Positions 1 through 64,000 of a stretch of DNA of 64,000 nucleotides are shown piece after piece. Source of the DNA: Chiloscyllium plagiosum. Taxonomy: Eukaryota. Location of the stretch: assembly GCF_004010195.1 (NCBI RefSeq), contig NC_057749.1, positions 7,461,416-7,525,415 of the forward strand, in the 5' to 3' direction. The number at the start of each line of letters is the position of its first letter. Within the stretch, counting starts at the first letter, position 1. The position numbers were made by a program, and so were the translations under genes. The notes below the pieces were generated by a model. That model made no database searches. It was not told the DNA's origin and saw only the letters and a list, made by a program, of their open reading frames with translations.

Positions 1-410
1 AATTCTTCAATTTGTGTTGAAGAAACACGCGTTATAACAGAATCGACTGTGTGCAGCTTTGGAAAAGAAAATGAAGCCAGCACATTGCAAAGGATGATGG
101 AAATTTCCCCTTCATTCTCTTCTGCAATTATGCTTGATCAACGGTGAATTTTAAATGTGAAATTAGTAGTTTTTCTTTGGTTTGGATGACCTGGGGCACA
201 GGCTGTGAACAGAGCGGTTTTTAGATTGGCCATAAAAGGTAGAATGAGTTTGCACATGTGCTGCTGTTCCTACAATCCATTTGCCAAAAGGACAAAGGGG
301 TTCTTGTAAAATCTCCACATGGTTTGCATAGCATGGCTTCCGAGTGGAAAAGATGCCTCAATAATGTTATCTGAAGACTGTGCCTCCTAAAAAGGTTTTC
401 TTTTGCCCTC

Positions 411-606
411 TGAAACAACTACACAGAGGCTAGTAACCCATCGCCAAGTCATCCTTTACTTAAAGATGCCTGGTACACGGGCTCTGATCAGCCAGCTCAG
501 AGCCAGTCCTCAGAGTGAGGAGACTCTCTGTCAGCCCAGATTAACAACCCCAATCAGGGATCTGAGAATCAATGAGATCTACCTGGCTCTGGTTCCAATG
601 ACTACA
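411..606 (-). mobile_element. Solo LTR, internally deleted; same family as 16716-17070
   Basis: TG...CA termini (tgaaacaact...gactaca); near-TSD ccctc/ccctt; alignable to 16716-17070. Confidence 0.65.
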
Positions 607-1584
607 CCCTTTAACATTAAGGGCTCACTGGCCGAGCCTGATATTAAAATGAGGTGCAGCTATTTGACGGAAATAACTGCCAAAGTTGGCAGGAGGTCCC
701 GGGAAGTTTCGCCCACCTTGCAGTTTGATATTGATACCATGTACGGGGAAAAAGCAGGAGATTCTTAAGATTCTCAGAGTGAGTCAGTGCAGATGCAATG
801 GGCTGAACAGCCTGCTTCAGCACCATGCCACTCCTGTTCACTTGCTCAAGTTACTGTCCAGACCTTATCTTCAGTTTAATCCCTGCAGAGTCACCAGGCC
901 TAATTCTCCCACTCCCCGCCAAAGGTTTTTAAGACTGTCTTAATATTTTAAGTCTAACGCAGTTTGGGGCAGCTGACGCCCATGCATAGATAGACAAATA
1001 TGCAATACTACTGAACACCACATTACACAATGATCATCAATTTAAATCTCACTTATATGTCTGTTGATTGCAGCATCTGACAGCCCTAGCTGTGATTTAT
1101 ACCGTGGAACCAAATTTTAAGCTCGCGAATATATCTCTAATAACGATTTCATGATTTTTCTGCATACCATCAGAGTGAATTATGAGTAAAACAATGGGAT
1201 AAGTCTTCAAGGCTTTCTGCATTGAATTTCTCTGCAGCTTGAGAGAAGACAAAACTGTTTTGCACCATCTAAACCTAGCAGAACAATATCGAATAAAATT
1301 ACAGTCAGAGTTCTTTTAAGGTGTCAAACACTCCATTCAGTTGAGGGATGGTAGTGTTGGAAAAAACAGAATATGTTTATCCGTCTATGACCTGTGGGAG
1401 GATCAGGCACAGTTTGATGAAGTCTTAGGCTGGCATCTACATTACCAATGCAATACTCTTGTTACAAGGCATTACACAGGATTAACAGCACAGAAACAGG
1501 CCATTCAGTCCATCTGGTCAATGATGTGCTCAGACTCCTCCTACCCGGTTTCATTTAACAGCGTCATCAAAAATGTAGGGATCG

Positions 1585-1745
1585 GTTAGCTCAGTTGCTT
1601 GGATGACTGATTTGCTATGCAGAGGGTTTGCAACTGTGTGGGTTCGATTCTCACCCTCCTCCCCCCCCATCTGAGGTATAGTGACCCCCAGGTTAAACTA
1701 CCACCACGTGTATCTCTTTCTCTCATCAGAGAGCAGCCGATGGAA
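1585..1745 (+). mobile_element. tRNA-head SINE (family also at 58670-58850)
   Basis: A-box-like tagctcagttg and B-box gggttcgattc; body caggttaaactaccacca matches the minus-strand copy at about 58690. Confidence 0.55.
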
Positions 1746-2152
1746 TGGTTGGAGTGTGGTGGCTTTACTTCTGCCTCTTTATTCTCTTTCCCCTCAAATT
1801 TCGCTTTAAGGTAGTCTGGACTCTGCCTCAGCCATTCCATGTTGTGATGACATACTCATTCTTGGGAACTAAAATTGCTCCTTGATTTTTTTTTAATCCA
1901 TTTGCTGGCAAGAAATATATGAACACACTTCCATAGATGGTTCGGCTGGAATTTAAATCAGTGGAGGGGAAGGTGTGCCGCTGCTCAAATGGGGAATCTG
2001 CTCAATAGGGACATGACCGGGGATTAAGATCAAAGACATGGAAGGTTTCTTTGTTAGGAAAATAGCACAACAGCAGTATTAGTTAAAAGGCTTCTCCAGA
2101 TCATAGGTCCTGGCTATTGTGGTGATCTATCATTTTCCTCCTGAGCAGATTG

Positions 2153-2372
2153 GGATTGTGTTGCTGGAAAAGCGCAGCAGGTCAGGCAGCATCCAGGGAA
2201 CAGGAGAATCGACGTTTCGGGCATTAGCCCTTCTTCAGGAATGTCCTGAAGAAGGGCTAATACCCGAAACGTCGATTCTCCTGTTCCCTAGATGCTGCCT
2301 GACCTGCTGCGCTTTTCCAGCAACACATTTCCAGCTCTGATCTCCAGCATCTGCAGACCTCACTTTCTCCTC
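2153..2372. mobile_element. Palindromic PLE terminal module (family A) with a hammerhead core on each strand
   Basis: 84-bp inverted arms 2157-2240 and 2244-2327 (2 mismatches); CTGAAGA...GAAACGTC; flanking direct repeat tcctcctgagcagattg at 2136-2152 and 2368-2384. Confidence 0.85.
2246..2273 (+). ncRNA. Minimal type-I hammerhead ribozyme motif (mirror copy at 2211-2238 on the minus strand)
   Basis: CTGAAGA-A-GGG(ctaata)CCC-GAAAC-GTC; stem III reduced to the palindrome ACGT, as in PLE-type minimal hammerheads; activity not shown. Confidence 0.65.
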
Positions 2373-3202
2373 CTGAGCAGATTGCCCATTTGAGCACTGG
2401 TGCACCTTATCCTCCATCAATTTAAATGGTAAAGTCTTCTGCATAGACATATGAGGTACCATGCCTCTGTTGGGAGCAACTGTACAGGGTCAGATATTTC
2501 TAAGAATTGAGAAGGAGGCCATTTGGCCTACTTTATATCAACTCTCCACAATGGCAAGTTAGCCCTTTCTTCCTCCCCGATCAATTTGTATTTCCTCTTC
2601 AGATGCTTATCTAATTCACTTCTGACAACCCAACATCTCCATCACACACTCTAATACATTCCAGACCCTAAACATTCACTGCATAAAAAGCTTTCTGCTG
2701 ATGTTATTGTTGGTTATTTTCAGCAATCACTTTATCTCAGTGTCCTCTGGTTCTCAAAACTTTCACAAATGGGAATAGGTCAACTGGTCATTTGGTACTT
2801 TTCTGCTGGTGGGAGTTTACCACTTGCAAACTGCCAGCCTGCATTTACCTACCTGAGAAAAGCAACTCTTTTAAATGGGAAGCCATGAAAAGCTTTAGAC
2901 AAACTCAAGTCCTTGCTCAATTACTGCCATTTTATTAAGAATGGAGCCCTGCTCTGATCCAAGATTTTACCTTAATGTCACCCTGAGCTATGTTTACACT
3001 ACATTACACACTTACTGGGCTGCATTTGAACATTTGATGCCAATACAGAACTCAAGTTCTTTCTAAAACTCTCATTCAGCCTTCAACACATTGGAGTCAG
3101 TCCATCTGTTGACTGGACAGATCCTGCCTCTAATTCTGTGCCACATGTCAAGAACTGCAGCACACACCCTTCATGTACACTACTTTGTGCACACACACAT
3201 AC

Positions 3203-3750
3203 AGTCATAGAGTCATACAGTATGGAAACAGACCCTTCGGTCCAACCAGTCCATGCCGAACATAATCCCAAACTAAACTCGTCCCACTTGCCTGCTCCTG
3301 GCCCATATCCCTCCAAACCTTTCCTGTTCAGGCACTTATCCAACTGTCTTTTAAATGTTGTAATCGTACCCACAACCACCATTTCCTATGGAAGTTCATT
3401 CCATACCCAAACCACCCTCTGTGCAAAACATTTGCCAATCATGTATTTTTAAAATCTCTCTCCTCTCACCTTAAAAATATGCCCCTAGTCTTGAAATCCT
3501 CCAAGAAAAGACAACTACCATTAACTCTATATATCCCCCTCATTATTTTATAAACTTCTATAAGGTCGCCCCTCAACCTCCTATGCTCCAGTGACTTAAG
3601 TCCCTGCCTGTCCATCCTTCCTTTTTAACTCAAAAGTTCCATACCCAGCAACATCCTGGTAAATCTCTACTGAACCCTCTCCAGCTTAATAATATCCTTC
3701 CTATAACTGGGTGACCAGAACGGGATACAGTACTTTAGAAGAGACCTCAG
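3203..3750 (-). mobile_element. CR1-clade LINE 3' fragment
   Basis: Minus-strand peptide TFKRQLDKCLNRKGLEGYGP; (ctatgact)-type tail. Confidence 0.9.
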
Positions 3751-4705
3751 CCACAACACAAACGTTGATGCCAATATAGAACACAAGTTGTTTTGAAAAC
3801 TCTCATTTAGCCTTTGGAGTCAGTCCGTCTGTTGACTAGAAAGATCCTGCCTCTAATTCAGTGCCACATGTCAAGAACTCCAGTACACACCCTTCATGTG
3901 CACAAACACAGTCATAGAGTCATACAGCACCGGACCCTTCAGTCCACGCCATAATATATTGGCATCATCTTCACAGTTACTGAGCCTTTTTGCTGTTCAG
4001 AAGCCACATATCAGGAAATTTCCAAGGTGGTGAGCTAATTAGAAGAATCGTCAAGTACGGTACAGTAGCACTCGGGTGGGTGAAAGGCTCTTGTATTTGA
4101 AGCTGCTTGGCCATTTGCAGATTTATACTCTGGCTTTGTAGATCATTATACTTCACACGGAGGGAGCCTCTGCTATCGGTGCATGCATTAGCTGATACAT
4201 ATATTGAATCTGCGTGGTTTAGAAACTGTAAACAGCATCCTTAAAAATACCAGAGGGGGGTTAATGAATTCTATATACTGCAAATTAATATTTCTTGGTA
4301 ATAAAAATGCTTGCAGCATCGGTCCATTAGTTGCCCTATAAAATATCTCACTTTAACATGTATTGTAGCTTGTACTACAAATTATCGCTTATGATAATAA
4401 CATTCAACCTTTTTATGGACTGAATTAGCATTTTTGCCTTTGTGTCTTTTTCCTTTCTTAATAATTGAGCTGCATGTGAGCAGGCTGCCACATGAATACT
4501 GAGAGTGTGGCTCTCTGATCCGTGGAGTCACAAACTGTGCGGCCATTAGGTTGAGACGTTTGGGGAGCATTGCTGTCTATAAATTTAATTTGTTTTTAAT
4601 AAAACTGAGCTTCCTGCAGCCCAGCAAGCCACGCAGTGGGCAGACTGGACTTGGAAAAGCCTAAAAGGTCACAAGTTCAATAGCCCGCCAAGCTCAGTCA
4701 ACTGG

Positions 4706-5030
4706 AGACGGCTCAGTGGTTAGCACTGCTGCCTCACAGCACCAGGGACCCGGGTCTGATTCCAGCCTCAGGCGATTGTCTGTGTGGAGTTTGCACATTC
4801 TCCCCGTGTCTGCGAGGGTTTCCTCCTGGTGCTCTGGTTTCCTCCCACATCCAAAGATGTGCAGGTTAGAGAACTGGCCATGCTAAATTGCCTATAATGT
4901 TCAGGAATGTGTAGGATAGGTGCATTAGTTGGGGGTAAATATAGGTAATAAAGTGGGGGTATGGGTGGGTTATTCTTTAGAGGGTCCATATGGACTTGTT
5001 GGGTCTGTTTCTACATTGTAGGGATTCTGT
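4706..5030 (+). mobile_element. HE1/V-SINE-like tRNA-derived SINE
   Basis: ggctcagtggttagcactgctgcctcacagc head; gtgtggagtttgcacattctcccc core; CR1-like tail. Confidence 0.9.
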
Positions 5031-5229
5031 TATCATGTTCCCAGTCATGGATCCTGCATTTTCAGTTTGGGTGAGGGAAGGTGGTGATAAGTGTGTCATT
5101 TCAAAGAAGACCGGTGTAATAAAGTTTCACATATTAACACTCACTTTCACCTCCATAACACTGACTAAGTTCTCCTGCTGGAACCCTCATTCTTGCCTTT
5201 GTTTACTGGAGACTTGATCATTCCAACAC

Positions 5230-5392
5230 ACTCCTGGCTACTCTCCTGTACTCTATATGCAAAGATGAACTAGAGGTCTTCCAAAACACTGCTGCCTGTG
5301 TCTTAACTTGTAATTACCTATCAACCCCTGCAATCACAAACTAGCCATGGCTCCTGTTCAAGCGAGGCCACATTTTAAAATTCCCATTCTTC
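5230..5392 (+). mobile_element. Degenerate L2-like LINE fragment
   Basis: Decayed QNxAARVL...WLPV...FKI-like coding signature. Confidence 0.45.
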
Positions 5393-5399
5393 AAGTCAC

Positions 5400-5697
5400 A
5401 AACAGAAGTCACACGACACCAGGTTATAGTCCAGCAGGTTTATTTGAAATCACAAGCTTTTGGAGCGCTGCTCCTTCGTCAGGGGAAGTGGATGGAAATG
5501 CAAAGGCACAGAATTTTACCTGGAATTATTTTCCAATCAGCTCTCCTCTGATAAATTCTGTACGCTTCCCACCATTCCACCTGATGAAGGAGTAGCATTC
5601 TGAAAGCTTGTGACTTCAAATAAACCTGTTGGACTGTAACTTGGTATCGTGTGACTTCTGACTTTGTTCACCCAGTCCAACACCGGCCCCTCCGCAT
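5400..5697. mobile_element. Palindromic PLE terminal module (family B)
   Basis: Inverted arms at about 5406-5484 and 5578-5660; cacCTGATGAaggag...GAAAGCTTgtg hammerhead-like core. Confidence 0.8.
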
Positions 5698-5699
5698 TA

Positions 5700-6170
5700 A
5701 TCATACAGTCATACAACAGGAAACAGATCCTTCGGTCTAACCAGTGCATGCTGACCATAATCCCAAACTAAACTAGTCCCACCTGCCTGACCTTGGCCCC
5801 TATCACTCCAAATCTTTTGTATTCATGTACTTATCCAAATGTCTTTTAAAAGTTGTAACTGTACTTGCATCCACCACTTCCTCTGGAAGTTCATTCCATG
5901 CACGGACCACTCTCTGTGGAAAAATAAAGTTGCCCCTTATGTCCTTTTTAAATCTTTCTCCTCTCATTTTAAAAATATGCCTCTTAGTTTTGAACTCCCT
6001 CACTCAAGGGAAAAGAACTTTATGACATGATTTTATATACCTTAATAATGCTTCAGTGAAAAAAGTCCCAGTCTTTTCAGTCTATTCTTCTATCTAAAAC
6101 CGTCCATTCCAGCAACACCCTGGTAAATCTTTTCTAAACTCGCTCCAGTTTAATAACATCCTTCCTATTA
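5700..6170 (-). mobile_element. CR1-clade LINE 3' fragment
   Basis: QRVVRAWNELPEEVVDASTVTTFKRHLDKYMN on the minus strand. Confidence 0.9.
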
Positions 6171-6294
6171 CTTGCCTTTATAGGTGCCCCAAACACTACA
6201 GCCTGAGAAGATGGTGCTGGAGCTGGGCACCGTTTTGCGAGCTGTCCTCAGCAGATTATCCTCATACATCTTTTGAAATTACAGTGTCGGGAAT

Positions 6295-6895
6295 ACAGCC
6301 CAGTCCAAAACCCAAACCAGTCATCCTTCCATTGACTCAGTCTATACTTCTTGCTGCTTTGGGAAAGCAGCCAACATAATCAAAGACCACCTCACACCCT
6401 GTTATACTCGCTTCTACCCTCTTCCATTAGGCAGAAAATACAAAAGTTTGAAAATACATATCAATAGATTCAAGAACAGCTTCTTCCCAACTGCTATGAA
6501 TGGACATCTCACATGTTAGGTGCTTTCTCTGCACCTTCTCTGTAGCTGTAACACTACACTGTCGGTTCTTCTGTAATGCAATGGCTGCATCCTTGTGCAA
6601 CCCCACACTATCGAAAAATCATGCTTTAGAAACAGCGCTTAAAGTGTTGGCGATATGATCGCGTTACAGCCAACATAGGTTTTAAAAGTTCGTGCTTTAG
6701 AAGTTGTGTCTCCAATTCGTCAATCACGTTCCAGCAAACTTGTGTTAACGAAACGCGCATTATGGCAGAACAACCTGTATTCTGCATTCTGTTCTATTAC
6801 CCTGACGTACTTTTGGAAGGTATGATTTGCCTGGATAGCATACAAACCATTAATTTTCACTGTATCTTGGCACATCAAATCAAATTAAATCAAAG
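6295..6895 (+). mobile_element. Rex1/Babar-like LINE 3' end, interrupted by a MITE
   Basis: Decayed ...GKAANIIKD...LPLGRKYKSLK...NRFKNSFFP C-terminus; (aaatc)n tail. Confidence 0.7.
6556..6779. mobile_element. Tigger/Tc1-mariner-like MITE
   Basis: Imperfect TIRs (taca..gtcggttcttctgtaatgc / gcattatggcagaacaacctgta) with TA ends; opposite-orientation relative at 10861-11056. Confidence 0.6.
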
Positions 6896-6934
6896 CCCTT
6901 AGGTACCTGGGCTTCAAATTTCAAATCTAATGTT

Positions 6935-7100
6935 GAGCTTGCTTCTTGTGCACCTTCTCTCCAGCTGTAACTTTGTATTGCTTGCTCTGTTCCATCACCC
7001 TATGATCTTTATACAGTATGATCTGCCTGTACTTCTTGCAAAACAAAACTGTTCACTGTACTTAGATACATGTGACAGTAAAAAAATCAAATCAGATCAA
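6935..7100 (+). mobile_element. Second Rex/Babar-like 3' UTR tail
   Basis: Alignable to 6520-6555 plus 6780-6895; ends aaatcaaatcagatcaa. Confidence 0.65.
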
Positions 7101-8034
7101 TTCCTGAGAACCCCAGGTTTTAACAACTGGAGGCAGAACCTTCGTTTGATTAGGCTCAAAAGTTCTAGAATACAGTGTAAGGTTTATGTAAATCTGCCAG
7201 TGGGTTTTAAGGCTGGAGTGTGGATAAGGAGTAGTGGATAGGGGATGAATGGGAGGCATTTATTGCTGCAGATACTCTGTCTGCATCTCAGTGGAGGGGA
7301 TGGTGGTAGGCAGGCTGGTCCAATTGAAGTCCTTGAGCAGGCAATCGATTCCCAATGAAAAAGACCTCATCCTGCTGCTACTGCGAGCATTGTAACCAGT
7401 GGCTCTTCTGGCGCAGGGATAGTGTCCCGGGGCCAGGAGATCCAGGTTCAAATCCCACCTCCCTTAGAGGTATGCTGTAACACGTCCCATACGGGGATGA
7501 TCAGAATTTGAACTGGAAGCCCGAGTTTCCCAAGCGAAGCAGTTAAGCCTGTAGGTTTCTCTGTGTGGGTTGGGGGCAGTTAGAAGCTCCTCTGTAATGG
7601 GCCCTCAAAACCCATTGGAAAAATGGTCCAAGCTTTTATCCATGCCCTTCCAAATTGGGTCTCTGGACCTTTTGGAGAGTTGTCTCAAATTTCTATTAAA
7701 CATCCCTCCACCCCCACCCCCCCACCCCGCCAGTGCCTCAAACCCCATCAAGGGTCACTTGCATCCCCCCTCAGCTCTTTAAACCCCTCACCCTCAGCAC
7801 CCAGCAAGATGACCCCAAATGCTGAACTAAAGCCACACTCAACACTCCACCCCACCTTCCCGCATTGCTGCAGAGTTCATAGTCTCCAATTGGTCAGCAG
7901 TTCTCCCGAAGGTGGAGCTCCATTTCCAAAAGGTGGGGAAATTCCACCCCCCTGTTTTTTTGAATGACTCATTTATCATTAAATGACTAAAGGCAGCTGG
8001 TGTTTCCCTGAGCAGGCTCCCCGCCACACAGGGC

Positions 8035-8148
8035 AAAAGTGAGGACTGCAGATGCTGGAAATCAGAGTCTAGATTAGAGTGGTGCTGGAAAAGCACAGCA
8101 GGTCAGCAGCACCCGAGGAGCAGGAAAATCAACGTTTCAGGCAAAAGC
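8035..8148 (-). mobile_element. PLE family A single arm
   Basis: aaagtgaggactgcagatgctgga...gctggaaaagcacagcaggtcag matches the element at 2153-2372. Confidence 0.8.
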
Positions 8149-9250
8149 GGTGGGGGAGGGAATCTGATGTCTCAAAAAATTCAGTCCCACCCCTCTCCCT
8201 AAGTCTCTGACATCCCACAAATGAATAAATAAAAAGATGCGATTTTCAAACCTCAGTATGGGCAGTATGGTTTTGCTCAACTGGATGGTCAACACCCCAT
8301 TGAAAGGCTGAAGAGCAAAGGGCTCCTTTTATCGCCTTTGCTAGTTCGACTCCCTCATCCAATATCCACAACTAGGTCACTGCCTGTTCATCTCGATGCT
8401 GTCGACAGGATGTCATCAGTTCTTAGTCACCAATGATTTTAGTGTAAATAACATTACACACAATGTATCTCGCCATCGTGTCCACCCCATTCCCAATCCC
8501 CGTCATCAGGAAAGGACACATAAACGTGGACCGAAAAGATAAAGTCTGCTGTCCAATTAATTACAAAGCTTACACTTCAGCGGGAATGAAGTTAAACACT
8601 GAAGTCACTTAAGCTTTTTTGTAAAATGCCAGAGAAGTTGCCATGCCAACAAGTGATCAACTAACTCAATAAGTAACACAGGTAATTGTTTTAAGATGAT
8701 GTCAAATGGTATCAGGATGAGACTCCTGTTCTCTACACTGTGGAAATAGATTACATCCTATCATTTAAGCCTGCAGTACTGAGATGTCACAGTTCTTTAA
8801 TAATTTGCATTGGTGTCTGGGGATTGGGTATGAGTTAGAACACCATCCCATCACCTCGGAGAGTGAGCTCACATTAAGCCCAGACGGAGGTGGTGACAGT
8901 CAGCTCAACAACTCACCTGTTGGCTTTTCTTATGGAGTTATGAAACTGACGAGTAAACGCCTTTCGAAAACAGGACACCTTCTGGGAATTTGACATCAAT
9001 GGCCGATACTGCATAAAAGCCGACAGGAGGCTCCGACCATTTAGGGAGCTGTACACAGGCTGCAATCTGGGATTGCCATCATAGAATGACTGCTGCCCCA
9101 CACTTAGCCATACAATTTAGGCAGCTGTCACAGATCAATATCTCTGGTTTTGCACAGCTGTGTTGATGGGCTGAACAGCCTCCTTCTGCACTGACCACTG
9201 TACAAGTCGATATGTTTCTAGTTTGCGTCTCCTAAAGACACTATGTTGAA

Positions 9251-9557
9251 TTAGATTACTTATAGTGTGGAAACAGGCCCTTCGGCCCAACAAGTCCACA
9301 CCGACCCGCCGAAGCGCAACCCACCCATACCCCTATATTTACTCCTTACCTAACACTATGGGCAATTTAGCATGGCCAATTCACCTGACCTGCACATCTT
9401 TGGACTGTGGGAGGAAACCGGAGCACCCAGAGGAAACCCACGCAGACACGGGGAGAACGTGCAAACTCCACACAGTCAGTCGCCTGAGGCGGGAATTGAA
9501 CCCGGGTCTCTGGCGCTGTGAGGCAGCAGTGCTAACCACTGTGCCACCATGCTGCCC
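9251..9557 (-). mobile_element. HE1/V-SINE-like SINE, full length and young-looking
   Basis: Complete head, core and tail; CpGs retained; very similar to 14790-15088. Confidence 0.92.
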
Positions 9558-9559
9558 AC

Positions 9560-10190
9560 CACCGTACCTTCTTGCAAAGGTACAGAAAGACACTGTATCA
9601 GAAGCGAATGGAAATTGAGGCCCAGTTTTCCCTCTTGTCCCAAGCACTGTTTTCCAATGAACAAGAGGAATTTGCCACCGTCCTGATAAATATTTAACAC
9701 CTAATAAACACCACAAAAACAGATTATCATAGAAACCCTACAGCAGACCATTCAGCCCATCGAGTCCACAGCAATCCTCCAAACAGCATCCCACCCATAC
9801 CCACCCCATCCATGGAACCCTGCATTTCCTTTGGCCTACACACCTAACCTGCACATCCCTGGACACCACGAGCAATTTCCGATGGCCAATCCATCCTAAC
9901 CTGCACTGTGGGAAGAAACGGGAAGAGGGAACCCACGCAAACACAGGGTGAATGTACAAACCCCACACAGACAGTCACCCGATGTTGGAATCAAATCCAC
10001 GTCCCTGGCACTGTGCCGCCCCGTTATCTGGTCATTTATCACATTATTTGTGGGAATGTGCTATTTGCAAATTGACCACAATGTTTCCTGTACTGTAACA
10101 GTGATGGCACTTCAAGAAGTACATCTTTGGCTGAGAAGGACTTGGGGATGTTCTGTTAAAGGCGGTACACAAATGCAGGTCTTTCTTTCT
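9560..10190 (+). mobile_element. Deu-domain-like SINE (SacSINE1-type), interrupted by an HE1-like copy
   Basis: cagattatc|tggtcatttatcacatt...tttgtggga...aaatgcaggtctttctttc tail; ttatc repeated around the insert. Confidence 0.55.
9732..10022 (-). mobile_element. HE1/V-SINE-like SINE, degenerate
   Basis: ggccaatccatcctaacctgcac...acccacgcaaacacaggg core. Confidence 0.8.
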
Positions 10191-10307
10191 ACACATTGCA
10201 TTTTTGACTACTCCGGGATGTTCCATACACGTTTGAAGTGTTATATTGTAGCAAGCATAGCCGCACGTTACCAACAGAAACCTGGACTTAAATGGGAAAG
10301 TCCTAGC

Positions 10308-10445
10308 TTTGAAGGAAAGTCACTGGACTCAAAATATTAACTGTGTTTTCTCTTCATAGATGTTACCAAACCTATTGAGTTTCTCCAGAAATGTCTGTTT
10401 TTGCTTGTTTCAGATCTCCAGCATCCATAGTTCTTTCTGTTATTT
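10308..10445 (+). mobile_element. PLE-type terminal arm (older family C)
   Basis: Ends gatctccagcatcc like family A; decayed hammerhead-like region. Confidence 0.55.
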
Positions 10446-10524
10446 ATGTCCTAGCCCACACTGAATGTATTGCCCTGTTTCTATTAAATTATGGGCCAAC
10501 CTAAATTATATATATTGTTAAATG

Positions 10525-10858
10525 GAGACAAATGCTGCAGAAGATTTTTATTTTCCACTAATCAGGACAAAGGCAAGAATGCCAAGTTCCAAATGATGAT
10601 AACAATTTCTACAACAGCAGAAAAGGGGCTGCTGATTGATCAAGGTTGAGTTGTTATCCAATCAGCACCTTTTTTTATTTACCTGGGACCCTTAGGAGCA
10701 TATAAATCACCACTCCCTTCATGTCGATGCTCGGCCAATCAGAATTGGTGCACCAGCCAATCAACATGCTTTTCTATGGTATATATTGTTGTGAATGGCT
10801 GAAATTTTGCATTTGCCTTTGTCCTGATGAGTACATAACAAAATGCTTCTATAACATG
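10525..10858. mobile_element. Old palindromic element (family E) with a decayed hammerhead-like end
   Basis: atcaggacaaaggcaa / ttgcctttgtcctgatga inverted pair; relatives at 33625-33685, 36310-36745 and about 43390-43460. Confidence 0.55.
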
Positions 10859-10860
10859 AA

Positions 10861-11056
10861 TACAAGTCGTCAAAGCGATTTGGCTGCGATTGGTGAACTG
10901 GGGAATGATTTTTTAAAATTGTAAACTTTTAGAGTGTGTGTTGGCTATAACATGATTACTTCACCAACACTTTAACTGTACTTATATTGCGCGATTTTTG
11001 TGTAGCGCAGGGTCACATAGGAACGCAACTACCAGGTAATAGCAAAACTAACTGTA
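10861..11056. mobile_element. Tigger-like MITE, inverted relative of 6556-6779
   Basis: gtgttggctataacatgattacttcaccaacactttaa is reverse-complement-similar to about 6640-6675; taca...tgta ends. Confidence 0.6.
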
Positions 11057-11149
11057 CTGCTGTAAAGAGAGACAAGTTCCTTACAGCTTACCTTATTTAT
11101 GCTAGTTGAAGGAAAATTGTTAGCCAAAATAGCAGGGTCCATAAAATCT

Positions 11150-11460
11150 CTATGGTATGGAAGTGGGTCCTTTGGCCCATCAAGTCCACACCGACCCTCC
11201 AATGAGCATCTCACCCAGACCCAACCCGTTAATCCCTATCATAGTTAATGTACCCAGCCTGCACATCGCTGAACACTGTGGGCAACTTAGCATGGCCAAT
11301 CTCCTCTAACCCGCACATCATTGGACTGTGAGGGGAAACCAGAGGAAACCCACCCAGACATAGGGAGAATGTGCAAACTCCACACAGGCTGTCACGTGAG
11401 GGTGGAATTGAACCCAGATTCCTCACACTATGAGGCAGCAGTGCTAACCATTAACCCACT
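11150..11460 (-). mobile_element. HE1/V-SINE-like SINE
   Basis: gaatgtgcaaactccacacag core; gaggcagcagtgctaacca head. Confidence 0.85.
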
Positions 11461-12289
11461 GGGACAACCAACAGCTCACCTGTTCTTCTTAAAGACAGTA
11501 CCTTGCTTTCATATTCCCCCCAAGAAAGCAGGAGGGACAGAACCTCAGTTTAAGTTCTCCTCCAAAAGGCACTGCCTCCAGCAAGATGCCATTCCACTCA
11601 GTGCTGCCTGGATTGTGTGTTCCAGTCTCTAAAGTTTGCGGTGCAAACGCAGGAGTGCCAATGAATAAGGAGCGGCTGACCCTGTACATTTGTCAAATCT
11701 GGGAGAAAGCGGAGCCAACCACTTCAAGCAGTAGTCAAGCTGAGCGTAAACAGGTCGGAGCCAGACTGCCTCCACAAACCCCAGACTGTCGGCTCTAAGC
11801 AAACATTTACATGTGGGCCCAAGTTCTCTTTGTTTAACTAATCTTGATGAATGAGCAGAAAGCACAGGTCACGCTTACTTGCATGTTCGAGGTGGTTTAT
11901 GACTCGCAGCAGCTGTTTCCATTGTTTGAGGTGCCTTAACCTTCACACTCTGATAACAGATTATTGTGCTGTGTGTGTAGAAGGCAGTACTTTGAACCAA
12001 GCCTTCTCCTGCAGACACCTTGTGTTTGTTCCCAAATATATCAGCCGGAAACCCAGTAGCTCTATTCCCACCAGGTGAGGCCTAGTAAATAGAAATATTT
12101 ATCATCCGCTCCTAGCCCTACTTAACACCCATCTGTTCCTTAATTATTCTCCGTGGGGAAATGGATGAATTCAGTTCGGTGCCCATGTGTTTGTGAAGGG
12201 CGACGCTGATCGGTTTGGCCTGTAGTCTATCTGCGTTTTGAAATGTGGTCAGTTTCAAGCGTTGAAATTGACATTCTGATCTCCTTCTC

Positions 12290-12507
12290 GGCCCAGTGAA
12301 GCAGTTGAGGCTACCTCGTCGCATGTTTTTAACGCAAAGATAGATTGATTTTTGAACATTAAAGGAATTAAGGGTTAAGGTGAGCAGGTGGGTAAGTGGA
12401 GTTGAGACCACGAAAAGATCAGCCATGATCTTATTGAATGGCAAAGCAGGCTCGGTGGGCCAGATGGCCTGGTCCTGCTCCTAGTTTTTATGTTCTTATG
12501 TTCTATT
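12290..12507 (+). mobile_element. CR1-clade LINE 3' end
   Basis: gatcagccatgatcttattgaatggc...ttatgttcttatgttct tail. Confidence 0.75.
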
Positions 12508-12666
12508 GTAGTCAGTCTATCTCCTGTTACTATACTTAAGTGGGACATTGGAATCAGAAGCCCATTGTTGCTGCCTCTCCCCTCTGCCCTCCAACCTCCA
12601 TCTGGCTCCCTCCCCCAATCATGGCCTGGTTCCTCGCCGCTTCATTGAGGGATTGGGGTAACCAAA

Positions 12667-12692
12667 GAGCGAGAGAGAGAGAGAGAGAGAGT
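12667..12692. repeat. (GA)n microsatellite
   Basis: gagcgagagagagagagagagagaga. Confidence 0.9.
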
Positions 12693-12744
12693 GGTGGAGG
12701 CACCAATGTCTCTTTCGGTGTCAATGTTTCTGTAATAACTCCAC

Positions 12745-12975
12745 CACTGGCACGGTTAACCCAGAGATCCAGGGAATGTTCTTGAGGGCCTGGGTTCAAA
12801 TCCTGCCACGGCAGATGGTGGAATTTGAAAATTGAAATCAAGAAAAAGAAAATCCGGAATTAAGAGTCAAATAATGATGATGATCCATTGCCGACTGTTG
12901 GCGAATAACCTTCATGGTTCATTAATGTTCTTTAGGGAAGCAATCTGCCATCCTTACCTGGTCTGGCCTACATGG
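12745..12975 (+). mobile_element. tRNA-derived SINE (family of 22081-22430), partial
   Basis: ctgggttcaaatcctgccacggcagatggtggaatttga...ttacctggtctggcctacat. Confidence 0.75.
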
Positions 12976-13094
12976 CCTTATTCTGTAAATGACTAATAAA
13001 AAAAAGCATCTCCATCCGGCCTTAACAGGCCCTTTCCTTTTCCTCATTGAATTTTTATATTATTCGTTCATGGGCTGTAAGCACAGTTGGAGAG

Positions 13095-13385
13095 GTCAGT
13101 GTACCATTCTGGTTACCTTTGTAAAGGAAGGATGTTGTTAAATTTGAGAGGGTGCAGAAAGGATTTACAAGGATGCAACCAGGATTGAAGGGTTTGAGTT
13201 ATAGCGAGAGACTGGAAAGGTTGGGATATTTTTACCCCTGGAAAGTCAGAAGTGAGGAGTGACCTTGTAGACGTTTATACAATCACCAGGAAAATGGATA
13301 GGCTGAATAGCCAAGGGTCGTTTTCCCAGGGTAGGGGAATCCAAACCCAGAGGGCATAGGTTGAAGGTGAGAGGGGAGAGGTTTA
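13095..13385 (+). mobile_element. CR1 LINE fragment abutting the tail of an opposite-strand CR1
   Basis: KFERVQKGFTRMQPGLKGLSY-like decayed ORF2. Confidence 0.85.
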
Positions 13386-13386
13386 G

Positions 13387-14610
13387 AATCATCAAATCAT
13401 ACAGCATGAAAACAGATCCTTTGGTGCAACCAGTCCATACTGACCACGTTCCCAAACTAAACAAGTCCCACTTTCCTGCGTTTGGCCCTATCTCTCCAAA
13501 CCTTTCCCATTCATGGTCTTAGGAGAAAGTGAGGACTGCAGATGCTGGAGATCAGAGTTGAAAAATGTGTTGCTGGAAAGACACAGCAGCGCAGGCAGCA
13601 TCTGAGGAAGCAGGAGAATCGACGTTTCGGGCAAAAGCCCTTCTTCAGCCTTCATTCCTGAAGAAGGGCTTATGCCCGAAACGTCGATTCTCCTGCTCCT
13701 CGGATGCTGCCTGGCCTGCTGTGTTTTTCCAGCATTCATGGACTTAACCAAATGTCTTTTAAACGTCATAACTGTACCTGCATCCGCCACTTCCTCTGGC
13801 AGTTCATTCCACACACGAACCACCCTCTGCATAAAAAGGTTGCCCTTTTGGAAACTTTCTCCTCTCACTTTAAAAATATGCCTCCTAGTTTTGAACTCAC
13901 CTACCCAGGGGAAAAGACCCTTGGCTATTCACCTTATCAATGTCCTTCATGATTTTATAAACCTCGATAAGGGCACGCCTCAGCCTCCTACCCTCCAGTG
14001 GGAAAAGGCCCAGCCTAGCTTTATAACTCAAACCCTCCATTCCCACGAACATTCTGGTAAATCCTTTCTGAACCCTCTCCAGCTTAATAATATCCTTCCC
14101 ATAACTAGATGACCAGAACTGCACACAGTGCTCCAAGAGGCCTCAGCAATGTCCTGTACAACCTCAGCATGACTTCATAACTCCTATACTCAAAGGTCTG
14201 AGCAATGAAGTCAAGCATGCTAAACACCTTCTTAACCATCCTTTCTACCTGTGATGCAAACTTCAAAGTATTATATACCTGAACCCCTTGGTCTCATTGT
14301 TTTATAACACTATCCAGGGCACTACCATTAATTGTATAAGTCCTGTCCCTGTTTGTTTTACCAAAATGCAATACCTCATGTTTACCCAAGTTAAACTTTA
14401 TCTACCACTCCTCAGCCAATTGATCCAATTGATCAAGAACCCTTTGCCATCTGAGTTAACCTTCTTCACTGTCCACTATACCACCAATTTTGTTGTCATC
14501 CACAAACTTACTAACCATGCCTCCTGTTTACTCATCCAAATTTTTTGTATGAATCATAAACAAAAGTGGGCTCAATCCCGATCCCGTGGAACACCGCTGG
14601 TCACAGACTT
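13387..14610 (-). mobile_element. CR1 LINE, about 1 kb 3' fragment with a nested PLE module
   Basis: EHCVQFWS...LERVQKGFTRM...RLRRALIEVYKIM; decayed SKFxDD region near 14490. Confidence 0.92.
13522..13732. mobile_element. Palindromic PLE family A module with intact hammerhead cores
   Basis: TSD cattcatgg(t/a)ctta at 13508-13521 and 13733-13746; cores at 13621-13648 (-) and 13658-13685 (+). Confidence 0.88.
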
Positions 14611-14789
14611 TCATTCGATAATGTCAAGTTAGAACCAGATTCAGCTGATAATTATCATACTGAGAAGATATTTCCCAGCAGACATAGGGTAGTGTGGGAA
14701 ACAGTGTTGGTGGAGGTTTGGGGTGGTGGGCCAGAGAGACAGAAGGAGCCTGGAGCAACAATGGTTATCTGCTTCTCCTGACCCTACAC

Positions 14790-15088
14790 TTAGATTAGAT
14801 TTTTTTTTAGATTACATTACAGTGTGGAAACAGGCGCTTCGGCCCAACAAGTCCACACCGACCCGCCAAAGCGCCACCCACCCGTACCCCTACATTTACC
14901 CCTTACCTAACACTACGGGCAATTTAGCATGGCGAATTCACCTGACCTGCACATCTTTGGACTGTGGGAGGAAACCGGAGCACCCGGAGGAAACCCACAC
15001 AGATACGGTCAGTCGCCTGAGGTGGGAATTGAACCCGGGTCTCCGGCGCTGTGAGGCAGCAGTGCTAACCACTATACCACCATGCCGC
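14790..15088 (-). mobile_element. HE1/V-SINE-like SINE, young-looking
   Basis: Nearly identical to 9251-9557 apart from a small core deletion; (ttaga)n tail. Confidence 0.92.
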
Positions 15089-15231
15089 TTAGGCAATTTT
15101 TTAGCTTTCCAACCAGCATGCAAAGCGAGCTCACACTTCCGTCAAAGTACAGTTAGGGTTTCACTGCTGTAAGAAACTGAACTGCCTCAACTCATAAAGC
15201 TTTAGTCTGCTTTAGGTAATTGCATTTCAGT

Positions 15232-15530
15232 CGAGGTAACACTCTTACCTCTGTGTCAGAATGCTCTAGGTTCAAGTCCCAAAGTCTATGCTGGCAAGCT
15301 CAGGCAGTACTGAGGGAGTACTGGACCGTCAGAGATGCTGTCTTTCAGAAGAAACATCAATCTGACCACTCGGGCTGATCTGAGGACCCCTGTGCTCTCG
15401 CAAGTAAGATTTTTCAATATTTCAACAGTTCATCTCAATGTCTTGGCCATTATTTGTTCCTGAACCAACATAACTGAAAGTCGATTGCCCAGCCACACTG
15501 TTGTTTACGGAGCTTGCTGTGCAGAAATTA
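15232..15530 (+). mobile_element. Deu-domain-like SINE; continues at about 16150-16210
   Basis: ggtaacactcttacctctgtgtcagaa...ggttcaagtccc head; gcagtactgagggagtactg core. Confidence 0.6.
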
Positions 15531-16148
15531 AGTCAAGAAGGCATATGGTGTGTTGACAGTTACTTGTAGGGGAATTGAGTTTTGGAGTCTAAAGGTCATG
15601 TTTCAGCTGTACAATATACTGGTGTGGCCGCACCTGGAGTATTGCGTGCAGTTCTGGTCACCGTATTGTAGGAAGGATGTGGAACTTTGGAAAGGGTTCA
15701 GAGGAGATTTACTAGGATATTGCATTTTACGGAAGGAAAATCTTATGAGGAAAAGCTGAGGGAACTGAGGCTATTTTTGTTTGAGAGAAGAAGATTGAGA
15801 GGTGACTTAATTGAGACATATAAGATAATCAGAGGGTTACATAGGGTAGAGCCTTTTTCCTCGGGTGGTGAAGGCTAACATGAGGGGACTTAGTTTTAAA
15901 TTGAGGGGTGATAGATTTAGGACAGATATCAGGGATAGTTGCTTTACTCACAGAGTAATAGGGGCATGGAACGGCCTGTCTGCAACAGTAGTAAACCTGC
16001 CAATGTTAAGGGCATTTAAATGGGCAGTGGATATACATATGGTAATAATAGAATGGTGTAGGTTAGATGGGCATCAGATTAATTTCACAGGTCAGCTCAA
16101 CATTGATGGCTGAAGGGCATGTATTGCATTGTAACGTTCTATGTTCTA
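15531..16148 (+). mobile_element. CR1 LINE 3' fragment
   Basis: LVWPHLEYCVQFWSP...RRRLRGDLIETYKI; ttctatgttcta tail. Confidence 0.92.
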
Positions 16149-16715
16149 GGTGCAACTACAACTGTCCCGACATTTCAAAAACACTTCACTGGCTATAAAA
16201 CACTAGGCAAGGCACCTTACCTAACATAATCTCACAGAGTTAAATGTGGAAAAATGGCTAAAGGAAGGGTTCAGATCACAAAGAAATAATTTGTTGAAGT
16301 TGGATGGGCTCTATGCTCTTGTTAATGAACAGCAACAGGTTCTACTGAATGTTGTTAAATCTAGAGGATGGTAAGAAAGAACACCTTACCTAACAGATCC
16401 AGTCTCTACCTGTTCCATAAAACTGGATGTCGCTCAGCTAACATGAAAACTAGCTCATTCGCCATACACAGAGTAAAGGTATAATTCCCTTTACCCATGG
16501 GACTAAAAGACACAAACTAAAAATGATAAAGAAATAGATCAGGTGCATGTCTGGAAGTGAATAAAGGAATATAAATAAAAATACTGGCATAGTGACAGAA
16601 AGAAGCCGATAACAGAATGGAAATTGATTTAATCTGTTTTGCCTACCAAGTCAATGGCAACATATTTATATGGGATTCTCCCTCATTCTGCATCCAGCCT
16701 ATTTAAAATTGAACT

Positions 16716-17070
16716 TGAAATAACTGCACAGAGGCCAGTATCCCATCGCCAAGTCACCCTTTATTTACGTGTGCACAGTACACTGGCTGTGACCAGCCAT
16801 ATTGGAGTCAGCCCCTGAAGTGAGGAGATTCTGAAACCCCTATTTATACCTATTTTTTGTTCTGTGAAAGAATGATTTATTAATAAGTTAATTACTCTTT
16901 ATACAGATGTTCTCTGAAAATTACACTTTTTTTCTACAAGAGTCCTTTGGTCTCCAAACTCAAATTTCTATTCAGTCCTCAGTCAGCCAGAGCTCCCCGA
17001 TTGGCCCAAGTTAACAACCCCAATGAAGGATGTCATAGTCAAAGAGATCCACATGGTTTCAATCACTGTA
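16716..17070 (-). mobile_element. Solo LTR with about 130 bp of extra AT-rich internal sequence
   Basis: Perfect 5-bp TSD GAACT (16711-16715 and 17071-17075); AATAAA on the minus strand near 16760; homologous to 411-606. Confidence 0.75.
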
Positions 17071-17725
17071 GAACTCCTCTGTAACTGGGCAGTCCCCAAA
17101 ATCAACATAACTAGAAATGCTCTTTCCTGTACATTTTGACATGAAAATTCACCTTTTAAGAAAAGGTAGTATATTGCTATTTCCAAGCTTTCCAAGTTAA
17201 AGGAAGCACTTTGAACTGAAACTAAAATGTTACCTGCCAGATATTGTAAGTTAATCTGGAACAGCTCAAGTCAAAACTCTTTTGCATCCTCAGTGAATGA
17301 GTTAAAAAAAAACCCTTAAACTTTCTCCAAAGTGGGAGCAAGTTTCCTTCAAACTCCAAACAAGACTCATCATGGAGGATTATGCCAAGTTGCAATTCAG
17401 CCTGCTGGGACAGTGATAATGAGGCCAGTATCACACTGTTTTGCTTCCATTTCTCACAGTCATCCTGCAACTTGAGCATTTGAACCACCCACAACGAGGA
17501 TTGTTGTCAGGCTCAGTGCACAACACAAAGCATTGCTGATGGAATTACAGATGATTGTTCTAAGAGCATGTCACAAATGGACCAATTATACCATAACTTC
17601 CTGACAAGGTTTGCAACTGTAAAGACTTTTTCCAAATCTTTTGAATGTTTTAGAAAGTGCTGAACTTTTCAATGTCTTCCAGTTCACTCATGGGCTCACA
17701 GGCAGAGTTGACAAAGTCACCAGGA

Positions 17726-18155
17726 GTGGCACGGCAGTTAGCACCCTGCTGTCCCTAGCGCCAGGGACCCGGGTTGAATTCCAGTCTTGGATGGCTGCCT
17801 GTGTGGAGTTTGCACATTTGTCCTGTATCTGCGTGGAATACTACCTTTTCTTAAAAGGTGAATTTTCATGTCAAAATGTACAGGAAAGAGCATTTCTAGT
17901 TATGTTGATTTTGGGGACTGCCCAGTTACAGAGGAGTTCTACAGTGATTGGAACCAGGTGGATCTCTTTGACTATGACATCCTTCATTGGGGTTGTTAAC
18001 TTGCATCTTGTGTCCTAGGGCATGTAGATTGGCCATGACAAAGGTGTGACACTATGTGAATAGGGAACAGGGTCGGGTCTGGATGGGCTAGTGTTCAGAT
18101 GGTCAGTGCAGACTCAATGTGCTGAAGGAACTCTATCCACACTGTAGGAACTCTG
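17726..18155 (+). mobile_element. HE1/V-SINE-like SINE whose middle is replaced by an inverted local copy
   Basis: Head and core to about 17836, tail resumes at about 18004. Confidence 0.75.
17838..18003 (-). repeat. 166-bp inverted duplicate of 17007-17172
   Basis: Direct comparison shows 2 mismatches; the ORF track gives the same peptide on opposite strands. Confidence 0.95.
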
Positions 18156-18309
18156 CCTCTCATTAGAGCCATCAAGCTATCTGAACCAGCTTCCTCCCAG
18201 CATCAGCTAGATACCCCAATTGATTGACAATCTCACATTTCAACAGGGCCATTTTTCATTAGCATTTTGACACAGCATCTGTGACACAGTCAGACTTATC
18301 ACAGCACAG

Positions 18310-18565
18310 GCAATAACTAAGGTATTAGAATAGGTGGCGAAAAAGCCTAGTCGAAGAATAGATTTTAAGACACATTTTAAATTGAAAACAGCAAGGTTGG
18401 GAGGCTGAGGGAGTGAGTTCAGATTGCAGATAGTTGAAGCCAACAACAATGGAGCAGATGAGCTGGGGATTACACAGAATTGAAGGACTGCAGAGATCTT
18501 CGAGGGTTGAGGGCTGCAGCTCATCATTGAGCCCGGGAGGAGAGTGAGGCCATGGTGTGCAATGA
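18310..18565 (-). mobile_element. Degenerate L2-like fragment
   Basis: Similar to 29010-29450. Confidence 0.45.
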
Positions 18566-19729
18566 AAAAAAAGCTGAGAAGTTACCCCATTTCCCCAAGG
18601 AAAGCACTGAGCTCCCTTTGCAAATACATTTTGCAGTCAATGCGAAACACTAACACTAACTCAAAAGACGGTAGCTCAACAGTTTTGTGGGTGAGCTCGA
18701 GCAGCCTGAATCCATTTGGCATGGGCACAAGACAAAGTTCAACAACAGCTGGCACTGCAATAAGTCGCAGTGTGCTTGTCATGTCTCAGAGTTGGAAAAC
18801 TGGCAAATTGACAGAGTTTCAGGAGAGCACTGTGCCAGAGCAAGGGGCACAGTGCACAATAGGTATTGCATTTAAGTAGCGGAGTAGCCATTATAGGTTG
18901 AATCTCACTGTTAAGTTATAAAGTGTAACTCTACAACTCTTGGGTTCCAATGCTTGATGGCTGAAATGGAAAGCATTCCAAAGCCTCTACCCCAATGTCC
19001 TTTGATGACCACAACATACAGTAACAAAAAAGATGAGAAAAATGTGCTGCATTTAATTATTTTATGAATTTAAATTAATAAATGAAACAAAACACAAATG
19101 TGATTATATTATTATAATTTGCAACATGCCTAAATTACAGCACCAATTTAAGAACGCACCACAGTAGATGAATACATCCTTCAATGTTGAATATACAAAT
19201 GTGGTCCTAGCACGTAAAGCTCACAGCTCATAGATAGTATATTGACTATGCTATTTCCTTGTAATCAATTGCAGATTATGATTCGATAAAGCTGCGGTCA
19301 TTGCAATCATCAATCTTCCAGCCTGAGCGTCACTGCTTGTTAATTACACCGAGTGCTCGTTAATTACATGAAGTGCCCTTGTTGTTGATGTCACTGAGCC
19401 ACTTGCCAACAACAAAAACATCACATAGAGCGAATTAGGAATGAATTCGTCCCATCAACTGCACAGAGCCACAGGCAGGAAAGGATGCGATTCCTCACAG
19501 TGGGAATCCCAACACAGCAGGGGGTTGAGAATTTTCAGCCGGTTGAATTTTGCTCCTGTGAATTCAATGGTGGCCTCAATGGCCTCAGTGAGATTTTGTT
19601 TTCGAGTCAATGCTTGGAATTCATACACCCCCATAGTGCAATTTAATGCCCTCCCCCTCCATGGGGAGTTTGGTGGCAGTTTGGGTATATCCTTTAATCA
19701 GGCAGGGAGGTGGTCAGTTGAGCTATTTT

Positions 19730-19810
19730 AACAAAAACAGAAATTGCTGGAAAAGCTCAGCATGTCTGGCAGCACCTGTGGAGAGAAATCAGAGTTAACG
19801 TTTCGGGTCT
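19730..19810 (-). mobile_element. PLE family C arm
   Basis: aaaaacagaaattgctggaaaagctcagc...gttaacgtttcggg; also at 22520-22590 and 57340-57430. Confidence 0.65.
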
Positions 19811-20107
19811 ACGTTAAGGTTTGATTCCCTCAGAAATCAAAGCTATATTTGTGCCTCCATCCTGATTAAGTCAATGGCTGCATGACTCATTCATGTATAG
19901 CTTTCCCATCGTATTACTCTTTGAGGTCCCTAGATATTCAAAGAAGGTTCAATTAAGGGCTTCATTCTTAAACAACAACACACGATCACATCCATCTACA
20001 AGGACAAGGGTAACAAATACAAATACATGGGACACCACCACCTGCAAATTCCCTTCAATCCATCCATCATCCTGACTTATAGAGTCATAGAGCTGTACAG
20101 CACGGAA

Positions 20108-20905
20108 TACACATAAATGATCTGGAAGAGGGCACTGTTGGTATGATCAGCAAGTTTGCAGATGACACAAAGATTGGTGGAGTAGCAGAAAGCATAAGAG
20201 ACTGGCAAAGAATACAGGAGGATATAGATAAACTGGAGAGTTCGGCGGAAAATTGGCAGATAGATTTCAATCCAGACAAATGTGAGGTGATGCATTTAGG
20301 CAAGACTAATTTTAGAGCCTTGGGAAAAGTTGATGGGCAGAGAGATCTGAGAGTGCAGGTCCTTAGTATGCTGAAGGTTGCTGCACAGGTGGATAAAGTG
20401 GTCAAGCAGGCATATAGTATGCTTGCCTTCATTGGATGGGGTACTGAGTATAAGAGCTGGCATTAGGCAAGACTAATTCTAGAGCCTTGGGAAAAGTTGA
20501 TGGGCAGAGAGATCTGAGAGTGCAGGTCCTTAGTACGCTGAAGGTTGCTGCACAGGTGGATAAAGTGGTCAAGCAGGCATATAGTATGCTTGCCTTCATT
20601 GGATGGGGTACTGAGTATAAGAGCTGGCAAGTCATGTTAAAATTGTACAAGACATTGGTTCGGCCTCATTTAGAATACTGTGTACAGTACTTCACACAGA
20701 GGGTGGTGGGCATCTGGAACGCGTTGCCAGCTGAGGTGGTAGAGGCAGGCGCGGGAGATTCATTTAAGATGCATCTGGACAGATGCTTGAGTAGGGATAC
20801 AGATGCTTAGGAATTGGGCAAAAGGTTTATGTAGTAGATTTGAATCGGCTCAGGCTTGGAGGGCCGAAGGGCCTGTTCCTGGGCTGTAAATTTTCTTTGT
20901 TCTTT
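20108..20905 (+). mobile_element. Internally deleted CR1 LINE with a 167-bp tandem duplication, nested in the tail of a minus-strand CR1
   Basis: ISKFADDTKIGG RT motif; LVRPHLEYCVQ joined directly to FTQRVVGIWN; host tail is split at 20078-20107 | 20906. Confidence 0.92.
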
Positions 20906-21535
20906 GGAAACAGATCCTTCGGTCCAATTTGTCCATGCCGACCAGATATCCTAAATTAATCAAATCCCATTTGCCAGCACTTGGCCCATATCCCTCTAAA
21001 TCCTTCTTGTTCATCTACCCATCCAGATGCCTTTTCAATGTTGTGATTATACCAGTCTCCACCACTTCCTCTGGCAGCTCATTCCATACACGCACCACCC
21101 TCTGTGTGAAAAATCTGCCCCTTAGATCCCTTTTAAATCTTTCCTCTCTCACCCTGAACCTATGCCCTCTCATTTTTGACTCACCTCTCCTGGAAAAAGC
21201 ATTTTGGCTATTCACCCTATTCATGATCCTCATGATTTTATAAACCTCTATGAGATCACCCCTCAACCTCTGATGTTCCAGGGAAAATATTCCCAGCCCC
21301 CCCTACAGCTGAAACCCTCCAGCCCTGGCAACGTCTTTGTAAATCGTTTCTGAACCCTTTCAAGTTTCAGCAGGAGATCAGATTTGAATGCAGTATTCCA
21401 AAAATATTCTAAACAATGTCCTGTACAACCATAACATGACCTCCCAACCTCTGTATTCAATGCACTGACCAACAAAGGTAAGCAGGTAAAGACCTTGTTC
21501 ACTACCCTGACTACCTGCAACTCCACTTGCAAGGG
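20906..21535 (-). mobile_element. CR1 LINE 3' fragment (extreme tail at 20078-20107)
   Basis: RGDLIEVYKIM...FFTQRVVRVWNELPEEVV. Confidence 0.92.
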
Positions 21536-21536
21536 T

Positions 21537-21660
21537 CCCAATGAAGGGTTAAGTCTGAAACGTTGACCCTCTTGATCCTCAGACACTGCCTGACTCGCTG
21601 TGCTTTTTCCACACTTTATCAACTCTGCTCTCTCCAGCAACTGCAGTCCTCACTGTCTGC
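21537..21660 (+). mobile_element. PLE-type arm related to family A
   Basis: atgaagggttaagtctgaaacgttgac...ctccagcaactgcagtcctcact. Confidence 0.65.
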
Positions 21661-21802
21661 TACTCCACTATAAAGGAACTATGAAAGAAATAAGTCACCC
21701 TTCCTTCAGCGTTGCTGGGTCAAAATCCCAGAACTCAGCATTGAGAGTGTACCTACACCAAATGGCAGCTCAAGAAGGAAACTCACCACCACCTTCTCAC
21801 CA

Positions 21803-21940
21803 CCTCATTCCTAATGAAGGGCTTTTGCCCAAAATGTTGATTTTCCTGCTCCTCAGATGCTGCCTGACCCGCTATGCTTTTCCTGCACCACTCTAATCTT
21901 GACTCTGCTCTCCAGCATCTGCAGTACACACTTTTCACCT
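21803..21940 (+). mobile_element. PLE family A arm nested in a LINE/SINE 3' tail (21690-22015)
   Basis: cattcctaatgaagggcttttgcccaaaatgttga (decayed core)...ctccagcatctgcag. Confidence 0.8.
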
Positions 21941-22080
21941 TCCCAAGGGCAATTAGGGATGAACAATAAATGCTGGCCCAGCCAGTAATGACCACGTTCC
22001 ATGAGTGAGTAAATAAAATTCATGCTATCGTTGGCATTCATCCAATAGCAATTACATGAGGAGTCTGAGGCACTCAAGCT

Positions 22081-22430
22081 GGGAGAGGCAATGGCCTAGT
22101 AGTATTGTTGCTTGACTGTTAATCCAGAACTCAGGTAATGGTCTGGGGATCTGGGTTCAAATCCTGCCATGGCAGATGGTGGAATTTTTAATTCAATAGA
22201 AATTCTGGAACTAAGTGACTAATGATGACCACAAATCCATTGTTGGATAAACCCATCTGATTCACTAATGCCCTTGAAGGAAGTAAACTGCTGTCCTTAC
22301 CTGGTGTGGCCTACATGTGACTCCAGACCCACAGCAACGTACCTGACTTTTAACTGCCCTCTGGGCAATTAGGGATGGGCAATAAATGCTGGCCGAGTCA
22401 GTAACATCCTCATCCCATGAATGAATTTTT
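22081..22430 (+). mobile_element. Full-length tRNA-derived SINE (family not named here)
   Basis: A box tggcctagtagt, B box gggttcaaatcc; tail gggcaattagggatgggcaataaatgctggcc...atgaatgaat shared with LINE fragments at 27460-28560. Confidence 0.8.
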
Positions 22431-23089
22431 AAAAATCCATGTAGATTTTCCTGCAGCCTTTTGTTTGGCTGCAGTGGGTGATTATGTAGAAGACAAATAA
22501 AGCAGAGATCCCGATTAATAGCAAAAACAGAAATTGCTGGAGAAACTCAGCAGGTCTGGCAGTACCAGTGGAGAGAAAGCAGAGGTAATGATTCTTGGAA
22601 CTCCCTGATTAATAATGGAGAGCTCAAGATCAGACCCCAACATGGCAACTGGAGAATCTAAATTCAGCTTTGAAAATCGAGATCAGTAAAAGTGACCACA
22701 AAACCCAGATTATTGCAACAATCCAGCTGGTTCACACATTTCCTGAGACACACTCTGGCACACAGGCCACTCCAACCTTTCATTACGTTTGTTGGTTCTC
22801 TCCTGCCCTATGGAGTGGCTGAGTGTGGTGCTCAGTGGCGCCAACTACTGGACAGCTCATCATCACCTTCTTATCGGAATTAAGCACAAACAATGAATGG
22901 TTCCCCACCCCAAAAATGTTCCTCACTTCCTCAATGCTGTCTGACTCTCTGGGTGTTGTCCTGAAACTTTTGCACCTTTTTGAAATTTCCAACAAATGTT
23001 TTTGACTGGACTGCCTTACTTGGGTTGGCCCCAGCCCAAGAAGGAGCAAAATGTGGCTCATTTTAAATGTGGAAAGCCTAAATCTATCC

Positions 23090-23422
23090 ATAGAATGCAT
23101 CCAGCATGGAAACAGCCCATTTGGGCCAACAAGTCCACACCTACCCCACAAAGACCACCCCACTCAAATCCATCCCCCAACTGTACTTCTGCTTTTCCCA
23201 TGGCTAACACATCTAACATACACACCCCTGAACACTATGGGTAATTTCACGTGGCCAATTTACCAAACCTGCATATCTGAAGGAGGGAAATCTGAACACC
23301 TTGCAGAAACCCACACAGACACATACCAACTTTACACACAGAGAGTCACCCAAGGGTGGAATCAAACCCAGTTTCCTGGCACTGTGAGGTAGCAGTGCTA
23401 ACCACTGGGCCACCGTGCTACC
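23090..23422 (-). mobile_element. HE1/V-SINE-like SINE
   Basis: gtgaggtagcagtgctaaccactgggccaccgtgctaccc head. Confidence 0.85.
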
Positions 23423-23759
23423 CACAAATTCAATCTTCAATTCTTCCTCAAAAGGTAGACATTTGTCTCACATATCTTCCCATATTTGCATTTCAATTTT
23501 TGTTCTTTGATATTCCCTCCTCTCATATTCAACCTCTGTCTACACTGATGCATGTGAGGGTACTGGTCCATGATTATTGGTCCTCTCTATAATCACAAGA
23601 TATCAGATACCAGCCATTCATCAAATGGCAGTAGGACAGCATGGCTGTGGCATTAAATCAAATTCAATTCTCACCTTTTCGAATATAGCTGGCTCGAAGC
23701 TCAATGACCACTTGCCTGTCTAAACCAAGCCAGTAAGATCAAATGTCTCTGCTGAAGGT

Positions 23760-24025
23760 CATGATTTGGATGTGCCGGTGTTGGACTGGGGTGTACAAAG
23801 TTAAAAATCACACAACACCAGATTATAGTCCAACAGGTTTATTCAGAAGCACTACCTTTTAGAGTGCTGCTCCTTCATCAGGTGGTTGCTGAGTATAAGT
23901 GGACTATAACTTTTGTGTCTTACAATCTTATACTCAGCAACCACCTGATGAAGGAGCAGCACTCTAAAAGGTAGTGCTTCAGAATAAACCTGTTGAGCTA
24001 TAATCTGGTGTTGTGTGATTTTTAA
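23760..24025. mobile_element. Palindromic PLE family B module
   Basis: Inverted arms of about 100 bp; perfect 13-bp TSD ctctgctgaaggt at 23747-23759 and 24026-24038. Confidence 0.88.
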
Positions 24026-24624
24026 CTCTGCTGAAGGTGATATTCTGCCTTGGCTGAAACTCTCAATTGATTACTGCATTAAAGAGTTAAATATTAAGGG
24101 CACTAGCTAGTAGACATTGTGGACAACCCAGCTTCTTTGGATTGAAACTCAAGCCACACCCAATTAAAATTGCTAAAACAAAAGCTTTTCTACCCTGTTC
24201 CAGGCGCTGTCTCCCATTAAGGTGCAAGCTGGTATATTTTAGAACACTCTTTTCTCCCAATCAGGGAAAACACTTCACAAGTACTTAAATATAAGCGTCC
24301 CAGTTTTTTTGACACATACAGTAAAGTGTGTGCAGGATTATCCCCTACTCACCACTCCTGTGGACAGATTTGTTAAAATTTAAATGTTTAATGTCAGCAA
24401 TGAATAGCACCTCATTTTTGGATTTGGTAAATGAAATCAAACCAGTTCAAAAATTGTAATCAGACTGTCCACAAACAATCCGAAAGGCAGCTTGGAAAAA
24501 CTCAATCCCAGAGGAATATTGCTCCAAACCAGGTATTATTAATGGATTAAAATCAGGATGGACAGTGAAAGATTGTAGCAACTTGGTGCAGGATCAGAGT
24601 ATGAGTGATCACCCATTTATGACA

Positions 24625-24815
24625 GATAGGAGGAGAAAGTTCTGCTCTCAAAGTTGTGAATCTGTGGAATTCTTCTCCACAGAGGTTGTTTAGTGTAGTC
24701 AAGGCTGGGACAGACAGTAAAGGAATCGAGGGTGATGGGAAAAGATAATAAAGTGGAGTTAGGGATCATCAGAGCAGACGTGATCTCAATGAATGGCCTC
24801 CTACTGGTCCTATGG
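24625..24815 (+). mobile_element. CR1 3' fragment, degenerate
   Basis: gttgtgaatctgtggaattct (VVNLWNS) followed by a tail. Confidence 0.65.
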
Positions 24816-24904
24816 TGTTAAGATCAAGTGACTCCATTCTTATCTTGATTCAGGAGATCACAGACCCAAACTCCAATCCAGGAGTTAAACCACCCAATGA
24901 GTGC

Positions 24905-25003
24905 TGATTAGTGGTGCTGGAAAAGCACAGCAGGTCAGGCAGCATCCAAGGAGCAGGAATATCGACATTTCGAGCAAAAGCCCTTCATCAGGAATAATTC
25001 CTG
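24905..25003 (-). mobile_element. PLE family A arm with the start of a fold-back
   Basis: gcccttcatcaggaat-a-attcctga. Confidence 0.8.
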
Positions 25004-25364
25004 AGTTTGTTCCAAGTTTCCACCCTTGCTCCTCAACAACACTGACCACACTCGTTAGAGTAGTCAGGGTCATGCTCTGGAATGTCTTTTCCGATTTTAA
25101 TGTCTGTGGAACCTCAAAGACAGAGATAAAGAAAGAGATAGAGAGAGAAAAAAGACAGAGATAGAGTGTGTAATATATAGAGATAGAGACATATCTGCAG
25201 AGATAGATTTATAATATATTTATACATATGAAATCTGATTTGCAGTATTGTATCTAAGGAAGGATGTACTAGCACTGGAGGGTGTCCAGAGGAGGTTCAC
25301 AAAAATGATTCTGCGAATGAAGGGCTTGTCAGTGAGGACTCTGGGCCTGTACTCAAAGAGTTTA

Positions 25365-26812
25365 TTGATTATTTATTTTGATTTGATTTATTTACTATCG
25401 CGTGTATCTTGTTGCAAAATACAGCGAATAGTGTTGTGTCGTGTCACCACTCTTCAGCACCATCTTAAAGAACAGAAAAATAAACTTTACTGTCCTTCAT
25501 GTTAAGTGCTCCAGGCATAGGCCTTGGGCCTGGAGGACAGGCACGAGTCCCCATTGCCGATGCTGGATCAACAGTTGCTGCTCTGCGACGCCATCTTGTC
25601 TCCACAGACCCACCCCACTCACTGCTATGAGAGTTGTTTGGACCTCGCTAATTCAGATGCTGCAAAGGCCACTGGGTAACAAACCGGCCCAAACTCAACT
25701 CTGCCACTGCCAAGAGTCCACTTCGGGTCCGCTTCATCGATGCAGCCACTGCCGATGTCTCCAGATCTCGTACTGGGCCCAAACTCATCTGTGCCCCCTT
25801 CTCCAGGAATCTCCACTGGATGGCTGCTGGCAACCCAAACTCACCTTCGTCACTGCCACAAGTCCACGCCACACTCCCTCGAGTCTGTGCTGCACTCCCT
25901 CAAGTCTGTGCTGTGCTCCCTCGAGTCTGTGCTGTGCTCCCTCGAGTCTGTGCTGTGCTCCCTCGGGTCTGCGCTATGCTCCCTCGGGTCTGCGCTGTGC
26001 TCCCTCGGGTCTGCGCTGTGCTCCCTCGGGTTTGTGCTGTGCTCCCTCGAGTTTGCATTGTGCTCCCTCGGGTCTGCGCTGTGCTCCCTCAAGTCCACAC
26101 TACGCTCCCTTCAGTCTGAGCTGCGCTCCCTCAAGTCCACACAACATTCCCTCGGGTCTGCGCTGTGCTCCCTCAAGTCTGCGCTACGTTCTCGAGTCTG
26201 CAGTAAGTTCTCTCGAGTCTGTGCTGCAATCCCTCAAGTCTGCGCTGCGCTCCCTCAAGTTTGCACTGCATTCCCTCAAGTCTGCGCTACATACTCTCAA
26301 ATCTCCGCTGCGTTCTTTCAAGTCTGCATTGCATTCCCTCAAGTCCATGCTGGGCCTCCTCGAGTTTGCATTGGGCTCCATCAAGTCCATGCTATGCTCC
26401 CTTGAGATCGTGCTGGGCTCTCTCAAGTTCATGTTGAGCTCCATCGAGTCCCCACTGGGCTCACCTGAGTCCATGCTACAGTCCCTCGGGTCTCTCGAGT
26501 TGGCATTGGGTCCCCTCGAGTTCGCGTTGTGCCCCATCGAGTTCGTGTTGGGCTCCCTCGAGTTTGCATTAGGCTCTTTTGAGTCTGCGCTGGGCTCCCT
26601 CACCACCACTGAGGTGAGTGTTGAAGATGACTTTTGGTTCCCAGCAGCTTCTGTATCCAGTAGAGATTTCTGGAGGCAGGGGCACAGATGAGTTTGGGCC
26701 CACTCTTCAACAAGAGGTAAGTAAAATAAATGAGAAAAGAAAGAAAACATAAGAAAAGAAAAAAAAAAGAAAGTGGATGGAGCCAATGAGCCTCAGATTC
26801 CACCACCGTTTT
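25365..26812 (-). mobile_element. Probable non-autonomous retroposon with a Rex-like (aaatc)n tail and an internal minisatellite
   Basis: Interrupts a CR1; tttgatttgatttatt...gtatctt end resembles the reverse complement of the tails at 6860-6895 and 30790-30840. Confidence 0.5.
25870..26602. repeat. 21-bp minisatellite (ctccctcgagtctgcgctgtg-like), roughly 34 units
   Basis: Visible period of 21; gives heptad peptide repeats in several frames on both strands. Confidence 0.92.
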
Positions 26813-27199
26813 ACTGGGAAAAGTTGAAAAGGGTAAAGGGGGAACCTAATTAAAATGTGCAGAATACTGAGAGGCCTGGCTGTGGACAGAGTGAACGTGG
26901 AGAAAGTGTTTCCACTATTAAGACAGACCAGGACCAGAGGGCTTTCGAGTGAAGGGACGACCCTTTAGAACTGAGACGAGGAGGAATTTCTTCATTCAGA
27001 GGGTGGGGAATCTGTGGAGCTCACTGAGTGCAGGGGACCATGGAGGTAAAGTCAGTGGTTTTAAGATTGTTTTTTGATTGGTATAGGGATCAAAGGCAGG
27101 AGAAAGAGGTTGAGAAACACATCAGATGAGATTGAATAGCGGAACAGGTTCGATGGGCCGAATGGCCGATTTCTGCTCCTGCATGTTATGGTCTAATAT

Positions 27200-27450
27200 A
27201 GATATACACATATCTTGGGAGACGACGGAGACGTATATATGCATGAAAGAGAGAGGGAGAAAGATAAAGACTATGCGACATTGAGCAAAATAGAGACAGA
27301 TAGAGAAAGACAGAGAAAAAGAGAAGATAGGGTGACAGAAAAAGAGAGAGACAGAAACAAATATTGGTAAGAGGTTGGAGGGTGAAGTTAGAGAGAAAGA
27401 GATATTGTGATAGAGGGATAGGGAAAGAGACAGAGTCAGACTGACACATA
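27200..27450. repeat. Purine-rich (GA-type) low-complexity tract
   Basis: gagagacagatagagaaagacagag... Confidence 0.7.
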
Positions 27451-27459
27451 CACACAAAT

Positions 27460-28570
27460 AGGACATTCTATCCATCACCTTCAACATTCCTTCCCTCCAA
27501 TGCTGAAATACAGGGGAGCAATGCATATTGTCTACATGACGCACTGCAGTAACTCACCAGGGCTCCTGCCATAGCACCTTCCAAATCTGTGAGCTCTGCA
27601 TCTTGATGGACAAAGGCAGCAGACGCATAGGAATACCGCTAGCTGCAGATTCCCCTTCAAATGGCACACCGTCTTGACCTGGAACTGCAGTTATGACCCC
27701 ACTAGGAAGTGTTCCCAGAGAATGTCAGAGGACGTGATTGACACAAACAGCAAAAAAGAGAGGCCAGCTGTGCAGGCGTATTATGCAACACATGCACAGT
27801 TTGCACATTTACTGCCAGAAACCCAGGGATTAGGAAACATTGGCATCATAGCATATGAAGAGATCCACATTACAGACCTAGAAAGCCTAGGGCAGCCAAT
27901 ACATCGGAATACCAAAACTGCAAGTTCCCACATGAGCCACTCACCATCCTGACTTTGATTAGATTCCCTACAGCGTGGAAACAGGCCCTTTGGCCCGACA
28001 AGTCCACACCAACCTTCAAAGCACAACCTACCCAGACCTATTTCCCTCTGACTAATGCACCTAACACTCTGGGCAATTTAATGTGGCCAATTCACCTAAC
28101 CTACATATCTTTGGGCTGAGAGGAAACTGGAGCACCCAGAGAAATCCGCCAGGGGAGAATGTGTAAACTCCTTACAAACAGTTGCCTAATTTAACCCGGG
28201 TCCTTGTCGCTGTGACTTGCTGCCCTGACTTGGAATTATATTGCTGTTCCTTCAGCGTTGTCAGGTCAAAATCCTCCTTAAGGGCACTGTGGGTCTACCT
28301 ACAGCACCAGGACTGCAGCGGTTTAAGAAGGCAGCTCACTCACCACCTTCTCAGAGGCAACTAGGGACGGGCAATAAGCGCTGATCTGGACAGTGAAGCC
28401 CACATCCCATGAGTCAATAAAGAAATGATAAGTCTTGCTCAGAGACACACTATGGGTGCACCTACACCACACGGATTGCAGTGGTTCAAGGCAACATCTC
28501 ACCATCTATCCCACAATCATCAGGGCAACGAGATACTGCCCTTGCTGGAGATGCCCACATTCCACGCAGG
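27460..28570 (+). mobile_element. Cluster of decayed CR1/L2-group LINE 3' ends, interrupted by an HE1-like SINE
   Basis: cactgcagtaactcaccagggctcct...gcaccttccaaa; repeated tail cctacagcaccaggactgcagcggtttaagaaggcagctca. Confidence 0.55.
27955..28215 (-). mobile_element. HE1/V-SINE-like SINE
   Basis: gattagattccctacagcgtggaaacaggccc tail plus core. Confidence 0.85.
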
Positions 28571-29009
28571 AATAAATAAAAGTAAATAATTCAAGGGATT
28601 ATAAATTATAGAACAAGAATGCCCATTAAGCAAAGGGGTCTGAATGAATTTTACATAGTTGTACAAAAGTGCTATCCCTGGAGTGTACTTGTTAAAACGT
28701 GTGCACATACAGCCCGGCAGTCAGTGACATGGTAGACACACTACTCAATTTGTTTTAGAGGCCAGAGAAATGTCAGGTTCGGTCCCTAGCCTGTAACTGA
28801 GCTAATTACAGAAGGGCCAGTGGGGTAGAACAAAGGCAATTGGGAGTCCCAGCTTTGCGATATCTAACTGGCTAACGCCTCCTGCAAAGCCGCAGACTGA
28901 GGAACAATCGGGTAGAGGTTTTGAGGCTCTGTCCCTTACTATCCAACACAAACTTATATTCCTATGGCACCTTGCATGTTGTGAAAGCTCTTCACGGGGG
29001 ACCACACGA

Positions 29010-29450
29010 GCAGAAATAATGGGTCAGCTGAGCAAAGGCTGGCCAAAGAGGTGGGCTTTAAGGAGTCTGTCCTTGAGGAAGAAGGCAAGGTGGAGGGGCA
29101 AAAGGGTAGTTCAGCCTGAGGCAAATGAAAGTACAGCAACTAGCGGTGAAGGGCCTATTACTAGGAATGCACAACAGGCCAGAATGAGATGAGAGCAGAT
29201 ATTTCAGAGGGTTATGAAGCTGGAGGGGATTGCAGAGTTAGGGAGGGACGAGAAAAGGAGAATTTTTAAATTGTGCCTTCGCTCGACCGGGAAACAGTAG
29301 GTCAGCAAGTACTGGGGTGATTTGGAGCTGGTCTGGCTGCAAGATAAGACACAGGCAGCAGAGTTTCGGACAGCCTCAGGATAAAATGTGAGAGAGAAGC
29401 CAGGAATGCACTGAACTTTTTGGGTCTAGTCGTAACAAAGACATGATTGA
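29010..29450 (-). mobile_element. Degenerate L2-like fragment
   Basis: Reverse-complement similarity to 5230-5392 and 37225-37450 (tttttaaatt...gaccgggaa region). Confidence 0.45.
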
Positions 29451-29814
29451 GGAATAATTTTCAGGTTTTCACTGGAAGGTATGGAGCAGGAACCAGCAAA
29501 TGATCATTTGTACTGTCACAGAAAATTGAAGCTGGGTTGATGAATTAAAGGACTTAAAAATATCCATCAGGGTTTATAATGAAAGAGCTGCCAGTTGCCA
29601 ATATCACAACATTTGGGATGGACAAGCTCAGGAAACTGCGATCGATGGTTCTTATCTTCAAGCTACATCTATGGTTAAAATGCCTGTTATATCGAAGAGT
29701 ATAGCTCAAGGTAAAACAGCACAGGGTTTCATCAATGCGAACATTATAGATTGATTGGAGAGTCTGTAACCATATAAAATAATTGGGAAAAGAACCAGGG
29801 GGGGAGAAGAAGAG

Positions 29815-30097
29815 CAATATTTTTAAACAGCGAGTTGCCGTGATCTCGAAAGCACTGCCTGAGAGGGTGGTGGAGGCAGATTCAATTAGTGATGTTTGAA
29901 AGGGAACTGCAGAAGTCTGCGAAATGGAAACATATGGTGGGAAAGAGCAGGGTAGTGGGGGGGGAAAAGCAGGGGAATGGGGGTAAGAGCAGGGTTGTGA
30001 GAAAGGGCAGTGGAGATCACAGAATTTTTCAAAGACCCAGTGCAGACAGAATGGTCCCAAGGAGATCTTTTTTTTTTTAGAATGTATCACTCTATGA
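29815..30097 (+). mobile_element. CR1 3' end, degenerate
   Basis: gcactgcctgagagggtggtggaggcagattca (ALPERVVEADS). Confidence 0.7.
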
Positions 30098-30239
30098 TTT
30101 ATGTCAGACAGACGTGAAGTTATCCAAATCTGATTTTGAGAAATGGGGTGAGCAGCCCTCACTCTGCCTCAGCTCCTCACTGTTTGCTGCACTAATTCAG
30201 GCCCATAGGCTCCAAAGACATGCGGACAGCAGGATGATA

Positions 30240-30590
30240 CCGGGACGTGATCACCAACTCCTCGCCGCCCTGGCATCCTAGATGTTTCATCATATGACCT
30301 GCCACCTCCATCGTCCCTGTTCCCATACATTGGTCATCATTTATACATATGCGTTTTCAGGTACTGCACGTTTTCAGCGGTTTGTCAGCCCGATTATAAA
30401 TACTATACTGTACTGTAATTGCATTATTATTACTGCATTCTTATATTTAAGATGTTTTAGCTAAAATATATAGAATATACTAAGACAAATAATTGACTAA
30501 TTGATGCTAGATGTGAACCATACATAATTGTTCCGACTTATAAATTCGACTTACAAACTGACTTGTTTGTAACCCGGGGACTTCCTGCAC
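30240..30590 (+). mobile_element. Tigger-like DNA transposon end fragment
   Basis: Ends gtaacccggggacttcctgca (Tigger-type TIR); internal ccgactta/tcgactta repeats. Confidence 0.5.
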
Positions 30591-30700
30591 TGCAGATCCT
30601 GGAATCTGTACTGAAAACAAAAACTGCTGGAGGTCACAGCGGGTCAGGCAGCATCCACAGGACAGAGAGCAACGTTTCAAATCCAGATGACTCCCTCTCA
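30591..30700 (-). mobile_element. PLE-type arm
   Basis: tgcagatcctggaatc...gctggaggtcacagcgggtcaggcagcatcc...aacgtttc. Confidence 0.65.
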
Positions 30701-30789
30701 CCCAACTTCATTTACATTCTTTTATTAGCCAACAAACTTTTTATTTTCCCAATTATAAATACTTCTACAATCAACAAATCGTCATTCTT

Positions 30790-31035
30790 TCTTTTGATTC
30801 GATTTGATTTATTATTGTCACATGTACCTAGGTACAGCGAAAAGTATGGTTTTGCTTGCAGTACACGTAGATCATATCCTACAAAATGCATTTGGGTAAT
30901 AGAACAGAGTGAGGGATACAACACTACGACTGCAGAGAAGGTGCACAAAGAGTGAGATCAAAATTAAATTTGAAATTTGAGAGGTCCATTCAGAAGTCGA
31001 ATAACAGTAGGGAAGAAACCGTCTTGAATCTATGC
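30790..31035 (-). mobile_element. Rex/Babar-like 3' tail
   Basis: Reverse complement of the 6480-6895-type tail (tttgatttattattgtcacatgtacc). Confidence 0.65.
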
Positions 31036-31054
31036 CAGACTAGCAGGAAATATG

Positions 31055-31230
31055 TTTTTTTTTAATTAATTCACTGGATATAGGTAATGCTGGCTGGGCC
31101 AGCATTTATTGTCTAGGGATATAAGAGTCAAACACGTCACTGTGGGTCTGGAGTCACATGTCAGCCAGACCAAGTAAGAGTGGCACTTTCCTTCCCGAAA
31201 ACTGACAACAGTTTCAGGGCCATCACAATC
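31055..31230 (-). mobile_element. tRNA-SINE of the 22081 family, split by CR1 (remainder at about 32465-32560)
   Basis: ggccagcatttattg...gtgggtctggagtcacatgt. Confidence 0.65.
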
Positions 31231-32462
31231 CTTGTGAGGTTGTGCCTCACAAACCTTATTGAGTTCTTTGAGATGGTGACCAAACAGGTGGATGAGGGTA
31301 AAGCGGTTGATGTGGTGTATATGGATTTTGGTAAGGCGTTTGATGAGGGCCCCCATAGTAGGCTATTGCAGAAAATGAAGAGGCATGGGATTGAGGGCAA
31401 TTTAGCGGTTTGGATCAGAAATTGGCTAGCTGAAAGAAGACAGAAGGTGGTGTTGATGGGAAATTTTCATCCTGGAGTTCAGTTACTAGTGATGTACTGC
31501 AAGGATCTGTTTTGGGGCCACTGCTGTTTGTCATTTTTATAAATAACTTGGATGAGAGCACAGGAGGGTGAGTTAGTAAATTTACGGATGACACCAAATA
31601 TGGTGGAGTTGTGGATTGTGCTGAAGGATTTTGCAAGTCACAGAGGGACATAGATAAGCTGCAAAGCTGGGCTGAGAGGTGGCAAATGGAGTTTAATGTG
31701 GAAAAGTATGAGGTGATTCACCTTGGAAGGAATACAGAGTTTTGGGCTAATGGTAGGATTCTTACTAGTATGGATGAGCAGAGAGATCTCGGTGTCTATG
31801 TATATAGATCCCTGAAAGTTGCCACCCAGATTGATAGGGTTGTTAAGAAGCCGTATGGTGTGTCAGATTTTATTGGTAGAGAGACTGAGTTTCAGAGCCA
31901 TGAAGTCATGTTGCAGCTGTACAAAACTATGGTGCGGCCGCACTTGGAGTATTGCATATAGTTCTGTTTGCCACATTATAGGAAGGATGTGGAAGCATTG
32001 GAAAGGGTGCAGAGAAGATTTACTAGGATGTTGCCTGGTATGGAGGGAAGGTCTTAAAAGGAAAGGCTGAGGAACTTGAAGCTGTTTTCATTAGAGAGAA
32101 GAAGGTTAAGAGGTGACTTAATAGAGACATACAAGATGATCAGAGAATTAGATAGAGTGGACAGTGAGAGCCTTTTTCCTCAGATGGCGATGGCTAGCAC
32201 GAGTGGACATAGCTTTAAATTGAAGAGTGATAGATATAGGACAGATGTCAGCGGTAGGTTCTATACTCAGAGAGTAGTAAGAGTGTGGAATGCTCTGGCT
32301 GCAACAGTAGTAAACTCACCAATTTAAGTGCATTTAAATGATCACTGGATAAACACATGGATGATAATGGAATAGTGTAGGTTAGATAGGCTTCAGATTG
32401 ATTTCACTGGTTGGCGCAACATTAAGGGCCAAAGGGCTTGTACTGCGCTGTAATGTTCTATC
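31231..32462 (+). mobile_element. CR1 LINE, 1.2-kb RT/3' fragment with frameshifts
   Basis: CLTNLIEFFE...VDVVYMDFGKAFD; SKFTDDTK; VRPHLEYC; RLRGDLIETYKM. Confidence 0.95.
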
Positions 32463-32759
32463 TATTTATCATTAGCCTCTTAACTCACAACTTTTAATGG
32501 ATTCAAATTTCAATCACCTGCCATGAAATCAGGTCCCCAAAACATTAATATTCTAACGACAATGCATTTCCATGGTAAATTATGGGGTTTATAGTGTGTG
32601 AGTTTGAAGAATCATCCACATTTGGTTCACACCGCTCTGCTCTCTGACTGTCCGGCAAACTGGATAGGGCCTTTTGGCTCATCCACCATTCTCAGTCCTT
32701 GTATACAGTAGAAGGGGTAACATTTACATAACTCACCAGTCGAGGCTGATGGGCACTTA

Positions 32760-33210
32760 CAGTCAGAGCTGCATAACATGGAAACAGACCCTTCAGTCCA
32801 ACTTGTCCATGCTGACCAGATATCCTAAATTAATCTCATCCTAGTTACCAGCATTTGGCCTGTATCCCTCTAAAACGTTCTTATTCACCTTCTCATCCAG
32901 ATGCCTTTTCAATGTTACTAGCCTCCACCACTTCCTCTGGTAGCTCGTTCCCTACACGCACCACCCTCTGCATGAAAAAGTGCCCCTTAGGTCCCTTTTA
33001 AATCATTCCCCTCTCACCTTATACCTAAGGTGAGTTTTGGACTCCCCCCACCACAGAGAAAAGACCTTGACTATACACCCTATCCGTGCTCCTCATGATT
33101 TTACAAACCTTGATAAGGTCACCCCTCAGCCTCTGATGCTCCAGGGAAAATAGTCCCAGCATATTTAGCCTCTCCCTAAAGCTCAAACCCTCCAACCTTA
33201 GCAACATCCT
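32760..33210 (-). mobile_element. CR1 LINE 3' fragment
   Basis: LGLFSLEHQRLRGDLIKVCKIM. Confidence 0.9.
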
Positions 33211-34389
33211 TCGCTTCAGTGATGCAGAACTGCCAAGTGAAATCGCAGGCACAGCCACTGGCATGCAGTACACCAGCTTCCAATGACACTAAATGGTTCG
33301 AAAAATAAGAAAGAAGACACAATTGCTTCAATACCATCAGAACGATGATTCTTACGGATTACCTAATTTGGGACCGGGAAATTAATTGTGAATTCTGAAG
33401 CAATCCATTAACAATGAATGTGACAGTGCGACTTGTTGCTGTGTTCAAGATGAGGTAAGTACAACCCAAGGGTTAGTTAGTGTATAAGCAGGATTTGTGG
33501 GTCTTTTCAAACATTGTTTTGTTCCTGCTGGGAATTCAAAACCTTAGCCAGCTGAATGATGCATTGACATGAGAAGCATAGACTCCTCTGGCAGCATAAC
33601 TGGCTGCGAGCGTTTGAAAATGGGCATTCTTGCATTTGTCCTGATGCATGCAATATGGAAAGCTTCAGCAACAAGTCCCTCTTTTCAGCAAATGCCGTAC
33701 TAGCGAGGGACAGAATGATAGATACTTTAGATAAATCAGAGATGCTGAGTTATGAAAGACAAAACAGGCTTTAAAAAGAAAAATGAAATTTGATACCCTA
33801 TTCAAGTTTAGATGTTTCCAAGCAGTCCATTGAAAAATCAAATTGTCCAAGTCGAGAAAAAATCAGGAGGATTTCATGCCAACACTGTTAAATGAGCCAG
33901 TTATGCCACACACAGTACTTACTACACATCTGATAAGGTGCATTTTTTTTTTCTGCCTTCCAAAGGCACTTGAGAAGCGAACAAAAGCATGCATGTCAAA
34001 TAGTGCTTCTGGGCTTCCAGCATTGATACGCACACTTCAGAAAGCTAGACATTACTCAAAGTCAAGTTCGAACTGGAGCATGATGGTTCTTTGACCTTTT
34101 CAAAAAGTGAACAGGGCATTTGAGAGATGTACATTTCACAGAGGATCATTAGAGTTGGCATCGGTGCACATTCAAACAACTCCAGAACTTGGGAGTCTTA
34201 ATAACTGTGTCAGGATTGTTTTAGTGGAGAGTGAAAAATCATTGTTAGGAGGAATAAACATTGTGGCTTTATCAGGTTTGACAGCCCATTCTGAAAACAC
34301 AAGCCTGGACTTTGGCTCCGGAGAAAATTTCAGTGGGGAAATTTGCGATTCTCAATCTGACGTGGTTGTGAGGGTTGGTTTTTTTTTAA

Positions 34390-34660
34390 ATTATGGGATG
34401 TGGGTGTCACTGGCTGGCCAGGGTTTTTATTGCCCCTCTATAATTTCCCTTGAGAAAATGGTGGTAAAGGTGCCTTCATGATCTGCTACAGTCCATGTTG
34501 TGTCAGAAGACACCCTGTGCTATAAGGGAGGGAATTCCAGAATGTTGACCTAGTGACAGTGAAGAAACAGTGGTATACCTCCAAGTCAGGATGGTGAGTG
34601 GCTTGGAGAGGAACTTGCAGGTGGTGGTATTCCCATGTATCTACTGCCTTAGTCTTTCCA
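34390..34660 (-). mobile_element. LINE 3' tail of the 27460-28570 type
   Basis: gggatgtgggtgtcactggctggccag...tccaagtcaggatggtg. Confidence 0.65.
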
Positions 34661-36412
34661 CTTTTTTTTCAACTCAAAGAGAAGAGAACTTCAGGTTAGG
34701 ACACTCATCATGATCTTTGAGGGATAGCTCACCTCAGTTCTACTCAAGTTGTTGGCCCTCTGCCCTTCGATCTCCACCTATCCTACATACCCTCCATGAT
34801 GTTTCATACCCTCTGCCCATCAATGCCACCCACCTATATGGCCTCTCATATTATCCATGCTATCTTCATGGTCCTACATCTAGGATCAACCAGGGGTAGA
34901 CCTCAGGAGTCATCTAAAATAGCTTTCACTCCTTGATGGTATAAAAACTCCATTTAAGTCTCTCAAATGGTAATCTCTTAAAAAAGGAATCAGATTCTAT
35001 TCAAAGCTATGTCAAAGGCAATTAATACTTTAAAAGCCCCTTTAAGTTGCCAATGACACAGTGAATTCTGAACCCGCTGCTAAAATAAGTGAGTGTTTGA
35101 AATTTAGCCAAGCATTCATAATAATGTAACAAAAACCCTTGAGCAAATATGTCAATAAGAGCTGCATTAAAACTGAATAACCAGATATTATTTCTATTCT
35201 TAAACTCCTAAGCCTGTCAATCAACTCAATCCAGCAGAGGGAATTTTTAAAAACCTCTCAATGACAGCTTTAGCCTTTTTTTTAAGTTTAAAGGGCAAGG
35301 ATTTTTTTAAAACTACTTCAGAGTACTACACTTTTGATAATGTTCATGAGCCAATGTTAGCCCAAGATGAAGCTATTTGCACAGTCCTGGATATTTTCTC
35401 ATCAACTTGTTCAGTGTTGTTACTTCACTTCCAACCCAGGCCTCCTGACTCAGGAGGTGTAGACACTAACACTCTGCCACAAACAACAATTGGCATCGAC
35501 AAACTCAGGACAGTTTCTCTCCCCAATACTACACAGCTATCCTTTCCATTTAACCGTCAGTGATGCTTTCATTTCCAACTTGTTTTCAGGAGCATGTGTT
35601 CTGTGGTTCACTGGAATGCAAAGGAGTGAAAGAGAATATCATCATCAAAATATTTCAAAGCGTTATATTCAGCAGTTCAGTTGTACGCATTATAGAACCA
35701 AAGCCTCACTCCAGGTTAATCTGTCTCCAATTGATGATCTCATTGATACGAGGTCAGATACTGATTGTTAAATTATAAGCTTAAACAGGTATGAAACATT
35801 GGTAATAAAAGGGCCATCTATTAATGCCCAAACTGCATCATTGCAAGCTGGACTCTTGGTCAGTGATGAATATATGCAGATGCTAGTTTTCACTGCATCT
35901 GGTGTCGAAAGGAAAATGAACAGGAATTCATTTCTATGTAAATTAAACAAACTGCTAACAATCCTTGCTGCCAAGATTAAACCTATTGGAATCAATTGAA
36001 CTTTATAGCAAATCCTATTTCAATTAAAACGTTGCAATTAGTCTAACACGAGTCAAAAGATATGGATGAATATTCATTCATTTATTAACGTTTTCCAGGC
36101 TTTGAATTGGGATCAGAGAGTCATTAGAATGTTGGAGGAGATTAAAAGGAGGAAAATAAAAAGAGATGTTGCTGCTGTTCCAAAAATGAAAGAAGACACG
36201 AGACTGGGGGATGGGATTGGAATGAGGAATTCAGATGGCAAGCTAAATAAGAATGAAGATTTTGCAGCTATTTTGCACTGAAATGTATGTTACTGTAAAG
36301 AAGACTTGTTGCTGATGATATTTTGTCTCGCACTTATCAAGACAAAAGTGAGAATGCCAACAGTTCGAGCAATTTATGCCACAGGACAAAAAGGAGTTCG
36401 ATACATAACAAG

Positions 36413-36592
36413 GCGAAAGTGAGGACTAGAGATTAGAATTGAGAGTGTGGTGCTGAAAAAGCACAGCAGGTCACGCAGTATCTGAGGAGCATGAATTCCC
36501 GATGAAGGGCTTTTGCCTGAAATGTCGATTCTCTTGCTCCTCAGATGCTGCCTGACCTGCTGTGTTTTTCCAGCACTACACTCTCAACTCTT
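36413..36592. mobile_element. Palindromic PLE family A module nested in a family E element (36310-36745)
   Basis: TSD gatacataa(c/t)aag at 36400-36412 and 36593-36605. Confidence 0.85.
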
Positions 36593-38459
36593 GATACATA
36601 ATAAGTCAACCGTGGTCGTTTGAGGCATTGCTAATGGAAAAGCAATGGGGAACTATATGCTCCTTCTGTATAATCTGTTATGATTGCATGAAATTTGGCA
36701 CTCTTGCTTGTGTCCTGAAGAGTGTGAGACGAAAAGCTTTGGTTATCTGGCTCTCTGTTCAGTTCAATGCTATCAAGAAATATGAATCCATGCCAGACTA
36801 TCTCAGAGATGCCTCAATGTGCTCAGGTGTATAAGAAGGAATGGATTGGATAGGAGCAGGCATCAATTGAAAATTTCCAATTGACTGACTGGCATTGAGC
36901 AAGCAAACCAAGGCTGAATTGAGGTAGGAAACAGCATCAATCAATTTCAATCATCGGAGAGGTTCCAGCATCTGAATAGCCTCTCGAGGAGTGCTGACTT
37001 TGCGCTTCAGGACATGGAAATCCCACTGCAAGCTGCACAAAGTGGTCACCCTATGCAAATGAGGAACAAGTCATCAACTTCCACTTAAAGCGCACATGCG
37101 GCCAACAAACCGACGGGAGTGAAGATGTTAAAGGTCATTTTCTTTTCAACTGATGCTAGAGGATGTTATATGTTATTCGTCTTTCAATGCCAGGGTACTG
37201 TACTGCATGTGAGAAATGGCTTTAGAATTCTCACCCTGGTGCTCAAATCCCTCCTTGCCATTTTTGTAGCATTCTCACAGCCTTATAAAGAACTCTCTAT
37301 CTCTCCATATCCGGCCTCCTGTACCAACCTGATTGCCATCACTCTGCTTCAGAAACCATGTTTCCAGTGCCCGAGACTCCATAGTTAACTAACTGGCTTC
37401 TCTTACAAACCCACTTCTAACATACCTCTTTGACACAGCTTTTGGTTTGCCTGTCTGCCCTCATTTCTGAAGGTCAGGCCAAGGATTGCCTTGGGATTGG
37501 TCCATGCTTACGCGCACAGCATTGTAGTGGCTTGCCACTGCCCTCTACAGGAGTTAGCTAACCAGGGAATGCCTGTCTTCCTGACTGCCACCAGTGTATA
37601 GGAAGGACCTACACTCTTATAATCTGTCTGGCTACGTTACAAACACACATTGTGCGGCCAACAAATTCAGACATAGGAGTTGAATCTGGGCTTCCTTCCC
37701 GGAGATGGGAATGCTGCCATTTGCCACTACAAGATGACCAAACACTCAAGGGGGTCCATGGTTGTCTGTCAACCTTTGTCTCATCATGCATTTCTGTGCC
37801 TTAGCCAAAAAAAAAACCCCAAAGAACACGTTGTAGTCACTATCTATCCTATCTGGAGGCTGCTATGAAGGGAGGTCACCACTACTGACAATTATTGCGC
37901 CACCTCGCCCGTGTTTCTTACCATACAGGGTAACCTGTCACAAATGTCACACAATGGGAAATCACGAACCAACACTACAGGATTCAAAAACATTCAGAAT
38001 GAAGTAGTACAGAAAGTGTGAAGACCAGCTATAATTATTCAGAGATGCACTGATAATTACAATGCACTCAGCCAGCTCTCAAACATGCTCACAAACATTC
38101 TGTAAGCTCAGTACATGGCAATGTAGATAAGCAAAGTGCGGAGTCGTAAAACTCAATGGCTGCCTAAACTACACAGTGTAAAATGTTTGCTCATTCAAAG
38201 GCTGTTTACTGCATTACAGAAAAAAAGGTTTGTCTTCAATATAAAAGCAGTGAGTGCAAAGAGCTGAAGCGACCCTCACTCTCTCATCTGCCTCAGAGGC
38301 ACCATCTTGGAAGGCTGATACTGAGTGAACAGTAGGTAATAGCGGTAATGTATAAAAGGGGAAGGACCTGCCTCAAGGTACAACGACATAATCACCTACT
38401 TTGTTCAAACATGTGGGCAGCAAGTGTAAAGCACTGCTGCACCACAGACACTGCTAACA

Positions 38460-38780
38460 GGCAGTGATACAGTGGTATTCTGTCTGGACTAGCAATCCCG
38501 AATCCCAGACTGAAGCCCAGGGGTTCAAGTCCCCCCAGGGCAAATAGTAAAAATACTTTTTTAAAATCTGGCATTGATGGAAATTAATGCTAATGGTGAC
38601 CACTGTCGATAGTCACAAAAATGTATTTGGTTCACTAATGCCCTTCAGGGAAGGAAATCTGCCATCCTCACCCAGTCCAGTCTGACCCCAGACCCACACA
38701 ATGGGGTTGACTCTTATCTGCCCTCTGAAATGGATCTAATAGGTTCAACGGGTAACAAATGCTGGCCTAGCCAAATCCCT
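38460..38780 (+). mobile_element. tRNA-SINE of the 22081 family, degenerate
   Basis: ggttcaagtcc B box; ggttcactaatgcccttcagggaaggaaatctgcc. Confidence 0.7.
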
Positions 38781-39127
38781 TGGACAAACATGAGAGAAAC
38801 AACTACTAGCTCACAACTACACTCCACTGAACTGTGCAAGCAAACTTATCACACAATCTGCTATTACCCATCTGTCTGAAGAGTGTCAGGTATGATTGCC
38901 AGTCTGTAGTGAATCAGCGCCGTGGATTCAGGAGCAGAGAAAGCCCATTCCTGTTTGCATTCACCCCCTTTGAGTTGGAGTTCAAAGCAGTCATCGAATT
39001 TACCATTCATTTATAAGCTGTGATGCACTTCAAAGTCGAGCAACATACTATCCATCATAGCTTTCTGAATTTGAAGGAGAGGGAGAATTGAGATTAGTTT
39101 CAATGACGATAAGGCCACCAATTTTTA

Positions 39128-39471
39128 GATTAGATTCTGATTAGATTGGATTCCCTACAGTCTGGAATCAGACCCTTTGGCCCAACAAATCCACATCGAT
39201 CTTCTGAAGTGTAATCCGCCCAGACCCATTCCCCTACCCTATATTTACCCCTAACTAATGCACCTAACACTATGGGCAATTTAGCATGGCCAATTCACCT
39301 AACCTGCACATCTTTGGATTGTTTGTGGAAACCGGAGCACCCGGAGGAAACCCACGCAGACACAGGAAGAAATTGCAAACTCCACACAGACATTTACCCG
39401 AGGCAGGAATTAAAGCCGGGTCCCTGGTGCTGTGAGGCATCAGTGCTAACCACTAAGCCACCATGCCACCC
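39128..39471 (-). mobile_element. HE1/V-SINE-like SINE, full length
   Basis: Head, core and (ttaga)n tail present. Confidence 0.9.
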
Positions 39472-39747
39472 CAATTTTCTGTCGCTTCCCTCAGGTGAAG
39501 AGGAAGACAGGGTCATTGTTGTTAAAGAGAGGGCAATAAATTATGAGGAAATAACCAATGGACAACATCAGTTTTTCTACAGTAAGTTGATGCACTTCAG
39601 TCATGGGAAATTGCCATCAAAATCTCGGCCTACTTAAGGCAAGGTGGCAATGACTATGTTTAACCTTCGTCACAAGCTAGGCCTGATCTCCAAGGCTTGA
39701 GTCAGCACAGTCCAATAACCAGGATCCATGATTTGTGAGGGCTACTT

Positions 39748-40300
39748 GTCACAGAGTCCTACAGAACAGAAACAGACCCTTCAGTCCTACTTATCTACAC
39801 AACTATTTTCCCAAACTAAACTAGTCCATTTGCCTGCATTTGGCCCATATACATCCAAACCCTTCCTATTCATGTACCTATCCAAATGTCTTTCATATGC
39901 AGTAATATACTTGCATCTACCACTTCCTCTGGTAGTTCATTTCACACATAAAACACTCTCTGTGTGGAAAAGTCAGCCTTCAAGTCCCTTTTAAATCTTT
40001 CTCCTCCCACCTTAAACCTGTGCCCTCTAGTTTTGAACTCCCCTACCCTGGGGAAAAGACACTTTTGGTTATCACCTTATCTATACCCCTCATGAGTTTA
40101 TAAACCTCTACAAGGTCACTCCTCAACCTCCTACGCTCCAGTGAAAAAAATCCCAGTTTATCCGGCCTCTCCTTATAACTCAAACCTTCCAGTTGTGGCA
40201 AGATCCTTGTAATTATTTTCTTCACTTTTACAATTTAATAATATCCTTCCAATAGCATGGTGACCAGAACCGTATGCAGTACTCCAAAGGTGGCCTCACT
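39748..40300 (-). mobile_element. CR1 LINE 3' fragment
   Basis: LGFFSLERRRLRSDLVEVYKLMRGIDKV. Confidence 0.9.
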
Positions 40301-40619
40301 TAATAATCTTTGCCAATAGTTGGACAGCAACAATGCCTCTTATGAAATGATTGTTTGATGTTCAATTCAGTCTCGATTTGGATCTTGGTGATTGGGGATG
40401 ATGACTTTGCTGAAATATTAGCCTGGCCTTCTTTTCCAGACACTGACGCACTTCTGCTTTAATGTCAGACTCCTTATATTCAATGTTATTATTAACCTGA
40501 ATTCCCAATCGTCAAGTCCTTAGTATCAAGTTAATGACTGGGTTAATGTCTGGGTTGGGAATTTGCAGTCAGGTTTTGCATAGTGGGAACAATGGAAAAT
40601 TCTCAAGTTAATAAAGGCA

Positions 40620-41103
40620 TTAGCGAGTTTTGAAAAGATTTGTAGCTCAGGTTGAGGTTCTGGATGGAGGTTTGCTCACTGAGCTGGAAGGTTCATTTCC
40701 AGACGTTTTGTCACCCTACTAGGTAACATCTGCAGTGGGCCTCCAGGCAAAGCATTGTTGATAATTCCAGCTTTCTATTTATATGTTTGGGTTTCTTTGG
40801 GTTGGTGACATCATTTCCTGTGGTGACATCATTTCCTGTGATTATGTCATTTCCAGTTATTTTTCTCAGGCGTGGTAGATGGGGCCTAACTTGATATGTT
40901 TGTTGATAGAGTTCCAGTTGGAACGCCATGCTTCTAGGAATTCTCATGCATGTCTCTGTTTGGCTTGTCCTAGGATGGATGTGTTGTCCCAGTCAAAGTG
41001 GTGTCCTTCCTTATCTGTAGCTAAGGATATTAGTGAGAGAGGGTCATGTCGTTTTATGGCTAGTTGACGTTCATGTATCCTGGTGGCTAGTTTTCTGCCT
41101 GTT
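40620..41103 (-). mobile_element. PLE 3' fragment (Penelope/Poseidon-type GIY-YIG C-terminus plus 3' UTR)
   Basis: TGRKLATRIHE...HHFDWDNTSILGQAKQRHA*EFLEAW; 3 x 18-bp repeat at 40803-40858; decayed hammerhead near 40700-40737. Confidence 0.8.
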
Positions 41104-41214
41104 AAAGACGTGGATAGGCTTGAGATGAGAATGGGTCCATTCTGGTGCATAGTAAACAAGATGTAACTATTTCAGACACATGTGAACTGTGGTGGTTCAG
41201 TTGGCAACAACATA

Positions 41215-41585
41215 TGTGGCTGCAAATCCAAAAGGTGATGAACCTCAAGTGCAAGTCCTGAGACTTCTTCAGTACATGAAGTGTTGCATTATCGACAGCT
41301 CTCTTTCATAGAAGATGGGTTTTGCCTGCCCTCTTAGGTAGACAATACAATCTTATGATCCCACTATTCCAAAGAGCAGCCTGTCCTGTCCAGTGTCCTG
41401 GTCCTCAATTGACGTCAATGAAATTCATTCTGGTCATTATTCAAGCTGTTTGTGAGAGTGTGCATTGGCTGTTGCATTTTTTACATGACAACTGCGATGT
41501 ATACTTTAACAGTATTTCATTGTCTGTACAGTGACATTTCCTGAGATCATGCAAGGTGCTATATAAATACAAGTTTTTCCTTCAC
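41215..41585 (+). mobile_element. Deu-domain-like SINE, degenerate
   Basis: tctggtcattattcaagctgtttgtgagag...aaggtgctatataaatacaag tail. Confidence 0.55.
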
Positions 41586-41649
41586 TCCTGATAGAAGTCT
41601 CAAGTCTTCTTGCACAAGAGCACAAACTGAGTTGCTTCATAAAGGGGAA

Positions 41650-42450
41650 TATTGATCAGCCCATTGCCCTTTCGCAAATTTTAATTTGGATAAATGCAAG
41701 GTTTTGTATTTTAATAAGACAAACAAATATAGGATTTATACAATTAGCATTGAAGAACAGATATACTTAGGGGTTCAGGTACATAATTCTTTGAAATTTT
41801 TGTCACAGATTGACCAGGTGATTAAGAGGACATTTAGCACACTTGCCTTCATTGCTCAGACCTTTGAGTATAGGAGCTGGGACGTTATTTTGAGGTTATA
41901 CAGGATATTGGTGAGGCCTCTTCAGGATTACTGCGTGTAGTTCTGGTTGCTGTGTTATGGGACAAATATTATTAAATTGAAGAGGATTCAGAAAAGACTT
42001 ACCAAGATGATGCCCAGAATGGAGGGTTTGAGATACAAAATTAGGCTGGAAAGAATGGGACTTATTTTTCACTGGAGTGAAGGAGGTTCAAGGGTGACCT
42101 TACTGAGGTTTATAAAATTATTGAGGGCATAGATAAGATGAATGAAAAGGGCCTTTTCCCTTGGGTGGGGGAGTTTGAAATTATTTTTAAGGTGAGAGGA
42201 AGAAGATGTAAAAAGGACATGAGGGGCAACGTTTTTACACAGAGAGTGATTTGTGTGTGGAACGAACTGCCAGAGGAAGTGGTGGATGCGAATACAGTTA
42301 CAAGATTGGGATAAGTACATGAATAGGAAAGGTTTGGAGGTATATGGTCCAAGCACAGGCTGGTGGGACTGGTTTAGTTTGGGAACATGGTCGGCGTGGA
42401 CTGGTTGGACTAAAGGGACTGTTTCCATGTTTTATGACTTAATGACTCTC
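41650..42450 (+). mobile_element. CR1 LINE 3' fragment
   Basis: DKCKVLYF...LVRPLQDYCV...WNELPEEVVDA. Confidence 0.9.
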
Positions 42451-43051
42451 CAACTTTAAACTCATTGTGCTTTCAGTGAATAGAGCAGGCTACGTTGATT
42501 GTCGCTATCTCAAGTAAATCTGACCTTTGTCTCCCTCCGCACTAATCCCAATTTGGGAAGGAGTTTGCAAGTTCACAGTCCCTCAGTGACCTCACTCAAA
42601 TCGTCATTCCCTAAAGTCTACAGGAGCGTTTCCTGGTTTAAACATGGCTTTTACCAACTGTAGTCAGTGATCTGTTCTCAAATGTGCTTTCCAACAGAAA
42701 TTACTGTCTTTCTGAAAACAAAATAGGCATGTTGTTGATGCTTCCTGTTGCAATGAAAAGGGCAGGAATACTAAAAGTTAAAGGGAGCAACAATTAAAAC
42801 TGCCTGAGAAATGGGTGGTGACGGTTCGCACTTACTGAATAATCTTGATTGAGCAAAGAATTATACTAACGTTGCATTTAATATCAACAGTTGGGTTCAT
42901 AATGTGACTCATTTATTTCTGCTGGAAGCTACATATATTCACAGGCTGGCACCTGCAGGCAAGGGGAATAAAGCCCAGGCATTGTAGCTTATTTTTAAAA
43001 TAAAAGCCTGTTACCTACTGCATTCTCGGTGACAATGCCTTAACCAATCAG

Positions 43052-43340
43052 GATTTGAAGGTGCCAGTGTTGGACTGGGCTGGACAAAGATAAAAACACA
43101 CTACACCAGGTTCTAGTCCAACAGGTTTATTTGGAAGCACGAGCTTTCGAGATGCCTTCCCTTCATCAAGTGGTTGAGTAACAGTACCATAAGACACAGA
43201 ATTTATAGCAAAAGGGTTAGTGTCCTGTCATATGGTCCTGTTCCACAGCCACTTGATGAAGGGACAGCACCTCGAAAGCTAATGCTTCTAAATAAACCTG
43301 TTGGACTATAACCTGGTGTTGTGTGGCTTTTAACTTTGTC
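43052..43340. mobile_element. Palindromic PLE family B module
   Basis: Inverted arms; TSD ccaatcag at 43044-43051 and 43340-43347. Confidence 0.85.
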
Positions 43341-43527
43341 CAATCAGATTTGAATTGCCAACCAAAGAGGAGTACAAATTATTGCTCCCTTTGAAATTTA
43401 GTTTCTGTTGCAATGTGGACAAGACAAAATGCTCCCATGCATGTCTCTTCCTTTCGCAACACTGACATTCCATACTATCCAGCATTTTGGACTCAGTATA
43501 ACTTAGTGCTGTGTGATTTCTAACTCA

Positions 43528-44747
43528 ATATAGGAGGTATGGTTAGTAAGTTTGCAGATAACACCAAGGTTGGTGGTGTAGTGGACAACGAAGAAGGTCA
43601 TGTCACAGTAAAATGAGACCTGGATCAGATGGGCCGAGGATCAGCAAATGGAGTTTAATTAAGATAATGGTAAACTGTTGCATTTTAGTAGGGCAATTTG
43701 GGGGCAGAACTTAGACACTTAATGGACAGTGTTGCCAAACAAAGAGACCTTGGAGTGCAGATTCAATGTTCCTTGACGGTGGAGCCGCAAGTAGACAGGG
43801 TAGTGAAGAAGGCATTTGATACGCTTGTCTTTATTGGTCAGGGCATTCAGTATAGGAGTTGGGAGATCATATTGCGGCTGCACAGGGTATTGTTAGGCCT
43901 CTATTGGAATACTGCATTCAATTTTGTTCTCCCTGCTTAGGAAAGGTGTCAGAATCCTTACAATTGAATCACTGCAGTGTGGAAGCAGGCTGTTCCACCC
44001 ATCATGTCCACACCAACCTTCTGAAGAGCATCCCACCTGAACCCACACCTTTACCCTATCCCTGTAAGCCCACATTCCCCATGGCTAATTCACCTAAACT
44101 GCATATCTTTGGGCTGTGGGAGGAAACCAGAGCACCTGGAGGAAACCCACGCAGGCATGGGGAGAATGCGCAAACTCCACACAGACAGTTTTGAGGGTGG
44201 AACCCGAACCCGGGTCCCAGGTGCTGTGAGGCAGCAGTGCTAACCGCTGAGCCACCTTGCCAGTTCAAGCTGTTAAAAGTAAAGGGTTTAGAAGGGATTT
44301 ACAAGGATGTTGCCAAGGTTGGAGAGTTTGATTTATAGGGAGAGGCTGAATAGACTGGTGCTATTTTACCTGGAGTGTCAGAGGCTGAGGGGTGACATTA
44401 TTGAGGTTTATAAAAACATGAGGGGGATGGATAGGGTGAACAGCAAGGTCATTTCCCCAGGGTAGGGAAGTTCAAAACTCGAGGACATAAGTTAATGCAA
44501 GAGGGGAAAGATTGAAAGGGGACTTATGGAGCAACTTGCTCCACCCAGAGGGTGGTGCATATATGAAATGAGCTGCCAGAGGAAGTGTTAGAGGCTCGTA
44601 TAATTACTATATTTAAAAGGCATCTGGATGTGCACATGAATAGGAAGGGTTTAGAGGGATATGGGACTAAATTAATTTAGGATATCTGGTACTGAATAGT
44701 TCGACTGAAGGGCCTGTTTCCATGCTGTATAACTCTCTGACTCTATG
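43528..44747 (+). mobile_element. CR1 LINE fragment interrupted by an HE1-like SINE
   Basis: SKFADNTKVGG; VDRVVKKAF; ctctgactctatga tail. Confidence 0.9.
43960..44262 (-). mobile_element. HE1/V-SINE-like SINE
   Basis: gtgaggcagcagtgctaaccgctgagccacc head plus core. Confidence 0.88.
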
Positions 44748-46899
44748 AATACTTAAATTACTGTCTAACAGTGGGGTCCTTGACAAAGTTAGCTTCCCTG
44801 TCACTGCCTGGGACATTCGGGTCAATTAACAATCAATTAACCATCCTGAACAGAACCAGGATAAACTAATGCAGACCTATCCCGAATACTGGGGCTCCCA
44901 CATGCATATCGTGCAGCAAGCTGTCACACAGTGAGGCTCCCCAACTTTGTTTGGATGCATTCCTGGACATTTTTTTAATATTGCCCCATGTCCCTATCCA
45001 CCTTGCTCGTGTGACTGATCACTCAACACATCTTCCTAAGTCAATTTCTATGACTCAACGCATTAGCAAAAAGTCCCACTCCCACAAAACGCTCACACAC
45101 CCCTGCCCAAACAAACTCCAACATTTTGATTGCTAATAATCAGAAATATTCAATGCAAATTAAACAAAAACACAATTTTTTAACATGTCTCTGGACACAG
45201 CTGGTACATACACTGTGCCGACTATAAAATTATAATGAGACTACAGTAACAAAGCTTCAAAATTCTCTTTGTTTTAAAGAGCTTGTAAATCAAATGTGGA
45301 GCGATCAAATCACTCGGATTTGAAATTTACATCTTTCCCTCTTAACACAAATTGACCATCCCCACAAACAATTTAGTAATGGCATTAGAATAGCACAGAG
45401 AGGCGATTCAGCCTAAATATCTCACAACAATTTCACTCCTTTCCTTTCTCTTATTCATGGAGGATTTAACAGTCACATTGGAAGAAAAGTTACTGACTCC
45501 TAAGGACGAGATAAAATGTATCATCTAGTCAATTAGGCCGCAGTGTTCAAGTGTGATCGCTTGCCAGGGCTGGCCTGTTGAGTCTCTGCAGAGTTAAGGG
45601 GTACAGCAGTTTAGTTGAAGTCTCTGGCTAATTATCACGTCCTAGTTCCTAGTCCCCACGGATTCAAATAAGCAAATGCCATCAGATTACCACGGCAACA
45701 ACATCTAGCGCCTGCTGAGATGCAGGGCAAGATCTTAACAAGATTCAATTAAAGAGAATTTCTGGATTTTTATTTCACCAGATGAGGCGATAGCTGTATA
45801 AAATGGTGGCAACTGAAACAGTGTCACAACTCACAACAGAGATGGAGCTCACTATCGATCAGAAGCTGTAATAGTTTGAATGCTATGTACTTTTCAAAAT
45901 GTGGATTTTGCTTCTTTCTTCGCTTTATGGAATTAGTCAGAAATTATTTCCGACCGATGTTTTTCAGACAATAAACACTCATTCAGACTACATTTTTTAG
46001 AATTGATTTCTATTTTGGGCAAGGCATATGGTTGCAGATACAGGACTCAAAAGGATAAATGGACATTGAGCATGCAGTCAGGTCAGACTCAAATTTTTAA
46101 ATCGAATCTTTCCTCACGAATAAGATGAGATGAAACTATATTAGATACACTTCTGAGGACTCGAGGGATCAAAGGGTATGGGGACATAGCAGAAACAGGA
46201 TACTGAGTCGGATGATCACTTATGGTCATATTGAATGGTGGGAAAGGTTTGATGGACTGAACGGCCTACTCTTCCTCCTATTTGCTATATTTCAATGAAG
46301 CTGGTAAACTGAATGGGGAAAGAAAGAACTAGCCAGTTATGCTGATGCAAAGTGATGGGTGGAAACAGCGTAAATGCTTGTGCAACTGAAACGGTCTGTT
46401 TTTGAGCATTCTAGGATCTCCATTCACAGTGATGGCAAGCACAGTATGGGAGACTGAGAGTAAACAAAACAGCGGATGCTGAAAATCGCAAATGGAAATG
46501 CAATGTCAGAGTTGCACATTATAGGAAAACCGCTGATTAGTGTGAACTGCACACCCATCAGCAAGCCTTCCTGTTTCAGAGGTTCCATCCACATAGCTGG
46601 CATAAGAACAAAATTAAATCCTGGAAAAACTTAAATATGAAGAGAGAAGAACAGAGTTAATGTTTCGAGGCGAATAACTCATTTGCAATAACACGGCTGG
46701 AAAATGGCTTTTATTTTGTTGACAAAACGAGGAGGAGCAAGTAGATCAAATGGTGATAGCATCTTGAGCAAAAGACAAAGTGGATGCTAATGGTAGTAAA
46801 GGAGTGACCTTGATGTAAATTAGGTGTTAATAATAGCTGCGGATAAAATAGTGACCATGTTCTATCTCGGGTGACCGAATCGCACGGACACCCGAGATA

Positions 46900-47825
46900 G
46901 ACTACACCTCCTCGCACCCTGCCCCCTGTAAAAACGCCATCCCATTCTCCCAATTCCTTCGACTCCGCCGCATCTGCTCCCAGGAGGACCAGTTCCAAAA
47001 ACGTACAACCCAGATGGCCTCCTTCTTCAAGGACCGCAATTTCCCCCCCGACGTGGTCGACGATGCCCTCCACCGCATCTCTTCCACTTCCCGCTCCTCC
47101 GCCCTTGAACCCCGCCCCTCCAACCGCCACCAGGACAGAACCCCACTCGTCCTCACCTACCACCCCACCAATCTCCATGTACAGCCCATCATCCGCCGTC
47201 ACTTCCGCCACCTCCAAACAGACATCAGCACCAAGGATATATTTCCCTCCCCTCCCCTATCAGCTTTCCGTAGAGACCACTCCCTCCGCGACTCCCTTGT
47301 CAGATCCACACCCCCCACCGACCCAACCACCACTCCCGGCACCTTCCCTTGCAACCGCAGGAGGTGCAACACTTGCGCCCACACCTCCCCCCTCACTCCT
47401 CTCCAAGGCCCCAAAGGAAACTTCCATATCCGCCACAGATTCACCTGCACCTCCACCCACATCATCTACTGCATCCGCTGCAGCCGGTGTGGCCTCCTCT
47501 ATATTGGGGAGACAGGCCGCCTACTTGCGGAGCGATTCAGAGAGCACCTCTGGGCCACCCGCACGAACCAACCCAACCACCCTGTAGCACAGCATTTCAA
47601 CTCCCCCTCCCACTCCACCGAGGATATGCAGGTCATTGGACTCATCCACCGCCAAACCACAACAACCCGACGGTCGGAGGAGGAGCGTCTTATCTTCCGA
47701 CTGGGAACACTCCAACCGCAGGGGATGAACTTGGACCTCACCAGTTCCTTCACCCCCCCTCCCCCCACCTTCTCTCAGCCGNNNNNNNNNNNNNCTCCAG
47801 CATCTGCAGTCCTCACTTTCTCCTC
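46900..47825 (+). mobile_element. 5'-truncated PLE (Neptune-like): RT C-terminus, Cys linker and GIY-YIG endonuclease; gap at 47782-47794; family A terminus at 47795-47825
   Basis: Open frame from 46900: DYTSSHP...IPFSQFLRLRRICS; CNRRRCNTC linker; IIYCIRCSRCGLLYIGETGRLLAERFREH; LGTLQPQGMN. Confidence 0.92.
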
Positions 47826-49682
47826 GAAGTCCATAAGGTGTGATGGGATCTATCCCAGGATTGAGGGAGGCAAGGGTGGAGATGGCTGGGACTTTGACAG
47901 AATTTTTTGCATCCTCTTGAGCCCATAGGGTGGCATGGTGCCTTAGTGGTTAGCACTGCTGCCTCACAGTTCCAGAGACCCAGGTTCAATTCCAGCCTCG
48001 CGTGATTGTGTGCATGTGGAGTTTGCACATTCTCCCCATGTCTGTGCGGGTTTCCTCTGGGTGCTCTGGTTTCCTCCCACAGTCCAAAGATGCGCAGGTC
48101 AGGTGAATTGGCCATGCTAAATTGCCCATAGTGTTCAGGGGTGTGCAGGTTAGGTGCATTAGTCAGGGGAAATGTAAAGTAAACGGGCAGGGGAGTGGAT
48201 CCGGGTGTGATACTCTTCGAAGGATTGGTGTAGACTTGTTGGGATGAAAGGCCTGTTTCCACACTTTGGGGATTCTATGATAGGTTGCAGAAGACTGGAG
48301 AATAGCTAATGTTGTTCTTCTGTTTAAGTAGGGCAACAGGGATAACCCAGGCAATTATAGACTGGTAAGCCTTACAGTAGCAGGAATATTATTAGAGATG
48401 ATTCTTAGGGACAGAATGGACTTATTACGATAATCAGCACGGCTTTGTGTAGGGGAAGTCTTGTCTCACAAATTTGATTTTGAGAAAGTGACGAAGACAA
48501 TTGATGAGGTAGGACAGTGAGTGTTGTCTACATAGACTTTACGAAGGCATTTGGCAAAGTCCTTCATGGTAGACTGGTTCAGAAGGTTAAGTCACATGTG
48601 ATACATGGTGACCTTGGATACAAAACTGGCTTGGTCATAGAAGACAGAGAATAGTCATGGAGAGGCATTTTTCCAACTTGAGGTCTGTAACCAGTAGTAT
48701 TCCACAAGCTGTGGATAGTGAGGATCTTTGTCAAAAGATATAGGTCAGTTGGAATACTGGTAAGAGAAATGGAAGATGGAGTTTAATCCTGACAAGTGTG
48801 AGATGATGCATTTTGGGAGATCAAATGCAAGAGGAAAATATACTGAGGGATCTTGGGGTGCAAGTCCATAGTTCCCTGAGAGTGGCAACACACAAGTGTA
48901 AGGTGGTAAAGATGGCATACGGTTCACTTATCTTTATCAGTCAGGGCATTGAGTACAAAGGTTAATAAGTCATGTTGCAGCTGTATGAAACCTTAGGCCA
49001 CATTTGGAGTACTGAGTGCAGTTCTGGTTGCCACACTATAGGAAGGACGTGAAGGCTTTGGAGAAGGTGCAAAAACAGTTCACCAGGATGTTGCCTGGAT
49101 TGGAGTGTATTAGCTATAAGGAGAGGTTGGACAAACTTGGATTGTTTTCAGAGGCTGAGTGGCAACCAGATAAAAGTGTATAAAATTATGAGAGGCACGG
49201 AACGGTGGATAGTTGGTGTCTTTTTTCCCCAGGGCAGAAATGTCAAAGACGAGGGAGCATAAATTTAAGGGCAAGTTTAAAGGAGATGTGTGAGGAAAGT
49301 TCTTCTGTACGGAAAGTTGTAGGTGGGTGGAACACTGCCTGGGGAGATGGTAGAAGCAGAAACTCCATAAAGACTTTAAAACAAGGTATTTTGAAAAGAT
49401 TTATAGTCTGACGATGAAGTTGTTTGGCCATTTTATGAATACACCTTCTGTGGCCATCATGAGGTTACAGCATCTGGTCCAGAGATTGGGACAATACACA
49501 CTGTATCACAAGAAACAGATATGATAGCAACATTGAAGAGGTGTTTAGATAGACACATGAACATGCAGGGAATAGAAGGATTTGGACCATGCGCAGGCAG
49601 GTGGGATTAGTTTAGAATGGCATCATGGTCAGCACAGAAGGGTTGAAGGGCCTGTTCTTGTGCTGTACTGTTCCATGTTCTA
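47826..49682 (+). mobile_element. CR1 LINE ORF2 fragment, decayed, with nested SINEs
   Basis: DGIYPRI...EDWRIANVV...NPGNYRLVSLT...QHGFV.GKSCLTNL...RPHLEY; tail. Confidence 0.92.
47929..48279 (+). mobile_element. HE1/V-SINE-like SINE, full length
   Basis: Head, core and tail; atagg duplicated at the flanks. Confidence 0.9.
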
Positions 49683-50544
49683 ATTTTATTTTTAAAAATC
49701 CAGCACTGATATATGATGCTGTAAGTTATTCATAAATGAAAATGAATAAACCGTTCATATATTACCAGAATTCTGGGCGGTAAGAGAAGTACAGGTCAAG
49801 GTTAATTATAATGGCATTGTTGGAAGAACTGGTTTGGAGGAGTTAGTGAGGACTAACACAAGGAGGCTGAATTATTATGCACTGTGCATTGCCAAGTTAG
49901 TGATAATTCCATTTATTTAAAAAAGGGTCTGATGATGCCATTGAACCTGACAGCACAAGGGAGCTGAATTAATATGCACAGTTCGTTCTGACGGAGGTCG
50001 ATGGCTCGTGATCCTCATGGACACTAAAGAGGAACGTGATCCTTAAAACACTGATTATAGTTCCCAGAAATCCTTGTAGTAAGCAGGGAATTTGGTTCAT
50101 TCAATCACTGCAGAACACTGCCCTTAATTATAATTATAACCCAAGTCTGGCCTTACCATTCAATGGTGACATGGAAATATTAATTTTCCAGTGTTAAACT
50201 GTGATCCCTCACACAGATCACATCAAAAGTGCTCAGTCTTCTTTGTTCTTAAGTCTGGTAAAGTTGGCGCAAAATAAATTAACTTCTGCTCTAGAAATAA
50301 AATGTAACAAAATTAGGCACCCGATAACGAGAAGTTATCCAAATCTGTACTTTTATCTAAAAACGCACTTTCAGAATTCACTAAGATGAAGGTTTGAAAA
50401 GACCCTATAGGGAATGAACTCTTTGCAGCTGAAGGACAAGGTAGCATCAGGTTATGCAGGGTTAGGGTTGGGATCAGGGTAGAGAGATGTCAGTTCTGTG
50501 GGAAGAGGTGATCAGTTCTGTTTTAGGGCTGAGAAATCCAGTAT

Positions 50545-51240
50545 TACATGAGGACCTGGGAAGTGTTGCCGAACAAAGAGACTTGGGGTGCATGCTCACA
50601 GTTCGTTGAAGGTAGACAGGGTGATGAACAAGGCACTGAGTATTGGTCAGTGCACTGAGTAGAGGAGTTGGGATGTCATTTCGCGGCTGGTTGGGCCACA
50701 TTTGGGAAACTGTGTTCAATTCTGGTCTCCCTTCTACAGGAAAGATATTGATGAACTTGAAAGGGTGCAGAAGAGATTTACAAGGATGTTGTTAGGTTTG
50801 GGTGATTTGAGCTATAGGGAGAGGCTGAATAGGCTGGGGGTCTTTCTCCCTGGAACTTTGGAGGCTGAGGGATGACCTAAGAGGATTATAAAATCATCAG
50901 GGGCATGGAGAGGGTAAATAGACAAGGTCTTTTTTCCGAGGTAGGGGAATCCAAAACTGAAGGACATGGGCTTAAGGTGAGAGGGGAAAGATATAAAAGG
51001 GATCTAAGGGGCAACTTTTTCGCACAGAGGGTCGTGCGTGTATGGAATGAATTGCCAGAGGAAGTAGTGGAGGCTAGTACAATTGCAACATTTAAGAGGC
51101 ATCTGGATGGGTCTATGAATAGGCAGTGTTTAGAGAAATATGGGCCAAATAGGACTAGATTAATTTAGGATGTCTGGTCGGCTCGGACAAGTCAGACCGA
51201 AGGGTTTGCTTCTGTGCTGAGCAATGCTATGACTCTATGA
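50545..51240 (+). mobile_element. CR1 LINE 3' fragment
   Basis: FFAQRVVRVWNELPEEVVEASTIATFKRHLD. Confidence 0.92.
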
Positions 51241-52202
51241 ACTGTTTTCCCTGATTGACTTTGTTGTGTTCAGTTTGATCAAAGGGGTAGACACTGGAAG
51301 ATATCTTAAAGGAGGAGAGAAAAGGATGGAAAGCTGAAAGTGAATTTTAGACCATTGAAATGGCAATGCATGCATGAGAATTCCAGGCACTGGTTGAGAG
51401 AAGTCCATGCAGGCCTATAGGTGGTATACCACTCTTGTCTGTGCAGCTACTCCTAACTGGAGACTGACCTATGACCTACAGCAATACAGAAACCAGCATA
51501 ACTATGAAACTAAGCGTAGATATTAATCTGATGAATTGTCCAGCTTCAAAGCATAAAAGATTAATACAGAAATTGTTGCTAACATATAATAGTAATAAAC
51601 CACTTCAGTTTCACTTCACAATGTATTGTATTACACCTGAACCAAAGACATTTAAACATCACTCCTTTCTCCAGTATACTGTGACCATAAACATATATCT
51701 CGCTATTAGTCTGGGAGTGCAATGTGGCGAAGTAATATATACAGTGGCTATGTTACTGGGCCAGTAATCCAGAGATTTGGACTCATAATCCAGGGAACTG
51801 GAAATGAAATCTAACCATGGCTAGAATTGAATCAGGTTATATGGAGAACAGATTTAGATAAGAGTTAGAATCAGTATAAATGACCATCAAGGTAGGAGAT
51901 TGCTGCAAACAAAAATGTAACTGGCTTCCTGCCATTTCTATTATGACAACAGTCCCATACCAGAATGTCTAATTCCTAACAATGAGGGAGTGACATTAGG
52001 GGCCACTCATTTGGAGAGCTGGAACAAACAGTTTGGGCTTAATGGCCTCCTTTTGAGAGTCTGTCAGTTGACAGAAGAACAGAATACGACACGACGAGAC
52101 TCTTGTGAAACCATGTCTTCTTAACATCCCCTACTCATCTGACTCGGATATAATCCAGAGCAGGGTTCAAACACATTATCAACAATGCTTTGATACAACA
52201 TC

Positions 52203-52398
52203 AGAAGTCACCAGATTATAGTCCAACAGTTTTATTTGAAATCACAAGTTCTCTGGGGGCTGCTCCTTCATCAGGTGACCTCACAAAGGGGCAGGGCTTC
52301 AAAAACTTATGATTTTAAATAAACCTGCCAAACTGTAACCGGTTTCATGTGACTTCTGACTTTGTCCACCCCAGTCCAACACTGGCACCTCCACATCA
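52203..52398. mobile_element. Palindromic PLE family B module, older
   Basis: TSD ttga(t/c)acaacatc at 52190-52202 and 52399-52411. Confidence 0.8.
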
Positions 52399-52547
52399 TT
52401 GACACAACATCGAAGAAGTGATGGATCTCACCAACGCAGCCCTTTTTCAATCCTAAACCATGTTTTCTGCTACCCATCCAAATGAAAATGAAAGGTCTCA
52501 TGGAACAATTCAGGGAGAATAGATCAGTCGCCCCTTGTGTTGGCCAG

Positions 52548-52665
52548 AATTATGCCTGAAACATAGATTCTTCTGCTCCTTAGATGCTGCCTGACCGGCT
52601 GTGCTTCTCCAGCACCACACTCTTTGACTCTGATCTCCAGCATCTGCAGTCCTCACTTTCTTCCT
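52548..52665 (+). mobile_element. PLE family A arm
   Basis: gatgctgcctgacc...ctctgatctccagcatctgcagtcctcactttc. Confidence 0.82.
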
Positions 52666-53182
52666 GGAATTTAGGACACTCAACTTGAGTCAACTGGTGA
52701 ATAGCATTACAGCACGACAGTTCCACCTTAGTAGTGTAACGAACTGTCTGATGTGCTTTTGAAAAACACAATAATTCGCGCTTGGTATAATATAGGTTTC
52801 TTTACCACTAATTATTGTGGTGCAGATTCCACCATATAAAATGTACTTGTTGGGTAACACAGAGAAGTAGCAATTGAGTGTAGGACAGTAATTGAATCTT
52901 TGAGTTCTGTGAGCAGAGATCTCAAAGCATCCCTCATCAATCTCCCCTTGGTTCTCATCAATTACAGCATTAACACTCCATGGAATTGAATTTGCTGTCC
53001 ATCTATCATTATACAAGGGGAAAATTCTCATTTTTTAATTGCGAACTGGTTTAAATTCTGAGAGACAAGCAAGCAGATAAATACAGAACACCCGAAATTA
53101 AGGAGCTTGGGTCTGGAGACCAAAGGTGGACAATAAAAGTTATAAAGAAGAAAGCTGATAATTTAATCAAATGGAGCTCAAA

Positions 53183-53850
53183 GAAGCATAGAAACACAGA
53201 AGATAGGAGAAGGAGGAGGCCATTCAGCCCTTCGAGCCTGCTCTGCCATTCATCACGATCATGGCTGATCATCCAACTCATCCTGCTATCTCCCCATGAC
53301 CTTTGATCCCATCCTCCCCCAAGTGCTATATCTATCCGCCTCTTAAACACACTCAATGTTTTGGCATCAACTACTTCCTGTGGTAATGAATTCCACAGGC
53401 TCACCATTCTCTGAGTGAAGAAATGTCCCCTCATCTCCATCCTAAATTGTCTATGTTGAATCCTCAGACTGTGACCCCTGGTCCTGGACATACTCACCAT
53501 CAGAAGCATCCCCTCTGCACCTACCCTGCCTGATCCAGTTAGAATTTTCTAAGTCCCTATTGGAATCCCCCTCATTCGGGTGAACTTTACCAAAAAAAAA
53601 TCCACCTGGTCAATCTTTCCTCACACGTCAGTCCCCGCCATCCCTGGAATCAGCCTGGGAAACCTTCACTGCACTCCTCTCGAGAGCAAGAGCATCCTTC
53701 CTCAGAATAGGAGACCAAAACTGCCCACAATGTTCTAGGTGTAGCCTCACCCAGGCCCTGTATAATTGCAACAACACATCCCTGCTCTTGCACTTGAAAC
53801 CCCTCACAAGAAGGCTAACACACACCATACCGCCTGCTGCACTTGCATGC
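53183..53850 (-). mobile_element. CR1 LINE 3' fragment
   Basis: FFTQRMVSLWNSLPQEVV; VRLHLEHCGQFWSP. Confidence 0.9.
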
Positions 53851-53924
53851 TTACGAAGCCAAGCAGTCGAACTAAGTGCTAACTTGGCTCCATGATAGCA
53901 TTTGGAATCCTTAATAAGGGGCTC

Positions 53925-54190
53925 AAAGATTCCAGGCATGCTGGAATGAGGGGATTACCCTCAAAGGAAAGGCTGGACAGGCTCAGTCTACATCCTCTGG
54001 AGTTCCCAAAGGTCCATGCTGACTTAATTGGGAGGATTTGACCCAGTAGATGTGGAAGGAGATATTGTGGGAAAATCAAGAACTAGGGATTTTGGGTTAA
54101 AAATAAGGAGTCGCCCATTTAAGGCAGAGACAAGGGCAAGATTCCAGATGCAACTGGTTAGTGAAGTGATTCTGAGAGACCCAATGCAGG
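53925..54190 (+). mobile_element. Degenerate CR1 fragment
   Basis: ERLDRLSL...GKSRTRDFGLKIRSRPFKAE. Confidence 0.6.
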
Positions 54191-54734
54191 TGATGAAGGG
54201 GCCAAAATATGAAAGAAATCTGGTCAGCATGGAGCCGGCCTATCTCAGTGTAATAGTGGTTTAATGTTAGAGTGCATGTACCTTGAGTTAAGCGGGGGTG
54301 GGGGCGCAGGAACGCAGACTCCAGCTGATCAGATCTCAATATTCCAGACCCGCCACCTAACCTGGGCTCTCCCCATCTCGTACCAACCAGTGAACTTGGT
54401 CACACAGAAAGTGACAGGAATGCTCCCACACACTGCTGTCAGTCTGCTCTCGTCACTTTATGAACTCAGGTGTGAATAGGCCCCTTGTGGGTGAGGCGTG
54501 ACAGTGAAAGCTGGATCCAAAAAGTGTTCCCAGGTTAAGAAAAAAGGACAGGAGATAAATGACAAACATGTTCCTCTCTGAAATGGAAAGACAAAACGCT
54601 TGGGCTTTGACATTTGTGACTGGCGTGCTCACGCTCACACAGCGGAACTTCAAATAACAGCAAGAGAAGGGCATTCACCGCTGTCTCACTGCAGCAAATC
54701 AGACTGGAACTCAGCATTTAACAGCAGAAAGTGA

Positions 54735-55190
54735 AGAAACTTGTGCATTTGTACAGCGCCTCTCAGCCTTTACAGCCAATGACAGACTCCTGAAGCCTTT
54801 TCTTTAAATTTGTAAGTGTTGGCAAGGCAGCAGTCATTTTGTACACAGCAGATTCCCTTCAGCAGCCATGTGATACTGACCAAGGCAGACAAGCAGGAGG
54901 CTGCAAGGACACAGCAGGCCAGGCAGCATCAGGAGGTGGAGAAGTCAACATTTTGGGTTTCAGCAAAAATCCAGATAATTAGCTTTAGAAATATCAAGCA
55001 AAGGAGAAATATTGACTAGGACACTCCATTGGCTTTTGAAATAACAGCACGGGATGTTTTAGCCTTTCTGATTGGGCAGATGGGGCTCAGATTAATATCT
55101 CAGCTGAACAGCGGCACCTCTGACAGTGTTGCACTTCCTCCTTATCTCAATGGAGAGTCAGCCTCATAGACTCCTGAAAAAGGACTTGGG
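54735..55190 (-). mobile_element. Deu-domain-like SINE with a nested PLE-type arm (54878-54960)
   Basis: tgcatttgtacagcgcct tail; ctgaacagcggcacctctgacagtg core. Confidence 0.5.
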
Positions 55191-55779
55191 TTCAGAGTGC
55201 AACGATGTGATCAGGCCGCTATTAAATATAGATAATCAAATGAAGGGAATCAGGAGAGAAGCCGGCATATTAAGAGAGAGAGAGCTTGGATGTTGGGGCA
55301 AGGAAAACAAGAGAGAGAGAGAGAGATGGGGTTAAAATGACCAAATGTCAAGATTTTTAATTCCAGTCTTCTGATTAGTCTGAACCTAGGTCTGGTGTGA
55401 GACAGATACAGATTGAAAAGGCCATATTTAAGAGTTTCCAATTATCAAGCAGCTCCATGGTAATTAGTCCAGCTGAAAGAATGCATTAGAGCCTGCCACA
55501 CACTAGCTTTCTGTCATAAGCCCTAATGGCTTTCACGCCCGGTCTCACTAATCGATAACCTTGGCCAGCAAGATTATCTTCAAAGTTCCAATTAAGCGCC
55601 AATTAAGCAGTCTCAACAGTCCAGTGATTGACAGAATTTGATACATATTTCTTGATAACGCGCTGTAAGGAGATACTAAAACCCTTATTTTTCCAACAAA
55701 GCAGGATCTGAGGTAAATGGACCACCAATACATTACTGCCAAGGCCCCTTCCTTATTTTCTCAAACCTACATACAGTTC

Positions 55780-55885
55780 ACCAGTTCAGAACAGTCATAT
55801 TGGACTCACGGTATTAACACTGTTGTCTCTCCACAGATGCTCCTAAACCTGCTGAGGTCCTCCAGCACTTTAGCTTTTATTCCAG
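55780..55885 (+). mobile_element. PLE family C arm
   Basis: gtcatattggactcacggtattaac...ctctccacagatgct...cctgctgag. Confidence 0.55.
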
Positions 55886-56114
55886 TGCACTCACGTTTGC
55901 TCAATTCTGTTAATTTTTTTCTGATCAAACTCAATAGTAAATTTAATGGGCTTTTTTGCTGGTTAATATTTCAAATAGCAGGAGGCAGGAATTTGAATAT
56001 ATTTATGCAATGTTACCCTGGGGAGGTAGGGCTGCTATTTATGTTCTGGTAGGAGTGGGGAGTTGGGAATGGGGTATTGAAAAAGTGGGATGAAACAGAA
56101 CAATAGAATTCTAG

Positions 56115-56540
56115 TTATAGAGTAATAGAGACATAGAGCACGAAAACATTCCCTTTGGTCCAACCCGTCCATGCTGACCAGATACCTCAATTAATCTAGT
56201 CCCATTTGCCAGCATTTGGTCTATATCCCTCTAAACCCTTCACATTCACATACCCATCCAGATGTCTTTTAAATGGTGTACCAGCTACCCCCCTCTCCAC
56301 TTCCTCTGGCAGCTTGTTCCATACACGCACCACCCTCTGCATGAAAAAGTTGCCCTTAGGTCCCTTTTCAATCTTACCTTAAACCTATGCCCCTCTAGTT
56401 TTGGACTCCCCCACCTTGGGGAAAAGACTTTGGCTATTCACCCTATCCATGCTCCTCATGATGTTGTAAACTTCCATCAGGCCACCCCTCAGCCTCCGAC
56501 ACTGCAGAGAAAACAGCCCCAGTCTATTCATCTCCTTATG
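56115..56540 (-). mobile_element. CR1 LINE 3' fragment
   Basis: NRLGLFSLQCRRLRGGLMEVYNIMRSMDRV. Confidence 0.9.
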
Positions 56541-56702
56541 AAAGCTCATGGGGAGTGCAAAAGCTGCAGACCAGAAGCAGGGCCAGGAAGACTTGAACCA
56601 CTGGAGTTCAAAACACATCCCGACAACTGGTGGAATTTAAATACAATTAATCACTTTGGTATTGAAAATGAATGTCAATAAATAACAACCAGGAGAACTA
56701 AT

Positions 56703-57270
56703 GAGGAGGCAATGGCCTAGTGGTATTATCACGAGACCATTAATCCAGAAACTCGGCTAATGTTCGGGGGACCTGGGTTTGAATCGTGCTGTGGCAAATT
56801 TGAACTCAAGGCGGGGAGAGAAAGAATATCTGGAATTATGAAACAACGATGTTCGTGAAAACATTGTCAAAAAAACTAATTTGTTTCACAAATATCCTTC
56901 AGGAAAAATGATTCGACATGAAAGTAAGTCTCATTAATAGGGTCCATGAAACATTCATCAATGAGAAACACTGCTCATAAAAACTAAAGTTCTGGGGACC
57001 CAGGTTCAAATCCCATTATGAAAGATGGTGAATCTGAATTCAATACAAATCTGGAAATGAGAGTCTAATGTTGACTGTGAATCCATTGTTGATTGCCCGT
57101 CTGGTTCTCTAATGCCCTTTCAGGGAAGGGAATCTGCCATCCTTATGTGGTCTGGCCTACATGTGTCTCCAGACCCACAGCAATGTGGTTGAATCTCAAC
57201 TGGATGGGGTGAGGGATGGGTAATAAGTATTGGCCTAGCCAGTGATGCCCACATCTTGGAATGAAAACTT
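56703..57270 (+). mobile_element. Two adjacent partial copies of the 22081-family tRNA-SINE
   Basis: gaggcaatggcctagtggtattatc head at 56707; second ggggacccaggttcaaatccc at about 56995. Confidence 0.75.
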
Positions 57271-57444
57271 AAACAAAACTCGTTCAAGTTTGTAAAAACC
57301 ATCTTGTTTACCCACATCTCTTCAGGGAAATCTTCCATAAAAGAAAAATGCTGGAGAAACTCAGCAGGTCTGGCAGCACCTGTGGAGGGAGAAACTGGGT
57401 TACTTTTTCGAAGTTGCTCAGACTCTTCACCAGAATGATGTCCC

Positions 57445-57680
57445 CAGTCAAACAGAGATGAGGAGGAATTTCTTCTGCTCCCAGAGTAGTCAATCTGTCG
57501 ATTTTTTTTAAACCAGAGAGACTGTAATGTTCAGTATATCCAGGGCTGTGCTCGGCAGTATTTTAATCAGCCAGAGAACCAAGAGTTATGGGAGAGGGAG
57601 GACATTGGAGGATTTTCAGAGCAGCTATGATCGCATTAAATGGCAGAGCAGACACGATGGGCTGAATGGCCTACTTTTGA
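57445..57680 (+). mobile_element. CR1 3' end, degenerate
   Basis: gagatgaggaggaatttctt...gatgggctgaatggcctact. Confidence 0.65.
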
Positions 57681-58438
57681 TCCGACGTGTAATGGCAACA
57701 AATGCTGGCCTTATCAGTGATGCCCACATCCTCATCAAAGAACCAAAAAAAAATATAGCTCAAGAGAAATATCCCAAATCAGGTTTCTCCTACCTCTCAA
57801 GAGGGTGTGCTTTCACAGTGACAGATAATGTTTTTCTCTCAGAAGCAAAATATTTTTTAACAAAGAGAGATTTAAAGTAAGGGAAAGAGCAAGTGAGCAA
57901 AATCTGCAAATCTCTGACTGTAGGAGACTCAGCATCAACCACCTTAAGGTATTACACGTTCTACTAATCTCTTCAGTTCTAAGTGAAAGCAGGAGAGAGG
58001 GAGGGGGGGATTCACTGAAGGGGAAGCTGTAATAGTAGCTGAGAGTACAGACATTTGCTGTTATAACTGGTTAGCAGAGGTGTGCTGTTAACCTGACATT
58101 ATCCAGTGTTGCTGTACCTGGGGTTTGGCATGAAGCTGTCAAACCAAATCTCTGTCCTCCAGTGAACCCACAAGAGAATGGAGATATGGAACAATGTAAA
58201 TCAATGGGCAATTGCGGCTTATTTTTGACTGCCTGACAACACTCGCGGTGGTATTAGAGTTTGCAAGTCTCTGCTTCAAATCCACTCACAGTATGTGACA
58301 CAGGAACATGGACACAGGAGGAGACTGTTTAGCCTCACGAGTCTTTTCCAGCAGTCAATGAGGTCGTGGCTGATTTGCAAGATAATTCCACATGCAAACA
58401 TACGGAATAGGAGCAGGAGAGGCTGTTTGACTCTTCAA

Positions 58439-58629
58439 AAAAATCAACGAGTGTAGTGCTGGAAAAGCACTTCCAGTCAGGCAGCATCCGAGGTGCAGGG
58501 GAATCGATGTTTCGAGCACAAGCTTTTCATCAGGAAACGTTGCTCCTCGGATGCTGCCTGATCTGCAGCGCTTTTCCAGCGCCACACTTTCTGACTCTGA
58601 TCTCCAGCATCTGCAGTCCTCACTTTGTC
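58439..58629. mobile_element. Palindromic PLE family A module
   Basis: Inverted arms; TSD ctcttcaa at 58431-58438 and 58630-58637. Confidence 0.82.
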
Positions 58630-58669
58630 CTCTTCAATGAAGTTGCCAGAATCCTGGAAGATAATAGGT

Positions 58670-58850
58670 TTGCTCTCTCAGAGAGATAACTGGTGGTGGT
58701 TTAACCTGAGAATCACCATGGTTCAGGTGAGGGGTGAGGTTGAGAAGGGGAGTCCTTCGTGATTAGCTCAGTTGGTGCATGAATTGAACCCATGTTGTTG
58801 ACAGAGCCCTCCAACACAAAACAGCCAGCAAGCCAACTGAGTTAGCCAAC
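58670..58850 (-). mobile_element. tRNA-head SINE (family of 1585-1745)
   Basis: tggtggtggtttaacctgag...gaattgaaccca...gccaactgagttag. Confidence 0.55.
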
Positions 58851-59039
58851 TAGTAATGCTCATTTGAAGAGCAAGTACAGATATGAAAGGACAAATGGCC
58901 TCCCTCTGTGCCATATGATCTCTGTGATTCTGTCACTCTTGAGACATCTGGTTCAAATTTTTGGAGAGTACCACTGAATCCTACAGACCTCCCCCCCCCA
59001 CCAACCCCATCCCCACTTGTGAAAGTCATCTTGCACAGC

Positions 59040-59582
59040 ACATTGGTACAGTCACTGCCTACAGTTCTGGTCACCCTACTGTCAGAAGGATATGATTAAC
59101 TTGGAGAGTGTGCAGAAAAGGTTTACAAGGATGTTACTGGCACTGGAGGGTTTGAGTTATAAGGAGAGGCTAGATAGGCTGGAACACCTTTTCCCTAGAG
59201 CATAGGGGGGACCTTATAGAGGTTTATAAAATCATGAGGGACATACATACGATGAATGGCAAAGGTCTTTTCCCTAGTGTAGGGGAGTCCAAAACTAGAG
59301 CGCATAATTTTAAGGTGAGAGGAGAAAGATTTAAAAGAGACCTGGGGAGCAACTCTTTCACACAGAGAGTGGTTCATATGCAGAATGAACTGACAGAGGA
59401 AGTGGTAGATGTAAGTGCAGTTACAATGTTTAAAAGACATTTGGTTAGGTGCATAAATAGGGAAGGTTTGGAGGGTTTTGGAACAAATGCAATCAAGTAG
59501 GACTAGTTTAATTTTGGAAACTTGGTCAGCATTGACGAGTTGACAGAAGGGTTAGTTTTCATGCTGCCGGACTCTATGACTC
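59040..59582 (+). mobile_element. CR1 LINE 3' fragment
   Basis: FTQRVVHMQNELTEEVVD...FKRHL. Confidence 0.9.
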
Positions 59583-59669
59583 CAAATGGTTTCTCCTCGT
59601 TGACCCTACTTTCTCCCATTAATATTTTGGAAACTTCAATCAAATCACCCCTTAATCATTTATATTTCA

Positions 59670-60060
59670 GGGATCTGATCAAAAGGGAATTTGACAAGAG
59701 CTTGACAAGTGAGAGTGTAGTAAAGGGATTTGGACGAAGAACAAAGAAGAGAGATTAAAGCAGATGGTTCTAGTTGGCAAGATCATAGTTTAAAAAAAAA
59801 GGATTGCCTAAATAGGACAGAGATGACGAAACATTTTTTTCTCTCTCTCAGAGGGTTGGGAGTCTTTGAATTCACTTCCTCAAAAGGCAGTGGATGCAAA
59901 ATCTTTAGATATTTTTAAGGCTGAACTAGATAGTTTCTCGATGAACAAGGTGATGAAAGATTATCGTGAATGCACAGGAGTTTAGAGTTGAGGTTAAAAT
60001 CAGATCAGCCACAATCTTGTTGAATGGCAGATGAGGAGGTGAGGCCAAGCAGCCTATTGA
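59670..60060 (+). mobile_element. Degenerate CR1 3' fragment
   Basis: gatcagccacaatcttgttgaatggcag tail as at 12420. Confidence 0.65.
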
Positions 60061-61237
60061 TGTTCCACATCCATGTGATGTTGACTGGTCTCTTTCCGTT
60101 TTCAACGTACAGAGAGCAATTTTCTTCAGACTTCGGGAAACCTACCTGGCTGACATTTTTAACCATTCTGCCCGAGTTTTGCCTGGTCACTCCACAGCTG
60201 TGTCTCTGATGCTTCATAAATTGCCCGTGAGCTTAATACTTTGGGAGCCTTCATAACATTAAGAGGGGAGCAGAACATTTTAAATCAAGAACTGCAATGA
60301 GACAAATCAAGTCCCATCCGAGCTTACACACTGGAAATTCTTTGATTCTCCAACAGGCCCCTGGCCCGAGACACCTCATATTGTTCTCCTGCCAATTGCA
60401 CCCGGCACTCCCTCCTGCTTATGCCAAGCAATTCAGAATGGGTCATGGACATCCTGCCACATCTAATTGGCCACCTTTTCAGGCAACAAATGCCTATTCT
60501 AGGGTGGAGAGACACAACTTGCGCAGGTTGGCTGCAGCGACACAGAATGGGGGAAGGGGGGGAATGGGAATGCCACACGCTGGATGAGATTGGAGGCCCA
60601 CTCAGAACTAGGCCTCAGAGCCTGACGTCCGCAGAAACCCATGTCTCGAAAGAACACAATTCCCCTGTGTGGAATTTCCAAACTCCATGCTGTAGGGCTG
60701 GACATTGCTGTGAGAAAGCAGGACACACCAACATTTTAATACTTCTGTGGCAACACCCCCAGCTGGGATCAGGGATAGGGTGCCAACTCAGGGACCATTT
60801 TGCGATGGCACCAGTAGTCGAAGACTCTGCTATGGAGGCCGTCAGCTCATTGGTGACAATACAGTTAGGGTGATTAAACCAGGGATTAGTGGGAACAGAC
60901 TGGGTGGCAGTTGGACACAGAGGCTATGTACCCCAGTGACAGAGATAATAATTGGCCCAATACTCCAGCAGAGAGGTATCCCCTGCTTCCGTATACCTAT
61001 TTCTGCCTCCTCACTTTCAGATAGTCCTGCAGGAAACACCATAGCTCCCCTCAGCAGCACACACCACCTCTGGTTGGTTGGACACTACCTGCCAAACATG
61101 GCAGCCTGCCCTCCAACTGTACCACCTTTTGTCTTCCCACTATCTGTAAATCGATGGGAGGGCTTGTGGAGATGGTAATAATAGAAGCTCCCTCTGGCAA
61201 GATTGGACCCAGTGCTCTGACATGAAGACTGTGAGGT

Positions 61238-61540
61238 GGGGCAGCACGGTGGCTCAGAGGTTAGCAATGCTGCCTCACAGCGACTGGGACCCCGGTTCAA
61301 TTCCAGCCTCAGGTAACTGTCGGCATGGAGTTTCCTCCCACAGTCCAAAGATGTGCAGGTTGGGATGGGACTGGCCGTGCTAAATTGCTCACAGTGTCCA
61401 AGGATGTGTAGGCCAGGTGGGTTAACCATGGGAGACATGGGGTTATGGGGATAGAGTGGGATGCTGGGACGCTCTTTGCTGGATTGGTGCAGATCCGACG
61501 GGCCGAAAGCCCTTCTTCCTGCTCTGTCGGGATTCTGCGA
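61238..61540 (+). mobile_element. HE1/V-SINE-like SINE with an internal deletion
   Basis: gggcagcacggtggctcagaggttagc head. Confidence 0.85.
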
Positions 61541-61789
61541 TGGCTTCCCACTTCCTCACCCAGAATAGTCCTGGAAAATGGAAGCACAATCTAACTGGGT
61601 AAATCCAGTCGGGATTTGCTGACTTTTCTCTTGGAAAGCTGATACTATCGTTAAGAAATTGTCAAAATAGGAGTGGGATGCGATGACATTTGTAGAGAAT
61701 GCACCTACGATTCTTTGGGGAAAGCCAAATGCACAGTGATATTTGTAACAACAAATGATAGAGCAAAACAAAGGTGTGCCCAAAGGCAA

Positions 61790-61972
61790 TTAGATTTGAT
61801 TCCCTATGGAAACAGGCCCTTTGACCCAACAAGTCCACACCGCCCCTCTGAACAGCAACCCACCCAGACCCATTCCCCTCCCATATATTCACCCCTGACT
61901 CATGCACCTAACACGATGGGCAATTTAGCATGGCCAATTCATAAGGCCTGCACATTGTTTGGATTGTGAAAG
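61790..61972 (-). mobile_element. HE1/V-SINE-like 3' half
   Basis: ggaaacaggccctttgacccaacaagtccacaccg. Confidence 0.85.
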
Positions 61973-62624
61973 GAGATCCCAGCAAATCTGAATTCCTGTC
62001 CTCCCTTTCATTCACGCAAACACATAATCAATTAGCAAGTTATTGGTCTCACCTTTAATTCTTTCTTAAATCAAATGCATAGTTGACAAAAAGCAATTCA
62101 AAACCAAGTGACAATTAGCCACGATTAATAACAGGTGCAGTCTTGTTCTGGCCAGCAAATTAAAGTCAAAGTGCAGTTAATCTTAAAATAACTTCTTCTC
62201 AGGGAGCATAAGCAAAGGCTTTGCCATGGCAAGGTTGCCAAATTCAGTCACTGTCGGAGCTCCATAGTAATCTAATGGGCTTGACGTCATGCACTTTCCT
62301 TCCAGAAGAGTTGTGATGGGAGAATTGGACAGCAGCAGATTAAAGCTGTGTTCAGTCGCTGAAAGAGTAGGTTTATCTGTCTCCTGAGGTGGTCCCTAAG
62401 CTTTGAATCCATTCTCCACACCTGCTACCCTGTGCCCATCCCCCATACCACCTGCTCCAGGTTTCTATGTGGCAGCTTCATTGTAGGCAGGACTGCCTCA
62501 GGTACTGGTCCTTGTGAAGAAAAGGTCAACGTGACCAGCAGAAACCAGGAAAGGGCTTCACTCAGAAAATATACTTAATTATGCCTCACAGGTAGGTGAA
62601 GGCTTTGTTATTCTAGAAGCTAAA

Positions 62625-63245
62625 AGGCTTGCATTTGTATGGCGTCCTTTCCCTACCATAGGTCACTTTAAAGTACTTCACAACTGAAGAAACATCCCTT
62701 GCAGAATAATCCCTGTTGCACGCAAAATCGGTAGCTAATTTGTACACAGCAGGATCCCAGACACAGTAAGTGCGACAAGAATGGATTATCTATTTTAAGG
62801 ATTTTAAGGAGTACACATTAATTTGAATGTCTGAAGATAGCACCCCTTTTCTTCTGCTGATATAGAGCCCTAGTATGTGTTATGGCCAGTTGAGAATGGA
62901 ATTAACTGTCAGAGGAAGTGGTGGAGGCTGGTACAATTACAACATTGAAAAGGCATCTGGATGGATACATGAACAGTAAGTGTTCAGAGGGAGATGGGCC
63001 AAATGCTGGCAAATGGGACTAGATCAACATGGACAAGTTAGACAGAAGGGTCTGTTTTTGTGTTGTACATCTCTATGACTCTATGAGAGACAGCTGACAT
63101 GGCCTTGAATGTAAAGCCTTATGGGAGAATAGTTCTTCTGTCAGTACAGCACTCCCCCCACTGCAGTGCCAGCCAAATCTTAAAATCTCTGGAGTGGGAC
63201 ATGAATCAATGATTTTATGTCTCAAAGGCAAAAGAGCTACTGGCA
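62625..63245 (-). mobile_element. Deu-domain-like SINE split by a short plus-strand CR1 tail (62897-63086)
   Basis: cttgcatttgtatggcg tail; tctctggagtgggacatgaatc head; insert reads EEVVEAGTITTLKRHLD. Confidence 0.55.
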
Positions 63246-63513
63246 ACAGGATTCAACATCCCTTACACATTAAAGAGCTTTTTGCTTTCTATTCAAAGGT
63301 GGTGAGTATCATTTTTCTTCCAATGCTTCTGCAAAGCATCTTTCAACATAAAATTTAGCACAGTATTGGAACTCTGCAAAGGTACATAGTTACATATGAC
63401 ATGTACTGTGTTAAGCATCTGTGATACCTTTGCATTGCAATGATGCAATGGAGTAGGGCACGTAGAAACATTAACGTGTCACCAAGAAGCTCCTCTGCAC
63501 ATTATTACCAAAG

Positions 63514-63676
63514 TCAGAAATCACACGACACCAAGTTACAGTCCAACGTGGACATCACCCGACAAAGGGGCAGTGCTCCGAAAGCTTGTGAATTCAAATA
63601 AACCTGCCGGATTATTACCTGGTGTTGTGTGACCTCTGACTTTGTCCACCCCAGTCCAACACCAGCAGCTCCACAT
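63514..63676. mobile_element. PLE family B module with a short inverted arm
   Basis: TSD cattatt(a/g)ccaaag at 63500-63513 and 63677-63690; gctccGAAAGCTTgtg half-core. Confidence 0.8.
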
Positions 63677-64000
63677 CATTATTGCCAAAGGCAACAACAT
63701 GCTCAAAATAAACAGATTAGCCCCAGGAAGGAAAAAATAAAGCAAAAAAAGAACAAAGAGAGAGGCGGCGGGGGAAAATAAAAGTTCCGCTTTTATTTTC
63801 CGCAGGCAGTCAATGAGTATTTCCTTTTGAATTGTAGCAATCTTCTCATGCAAGAAACGAGCATCTAACTTGTGCACAGCAAGATCCCACAATGGGAGAG
63901 GGGTACATTACCACATTGTTCCTTTCTGATAATCCTGATGAGAGATAAAGTGTGGGTCAGGATACGTTCCCTGGTCTTCTTGCACTGAGAGAGATCCCCT

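What the first reader, a model, noticed from the sequence alone, without database searches (positions are those of the whole stretch)
2136..2384. Tiny palindromic insertion with a hammerhead-ribozyme core on each strand
Seen: 84-bp inverted arms with 2 mismatches and a 3-nt spacer. Each arm has CTGAAGA-stem II-GAAACGTC, and the unit lies inside a 13-17 bp direct repeat. Known: Penelope-like retroelements carry minimal type-I hammerheads whose palindromic stem III is thought to need dimerisation. Inference: this non-coding ~220-bp module inserted as a unit. Any transcript through it contains one ribozyme and its antisense, so cleavage would compete with a long dsRNA hairpin that could be an ADAR or Dicer substrate.
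Basis: partly seen in the sequence, partly recalled or inferred. Interest (0 to 1): 0.72.

Follow-up and report, generated by a model that had tools for sequence, protein, structure and literature searches.

The report
Fold-back Penelope-like retroelement tail insertion
This is a very recent 215-base insertion made of two head-to-head copies of the end piece of a hugely abundant Penelope-like jumping gene, each carrying that family's usual mini hammerhead motif; it is an ordinary by-product of how these elements insert, not a new kind of mobile ribozyme module.

Summary
The arm is the terminal (pLTR) segment of a Penelope-like element (PLE). Longer copies run upstream into reverse-transcriptase and GIY-YIG-type coding sequence. 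A 36-mer of the arm occurs 72,776 times in this 3.56-Gb genome. Contigs from three other DNA runs join window 2135 directly to 2368, so the whole palindrome entered in one recent event. In an unselected sample of 66 insertion sites, 33 are head-to-head pairs like this one. Of these, 32 carry the 36-nt "tail" on exactly one arm, as here. The hammerhead motif fits the published PLE "min-HHR" description, but no Rfam hammerhead model matches it. Insertion ends do not coincide with the predicted cut site. In this context the motif would be buried in a -188 kcal/mol hairpin. The PLE literature already describes inverted truncated copies, one-sided tails and hammerheads on opposite strands. Verdict: a new member of a known kind, of modest interest, mainly as a genomic signature of double-strand priming.

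The parts
2136..2152 (.). Left copy of the target-site duplication (TCCTCCTGAGCAGATTG). It is present once in the empty allele.
   Evidence: Identical to 2368-2384. Empty-site contigs join 2135 to 2368. The first TCC could also be read as the last bases of the element tail, so the duplication is 14-17 nt.
2153..2243 (-). Left arm: a PLE terminal (pLTR) segment on the - strand. It runs from CATTCC at the centre to the first reverse-transcription start zone (...CAACACA) at the outer end and has no tail.
   Evidence: The outer end corresponds to family position about +90. The inner end reaches the CAT seen in long copies.
2211..2238 (-). Minimal hammerhead motif of the left arm: CTGAAGA, an extra A, stem GGGC/GCCC with loop TAAT, then GAAA-CG-TC. 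The predicted cut is after the C at 2211.
   Evidence: Descriptor match; sequence.
2244..2335 (+). Right arm body: the same PLE segment on the + strand, from TCCTGAAG to ...CATTTCCAGC.
   Evidence: 100% identical over 90 nt to at least 10 other loci in the genome.
2246..2273 (+). Hammerhead motif of the right arm. Stem II is weakened to GGG/CCC with a 6-nt loop. The predicted cut is after C 2273.
   Evidence: it fails only the rule of at least 4 stem pairs.
2336..2367 (+). The PLE 'tail' (TCTGATCTCCAGCATCTGCAGACCTCACTTTC, continuing into TCC of the duplication), present on this arm only.
   Evidence: The same extension ends 32 of 33 sampled pairs on exactly one arm. The one-sided 30-40-bp tail is described in passages of PMC8557442. 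The main text of PMC11167929 explains it as the stretch between two RT start sites.
2368..2384 (.). Right copy of the target-site duplication.

Best explanation
Window 2153-2367 is one recent insertion by an active, very high-copy Penelope-like retroelement (PLE). The insertion is absent from other sequenced DNA of the same species label. It holds two copies of the element's short terminal (pLTR) segment joined head to head and bracketed by a 14-17-nt target duplication. Each arm runs from a fixed inner point (CATTCC, 5 nt before the hammerhead core) to one of two fixed outer points: about +90-99 on the left arm and about +130, which adds the 36-nt tail, on the right arm. The mechanism is inferred. 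The PLE endonuclease cuts both target strands about 15 nt apart. Each 3' end primes reverse transcription at one of the two internal start sites of PLE RNA. Both cDNAs run to the 5' end of the RNA (a likely transcription start in the pLTR, or a strong RT stop) and are joined in the middle. The hammerhead motif is present because it lies within the first 33 nt of the copied segment; it is a passenger. In a transcript of this locus its antisense partner is always made first, and the motif is the part of the 90-bp stem next to the loop, so it should be locked in duplex and inactive. Shown here: the anatomy, the single-event insertion, family membership, and the frequency and regularity of such pairs. 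Inferred: priming from both strands, the nature of the 5' end, and ribozyme inactivity.
For: Anatomy. Single event: in runs X15, X16 and X18 (3 samples, 1 study) contig records 2, 9 and 15 run without a break from window 2135 to 2368, with 0, 0 and 3 other letters. With 31-letter words a 17-nt repeat cannot fake this join.

Family: an arm 36-mer occurs 36,544 times forward and 36,232 times reverse, control 0. The motif CTGANGAAGGGCNNNNNCCCGAAACGTCGAT occurs 33,035 + 33,029 times, control 0.

PLE identity: long copies continue upstream into an ORF ending ...IIYCILCTRCGLLYIGETG (L001) and an RT piece ...GVAMGTHMGPSYACLFVGYVEQ...FLRYID (L005). L001:589-1410 has 122 relatives, the best being shark proteins at 76-77% identity. 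By my own hmmscan, relative P0005 carries RVT_1 and P0016 carries RVT_1 plus GIY-YIG, both above the Pfam cut-off.

Regularity: I took 66 sites in positional order on contig C1 (42 kb to 2.40 Mb), chosen only for an exact 36-mer. Of these, 33 are (-,+) head-to-head pairs: 32 have the tail on one arm, 1 on both, 0 on neither (binomial P <= 4e-9 for independent tails). Singles carry the tail in 11 of 33. An exact 12-16-nt repeat flanks the whole pair in 23 of 28 pairs examined, with mode 15. The two arms share the subfamily state at position 47 in 24 of 25 pairs, against 0.5 expected. Three pairs (L046, L050, L066) split one unit into an inverted tail piece plus the body, as twin priming on one RNA predicts. 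The three other pairs in this window also have one tail each. 5' ends cluster: 13 of 19 short single arms start within -4..+8 of CATTCC.

Literature: inverted 5'-truncated copies and a one-sided tail (PMC8557442 passages). The anole PLE protein cuts and extends both strands and starts RT at two internal sites, and HHR cleavage is not needed for insertion (PMC11167929 main text). Min-HHR features and 'dual min-HHRs ... in opposite strands' (PMC4209133 main text).

Folding: whole unit -188.3 kcal/mol, z -21.7; single arm -24.7, z -0.10.
Against: No complete element with both pLTRs was inspected, because several long copies have withheld (N) stretches. Pfam on this genome's own fragments is weak: 0 families for L001:589-1410 and RVT_1 at E 0.018, below the cut-off, for L005. 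The domain calls therefore rest on relatives.

The two arms differ at 2 of 84 positions, both A in the right arm against G in the left, although the insertion is young enough to be polymorphic. One RNA copied twice does not predict this; two related RNAs or RT errors would.

The 5'-end cluster is not shown to be a transcription start. No Rfam hammerhead model matches, even at E <= 10. Helix I with the element's own upstream bases is only 2-3 pairs, and no cleavage data exist.

The 66-site sample comes from one 2.4-Mb stretch and is limited to young copies. Arm ends are BLAST ends, good to a few nt and over-extended at some palindromic centres. One pair (L059) has two tails and no clear duplication. 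Five of 28 pairs show only 4-8 nt of exact flanking repeat.
Confidence: 0.85

Rival explanations
1. One reading: the ~220-bp palindrome is a self-contained non-coding mobile module (MITE-like or retrozyme-like). It propagates as such, and its two hammerheads act in its own transcripts.
For: It is flanked by a direct repeat and is absent from an empty allele. Each arm holds a motif meeting most min-HHR criteria. Palindromes of similar size recur: 17 close (-,+) pairs among the first 100 places of the 36-mer.
Against: The centre junctions differ between pairs in truncation points and filler bases. The window's exact junction is found at only 10 places against 72,776 for the arm 36-mer. Single arms with their own duplications are equally common, and the arms are collinear with long RT/EN copies. 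Insertion ends are not at the predicted cut: 69 of 72 arms still match at +13, beyond the cut site. Only 5 of 99 arms in the 66-site table (66 pair arms + 33 single arms) start at +28..+37. The hairpin buries the motif.
Confidence: 0.04
2. Same element and same single event, but the second arm is made by snap-back. The first cDNA reaches the RNA 5' end, folds back on itself and is copied, and the fold-back is then resolved. The opposite target strand does not prime independently.
For: Reverse transcriptases are known to self-prime second strands (recalled, not checked here). In two pairs the second arm stops far short of an RT start site: L026 at about +40 and L069 at +44 before a withheld stretch. 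The arms of a pair almost always share subfamily states.
Against: In most pairs the tail-less arm ends in the same narrow zone (+87..+102) as tail-less single insertions, which points to a defined initiation site rather than random resolution. The anole PLE protein extends both strands in vitro (PMC11167929). The 2 arm-to-arm differences in this window's young insertion are unexpected for a strand copied from itself.
Confidence: 0.15
3. Two independent insertions: a second truncated copy landed next to or inside the first in opposite orientation.
For: PLEs are reported to insert into or beside earlier copies (PMC6765202 passages). The two arms differ at two subfamily-variable positions.
Against: One 17-nt duplication brackets both arms, and none brackets either arm alone. 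The empty allele lacks both arms at once, and no half-filled form was seen among the contig pieces shown. The one-tail rule (32 of 33) and the matching subfamily states would not arise from independent hits.
Confidence: 0.02

Closest known systems
Insertion units of canonical endonuclease-positive Penelope-like elements (pLTR, adjacent inverted 5'-truncated copy, 30-40-bp tail at one end), as described in Craig et al. 2021 (PMC8557442, passages read)
   Same: A terminal segment of an RT + GIY-YIG element. An inverted truncated copy abuts it head to head. A 36-nt tail sits on one end only. A target duplication brackets the whole unit. A hammerhead lies in the pLTR.
   Different: Here both partners are reduced to the roughly 90-125-nt terminal segment with no ORF at all, so the product is a bare near-perfect hairpin. 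In this genome such bare pairs make up about half of young insertions (33 of 66).
Minimal hammerhead ribozymes of metazoan PLEs (Cervera & de la Pena 2014, PMC4209133, main text read)
   Same: A CUGANGA box, an extra nucleotide before stem II, a G10.1-C11.1 pair, GAAA, a palindromic C-G in place of helix III, a GUC site, a short helix I, and location in the pLTR. That paper also noted pairs of motifs on opposite strands about 100-700 bp apart.
   Different: N7 is A in the young lineage and U in the older one. The right arm's stem II is reduced to 3 pairs. Activity is untested. The two motifs are only about 8 nt apart at their 5' ends and fully complementary.
Internal, two-site initiation of reverse transcription and cleavage/extension of both strands by the anole PLE 'PAc' (Frangieh et al. 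2024, PMC11167929, main text read)
   Same: There are two discrete 3' ends about 36 nt apart, with the tail being the stretch between them. Products are consistent with priming from both target strands. Insertion ends are unrelated to the hammerhead cut.
   Different: That work is in vitro with a reptile element. Here the evidence is genomic, from a cartilaginous-fish-type genome. [quoted passage not shown]
Twin priming of LINE-1 (recalled from Ostertag & Kazazian 2001; not read here)
   Same: A second primer from the other target strand gives an inverted segment within one insertion bracketed by one duplication. L046, L050 and L066 are inversion/partition products of this type.
   Different: L1 twin priming gives an inversion without duplication. 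Most PLE pairs duplicate the whole segment, so both cDNAs reach the RNA 5' end. The internal primer site is fixed rather than set by microhomology. My search for 'twin priming' plus 'Penelope' listed 3 papers, none on PLE integration by title or abstract start, and none was read.
Non-LTR retrozymes (tandem hammerhead repeats giving circRNAs; PMC7229834 seen as a search listing only; bioRxiv 10.64898/2026.07.22.740005 abstract and passages read)
   Same: Short non-coding PLE-derived sequence with a type-I hammerhead, probably mobilised by PLE proteins.
   Different: This is not tandem. The unit ends are not at the ribozyme cut site. The arrangement is inverted, so no dimeric hammerhead can form in cis.
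MITEs and fold-back DNA transposons
   Same: Small, non-coding, long inverted arms and a flanking direct repeat.
   Different: The arms occur singly with their own duplications. Duplication length varies (exact repeats of 12-16 nt in most pairs). The centre and one end vary. The arm is the end of a retroelement.

Membership tests
PLE minimal hammerhead (min-HHR) | CUGANGA and GAAA boxes with a UH cleavage site in type-I order | tested here: met
   CTGAAGA...GAAACGTC at 2246-2273 (+) and 2238-2211 (-).
PLE minimal hammerhead (min-HHR) | [quoted passage not shown] | tested here: met
   An extra A, then GGGC...GCCC in the left arm. The right arm keeps G10.1-C11.1 but has only GGG/CCC. The feature list comes from PMC4209133.
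PLE minimal hammerhead (min-HHR) | No helix III; palindromic 15.2-16.2, so that two copies can pair | tested here: met
   GAAA-C-G-UC, i.e. ACGU.
PLE minimal hammerhead (min-HHR) | Helix I of about 4-5 bp | tested here: inconclusive
   With the element's own upstream bases (CAUUC against GAUUC) only G-C, A-U and one further A-U can pair. In this palindrome 6 of 8 positions pair by accident of the junction (read).
PLE minimal hammerhead (min-HHR) | Variation between lineages confined to permissive positions (selection on the core) | tested here: inconclusive
   Common (at least 10 arms) non-CpG variants fall at N7, at loop II positions 18 and 19, at one helix I position and at 4 of 12 positions downstream. 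Among 23 core, stem II and site positions there is only one, the G-to-A of this window's right-arm lineage, and that count is inflated by my own query. The old and young lineages differ in N7 and the loop. The samples are small and partly ascertained. Within the young family all non-CpG positions are equally conserved.
PLE minimal hammerhead (min-HHR) | Self-cleavage (as a dimer or protein-assisted) | not testable with these tools
   No assay was possible. No RNA reads were laid.
Rfam hammerhead families | A match to a curated covariance model | tested here: not met
   There was no hammerhead match at gathering score in the window or at E <= 10 in 2050-2470. From recall, these models expect a helix III.
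Canonical EN+ Penelope-like element | [quoted passage not shown] | tested here: met
   Collinear long copies. ORF pieces in L001 and L005. 122 relatives. RVT_1 and GIY-YIG are above the cut-off in relatives P0005 and P0016. This genome's own fragments score weakly.
Canonical EN+ Penelope-like element | Insertion signature: 5' truncation, an adjacent inverted copy, a one-sided 30-40-bp tail and a target duplication | tested here: met
   and, for this locus.
MITE / fold-back DNA transposon | Copies share both termini and the internal structure; the arms do not occur alone | tested here: not met
   33 of 66 sites are single arms. The junctions vary, and the exact junction occurs at only 10 places.
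Non-LTR retrozyme | Head-to-tail tandem units delimited by the hammerhead cut site | tested here: not met
   Inverted, not tandem. 69 of 72 arms extend beyond the cut site.
mir-3179 microRNA precursor (RF02021) | Score at or above the Rfam gathering threshold | tested here: not met
   66.2 bits against a threshold of 90.

The most novel reading that the evidence does not exclude
The strict pattern in pairs is the in-vivo footprint of a concerted reaction. The pattern has four parts: one arm ends at each of the two internal RT start sites (32 of 33 pairs), the arms belong to the same subfamily (24 of 25 at a 50:50 site), one duplication of about 15 nt brackets both arms, and occasional products split a single unit at the inner start site. 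In the proposed reaction a PLE ribonucleoprotein, possibly a dimer, cuts both target strands and hands each 3' end to a different fixed start site, and most often copies only the first 90-130 nt of an ordinary element mRNA. A rough extrapolation of 72,776 x 33/80 would put about 30,000 near-perfect 90-bp hairpins from the young lineages alone in this genome. These would be a large potential source of long double-stranded RNA and of fragile palindromes.
Probability: 0.35. Interest if true: 0.5.

Novelty: new member of a known kind. Interest (0 to 1): 0.3.

Why it matters
For the finding as posed it matters little. The palindrome with a hammerhead on each strand is what Penelope-like elements are already known to leave behind, and here the ribozyme is a passenger. 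Three points may interest transposon specialists. First, the family is extremely abundant (tens of thousands of exact 36-mers) and still active, as the empty allele at this very site shows. Second, half of its young insertions are bare hairpins. Third, the one-tail-per-pair rule and the fixed inner end give genomic support, in a distant vertebrate, for the two-site internal initiation and double-strand priming so far seen only in vitro with a lizard element. For annotation, such hairpins should be masked as PLE fragments. Otherwise they attract miRNA-type and ribozyme-type calls, as the 66-bit mir-3179 match shows.

Tried and rejected
Rfam: there was no hammerhead family at gathering score or at E <= 10. 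The best matches were miRNA hairpin models, all below threshold.

A DNA search of the genome with window 2274-2333 returned nothing, because its words are skipped as too common. I replaced it with pattern counts.

RNA evidence: no RNA holder was listed. Raw RNA run X20 (single-cell, polyA; about 6 in 100 of the run read) laid 0 reads, which is no test. Expression, transcript 5' ends, in-vivo cleavage, small RNAs and editing therefore remain untested.

ADAR-edited templates: among 99 young arms, private A>G changes (2, or 2.4 per 1000 A sites) do not exceed T>C changes (6, or 3.4 per 1000). I rejected this as an explanation of the two A/G arm differences.

Variation sits at three CpGs and at subfamily sites, so the test is uninformative.

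MITE at the target: the flanks carry a 59-nt, 80% inverted repeat, but the left flank is unique in the genome, so the target is not an abundant element.

The mir-3179 similarity was not pursued. A review table lists miR-3179-1/-2 as SINE/Alu-derived (PMC10136691 passages).

Lunse et al. 2017 (PMC5785218) is not held. I know it only as a reference in PMC6765202. Supplementary figures of PMC4209133, which give the vertebrate min-HHR alignments, were not consulted.
Full report
WHAT IS THERE. Window 2157-2240 and 2244-2327 are 84-nt inverted arms with two mismatches (2194/2290, 2222/2262). The repeat finder extends them to 90 nt at 96%. CTGAAGA-stem-GAAACGTC lies at 2246-2273 on the + strand and at 2238-2211 on the - strand. 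TCCTCCTGAGCAGATTG stands at 2136-2152 and again at 2368-2384. As RNA the unit folds into one hairpin of -188.3 kcal/mol (z = -21.7). A single arm has no more structure than its shuffles (-24.7 kcal/mol, z = -0.10).

IT IS A REPEAT, AND THE REPEAT IS THE END OF A PENELOPE-LIKE ELEMENT. The window has vertebrate-like CpG depletion (observed/expected 0.30) and lies in a 3.56-Gb assembly. The arm recurs at least a dozen times in the window at 70-93% identity. A 36-mer of the arm occurs 36,544 + 36,232 times in the genome, with a reversed control of 0. The hammerhead pattern CTGANGAAGGGCNNNNNCCCGAAACGTCGAT occurs 33,035 + 33,029 times, control 0.

In loci fetched around copies, short arms are bracketed by their own target duplications (L006, L007, L008). 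Long copies continue upstream through about 200 nt of non-coding sequence into an ORF. L001:589-1410 ends in ...FTCTSTHIIYCILCTRCGLLYIGETG. L005 carries ...GVAMGTHMGPSYACLFVGYVEQSIFRNYTGPTPHLFLRYID directly fused to an arm.

Pfam on these fragments is weak: none for L001 and RVT_1 at E 0.018 for L005. However, the L001 ORF has 122 relatives. The best named ones are Chiloscyllium punctatum (76-77% identity) and Stegostoma tigrinum (66%) proteins. In my own scan, relative P0005 has RVT_1 and P0016 has RVT_1 plus GIY-YIG, both above the cut-off, while P0001 has GIY-YIG just below it, over the stretch that aligns with the L001 motif. RT plus a C-terminal GIY-YIG nuclease is the defining architecture of endonuclease-positive PLEs (PMC4209133 and PMC11167929, main texts read).

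IT WENT IN AS ONE PIECE, RECENTLY. I laid Logan contigs of three DNA runs with the same species label (X15, X16, X18; three samples, one study) on window 1900-2640. In each run one contig passes without a break from 2135 to 2368: record 2 at its positions 215|214, record 9 at 207|206, record 15 at 478|479. The flanks show 0, 0 and 3 other letters. These contigs therefore lack exactly 2136-2367, that is the 215-nt insert plus one copy of the 17-nt repeat. A 17-nt repeat cannot create such a join in an assembly built from 31-letter words. Whether the filled allele is also present in those runs cannot be told from contigs. Either way the insertion is polymorphic or heterozygous, so it is young. 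This fits the right arm being 100% identical over 90 nt to at least ten other loci.

HEAD-TO-HEAD PAIRS ARE A REGULAR PRODUCT. The pattern search lists places in positional order, so its first entries are unselected with respect to structure. Among the first 100 places, 17 (-,+) couples lie 87-407 nt apart. I examined the 66 distinct sites that cover the first 80 places (C1, 42 kb to 2.40 Mb).

I use a family coordinate in which 0 is the C of CATTCCTGAAGAAGGG. In this coordinate the hammerhead C3 is +5, the predicted cut lies between +32 and +33, the 36-mer is +50..+85, the tail-less end is about +90..+99, and the tailed end is about +130.

- 33 of 66 sites are head-to-head pairs and 33 are single copies.
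- In 32 of 33 pairs exactly one arm carries the 36-nt tail. One pair (L059) has two tails and none has zero. Single copies have the tail in 11 of 33. If tails were independent, the chance of at least 32 of 33 is 4e-9 or less.
- An exact direct repeat of 12-16 nt (mode 15) flanks the whole pair in 23 of 28 pairs examined. The other five show only 4-8 nt.
- The two arms of a pair share the state of a subfamily-diagnostic site that is 50:50 in the population in 24 of 25 pairs.
- Inner ends cluster. 13 of 19 short single arms begin within -4..+8 (three N-cut loci set aside). By BLAST ends, 40 of 66 pair arms begin within -7..+9 (my count). These ends are good to a few nt and are over-extended at some palindromic centres.
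- Older copies in the window and loci begin at the same (C)ATTCC.
- Three pairs (L046, L050, L066) are not duplications but partitions: an inverted tail-only piece abuts the 5' end of a tail-less body.
- The three other pairs in this window (13521-13734, 36426-36591, 58452-58626) also have one tail each.

The finding's locus fits this scheme. The left arm runs from CAT (the supposed spacer) to about +90, the right arm from +3 to the tail end, and the duplication is 14-17 nt.

HOW IT MOST LIKELY ARISES. What follows is inferred. Published work on an anole PLE shows three things. The protein cleaves and extends both target strands. Reverse transcription starts internally at two adjacent sites, and the stretch between them is the tail. 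Ribozyme cleavage is not needed for insertion (PMC11167929 main text). [quoted passage not shown]

The data here fit a twin-priming scheme. A staggered double cut of about 15 nt is made, and each 3' end is handed to one of the two start sites. Both cDNAs then run to a fixed 5' end and are joined there. When the outer cDNA is stopped at the inner start site, the partition products result.

The fixed inner end lies in TCATTCC, which fits the initiator consensus YYANWYY (recalled). PLE promoters are reported to lie in the pLTR (PMC6765202 passages). My reading is therefore that the short arms are complete copies of the first 90-130 nt of ordinary element mRNA. A strong RT stop would look the same.

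A snap-back origin of the second arm is the main mechanistic rival. The defined outer end of the tail-less arm and the two arm-to-arm differences at this young locus argue against it, but it is not excluded. The two differences (A in the right arm, G in the left) remain unexplained. There is no general A>G excess in young arms that would suggest edited templates.

THE HAMMERHEAD. The motif has the features that Cervera and de la Pena list for metazoan PLE min-HHRs. [quoted passage not shown]

A descriptor I wrote from that description finds 4 matches in the window, all in this repeat, and none in 200 Markov shuffles. The right arm fails it only because its stem II has three pairs. Helix I with the element's own upstream bases is only 2-3 pairs. 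No Rfam hammerhead model matches.

Between lineages the changes fall where a hammerhead tolerates them. In the first 100 places of the pattern, N7 is A in 67, U in 31 and G in 2, and the loop varies (UUUU, UUAU, UCAU, UAAU) with the stem kept, although the pattern itself fixed the core. In 149 arms from DNA already held, common non-CpG variants hit N7 and two loop positions. They hit only one of 23 core, stem and site positions, and that one is this window's own lineage, over-sampled by my query. This is suggestive of constraint in source copies, but the samples are small and partly ascertained.

Individual insertions decay neutrally, mostly at the three CpGs inside the motif. Insertion ends ignore the cut site: 69 of 72 arms still match at +13. 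Only five of 99 arms in the sample (66 pair arms + 33 single arms) start at +28..+37. This agrees with the anole result that unprocessed RNA is the substrate.

In a transcript of this locus in either direction the antisense arm is made first, and the motif is the part of the stem next to the loop. There is also only one sense copy, so the dimer that such motifs need cannot form in cis. I therefore expect no cleavage. This is inference from folding energies and geometry, not a test.

COMPARISON AND VERDICT. Every structural element of the finding has been described for PLEs, including min-HHRs lying close together on opposite strands. An earlier report of this scan on another piece of the same genome reached the same reading (e1-7788964), and I tested that reading independently here. 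It is not a MITE, a retrozyme or a miRNA gene (see the membership rows).

What may be new is quantitative. The family is enormous and still active. Half of its young insertions are bare hairpins. The two RT start sites are used one each in a pair. I did not find that last regularity stated in the passages and texts I read, and a search for 'twin priming' with 'Penelope' listed 3 papers, none on PLE integration by title or abstract start (not read). That search is narrow, and the older PLE literature is mostly not held. I rate the finding as a new member of a known kind, interest 0.3.

Noticed in passing
window 2201-2283 (-): The hairpin scores 66.2 bits (E 3.7e-13) against the Rfam mir-3179 model. 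That is below its gathering score of 90 but about 30 bits above other miRNA hairpin models on the same stretch, so some sequence similarity exists (AGAAGGG..., AAACGUC, UCCUG). A review table lists human miR-3179-1/-2 as SINE/Alu-derived (PMC10136691).
   Followed up: partly
window 1951-2009 and 2369-2427: The target site itself lies between 59-nt inverted repeats that are 80% complementary and would be about 127 nt apart in the empty allele. The left flank 1940-2135 is unique in the genome, so this is not an abundant element.
   Followed up: partly
window 8036-8148, 13521-13734, 19744-19808, 21535-21661, 21806-21934, 24897-24995, 30590-30678, 36426-36591, 52552-52659, 54900-54964, 57349-57393, 58452-58626: Further copies of the same PLE terminal segment at 70-93% identity. 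Three of them are head-to-head pairs (13521-13734, 36426-36591, 58452-58626), each with the tail on one arm only. The older ones carry CTGATGA instead of CTGAAGA.
   Followed up: partly
L004 (G000:C27:18728082-18731171), just upstream of the arm: A 72-nt direct duplication of the stretch that ends in the hammerhead. Its junction lies 3 nt past the predicted cut site (...GAAACGTCGAT|CCCTATC...). It may be a template switch near the cleavage position.
   Followed up: no
L005 (G000:C18:30472889-30475978), about 1590-1900: A head-to-head pair whose centre holds about 250 nt of reverse-transcriptase coding sequence fused to the arm start exactly at ...CGCTACATCGAT|TCCTGAAG. It looks like a jump from the 5' end of a short RNA into the middle of another element RNA.
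   Followed up: partly
protein P0002 (522 aa, named by its source as a Stegostoma tigrinum protein), C-terminus: The annotated protein runs through the element's 3' non-coding region and ends ...SLMKGLRPKRQLLCS. This is what a CCTGATGAAGGGC...CC.AAACGTC stretch would encode, which hints that the hammerhead segment is shared with another shark genus and that gene models there include PLE tails.
   Followed up: no
L025, L027, L035 (3' flanks of the arms): Three unrelated insertions sit in flanks that share atctgtcct(a/t)tatct(a/g)tca(c/t)ccc. This suggests another repeat family is a frequent landing site, or is simply abundant.
   Followed up: no
L046, L050, L066 (contig C1): Insertions in which one unit is split at the inner RT start zone into an inverted tail-only piece and a tail-less body, within one 14-15-nt duplication. 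These are the inversion-without-duplication counterpart of the palindromes.
   Followed up: partly
runs X2-X14 (coded organisms B-E): Contig sets of four other coded organisms hold 10-18% of the sampled words of window 1900-2640. This is presumably the repeat part, so near-identical 31-mers of this PLE segment may be shared across related species.
   Followed up: no
window 47782-47794: A run of 13 N. Immediately after it (47795-47825) lies a 31-nt match (97%) to the PLE tail, so an assembly gap sits inside or beside another copy.
   Followed up: no

What the first reader, a model, noticed from the sequence alone, without database searches (positions are those of the whole stretch)
2153..63690. 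Window-wide population of several ribozyme-tipped PLE mini-element families with ~13-bp TSDs
Seen: about 20 short modules in at least four sequence families. Family A has GAAACGTC, B has GAAAGCT(A/T), C is GAAACGTT-like, and E has CTGAAGAgtgtgagacGAAAAGCTT near 36715. Their sequences differ but all place a palindrome (ACGT or AGCT) directly after GAAA. Seven have readable TSDs of 8-17 bp, mostly 13-14 (at 2136, 13508, 23747, 36400, 43044, 52190, 63500), and 58431 has an 8-bp one. Inference: the shared architecture in divergent sequences points to selection on RNA structure. They are either extremely 5'-truncated/inverted PLE insertions or a self-propagating non-autonomous class resembling retrozymes.
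Basis: partly seen in the sequence, partly recalled or inferred. Interest (0 to 1): 0.75.

Follow-up and report, generated by a model that had tools for sequence, protein, structure and literature searches.

The report
Penelope retroelement stubs in shark-like DNA
The short modules are real but of a known kind: stub-sized insertions of the ribozyme-bearing end of Penelope-like jumping genes, often as mirror-image pairs whose two halves seem to be copied separately at each landing and whose RNA hairpins show signs of A-to-I editing.

Summary
Real and undercounted: 37 arms in 26 insertions (about 6% of the window), with all 8 named target-site duplications confirmed. Only 6 of 37 arms keep an intact hammerhead core plus palindrome. 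[quoted passage not shown] A self-propagating retrozyme-like class is not supported: the centre differs in all 9 A/B palindromes, no high-depth shared centre appears among 42,000-67,000 matching contigs per species, there are no tandem units, and no RNA ends pile at the cut site. Less ordinary: all 9 window and 7 metagenome palindromes pair one full-tail arm with one arm 35-50 nt shorter, and in 7 of these 16 each arm holds family sequence the other lacks. That favours priming from both cut DNA strands over simple snap-back. One RNA run shows strand-specific A>G excess. The scan has reported this system many times in this genome.

The parts
2151..2371 (.). Family A palindrome: short arm 2151-2240 (-), full-tail arm 2244-2371 (+); both cores intact; 13-bp TSD (2140-2152 / 2372-2384)
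5398..5700 (.). Family B palindrome: short arm (-), full arm (+, core intact at 5581); no TSD found
8035..8148 (-). Family A single full-tail arm starting inside stem II
10325..10434 (+). Old C-type single arm
10517..10873 (.). Old family E inverted pair, cores decayed
13521..13735 (.). Family A palindrome: full-tail arm (-) starting at the core, short arm (+) with 6-10 more upstream bases; TSD 13-14 bp (13508 / 13733)
19732..19811 (-). C-type single arm
21530..21661 (+). A-related single full-tail arm with a 5-bp stem I match, core decayed; about 10-bp TSD
21800..21936 (+). Family A single full-tail arm, about 11 upstream bases; possible 10-bp TSD (score 7, not significant)
22521..22603 (-). 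C-type single arm; 11-bp TSD
23761..24030 (.). Family B palindrome: full-tail arm (-), short arm (+) with 27 extra upstream bases; both arms share the same core-breaking changes; TSD 13-14 bp
24902..24998 (-). Family A short-type arm, partner nearly absent
30587..30708 (-). C-type single arm
33599..33700 (+). Family E single arm, decayed
36287..36779 (.). Old family E inverted pair (36287-36383 -, 36677-36779 +; intact core at 36715), split by the A insertion below
36412..36592 (.). Family A palindrome: full-tail arm (-) stops about 8 nt short of the cut site, short arm (+) carries the whole (decayed) hammerhead; 13-bp TSD
43052..43342 (.). Family B palindrome: full-tail arm (-) reaches about 58 nt upstream of the core, short arm about 29; TSD 8-9 bp, 15-16 with overlap
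43496..43526 (+). Weak family B fragment (E 0.011)
46897..47775 (+). 5'-truncated PLE ORF fragment: post-RT region, CX4CX2C linker, GIY-YIG endonuclease
47795..47824 (+). Family A tail end directly behind a 13-N gap after the ORF fragment
52196..52398 (.). Old family B palindrome, near-symmetric centre; 13-bp TSD
52549..52661 (+). Family A single full-tail arm starting in loop II
54886..54964 (-). A/C-related (D) single arm
55813..55876 (+). Old C-type single arm
57337..57409 (-). C-type single arm
58443..58631 (.). Family A palindrome: short arm (-) carries the hammerhead, full-tail arm (+) starts about 8 nt after the cut site; 8-bp TSD
63509..63679 (.). Family B palindrome: 39-nt short arm (-), full arm (+); TSD 10 bp, about 14 with overlap

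Best explanation
The modules are dead-on-arrival, very short insertions made by endonuclease-bearing PLEs (Neptune/Nematis type for group A/C/D) from the pLTR part of their RNA. Shown here: each arm runs from near the minimal hammerhead to one of two fixed 3' ends about 40 nt apart; inserts carry TSDs of about 13-14 bp; palindromes are head-to-head, with one full-tail and one short arm and a different centre each time. Inferred: the enzyme cuts both target strands about 13-14 nt apart; one 3' end primes cDNA at the outer RNA start site and the other at the inner site; both cDNAs end after about 40-175 nt, mostly near the hammerhead (RNA 5' end or stall); the two cDNA ends are joined directly or through a few matching bases. 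The template is uncleaved RNA. The inserted ribozymes are passengers that decay; when transcribed inside host RNAs the palindromes form long hairpins that are probably edited by ADAR. My odds: about 0.9 for PLE stubs built anew per insertion, about 0.55 for two-ended priming as the route to the inverted arm.
For: PLE link: ORF fragment with GIY-YIG (E 1.4e-4) and 61 homologs, most with RT domains, followed across a gap by the A tail; 37 of 121 metagenome loci with the same core hit these PLE proteins, mostly as the ORF C-terminus ending about 70-240 nt upstream. Two 3' ends: loose ends at 2370-2372 and 2327 in three DNA runs; B short arms end at one place in 5 of 5; metagenome 3' ends cluster near +55-65 and +105-115. 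This matches the 30-40-bp tail (PMC8557442, PMC3846280) and the two RT start sites with cleavage and extension of both strands in vitro (PMC11167929). One full plus one short arm in 9 of 9 window A/B palindromes and 7 of 7 metagenome palindromes with family references. Each arm holds family sequence the other lacks in 4 of 9 window cases (13521, 23761, 36412, 58443) and 3 of 7 metagenome cases (L080, L091, L110). Sister arms are each other's closest match in 4 of 9 (97, 95, 93, 88%). Most arms that reach the ribozyme run through the cut site; no place where many RNA molecules begin or end.
Against: The ORF-to-A-tail link crosses a 13-N gap; no ORF is tied to B or E. In 2 of 9 window and 1 of 7 metagenome palindromes the short arm is wholly contained in the full arm, and 3 + 3 are near-symmetric (L042, L049, L070 centre on short natural palindromes); these fit snap-back equally well. 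The bias for the short arm to reach further upstream is not significant (looser tally 9 of 13, p = 0.13). A self-primed hairpin trimmed afterwards could also give arms with unique parts. The 2327 end coincides with subfamily differences that clip alignments. B arms reach 2-58 nt upstream, so there is no single sharp 5' boundary. No empty site was seen.
Confidence: 0.72

Rival explanations
1. Same PLE origin, but the inverted arm arises by self-priming (snap-back of one cDNA, or of an antisense template as proposed in PMC3846280), with the tail left by later endonuclease trimming (PMC8557442).
For: Sister arms are often closest relatives. Symmetric centres on short natural palindromes in L042, L049, L070. 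Short arm contained in the full arm at 43052, 63509 and L011.
Against: 7 of 16 palindromes have family sequence unique to each arm, which snap-back of a single target-primed cDNA cannot give without extra steps. In vitro both strands are extended from two start sites that bracket the tail (PMC11167929).
Confidence: 0.3
2. A self-propagating non-autonomous class (retrozyme-like or MITE-like): the palindromic unit is itself transcribed, cut by its hammerheads and re-inserted.
For: Very high abundance (58,174, 42,279 and 67,317 contigs laid on one arm) against one ORF fragment in the window. Both arms at 23761 share core-breaking changes, so a decayed copy may have served as template. A tail-to-tail joint 2330/2371 recurs in 22, 22 and 11 contigs; a few joints reach depth 334-431 in one run.
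Against: All 9 A/B centres differ. The best-supported joints listed reach depth 431 at most against millions on the arm, and centre-type joints occur in 1-3 contigs (21 + 61 rows not shown, contigs in repeats are short). No tandem units. Ends do not sit at the cut site. The hairpin buries the cores (-178.6 kcal/mol, z -24.6). 97% of laid RNA reads run on into unlike sequence.
Confidence: 0.06
3. Single arms are short SINE-like transcripts from solo pLTR promoters, mobilised in trans: the stubs feed a population of small template RNAs that start just upstream of the hammerhead, while the inverted arm is still built anew at each landing.
For: Shared sequence upstream of family A fades within about 6-12 nt of the reference edge at the core (loose ends). 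PLEs carry an internal promoter (PMC2377424, abstract) and pLTRs act in cis for trans-mobilisation (PMC3846280). Shared decay in both arms at 23761. Reads of one orientation outnumber the other about 2.7 to 1 on the tail.
Against: No start-site data; B arms extend past a TATA-like word (by eye); run-off from the 5' pLTR of full-length RNA predicts the same boundary; arm homogenisation after insertion could explain 23761.
Confidence: 0.25

Closest known systems
Complex insertions of EN+ Penelope-like elements: inverted 5'-truncated pLTR, optional tail, TSD (Arkhipova et al. 2013, PMC3846280; Craig et al. 2021, PMC8557442; passages read)
   Same: Head-to-head inverted pLTR, 30-40-bp tail on one end only, TSD, strong 5' truncation, nesting into other copies.
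   Different: Here nearly all inserts are pLTR-only (80-300 bp; 1 ORF fragment against 25 stubs), TSDs are about 13-14 bp rather than the 8-10 bp cited for rotifer copies, and density is one per about 2.5 kb.
Minimal hammerheads (min-HHR) of metazoan PLEs (Cervera and de la Pena 2014, PMC4209133; parts 1-2 of 4 read)
   Same: Type I core, bulged base before stem II, G10.1-C11.1, palindrome at 15-16; that paper also reports dual motifs 100-700 bp apart on opposite strands and mostly single motifs from truncated PLEs.
   Different: Sharks are not named in the parts read. Stem I is short here (2-3 contiguous pairs in A and B against 4-5 described).
Poseidon element of Anolis (PAc) in vitro (Frangieh et al. 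2024, PMC11167929; parts 1-2 of 4 read)
   Same: Two internal RT start sites that bracket the tail; both DNA strands cut and extended; uncleaved RNA is the template; ribozyme mutants still insert; AT-rich flanks.
   Different: The window's ORF has the CX2-5CxxC linker of Neptune/Nematis, which Poseidon lacks (PMC8557442). That paper leaves second-strand synthesis open and, in the parts read, does not treat palindromic stubs.
Non-LTR retrozymes (Cervera and de la Pena 2020, PMC7229834, passages; Li et al. 2026, 10.64898/2026.07.22.740005, part 1 of 5 and passages)
   Same: Small, non-coding, type I hammerhead, PLE-related, reported in one chondrichthyan genome.
   Different: Retrozymes are head-to-tail tandem units cut into monomers and circles; here units are dispersed, head-to-head or single, and their ends are not the cut site.
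Hyper-edited repeats (Porath et al. 2017, PMC5625713; passages)
   Same: Self-folding palindromic repeats (frog Harbinger) and lizard Penelope are heavily A-to-I edited; elephant shark has a strong signal.
   Different: The passages seen do not assign shark editing to PLE palindromes.

Membership tests
EN+ Penelope-like element (Neptune/Nematis type) | Single ORF with RT and C-terminal GIY-YIG endonuclease attached to the pLTR | tested here: inconclusive
   GIY-YIG fragment (22.5 bits against cut-off 22.6) with RT-bearing homologs; joined to the A tail only across a 13-N gap; 37 of 121 same-core metagenome loci hit these proteins; none found for B or E
EN+ Penelope-like element (Neptune/Nematis type) | CX2-5CxxC linker before GIY-YIG | tested here: met
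   CX4CX2C in the ORF translation; definition from PMC8557442. No tree was built to separate Neptune from Nematis
EN+ Penelope-like element (Neptune/Nematis type) | Hammerhead motif in the pLTR | tested here: met
EN+ Penelope-like element (Neptune/Nematis type) | Inverted 5'-truncated copy adjoining the 5' end (head-to-head) | tested here: met
   9 A/B and 2 E inverted pairs; 21 of 121 metagenome loci
EN+ Penelope-like element (Neptune/Nematis type) | 30-40-bp tail at one end only | tested here: met
   9 of 9 A/B palindromes; two 3' ends in three DNA runs
EN+ Penelope-like element (Neptune/Nematis type) | Target-site duplication | tested here: met
   10 of 22 tested ends after dropping one internal match; null 11 of 300
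Minimal hammerhead (min-HHR) | CUGANGA and GAAA core, palindrome at 15-16, NUH, stem II | tested here: met
   Intact in 6 of 37 arms; decayed or cut off in 31
Minimal hammerhead (min-HHR) | Stem I with covariation | tested here: inconclusive
   Clear in metagenome relatives (48, 50, 43, 30 of 67 against 35, 25, 21, 18 shuffled; slid controls 59-73 against 145; relatedness not removed). In the window's families only 0-3 contiguous pairs in intact arms, 5 in one decayed copy
Minimal hammerhead (min-HHR) | Self-cleavage as a dimer | not testable with these tools
   Folding energies uninformative; no RNA end pile-up in one poly(A) run of which about 2% was read
Non-LTR retrozyme | Head-to-tail tandem units each with a hammerhead | tested here: not met
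   0 of 12 tandem-repeat rows overlap a module
Non-LTR retrozyme | Unit bounded by ribozyme cut sites | tested here: not met
   3' ends lie about 55-63 and 98 nt past the cut site, 5' ends mostly upstream of it
Non-LTR retrozyme | Abundant circular and linear monomer RNA | not testable with these tools
   Only a poly(A) single-cell run was laid
Self-propagating palindromic element (MITE-like) | Fixed centre and matching ends shared by dispersed copies | tested here: not met
   9 of 9 centres differ and ends are always unequal; no high-depth centre listed

The most novel reading that the evidence does not exclude
The stubs are a fossil record of an unresolved step of PLE transposition: a dimeric RT-endonuclease primes both strands of a 13-14-nt staggered cut on one uncleaved RNA, always using the outer start site on one side and the inner site on the other, and the two cDNAs run off near the hammerhead and are joined. 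This would explain tail, inverted pLTR and TSD in one scheme across animals. In this shark-like genome the resulting self-contained hairpins would be a major ADAR substrate, playing the part that inverted Alu pairs play in primates (Alu comparison recalled).
Probability: 0.4. Interest if true: 0.58.

Novelty: new member of a known kind. Interest (0 to 1): 0.3.

Why it matters
As a class this is known, and the scan has met it repeatedly. Its value is as data. PLE second-strand synthesis and the origin of inverted pLTRs are open (PMC8557442, PMC11167929), and a genome with a stub every few kilobases offers a very large set of natural reaction products in which two-ended priming and self-priming make opposite, countable predictions. 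If the editing signal holds, these stubs are also a large source of double-stranded RNA in this animal. In practice such hairpins can be mistaken for MITEs or miRNA precursors (Rfam gave weak miRNA matches).

Tried and rejected
No whole genome was held, so genome-wide counts rest on one read lay. Viral contigs: 0 matches for the family A pattern and no relative of the ORF. Rfam has no matching hammerhead model; the miRNA hits are below cut-off and reflect hairpins. Run search: no RNA holder listed; an RNA run added by species label was laid instead. Dimer folding energies do not separate window motifs from metagenome motifs (gap to the minimum-energy fold 5-17 kcal/mol against medians of 7-23; a first try stopped on a script error), so they say nothing on activity. 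A candidate C arm at 46610 was dropped because the profiles did not find it. The 8-bp repeat around 8036 was dropped as element-internal. Summed contig depth was not used as copy number. DNA-versus-RNA variant frequencies are not like for like (contigs against raw reads, different individuals), so the editing argument leans on strand asymmetry inside the RNA run. Ribozyme cleavage as the cause of the 5' ends was rejected because most arms run through the cut site. A TATA-like word about 40 nt upstream of the B core was considered as promoter; 3-4 of 10 B arms include it, so it does not mark a hard boundary. Of the metagenome palindromes, 21 were found, 15 were inspected, and 7 had family references fixing both ends; L007, L019, L030, L041, L043, L073, L076 and L105 were left out of the count. 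Look-ups of earlier findings by ORF sequence and for editing returned nothing. No supplementary files were read; they may hold shark min-HHR lists or repeat-level editing tables.

Full report
Setting. The window is repeat-rich animal DNA (about 44% GC). The best named homologs of its one PLE ORF fragment are from Stegostoma tigrinum (62%) and Chiloscyllium punctatum (73-75% over part), so the host is shark-like. No whole genome was held.

Observation. Motif scans, BLAST and profiles built from window copies give 37 arms: 21 of a related A/C/D group, 11 of B and 5 of E, with none in the reversed window. They form 25 short insertions plus one tail behind an ORF fragment and cover about 6% of the window. 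A hammerhead-like pattern has 5 matches against 0.00 in shuffles. Five are 13-14 bp; short overlaps between target and element ends blur the others. Only 6 of 37 arms keep CUGANGA, GAAA and the palindrome.

PLE identity. 46897-47775 encodes the C-terminal third of a PLE protein with a CX4CX2C linker and GIY-YIG domain; that linker marks Neptune and Nematis (PMC8557442, passages). The last 30 bases of family A follow it across a 13-N gap, which is suggestive only. 37 of 121 hit the homologs of the window's ORF, mostly as the C-terminus ending about 70-240 nt upstream of the core. No other PLE coding sequence lies in the window, and no ORF was tied to B or E.

Ribozyme. In the 67 non-redundant metagenome flank pairs, stem I positions 1-4, which the pattern did not fix, pair in 48, 50, 43 and 30 cases against 35, 25, 21 and 18 after shuffling; slid registers give 59-73 against 145; stem II pairs 3-4 also exceed shuffles. 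Relatedness was not removed. In the window stem I is 0-3 contiguous pairs in intact arms. This is the minimal, dimer-type hammerhead of PMC4209133 (parts 1-2 of 4 read), which also mentions dual motifs on opposite strands 100-700 bp apart. Activity was not testable: folding energies were uninformative. The palindrome at 2151 folds into one 90-bp hairpin (z -24.6) that buries both cores.

Anatomy. Every arm ends at one of two 3' positions. All 9 A/B palindromes are head-to-head with one full-tail arm and one arm about 35-50 nt shorter; 0.5^9 = 0.002 if each side chose freely. Laying three DNA runs on arm 2243-2440 gave 58,174, 42,279 and 67,317 contigs, with loose ends at 2370-2372 and at 2327 followed by long, heterogeneous AT-rich sequence; the 2327 position is partly set by subfamily differences. 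Among metagenome loci 21 of 121 have an inverted partner arm, several with 11-15-bp duplications (L007, L019, L043, L049, L073, L110), and shared 3' extents cluster near +55-65 and +105-115 (85 loci). Of 15 inspected, 7 had family references for both ends, and all 7 are full/short pairs. This is the inverted pLTR plus tail of PMC3846280 and PMC8557442 (passages), and matches the two RT start sites of PMC11167929 (parts 1-2 of 4).

Own lineage or built anew. The 9 centres all differ. In the lay, centre-type joints occur in 1-3 contigs each, and the deepest listed joint reaches 431 against millions on the arm; 21 + 61 weaker rows were not shown, and contigs in repeats are short, so small shared sets can be missed. 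No module lies in a tandem array (0 of 12 rows). In the RNA run both orientations are read, 97% of laid reads continue into unlike sequence, and no place with many ends is listed (poly(A) single-cell library, about 2% read). The retrozyme definition (PMC7229834, passages; bioRxiv 10.64898/2026.07.22.740005, part 1 of 5 and passages) is not met. Against my reading: a tail-to-tail joint 2330/2371 recurs in 22, 22 and 11 contigs, which I read as insertion into an existing tail or local multimers, untested; and both arms at 23761 share changes that break the core (23 shared non-majority columns of 104, 0 and 3 private), so either a decayed copy served as template or the arms were homogenised later.

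How the inverted arm is made. PMC3846280 proposes self-priming. A single target-primed cDNA that folds back can only give a second arm contained in the first. Yet at 13521, 23761, 36412 and 58443, and in L080, L091 and L110, the full arm has the tail while the short arm has 6-40 upstream bases, twice the whole hammerhead, that the full arm lacks: 7 of 16. In 3 of 16 (43052, 63509, L011) the short arm is contained in the full arm, and 6 of 16 are near-symmetric, three of them centred on short natural palindromes. With the in vitro finding that both strands are cut and extended, the simplest scheme is priming from both ends of a 13-14-nt staggered cut, one at each RNA start site, then joining of the two cDNAs. 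Sister arms are each other's closest match in 4 of 9, as expected for one template. The prediction that the inner-primed arm leads is not significant (9 of 13 on a looser tally, p = 0.13). A self-primed hairpin trimmed afterwards is not excluded. Searches for Penelope with twin priming (3 papers listed, none on this by title or abstract start) and for recent PLE mechanism papers showed no such scheme; the library is incomplete.

Why so short. All window arms start between about 58 nt upstream and 55 nt downstream of the core (by eye), and shared sequence upstream of family A fades within about 6-12 nt. Most arms that reach the ribozyme cross the cut site, so cleavage does not set the boundary, in line with PMC11167929. 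Run-off at an RNA 5' end inside the pLTR (internal promoter: PMC2377424, abstract only; PMC6765202, passages) or stalling at the structure remain untested. In metagenome loci 37 of 74 share 46 nt or less upstream and the rest up to 472, so truncation is less extreme there.

Editing signal. Variable places of type A>G and T>C number 18 and 18 in the RNA run against 6-10 and 7-11 in the DNA runs, while C>T and G>A are unchanged. Among the 40 of 126 rows shown (39 with enough depth), all 7 A>G rows lean to one read orientation (p = 5e-5 against 28 other rows) and the 4 T>C rows to the other (p = 0.02), one at 17.3% against 0.6%. This is the pattern of A-to-I editing. The RNA is from another individual, rows are not independent, a few expressed loci could dominate, and one A>G place (2340) lies in the usually unpaired tail. 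PMC5625713 (passages) reports heavy editing of lizard Penelope and in elephant shark; a search for Penelope with A-to-I and hairpin found 0 papers.

Literature on sharks. Two searches listed 2 papers each, none describing these stubs by title or abstract start. Earlier notes of this scan on the same genome reach the same class assignment; they are unchecked and not counted as support.

Verdict. New member of a known kind, interest 0.3. The strict full/short pairing and the editing signature are the parts worth following.

Noticed in passing
window 2243-2371, run X21: Strand-specific A>G and T>C excess in RNA reads on family A, as expected from A-to-I editing of hairpins.
   Followed up: partly
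window 2330/2371, runs X1, X10, X16: Rare recurring tail-to-tail joint (22, 22, 11 contigs); also direct joints 2244/2335-2336 in 1-2 contigs per run, which look like a tail-only arm joined to a hammerhead arm.
   Followed up: no
window 25432-26691: 419-codon open frame holding an array of 21-bp units (25874-26601) between inverted repeats 25774-25821 / 26655-26702; no Pfam match.
   Followed up: no
window 17007-18003: About 1-kb element with 166-nt, 99% identical terminal inverted repeats; looks like a young non-autonomous DNA transposon.
   Followed up: no
window 46860-46900: 13-bp inverted repeat with a 15-nt loop right at the 5' truncation point of the PLE ORF fragment.
   Followed up: no
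window 36287-36779: A family A palindrome sits inside an older family E inverted pair.
   Followed up: partly
window 1951-2427 and 13092-14133: The young A palindromes at 2151 and 13521 each lie between the arms of older, larger inverted repeats.
   Followed up: no
window 20296-20629: 167-bp tandem duplication at 98% identity overlapping an RT-coding LINE-like fragment.
   Followed up: no
window 8946-8970: Isolated CUGANGA...GAAA match that belongs to none of the families.
   Followed up: no
L049 and L070: Two copies of one metagenome family invert at about the same place, 16-17 nt upstream of the core, on a short natural palindrome: a preferred junction site.
   Followed up: partly
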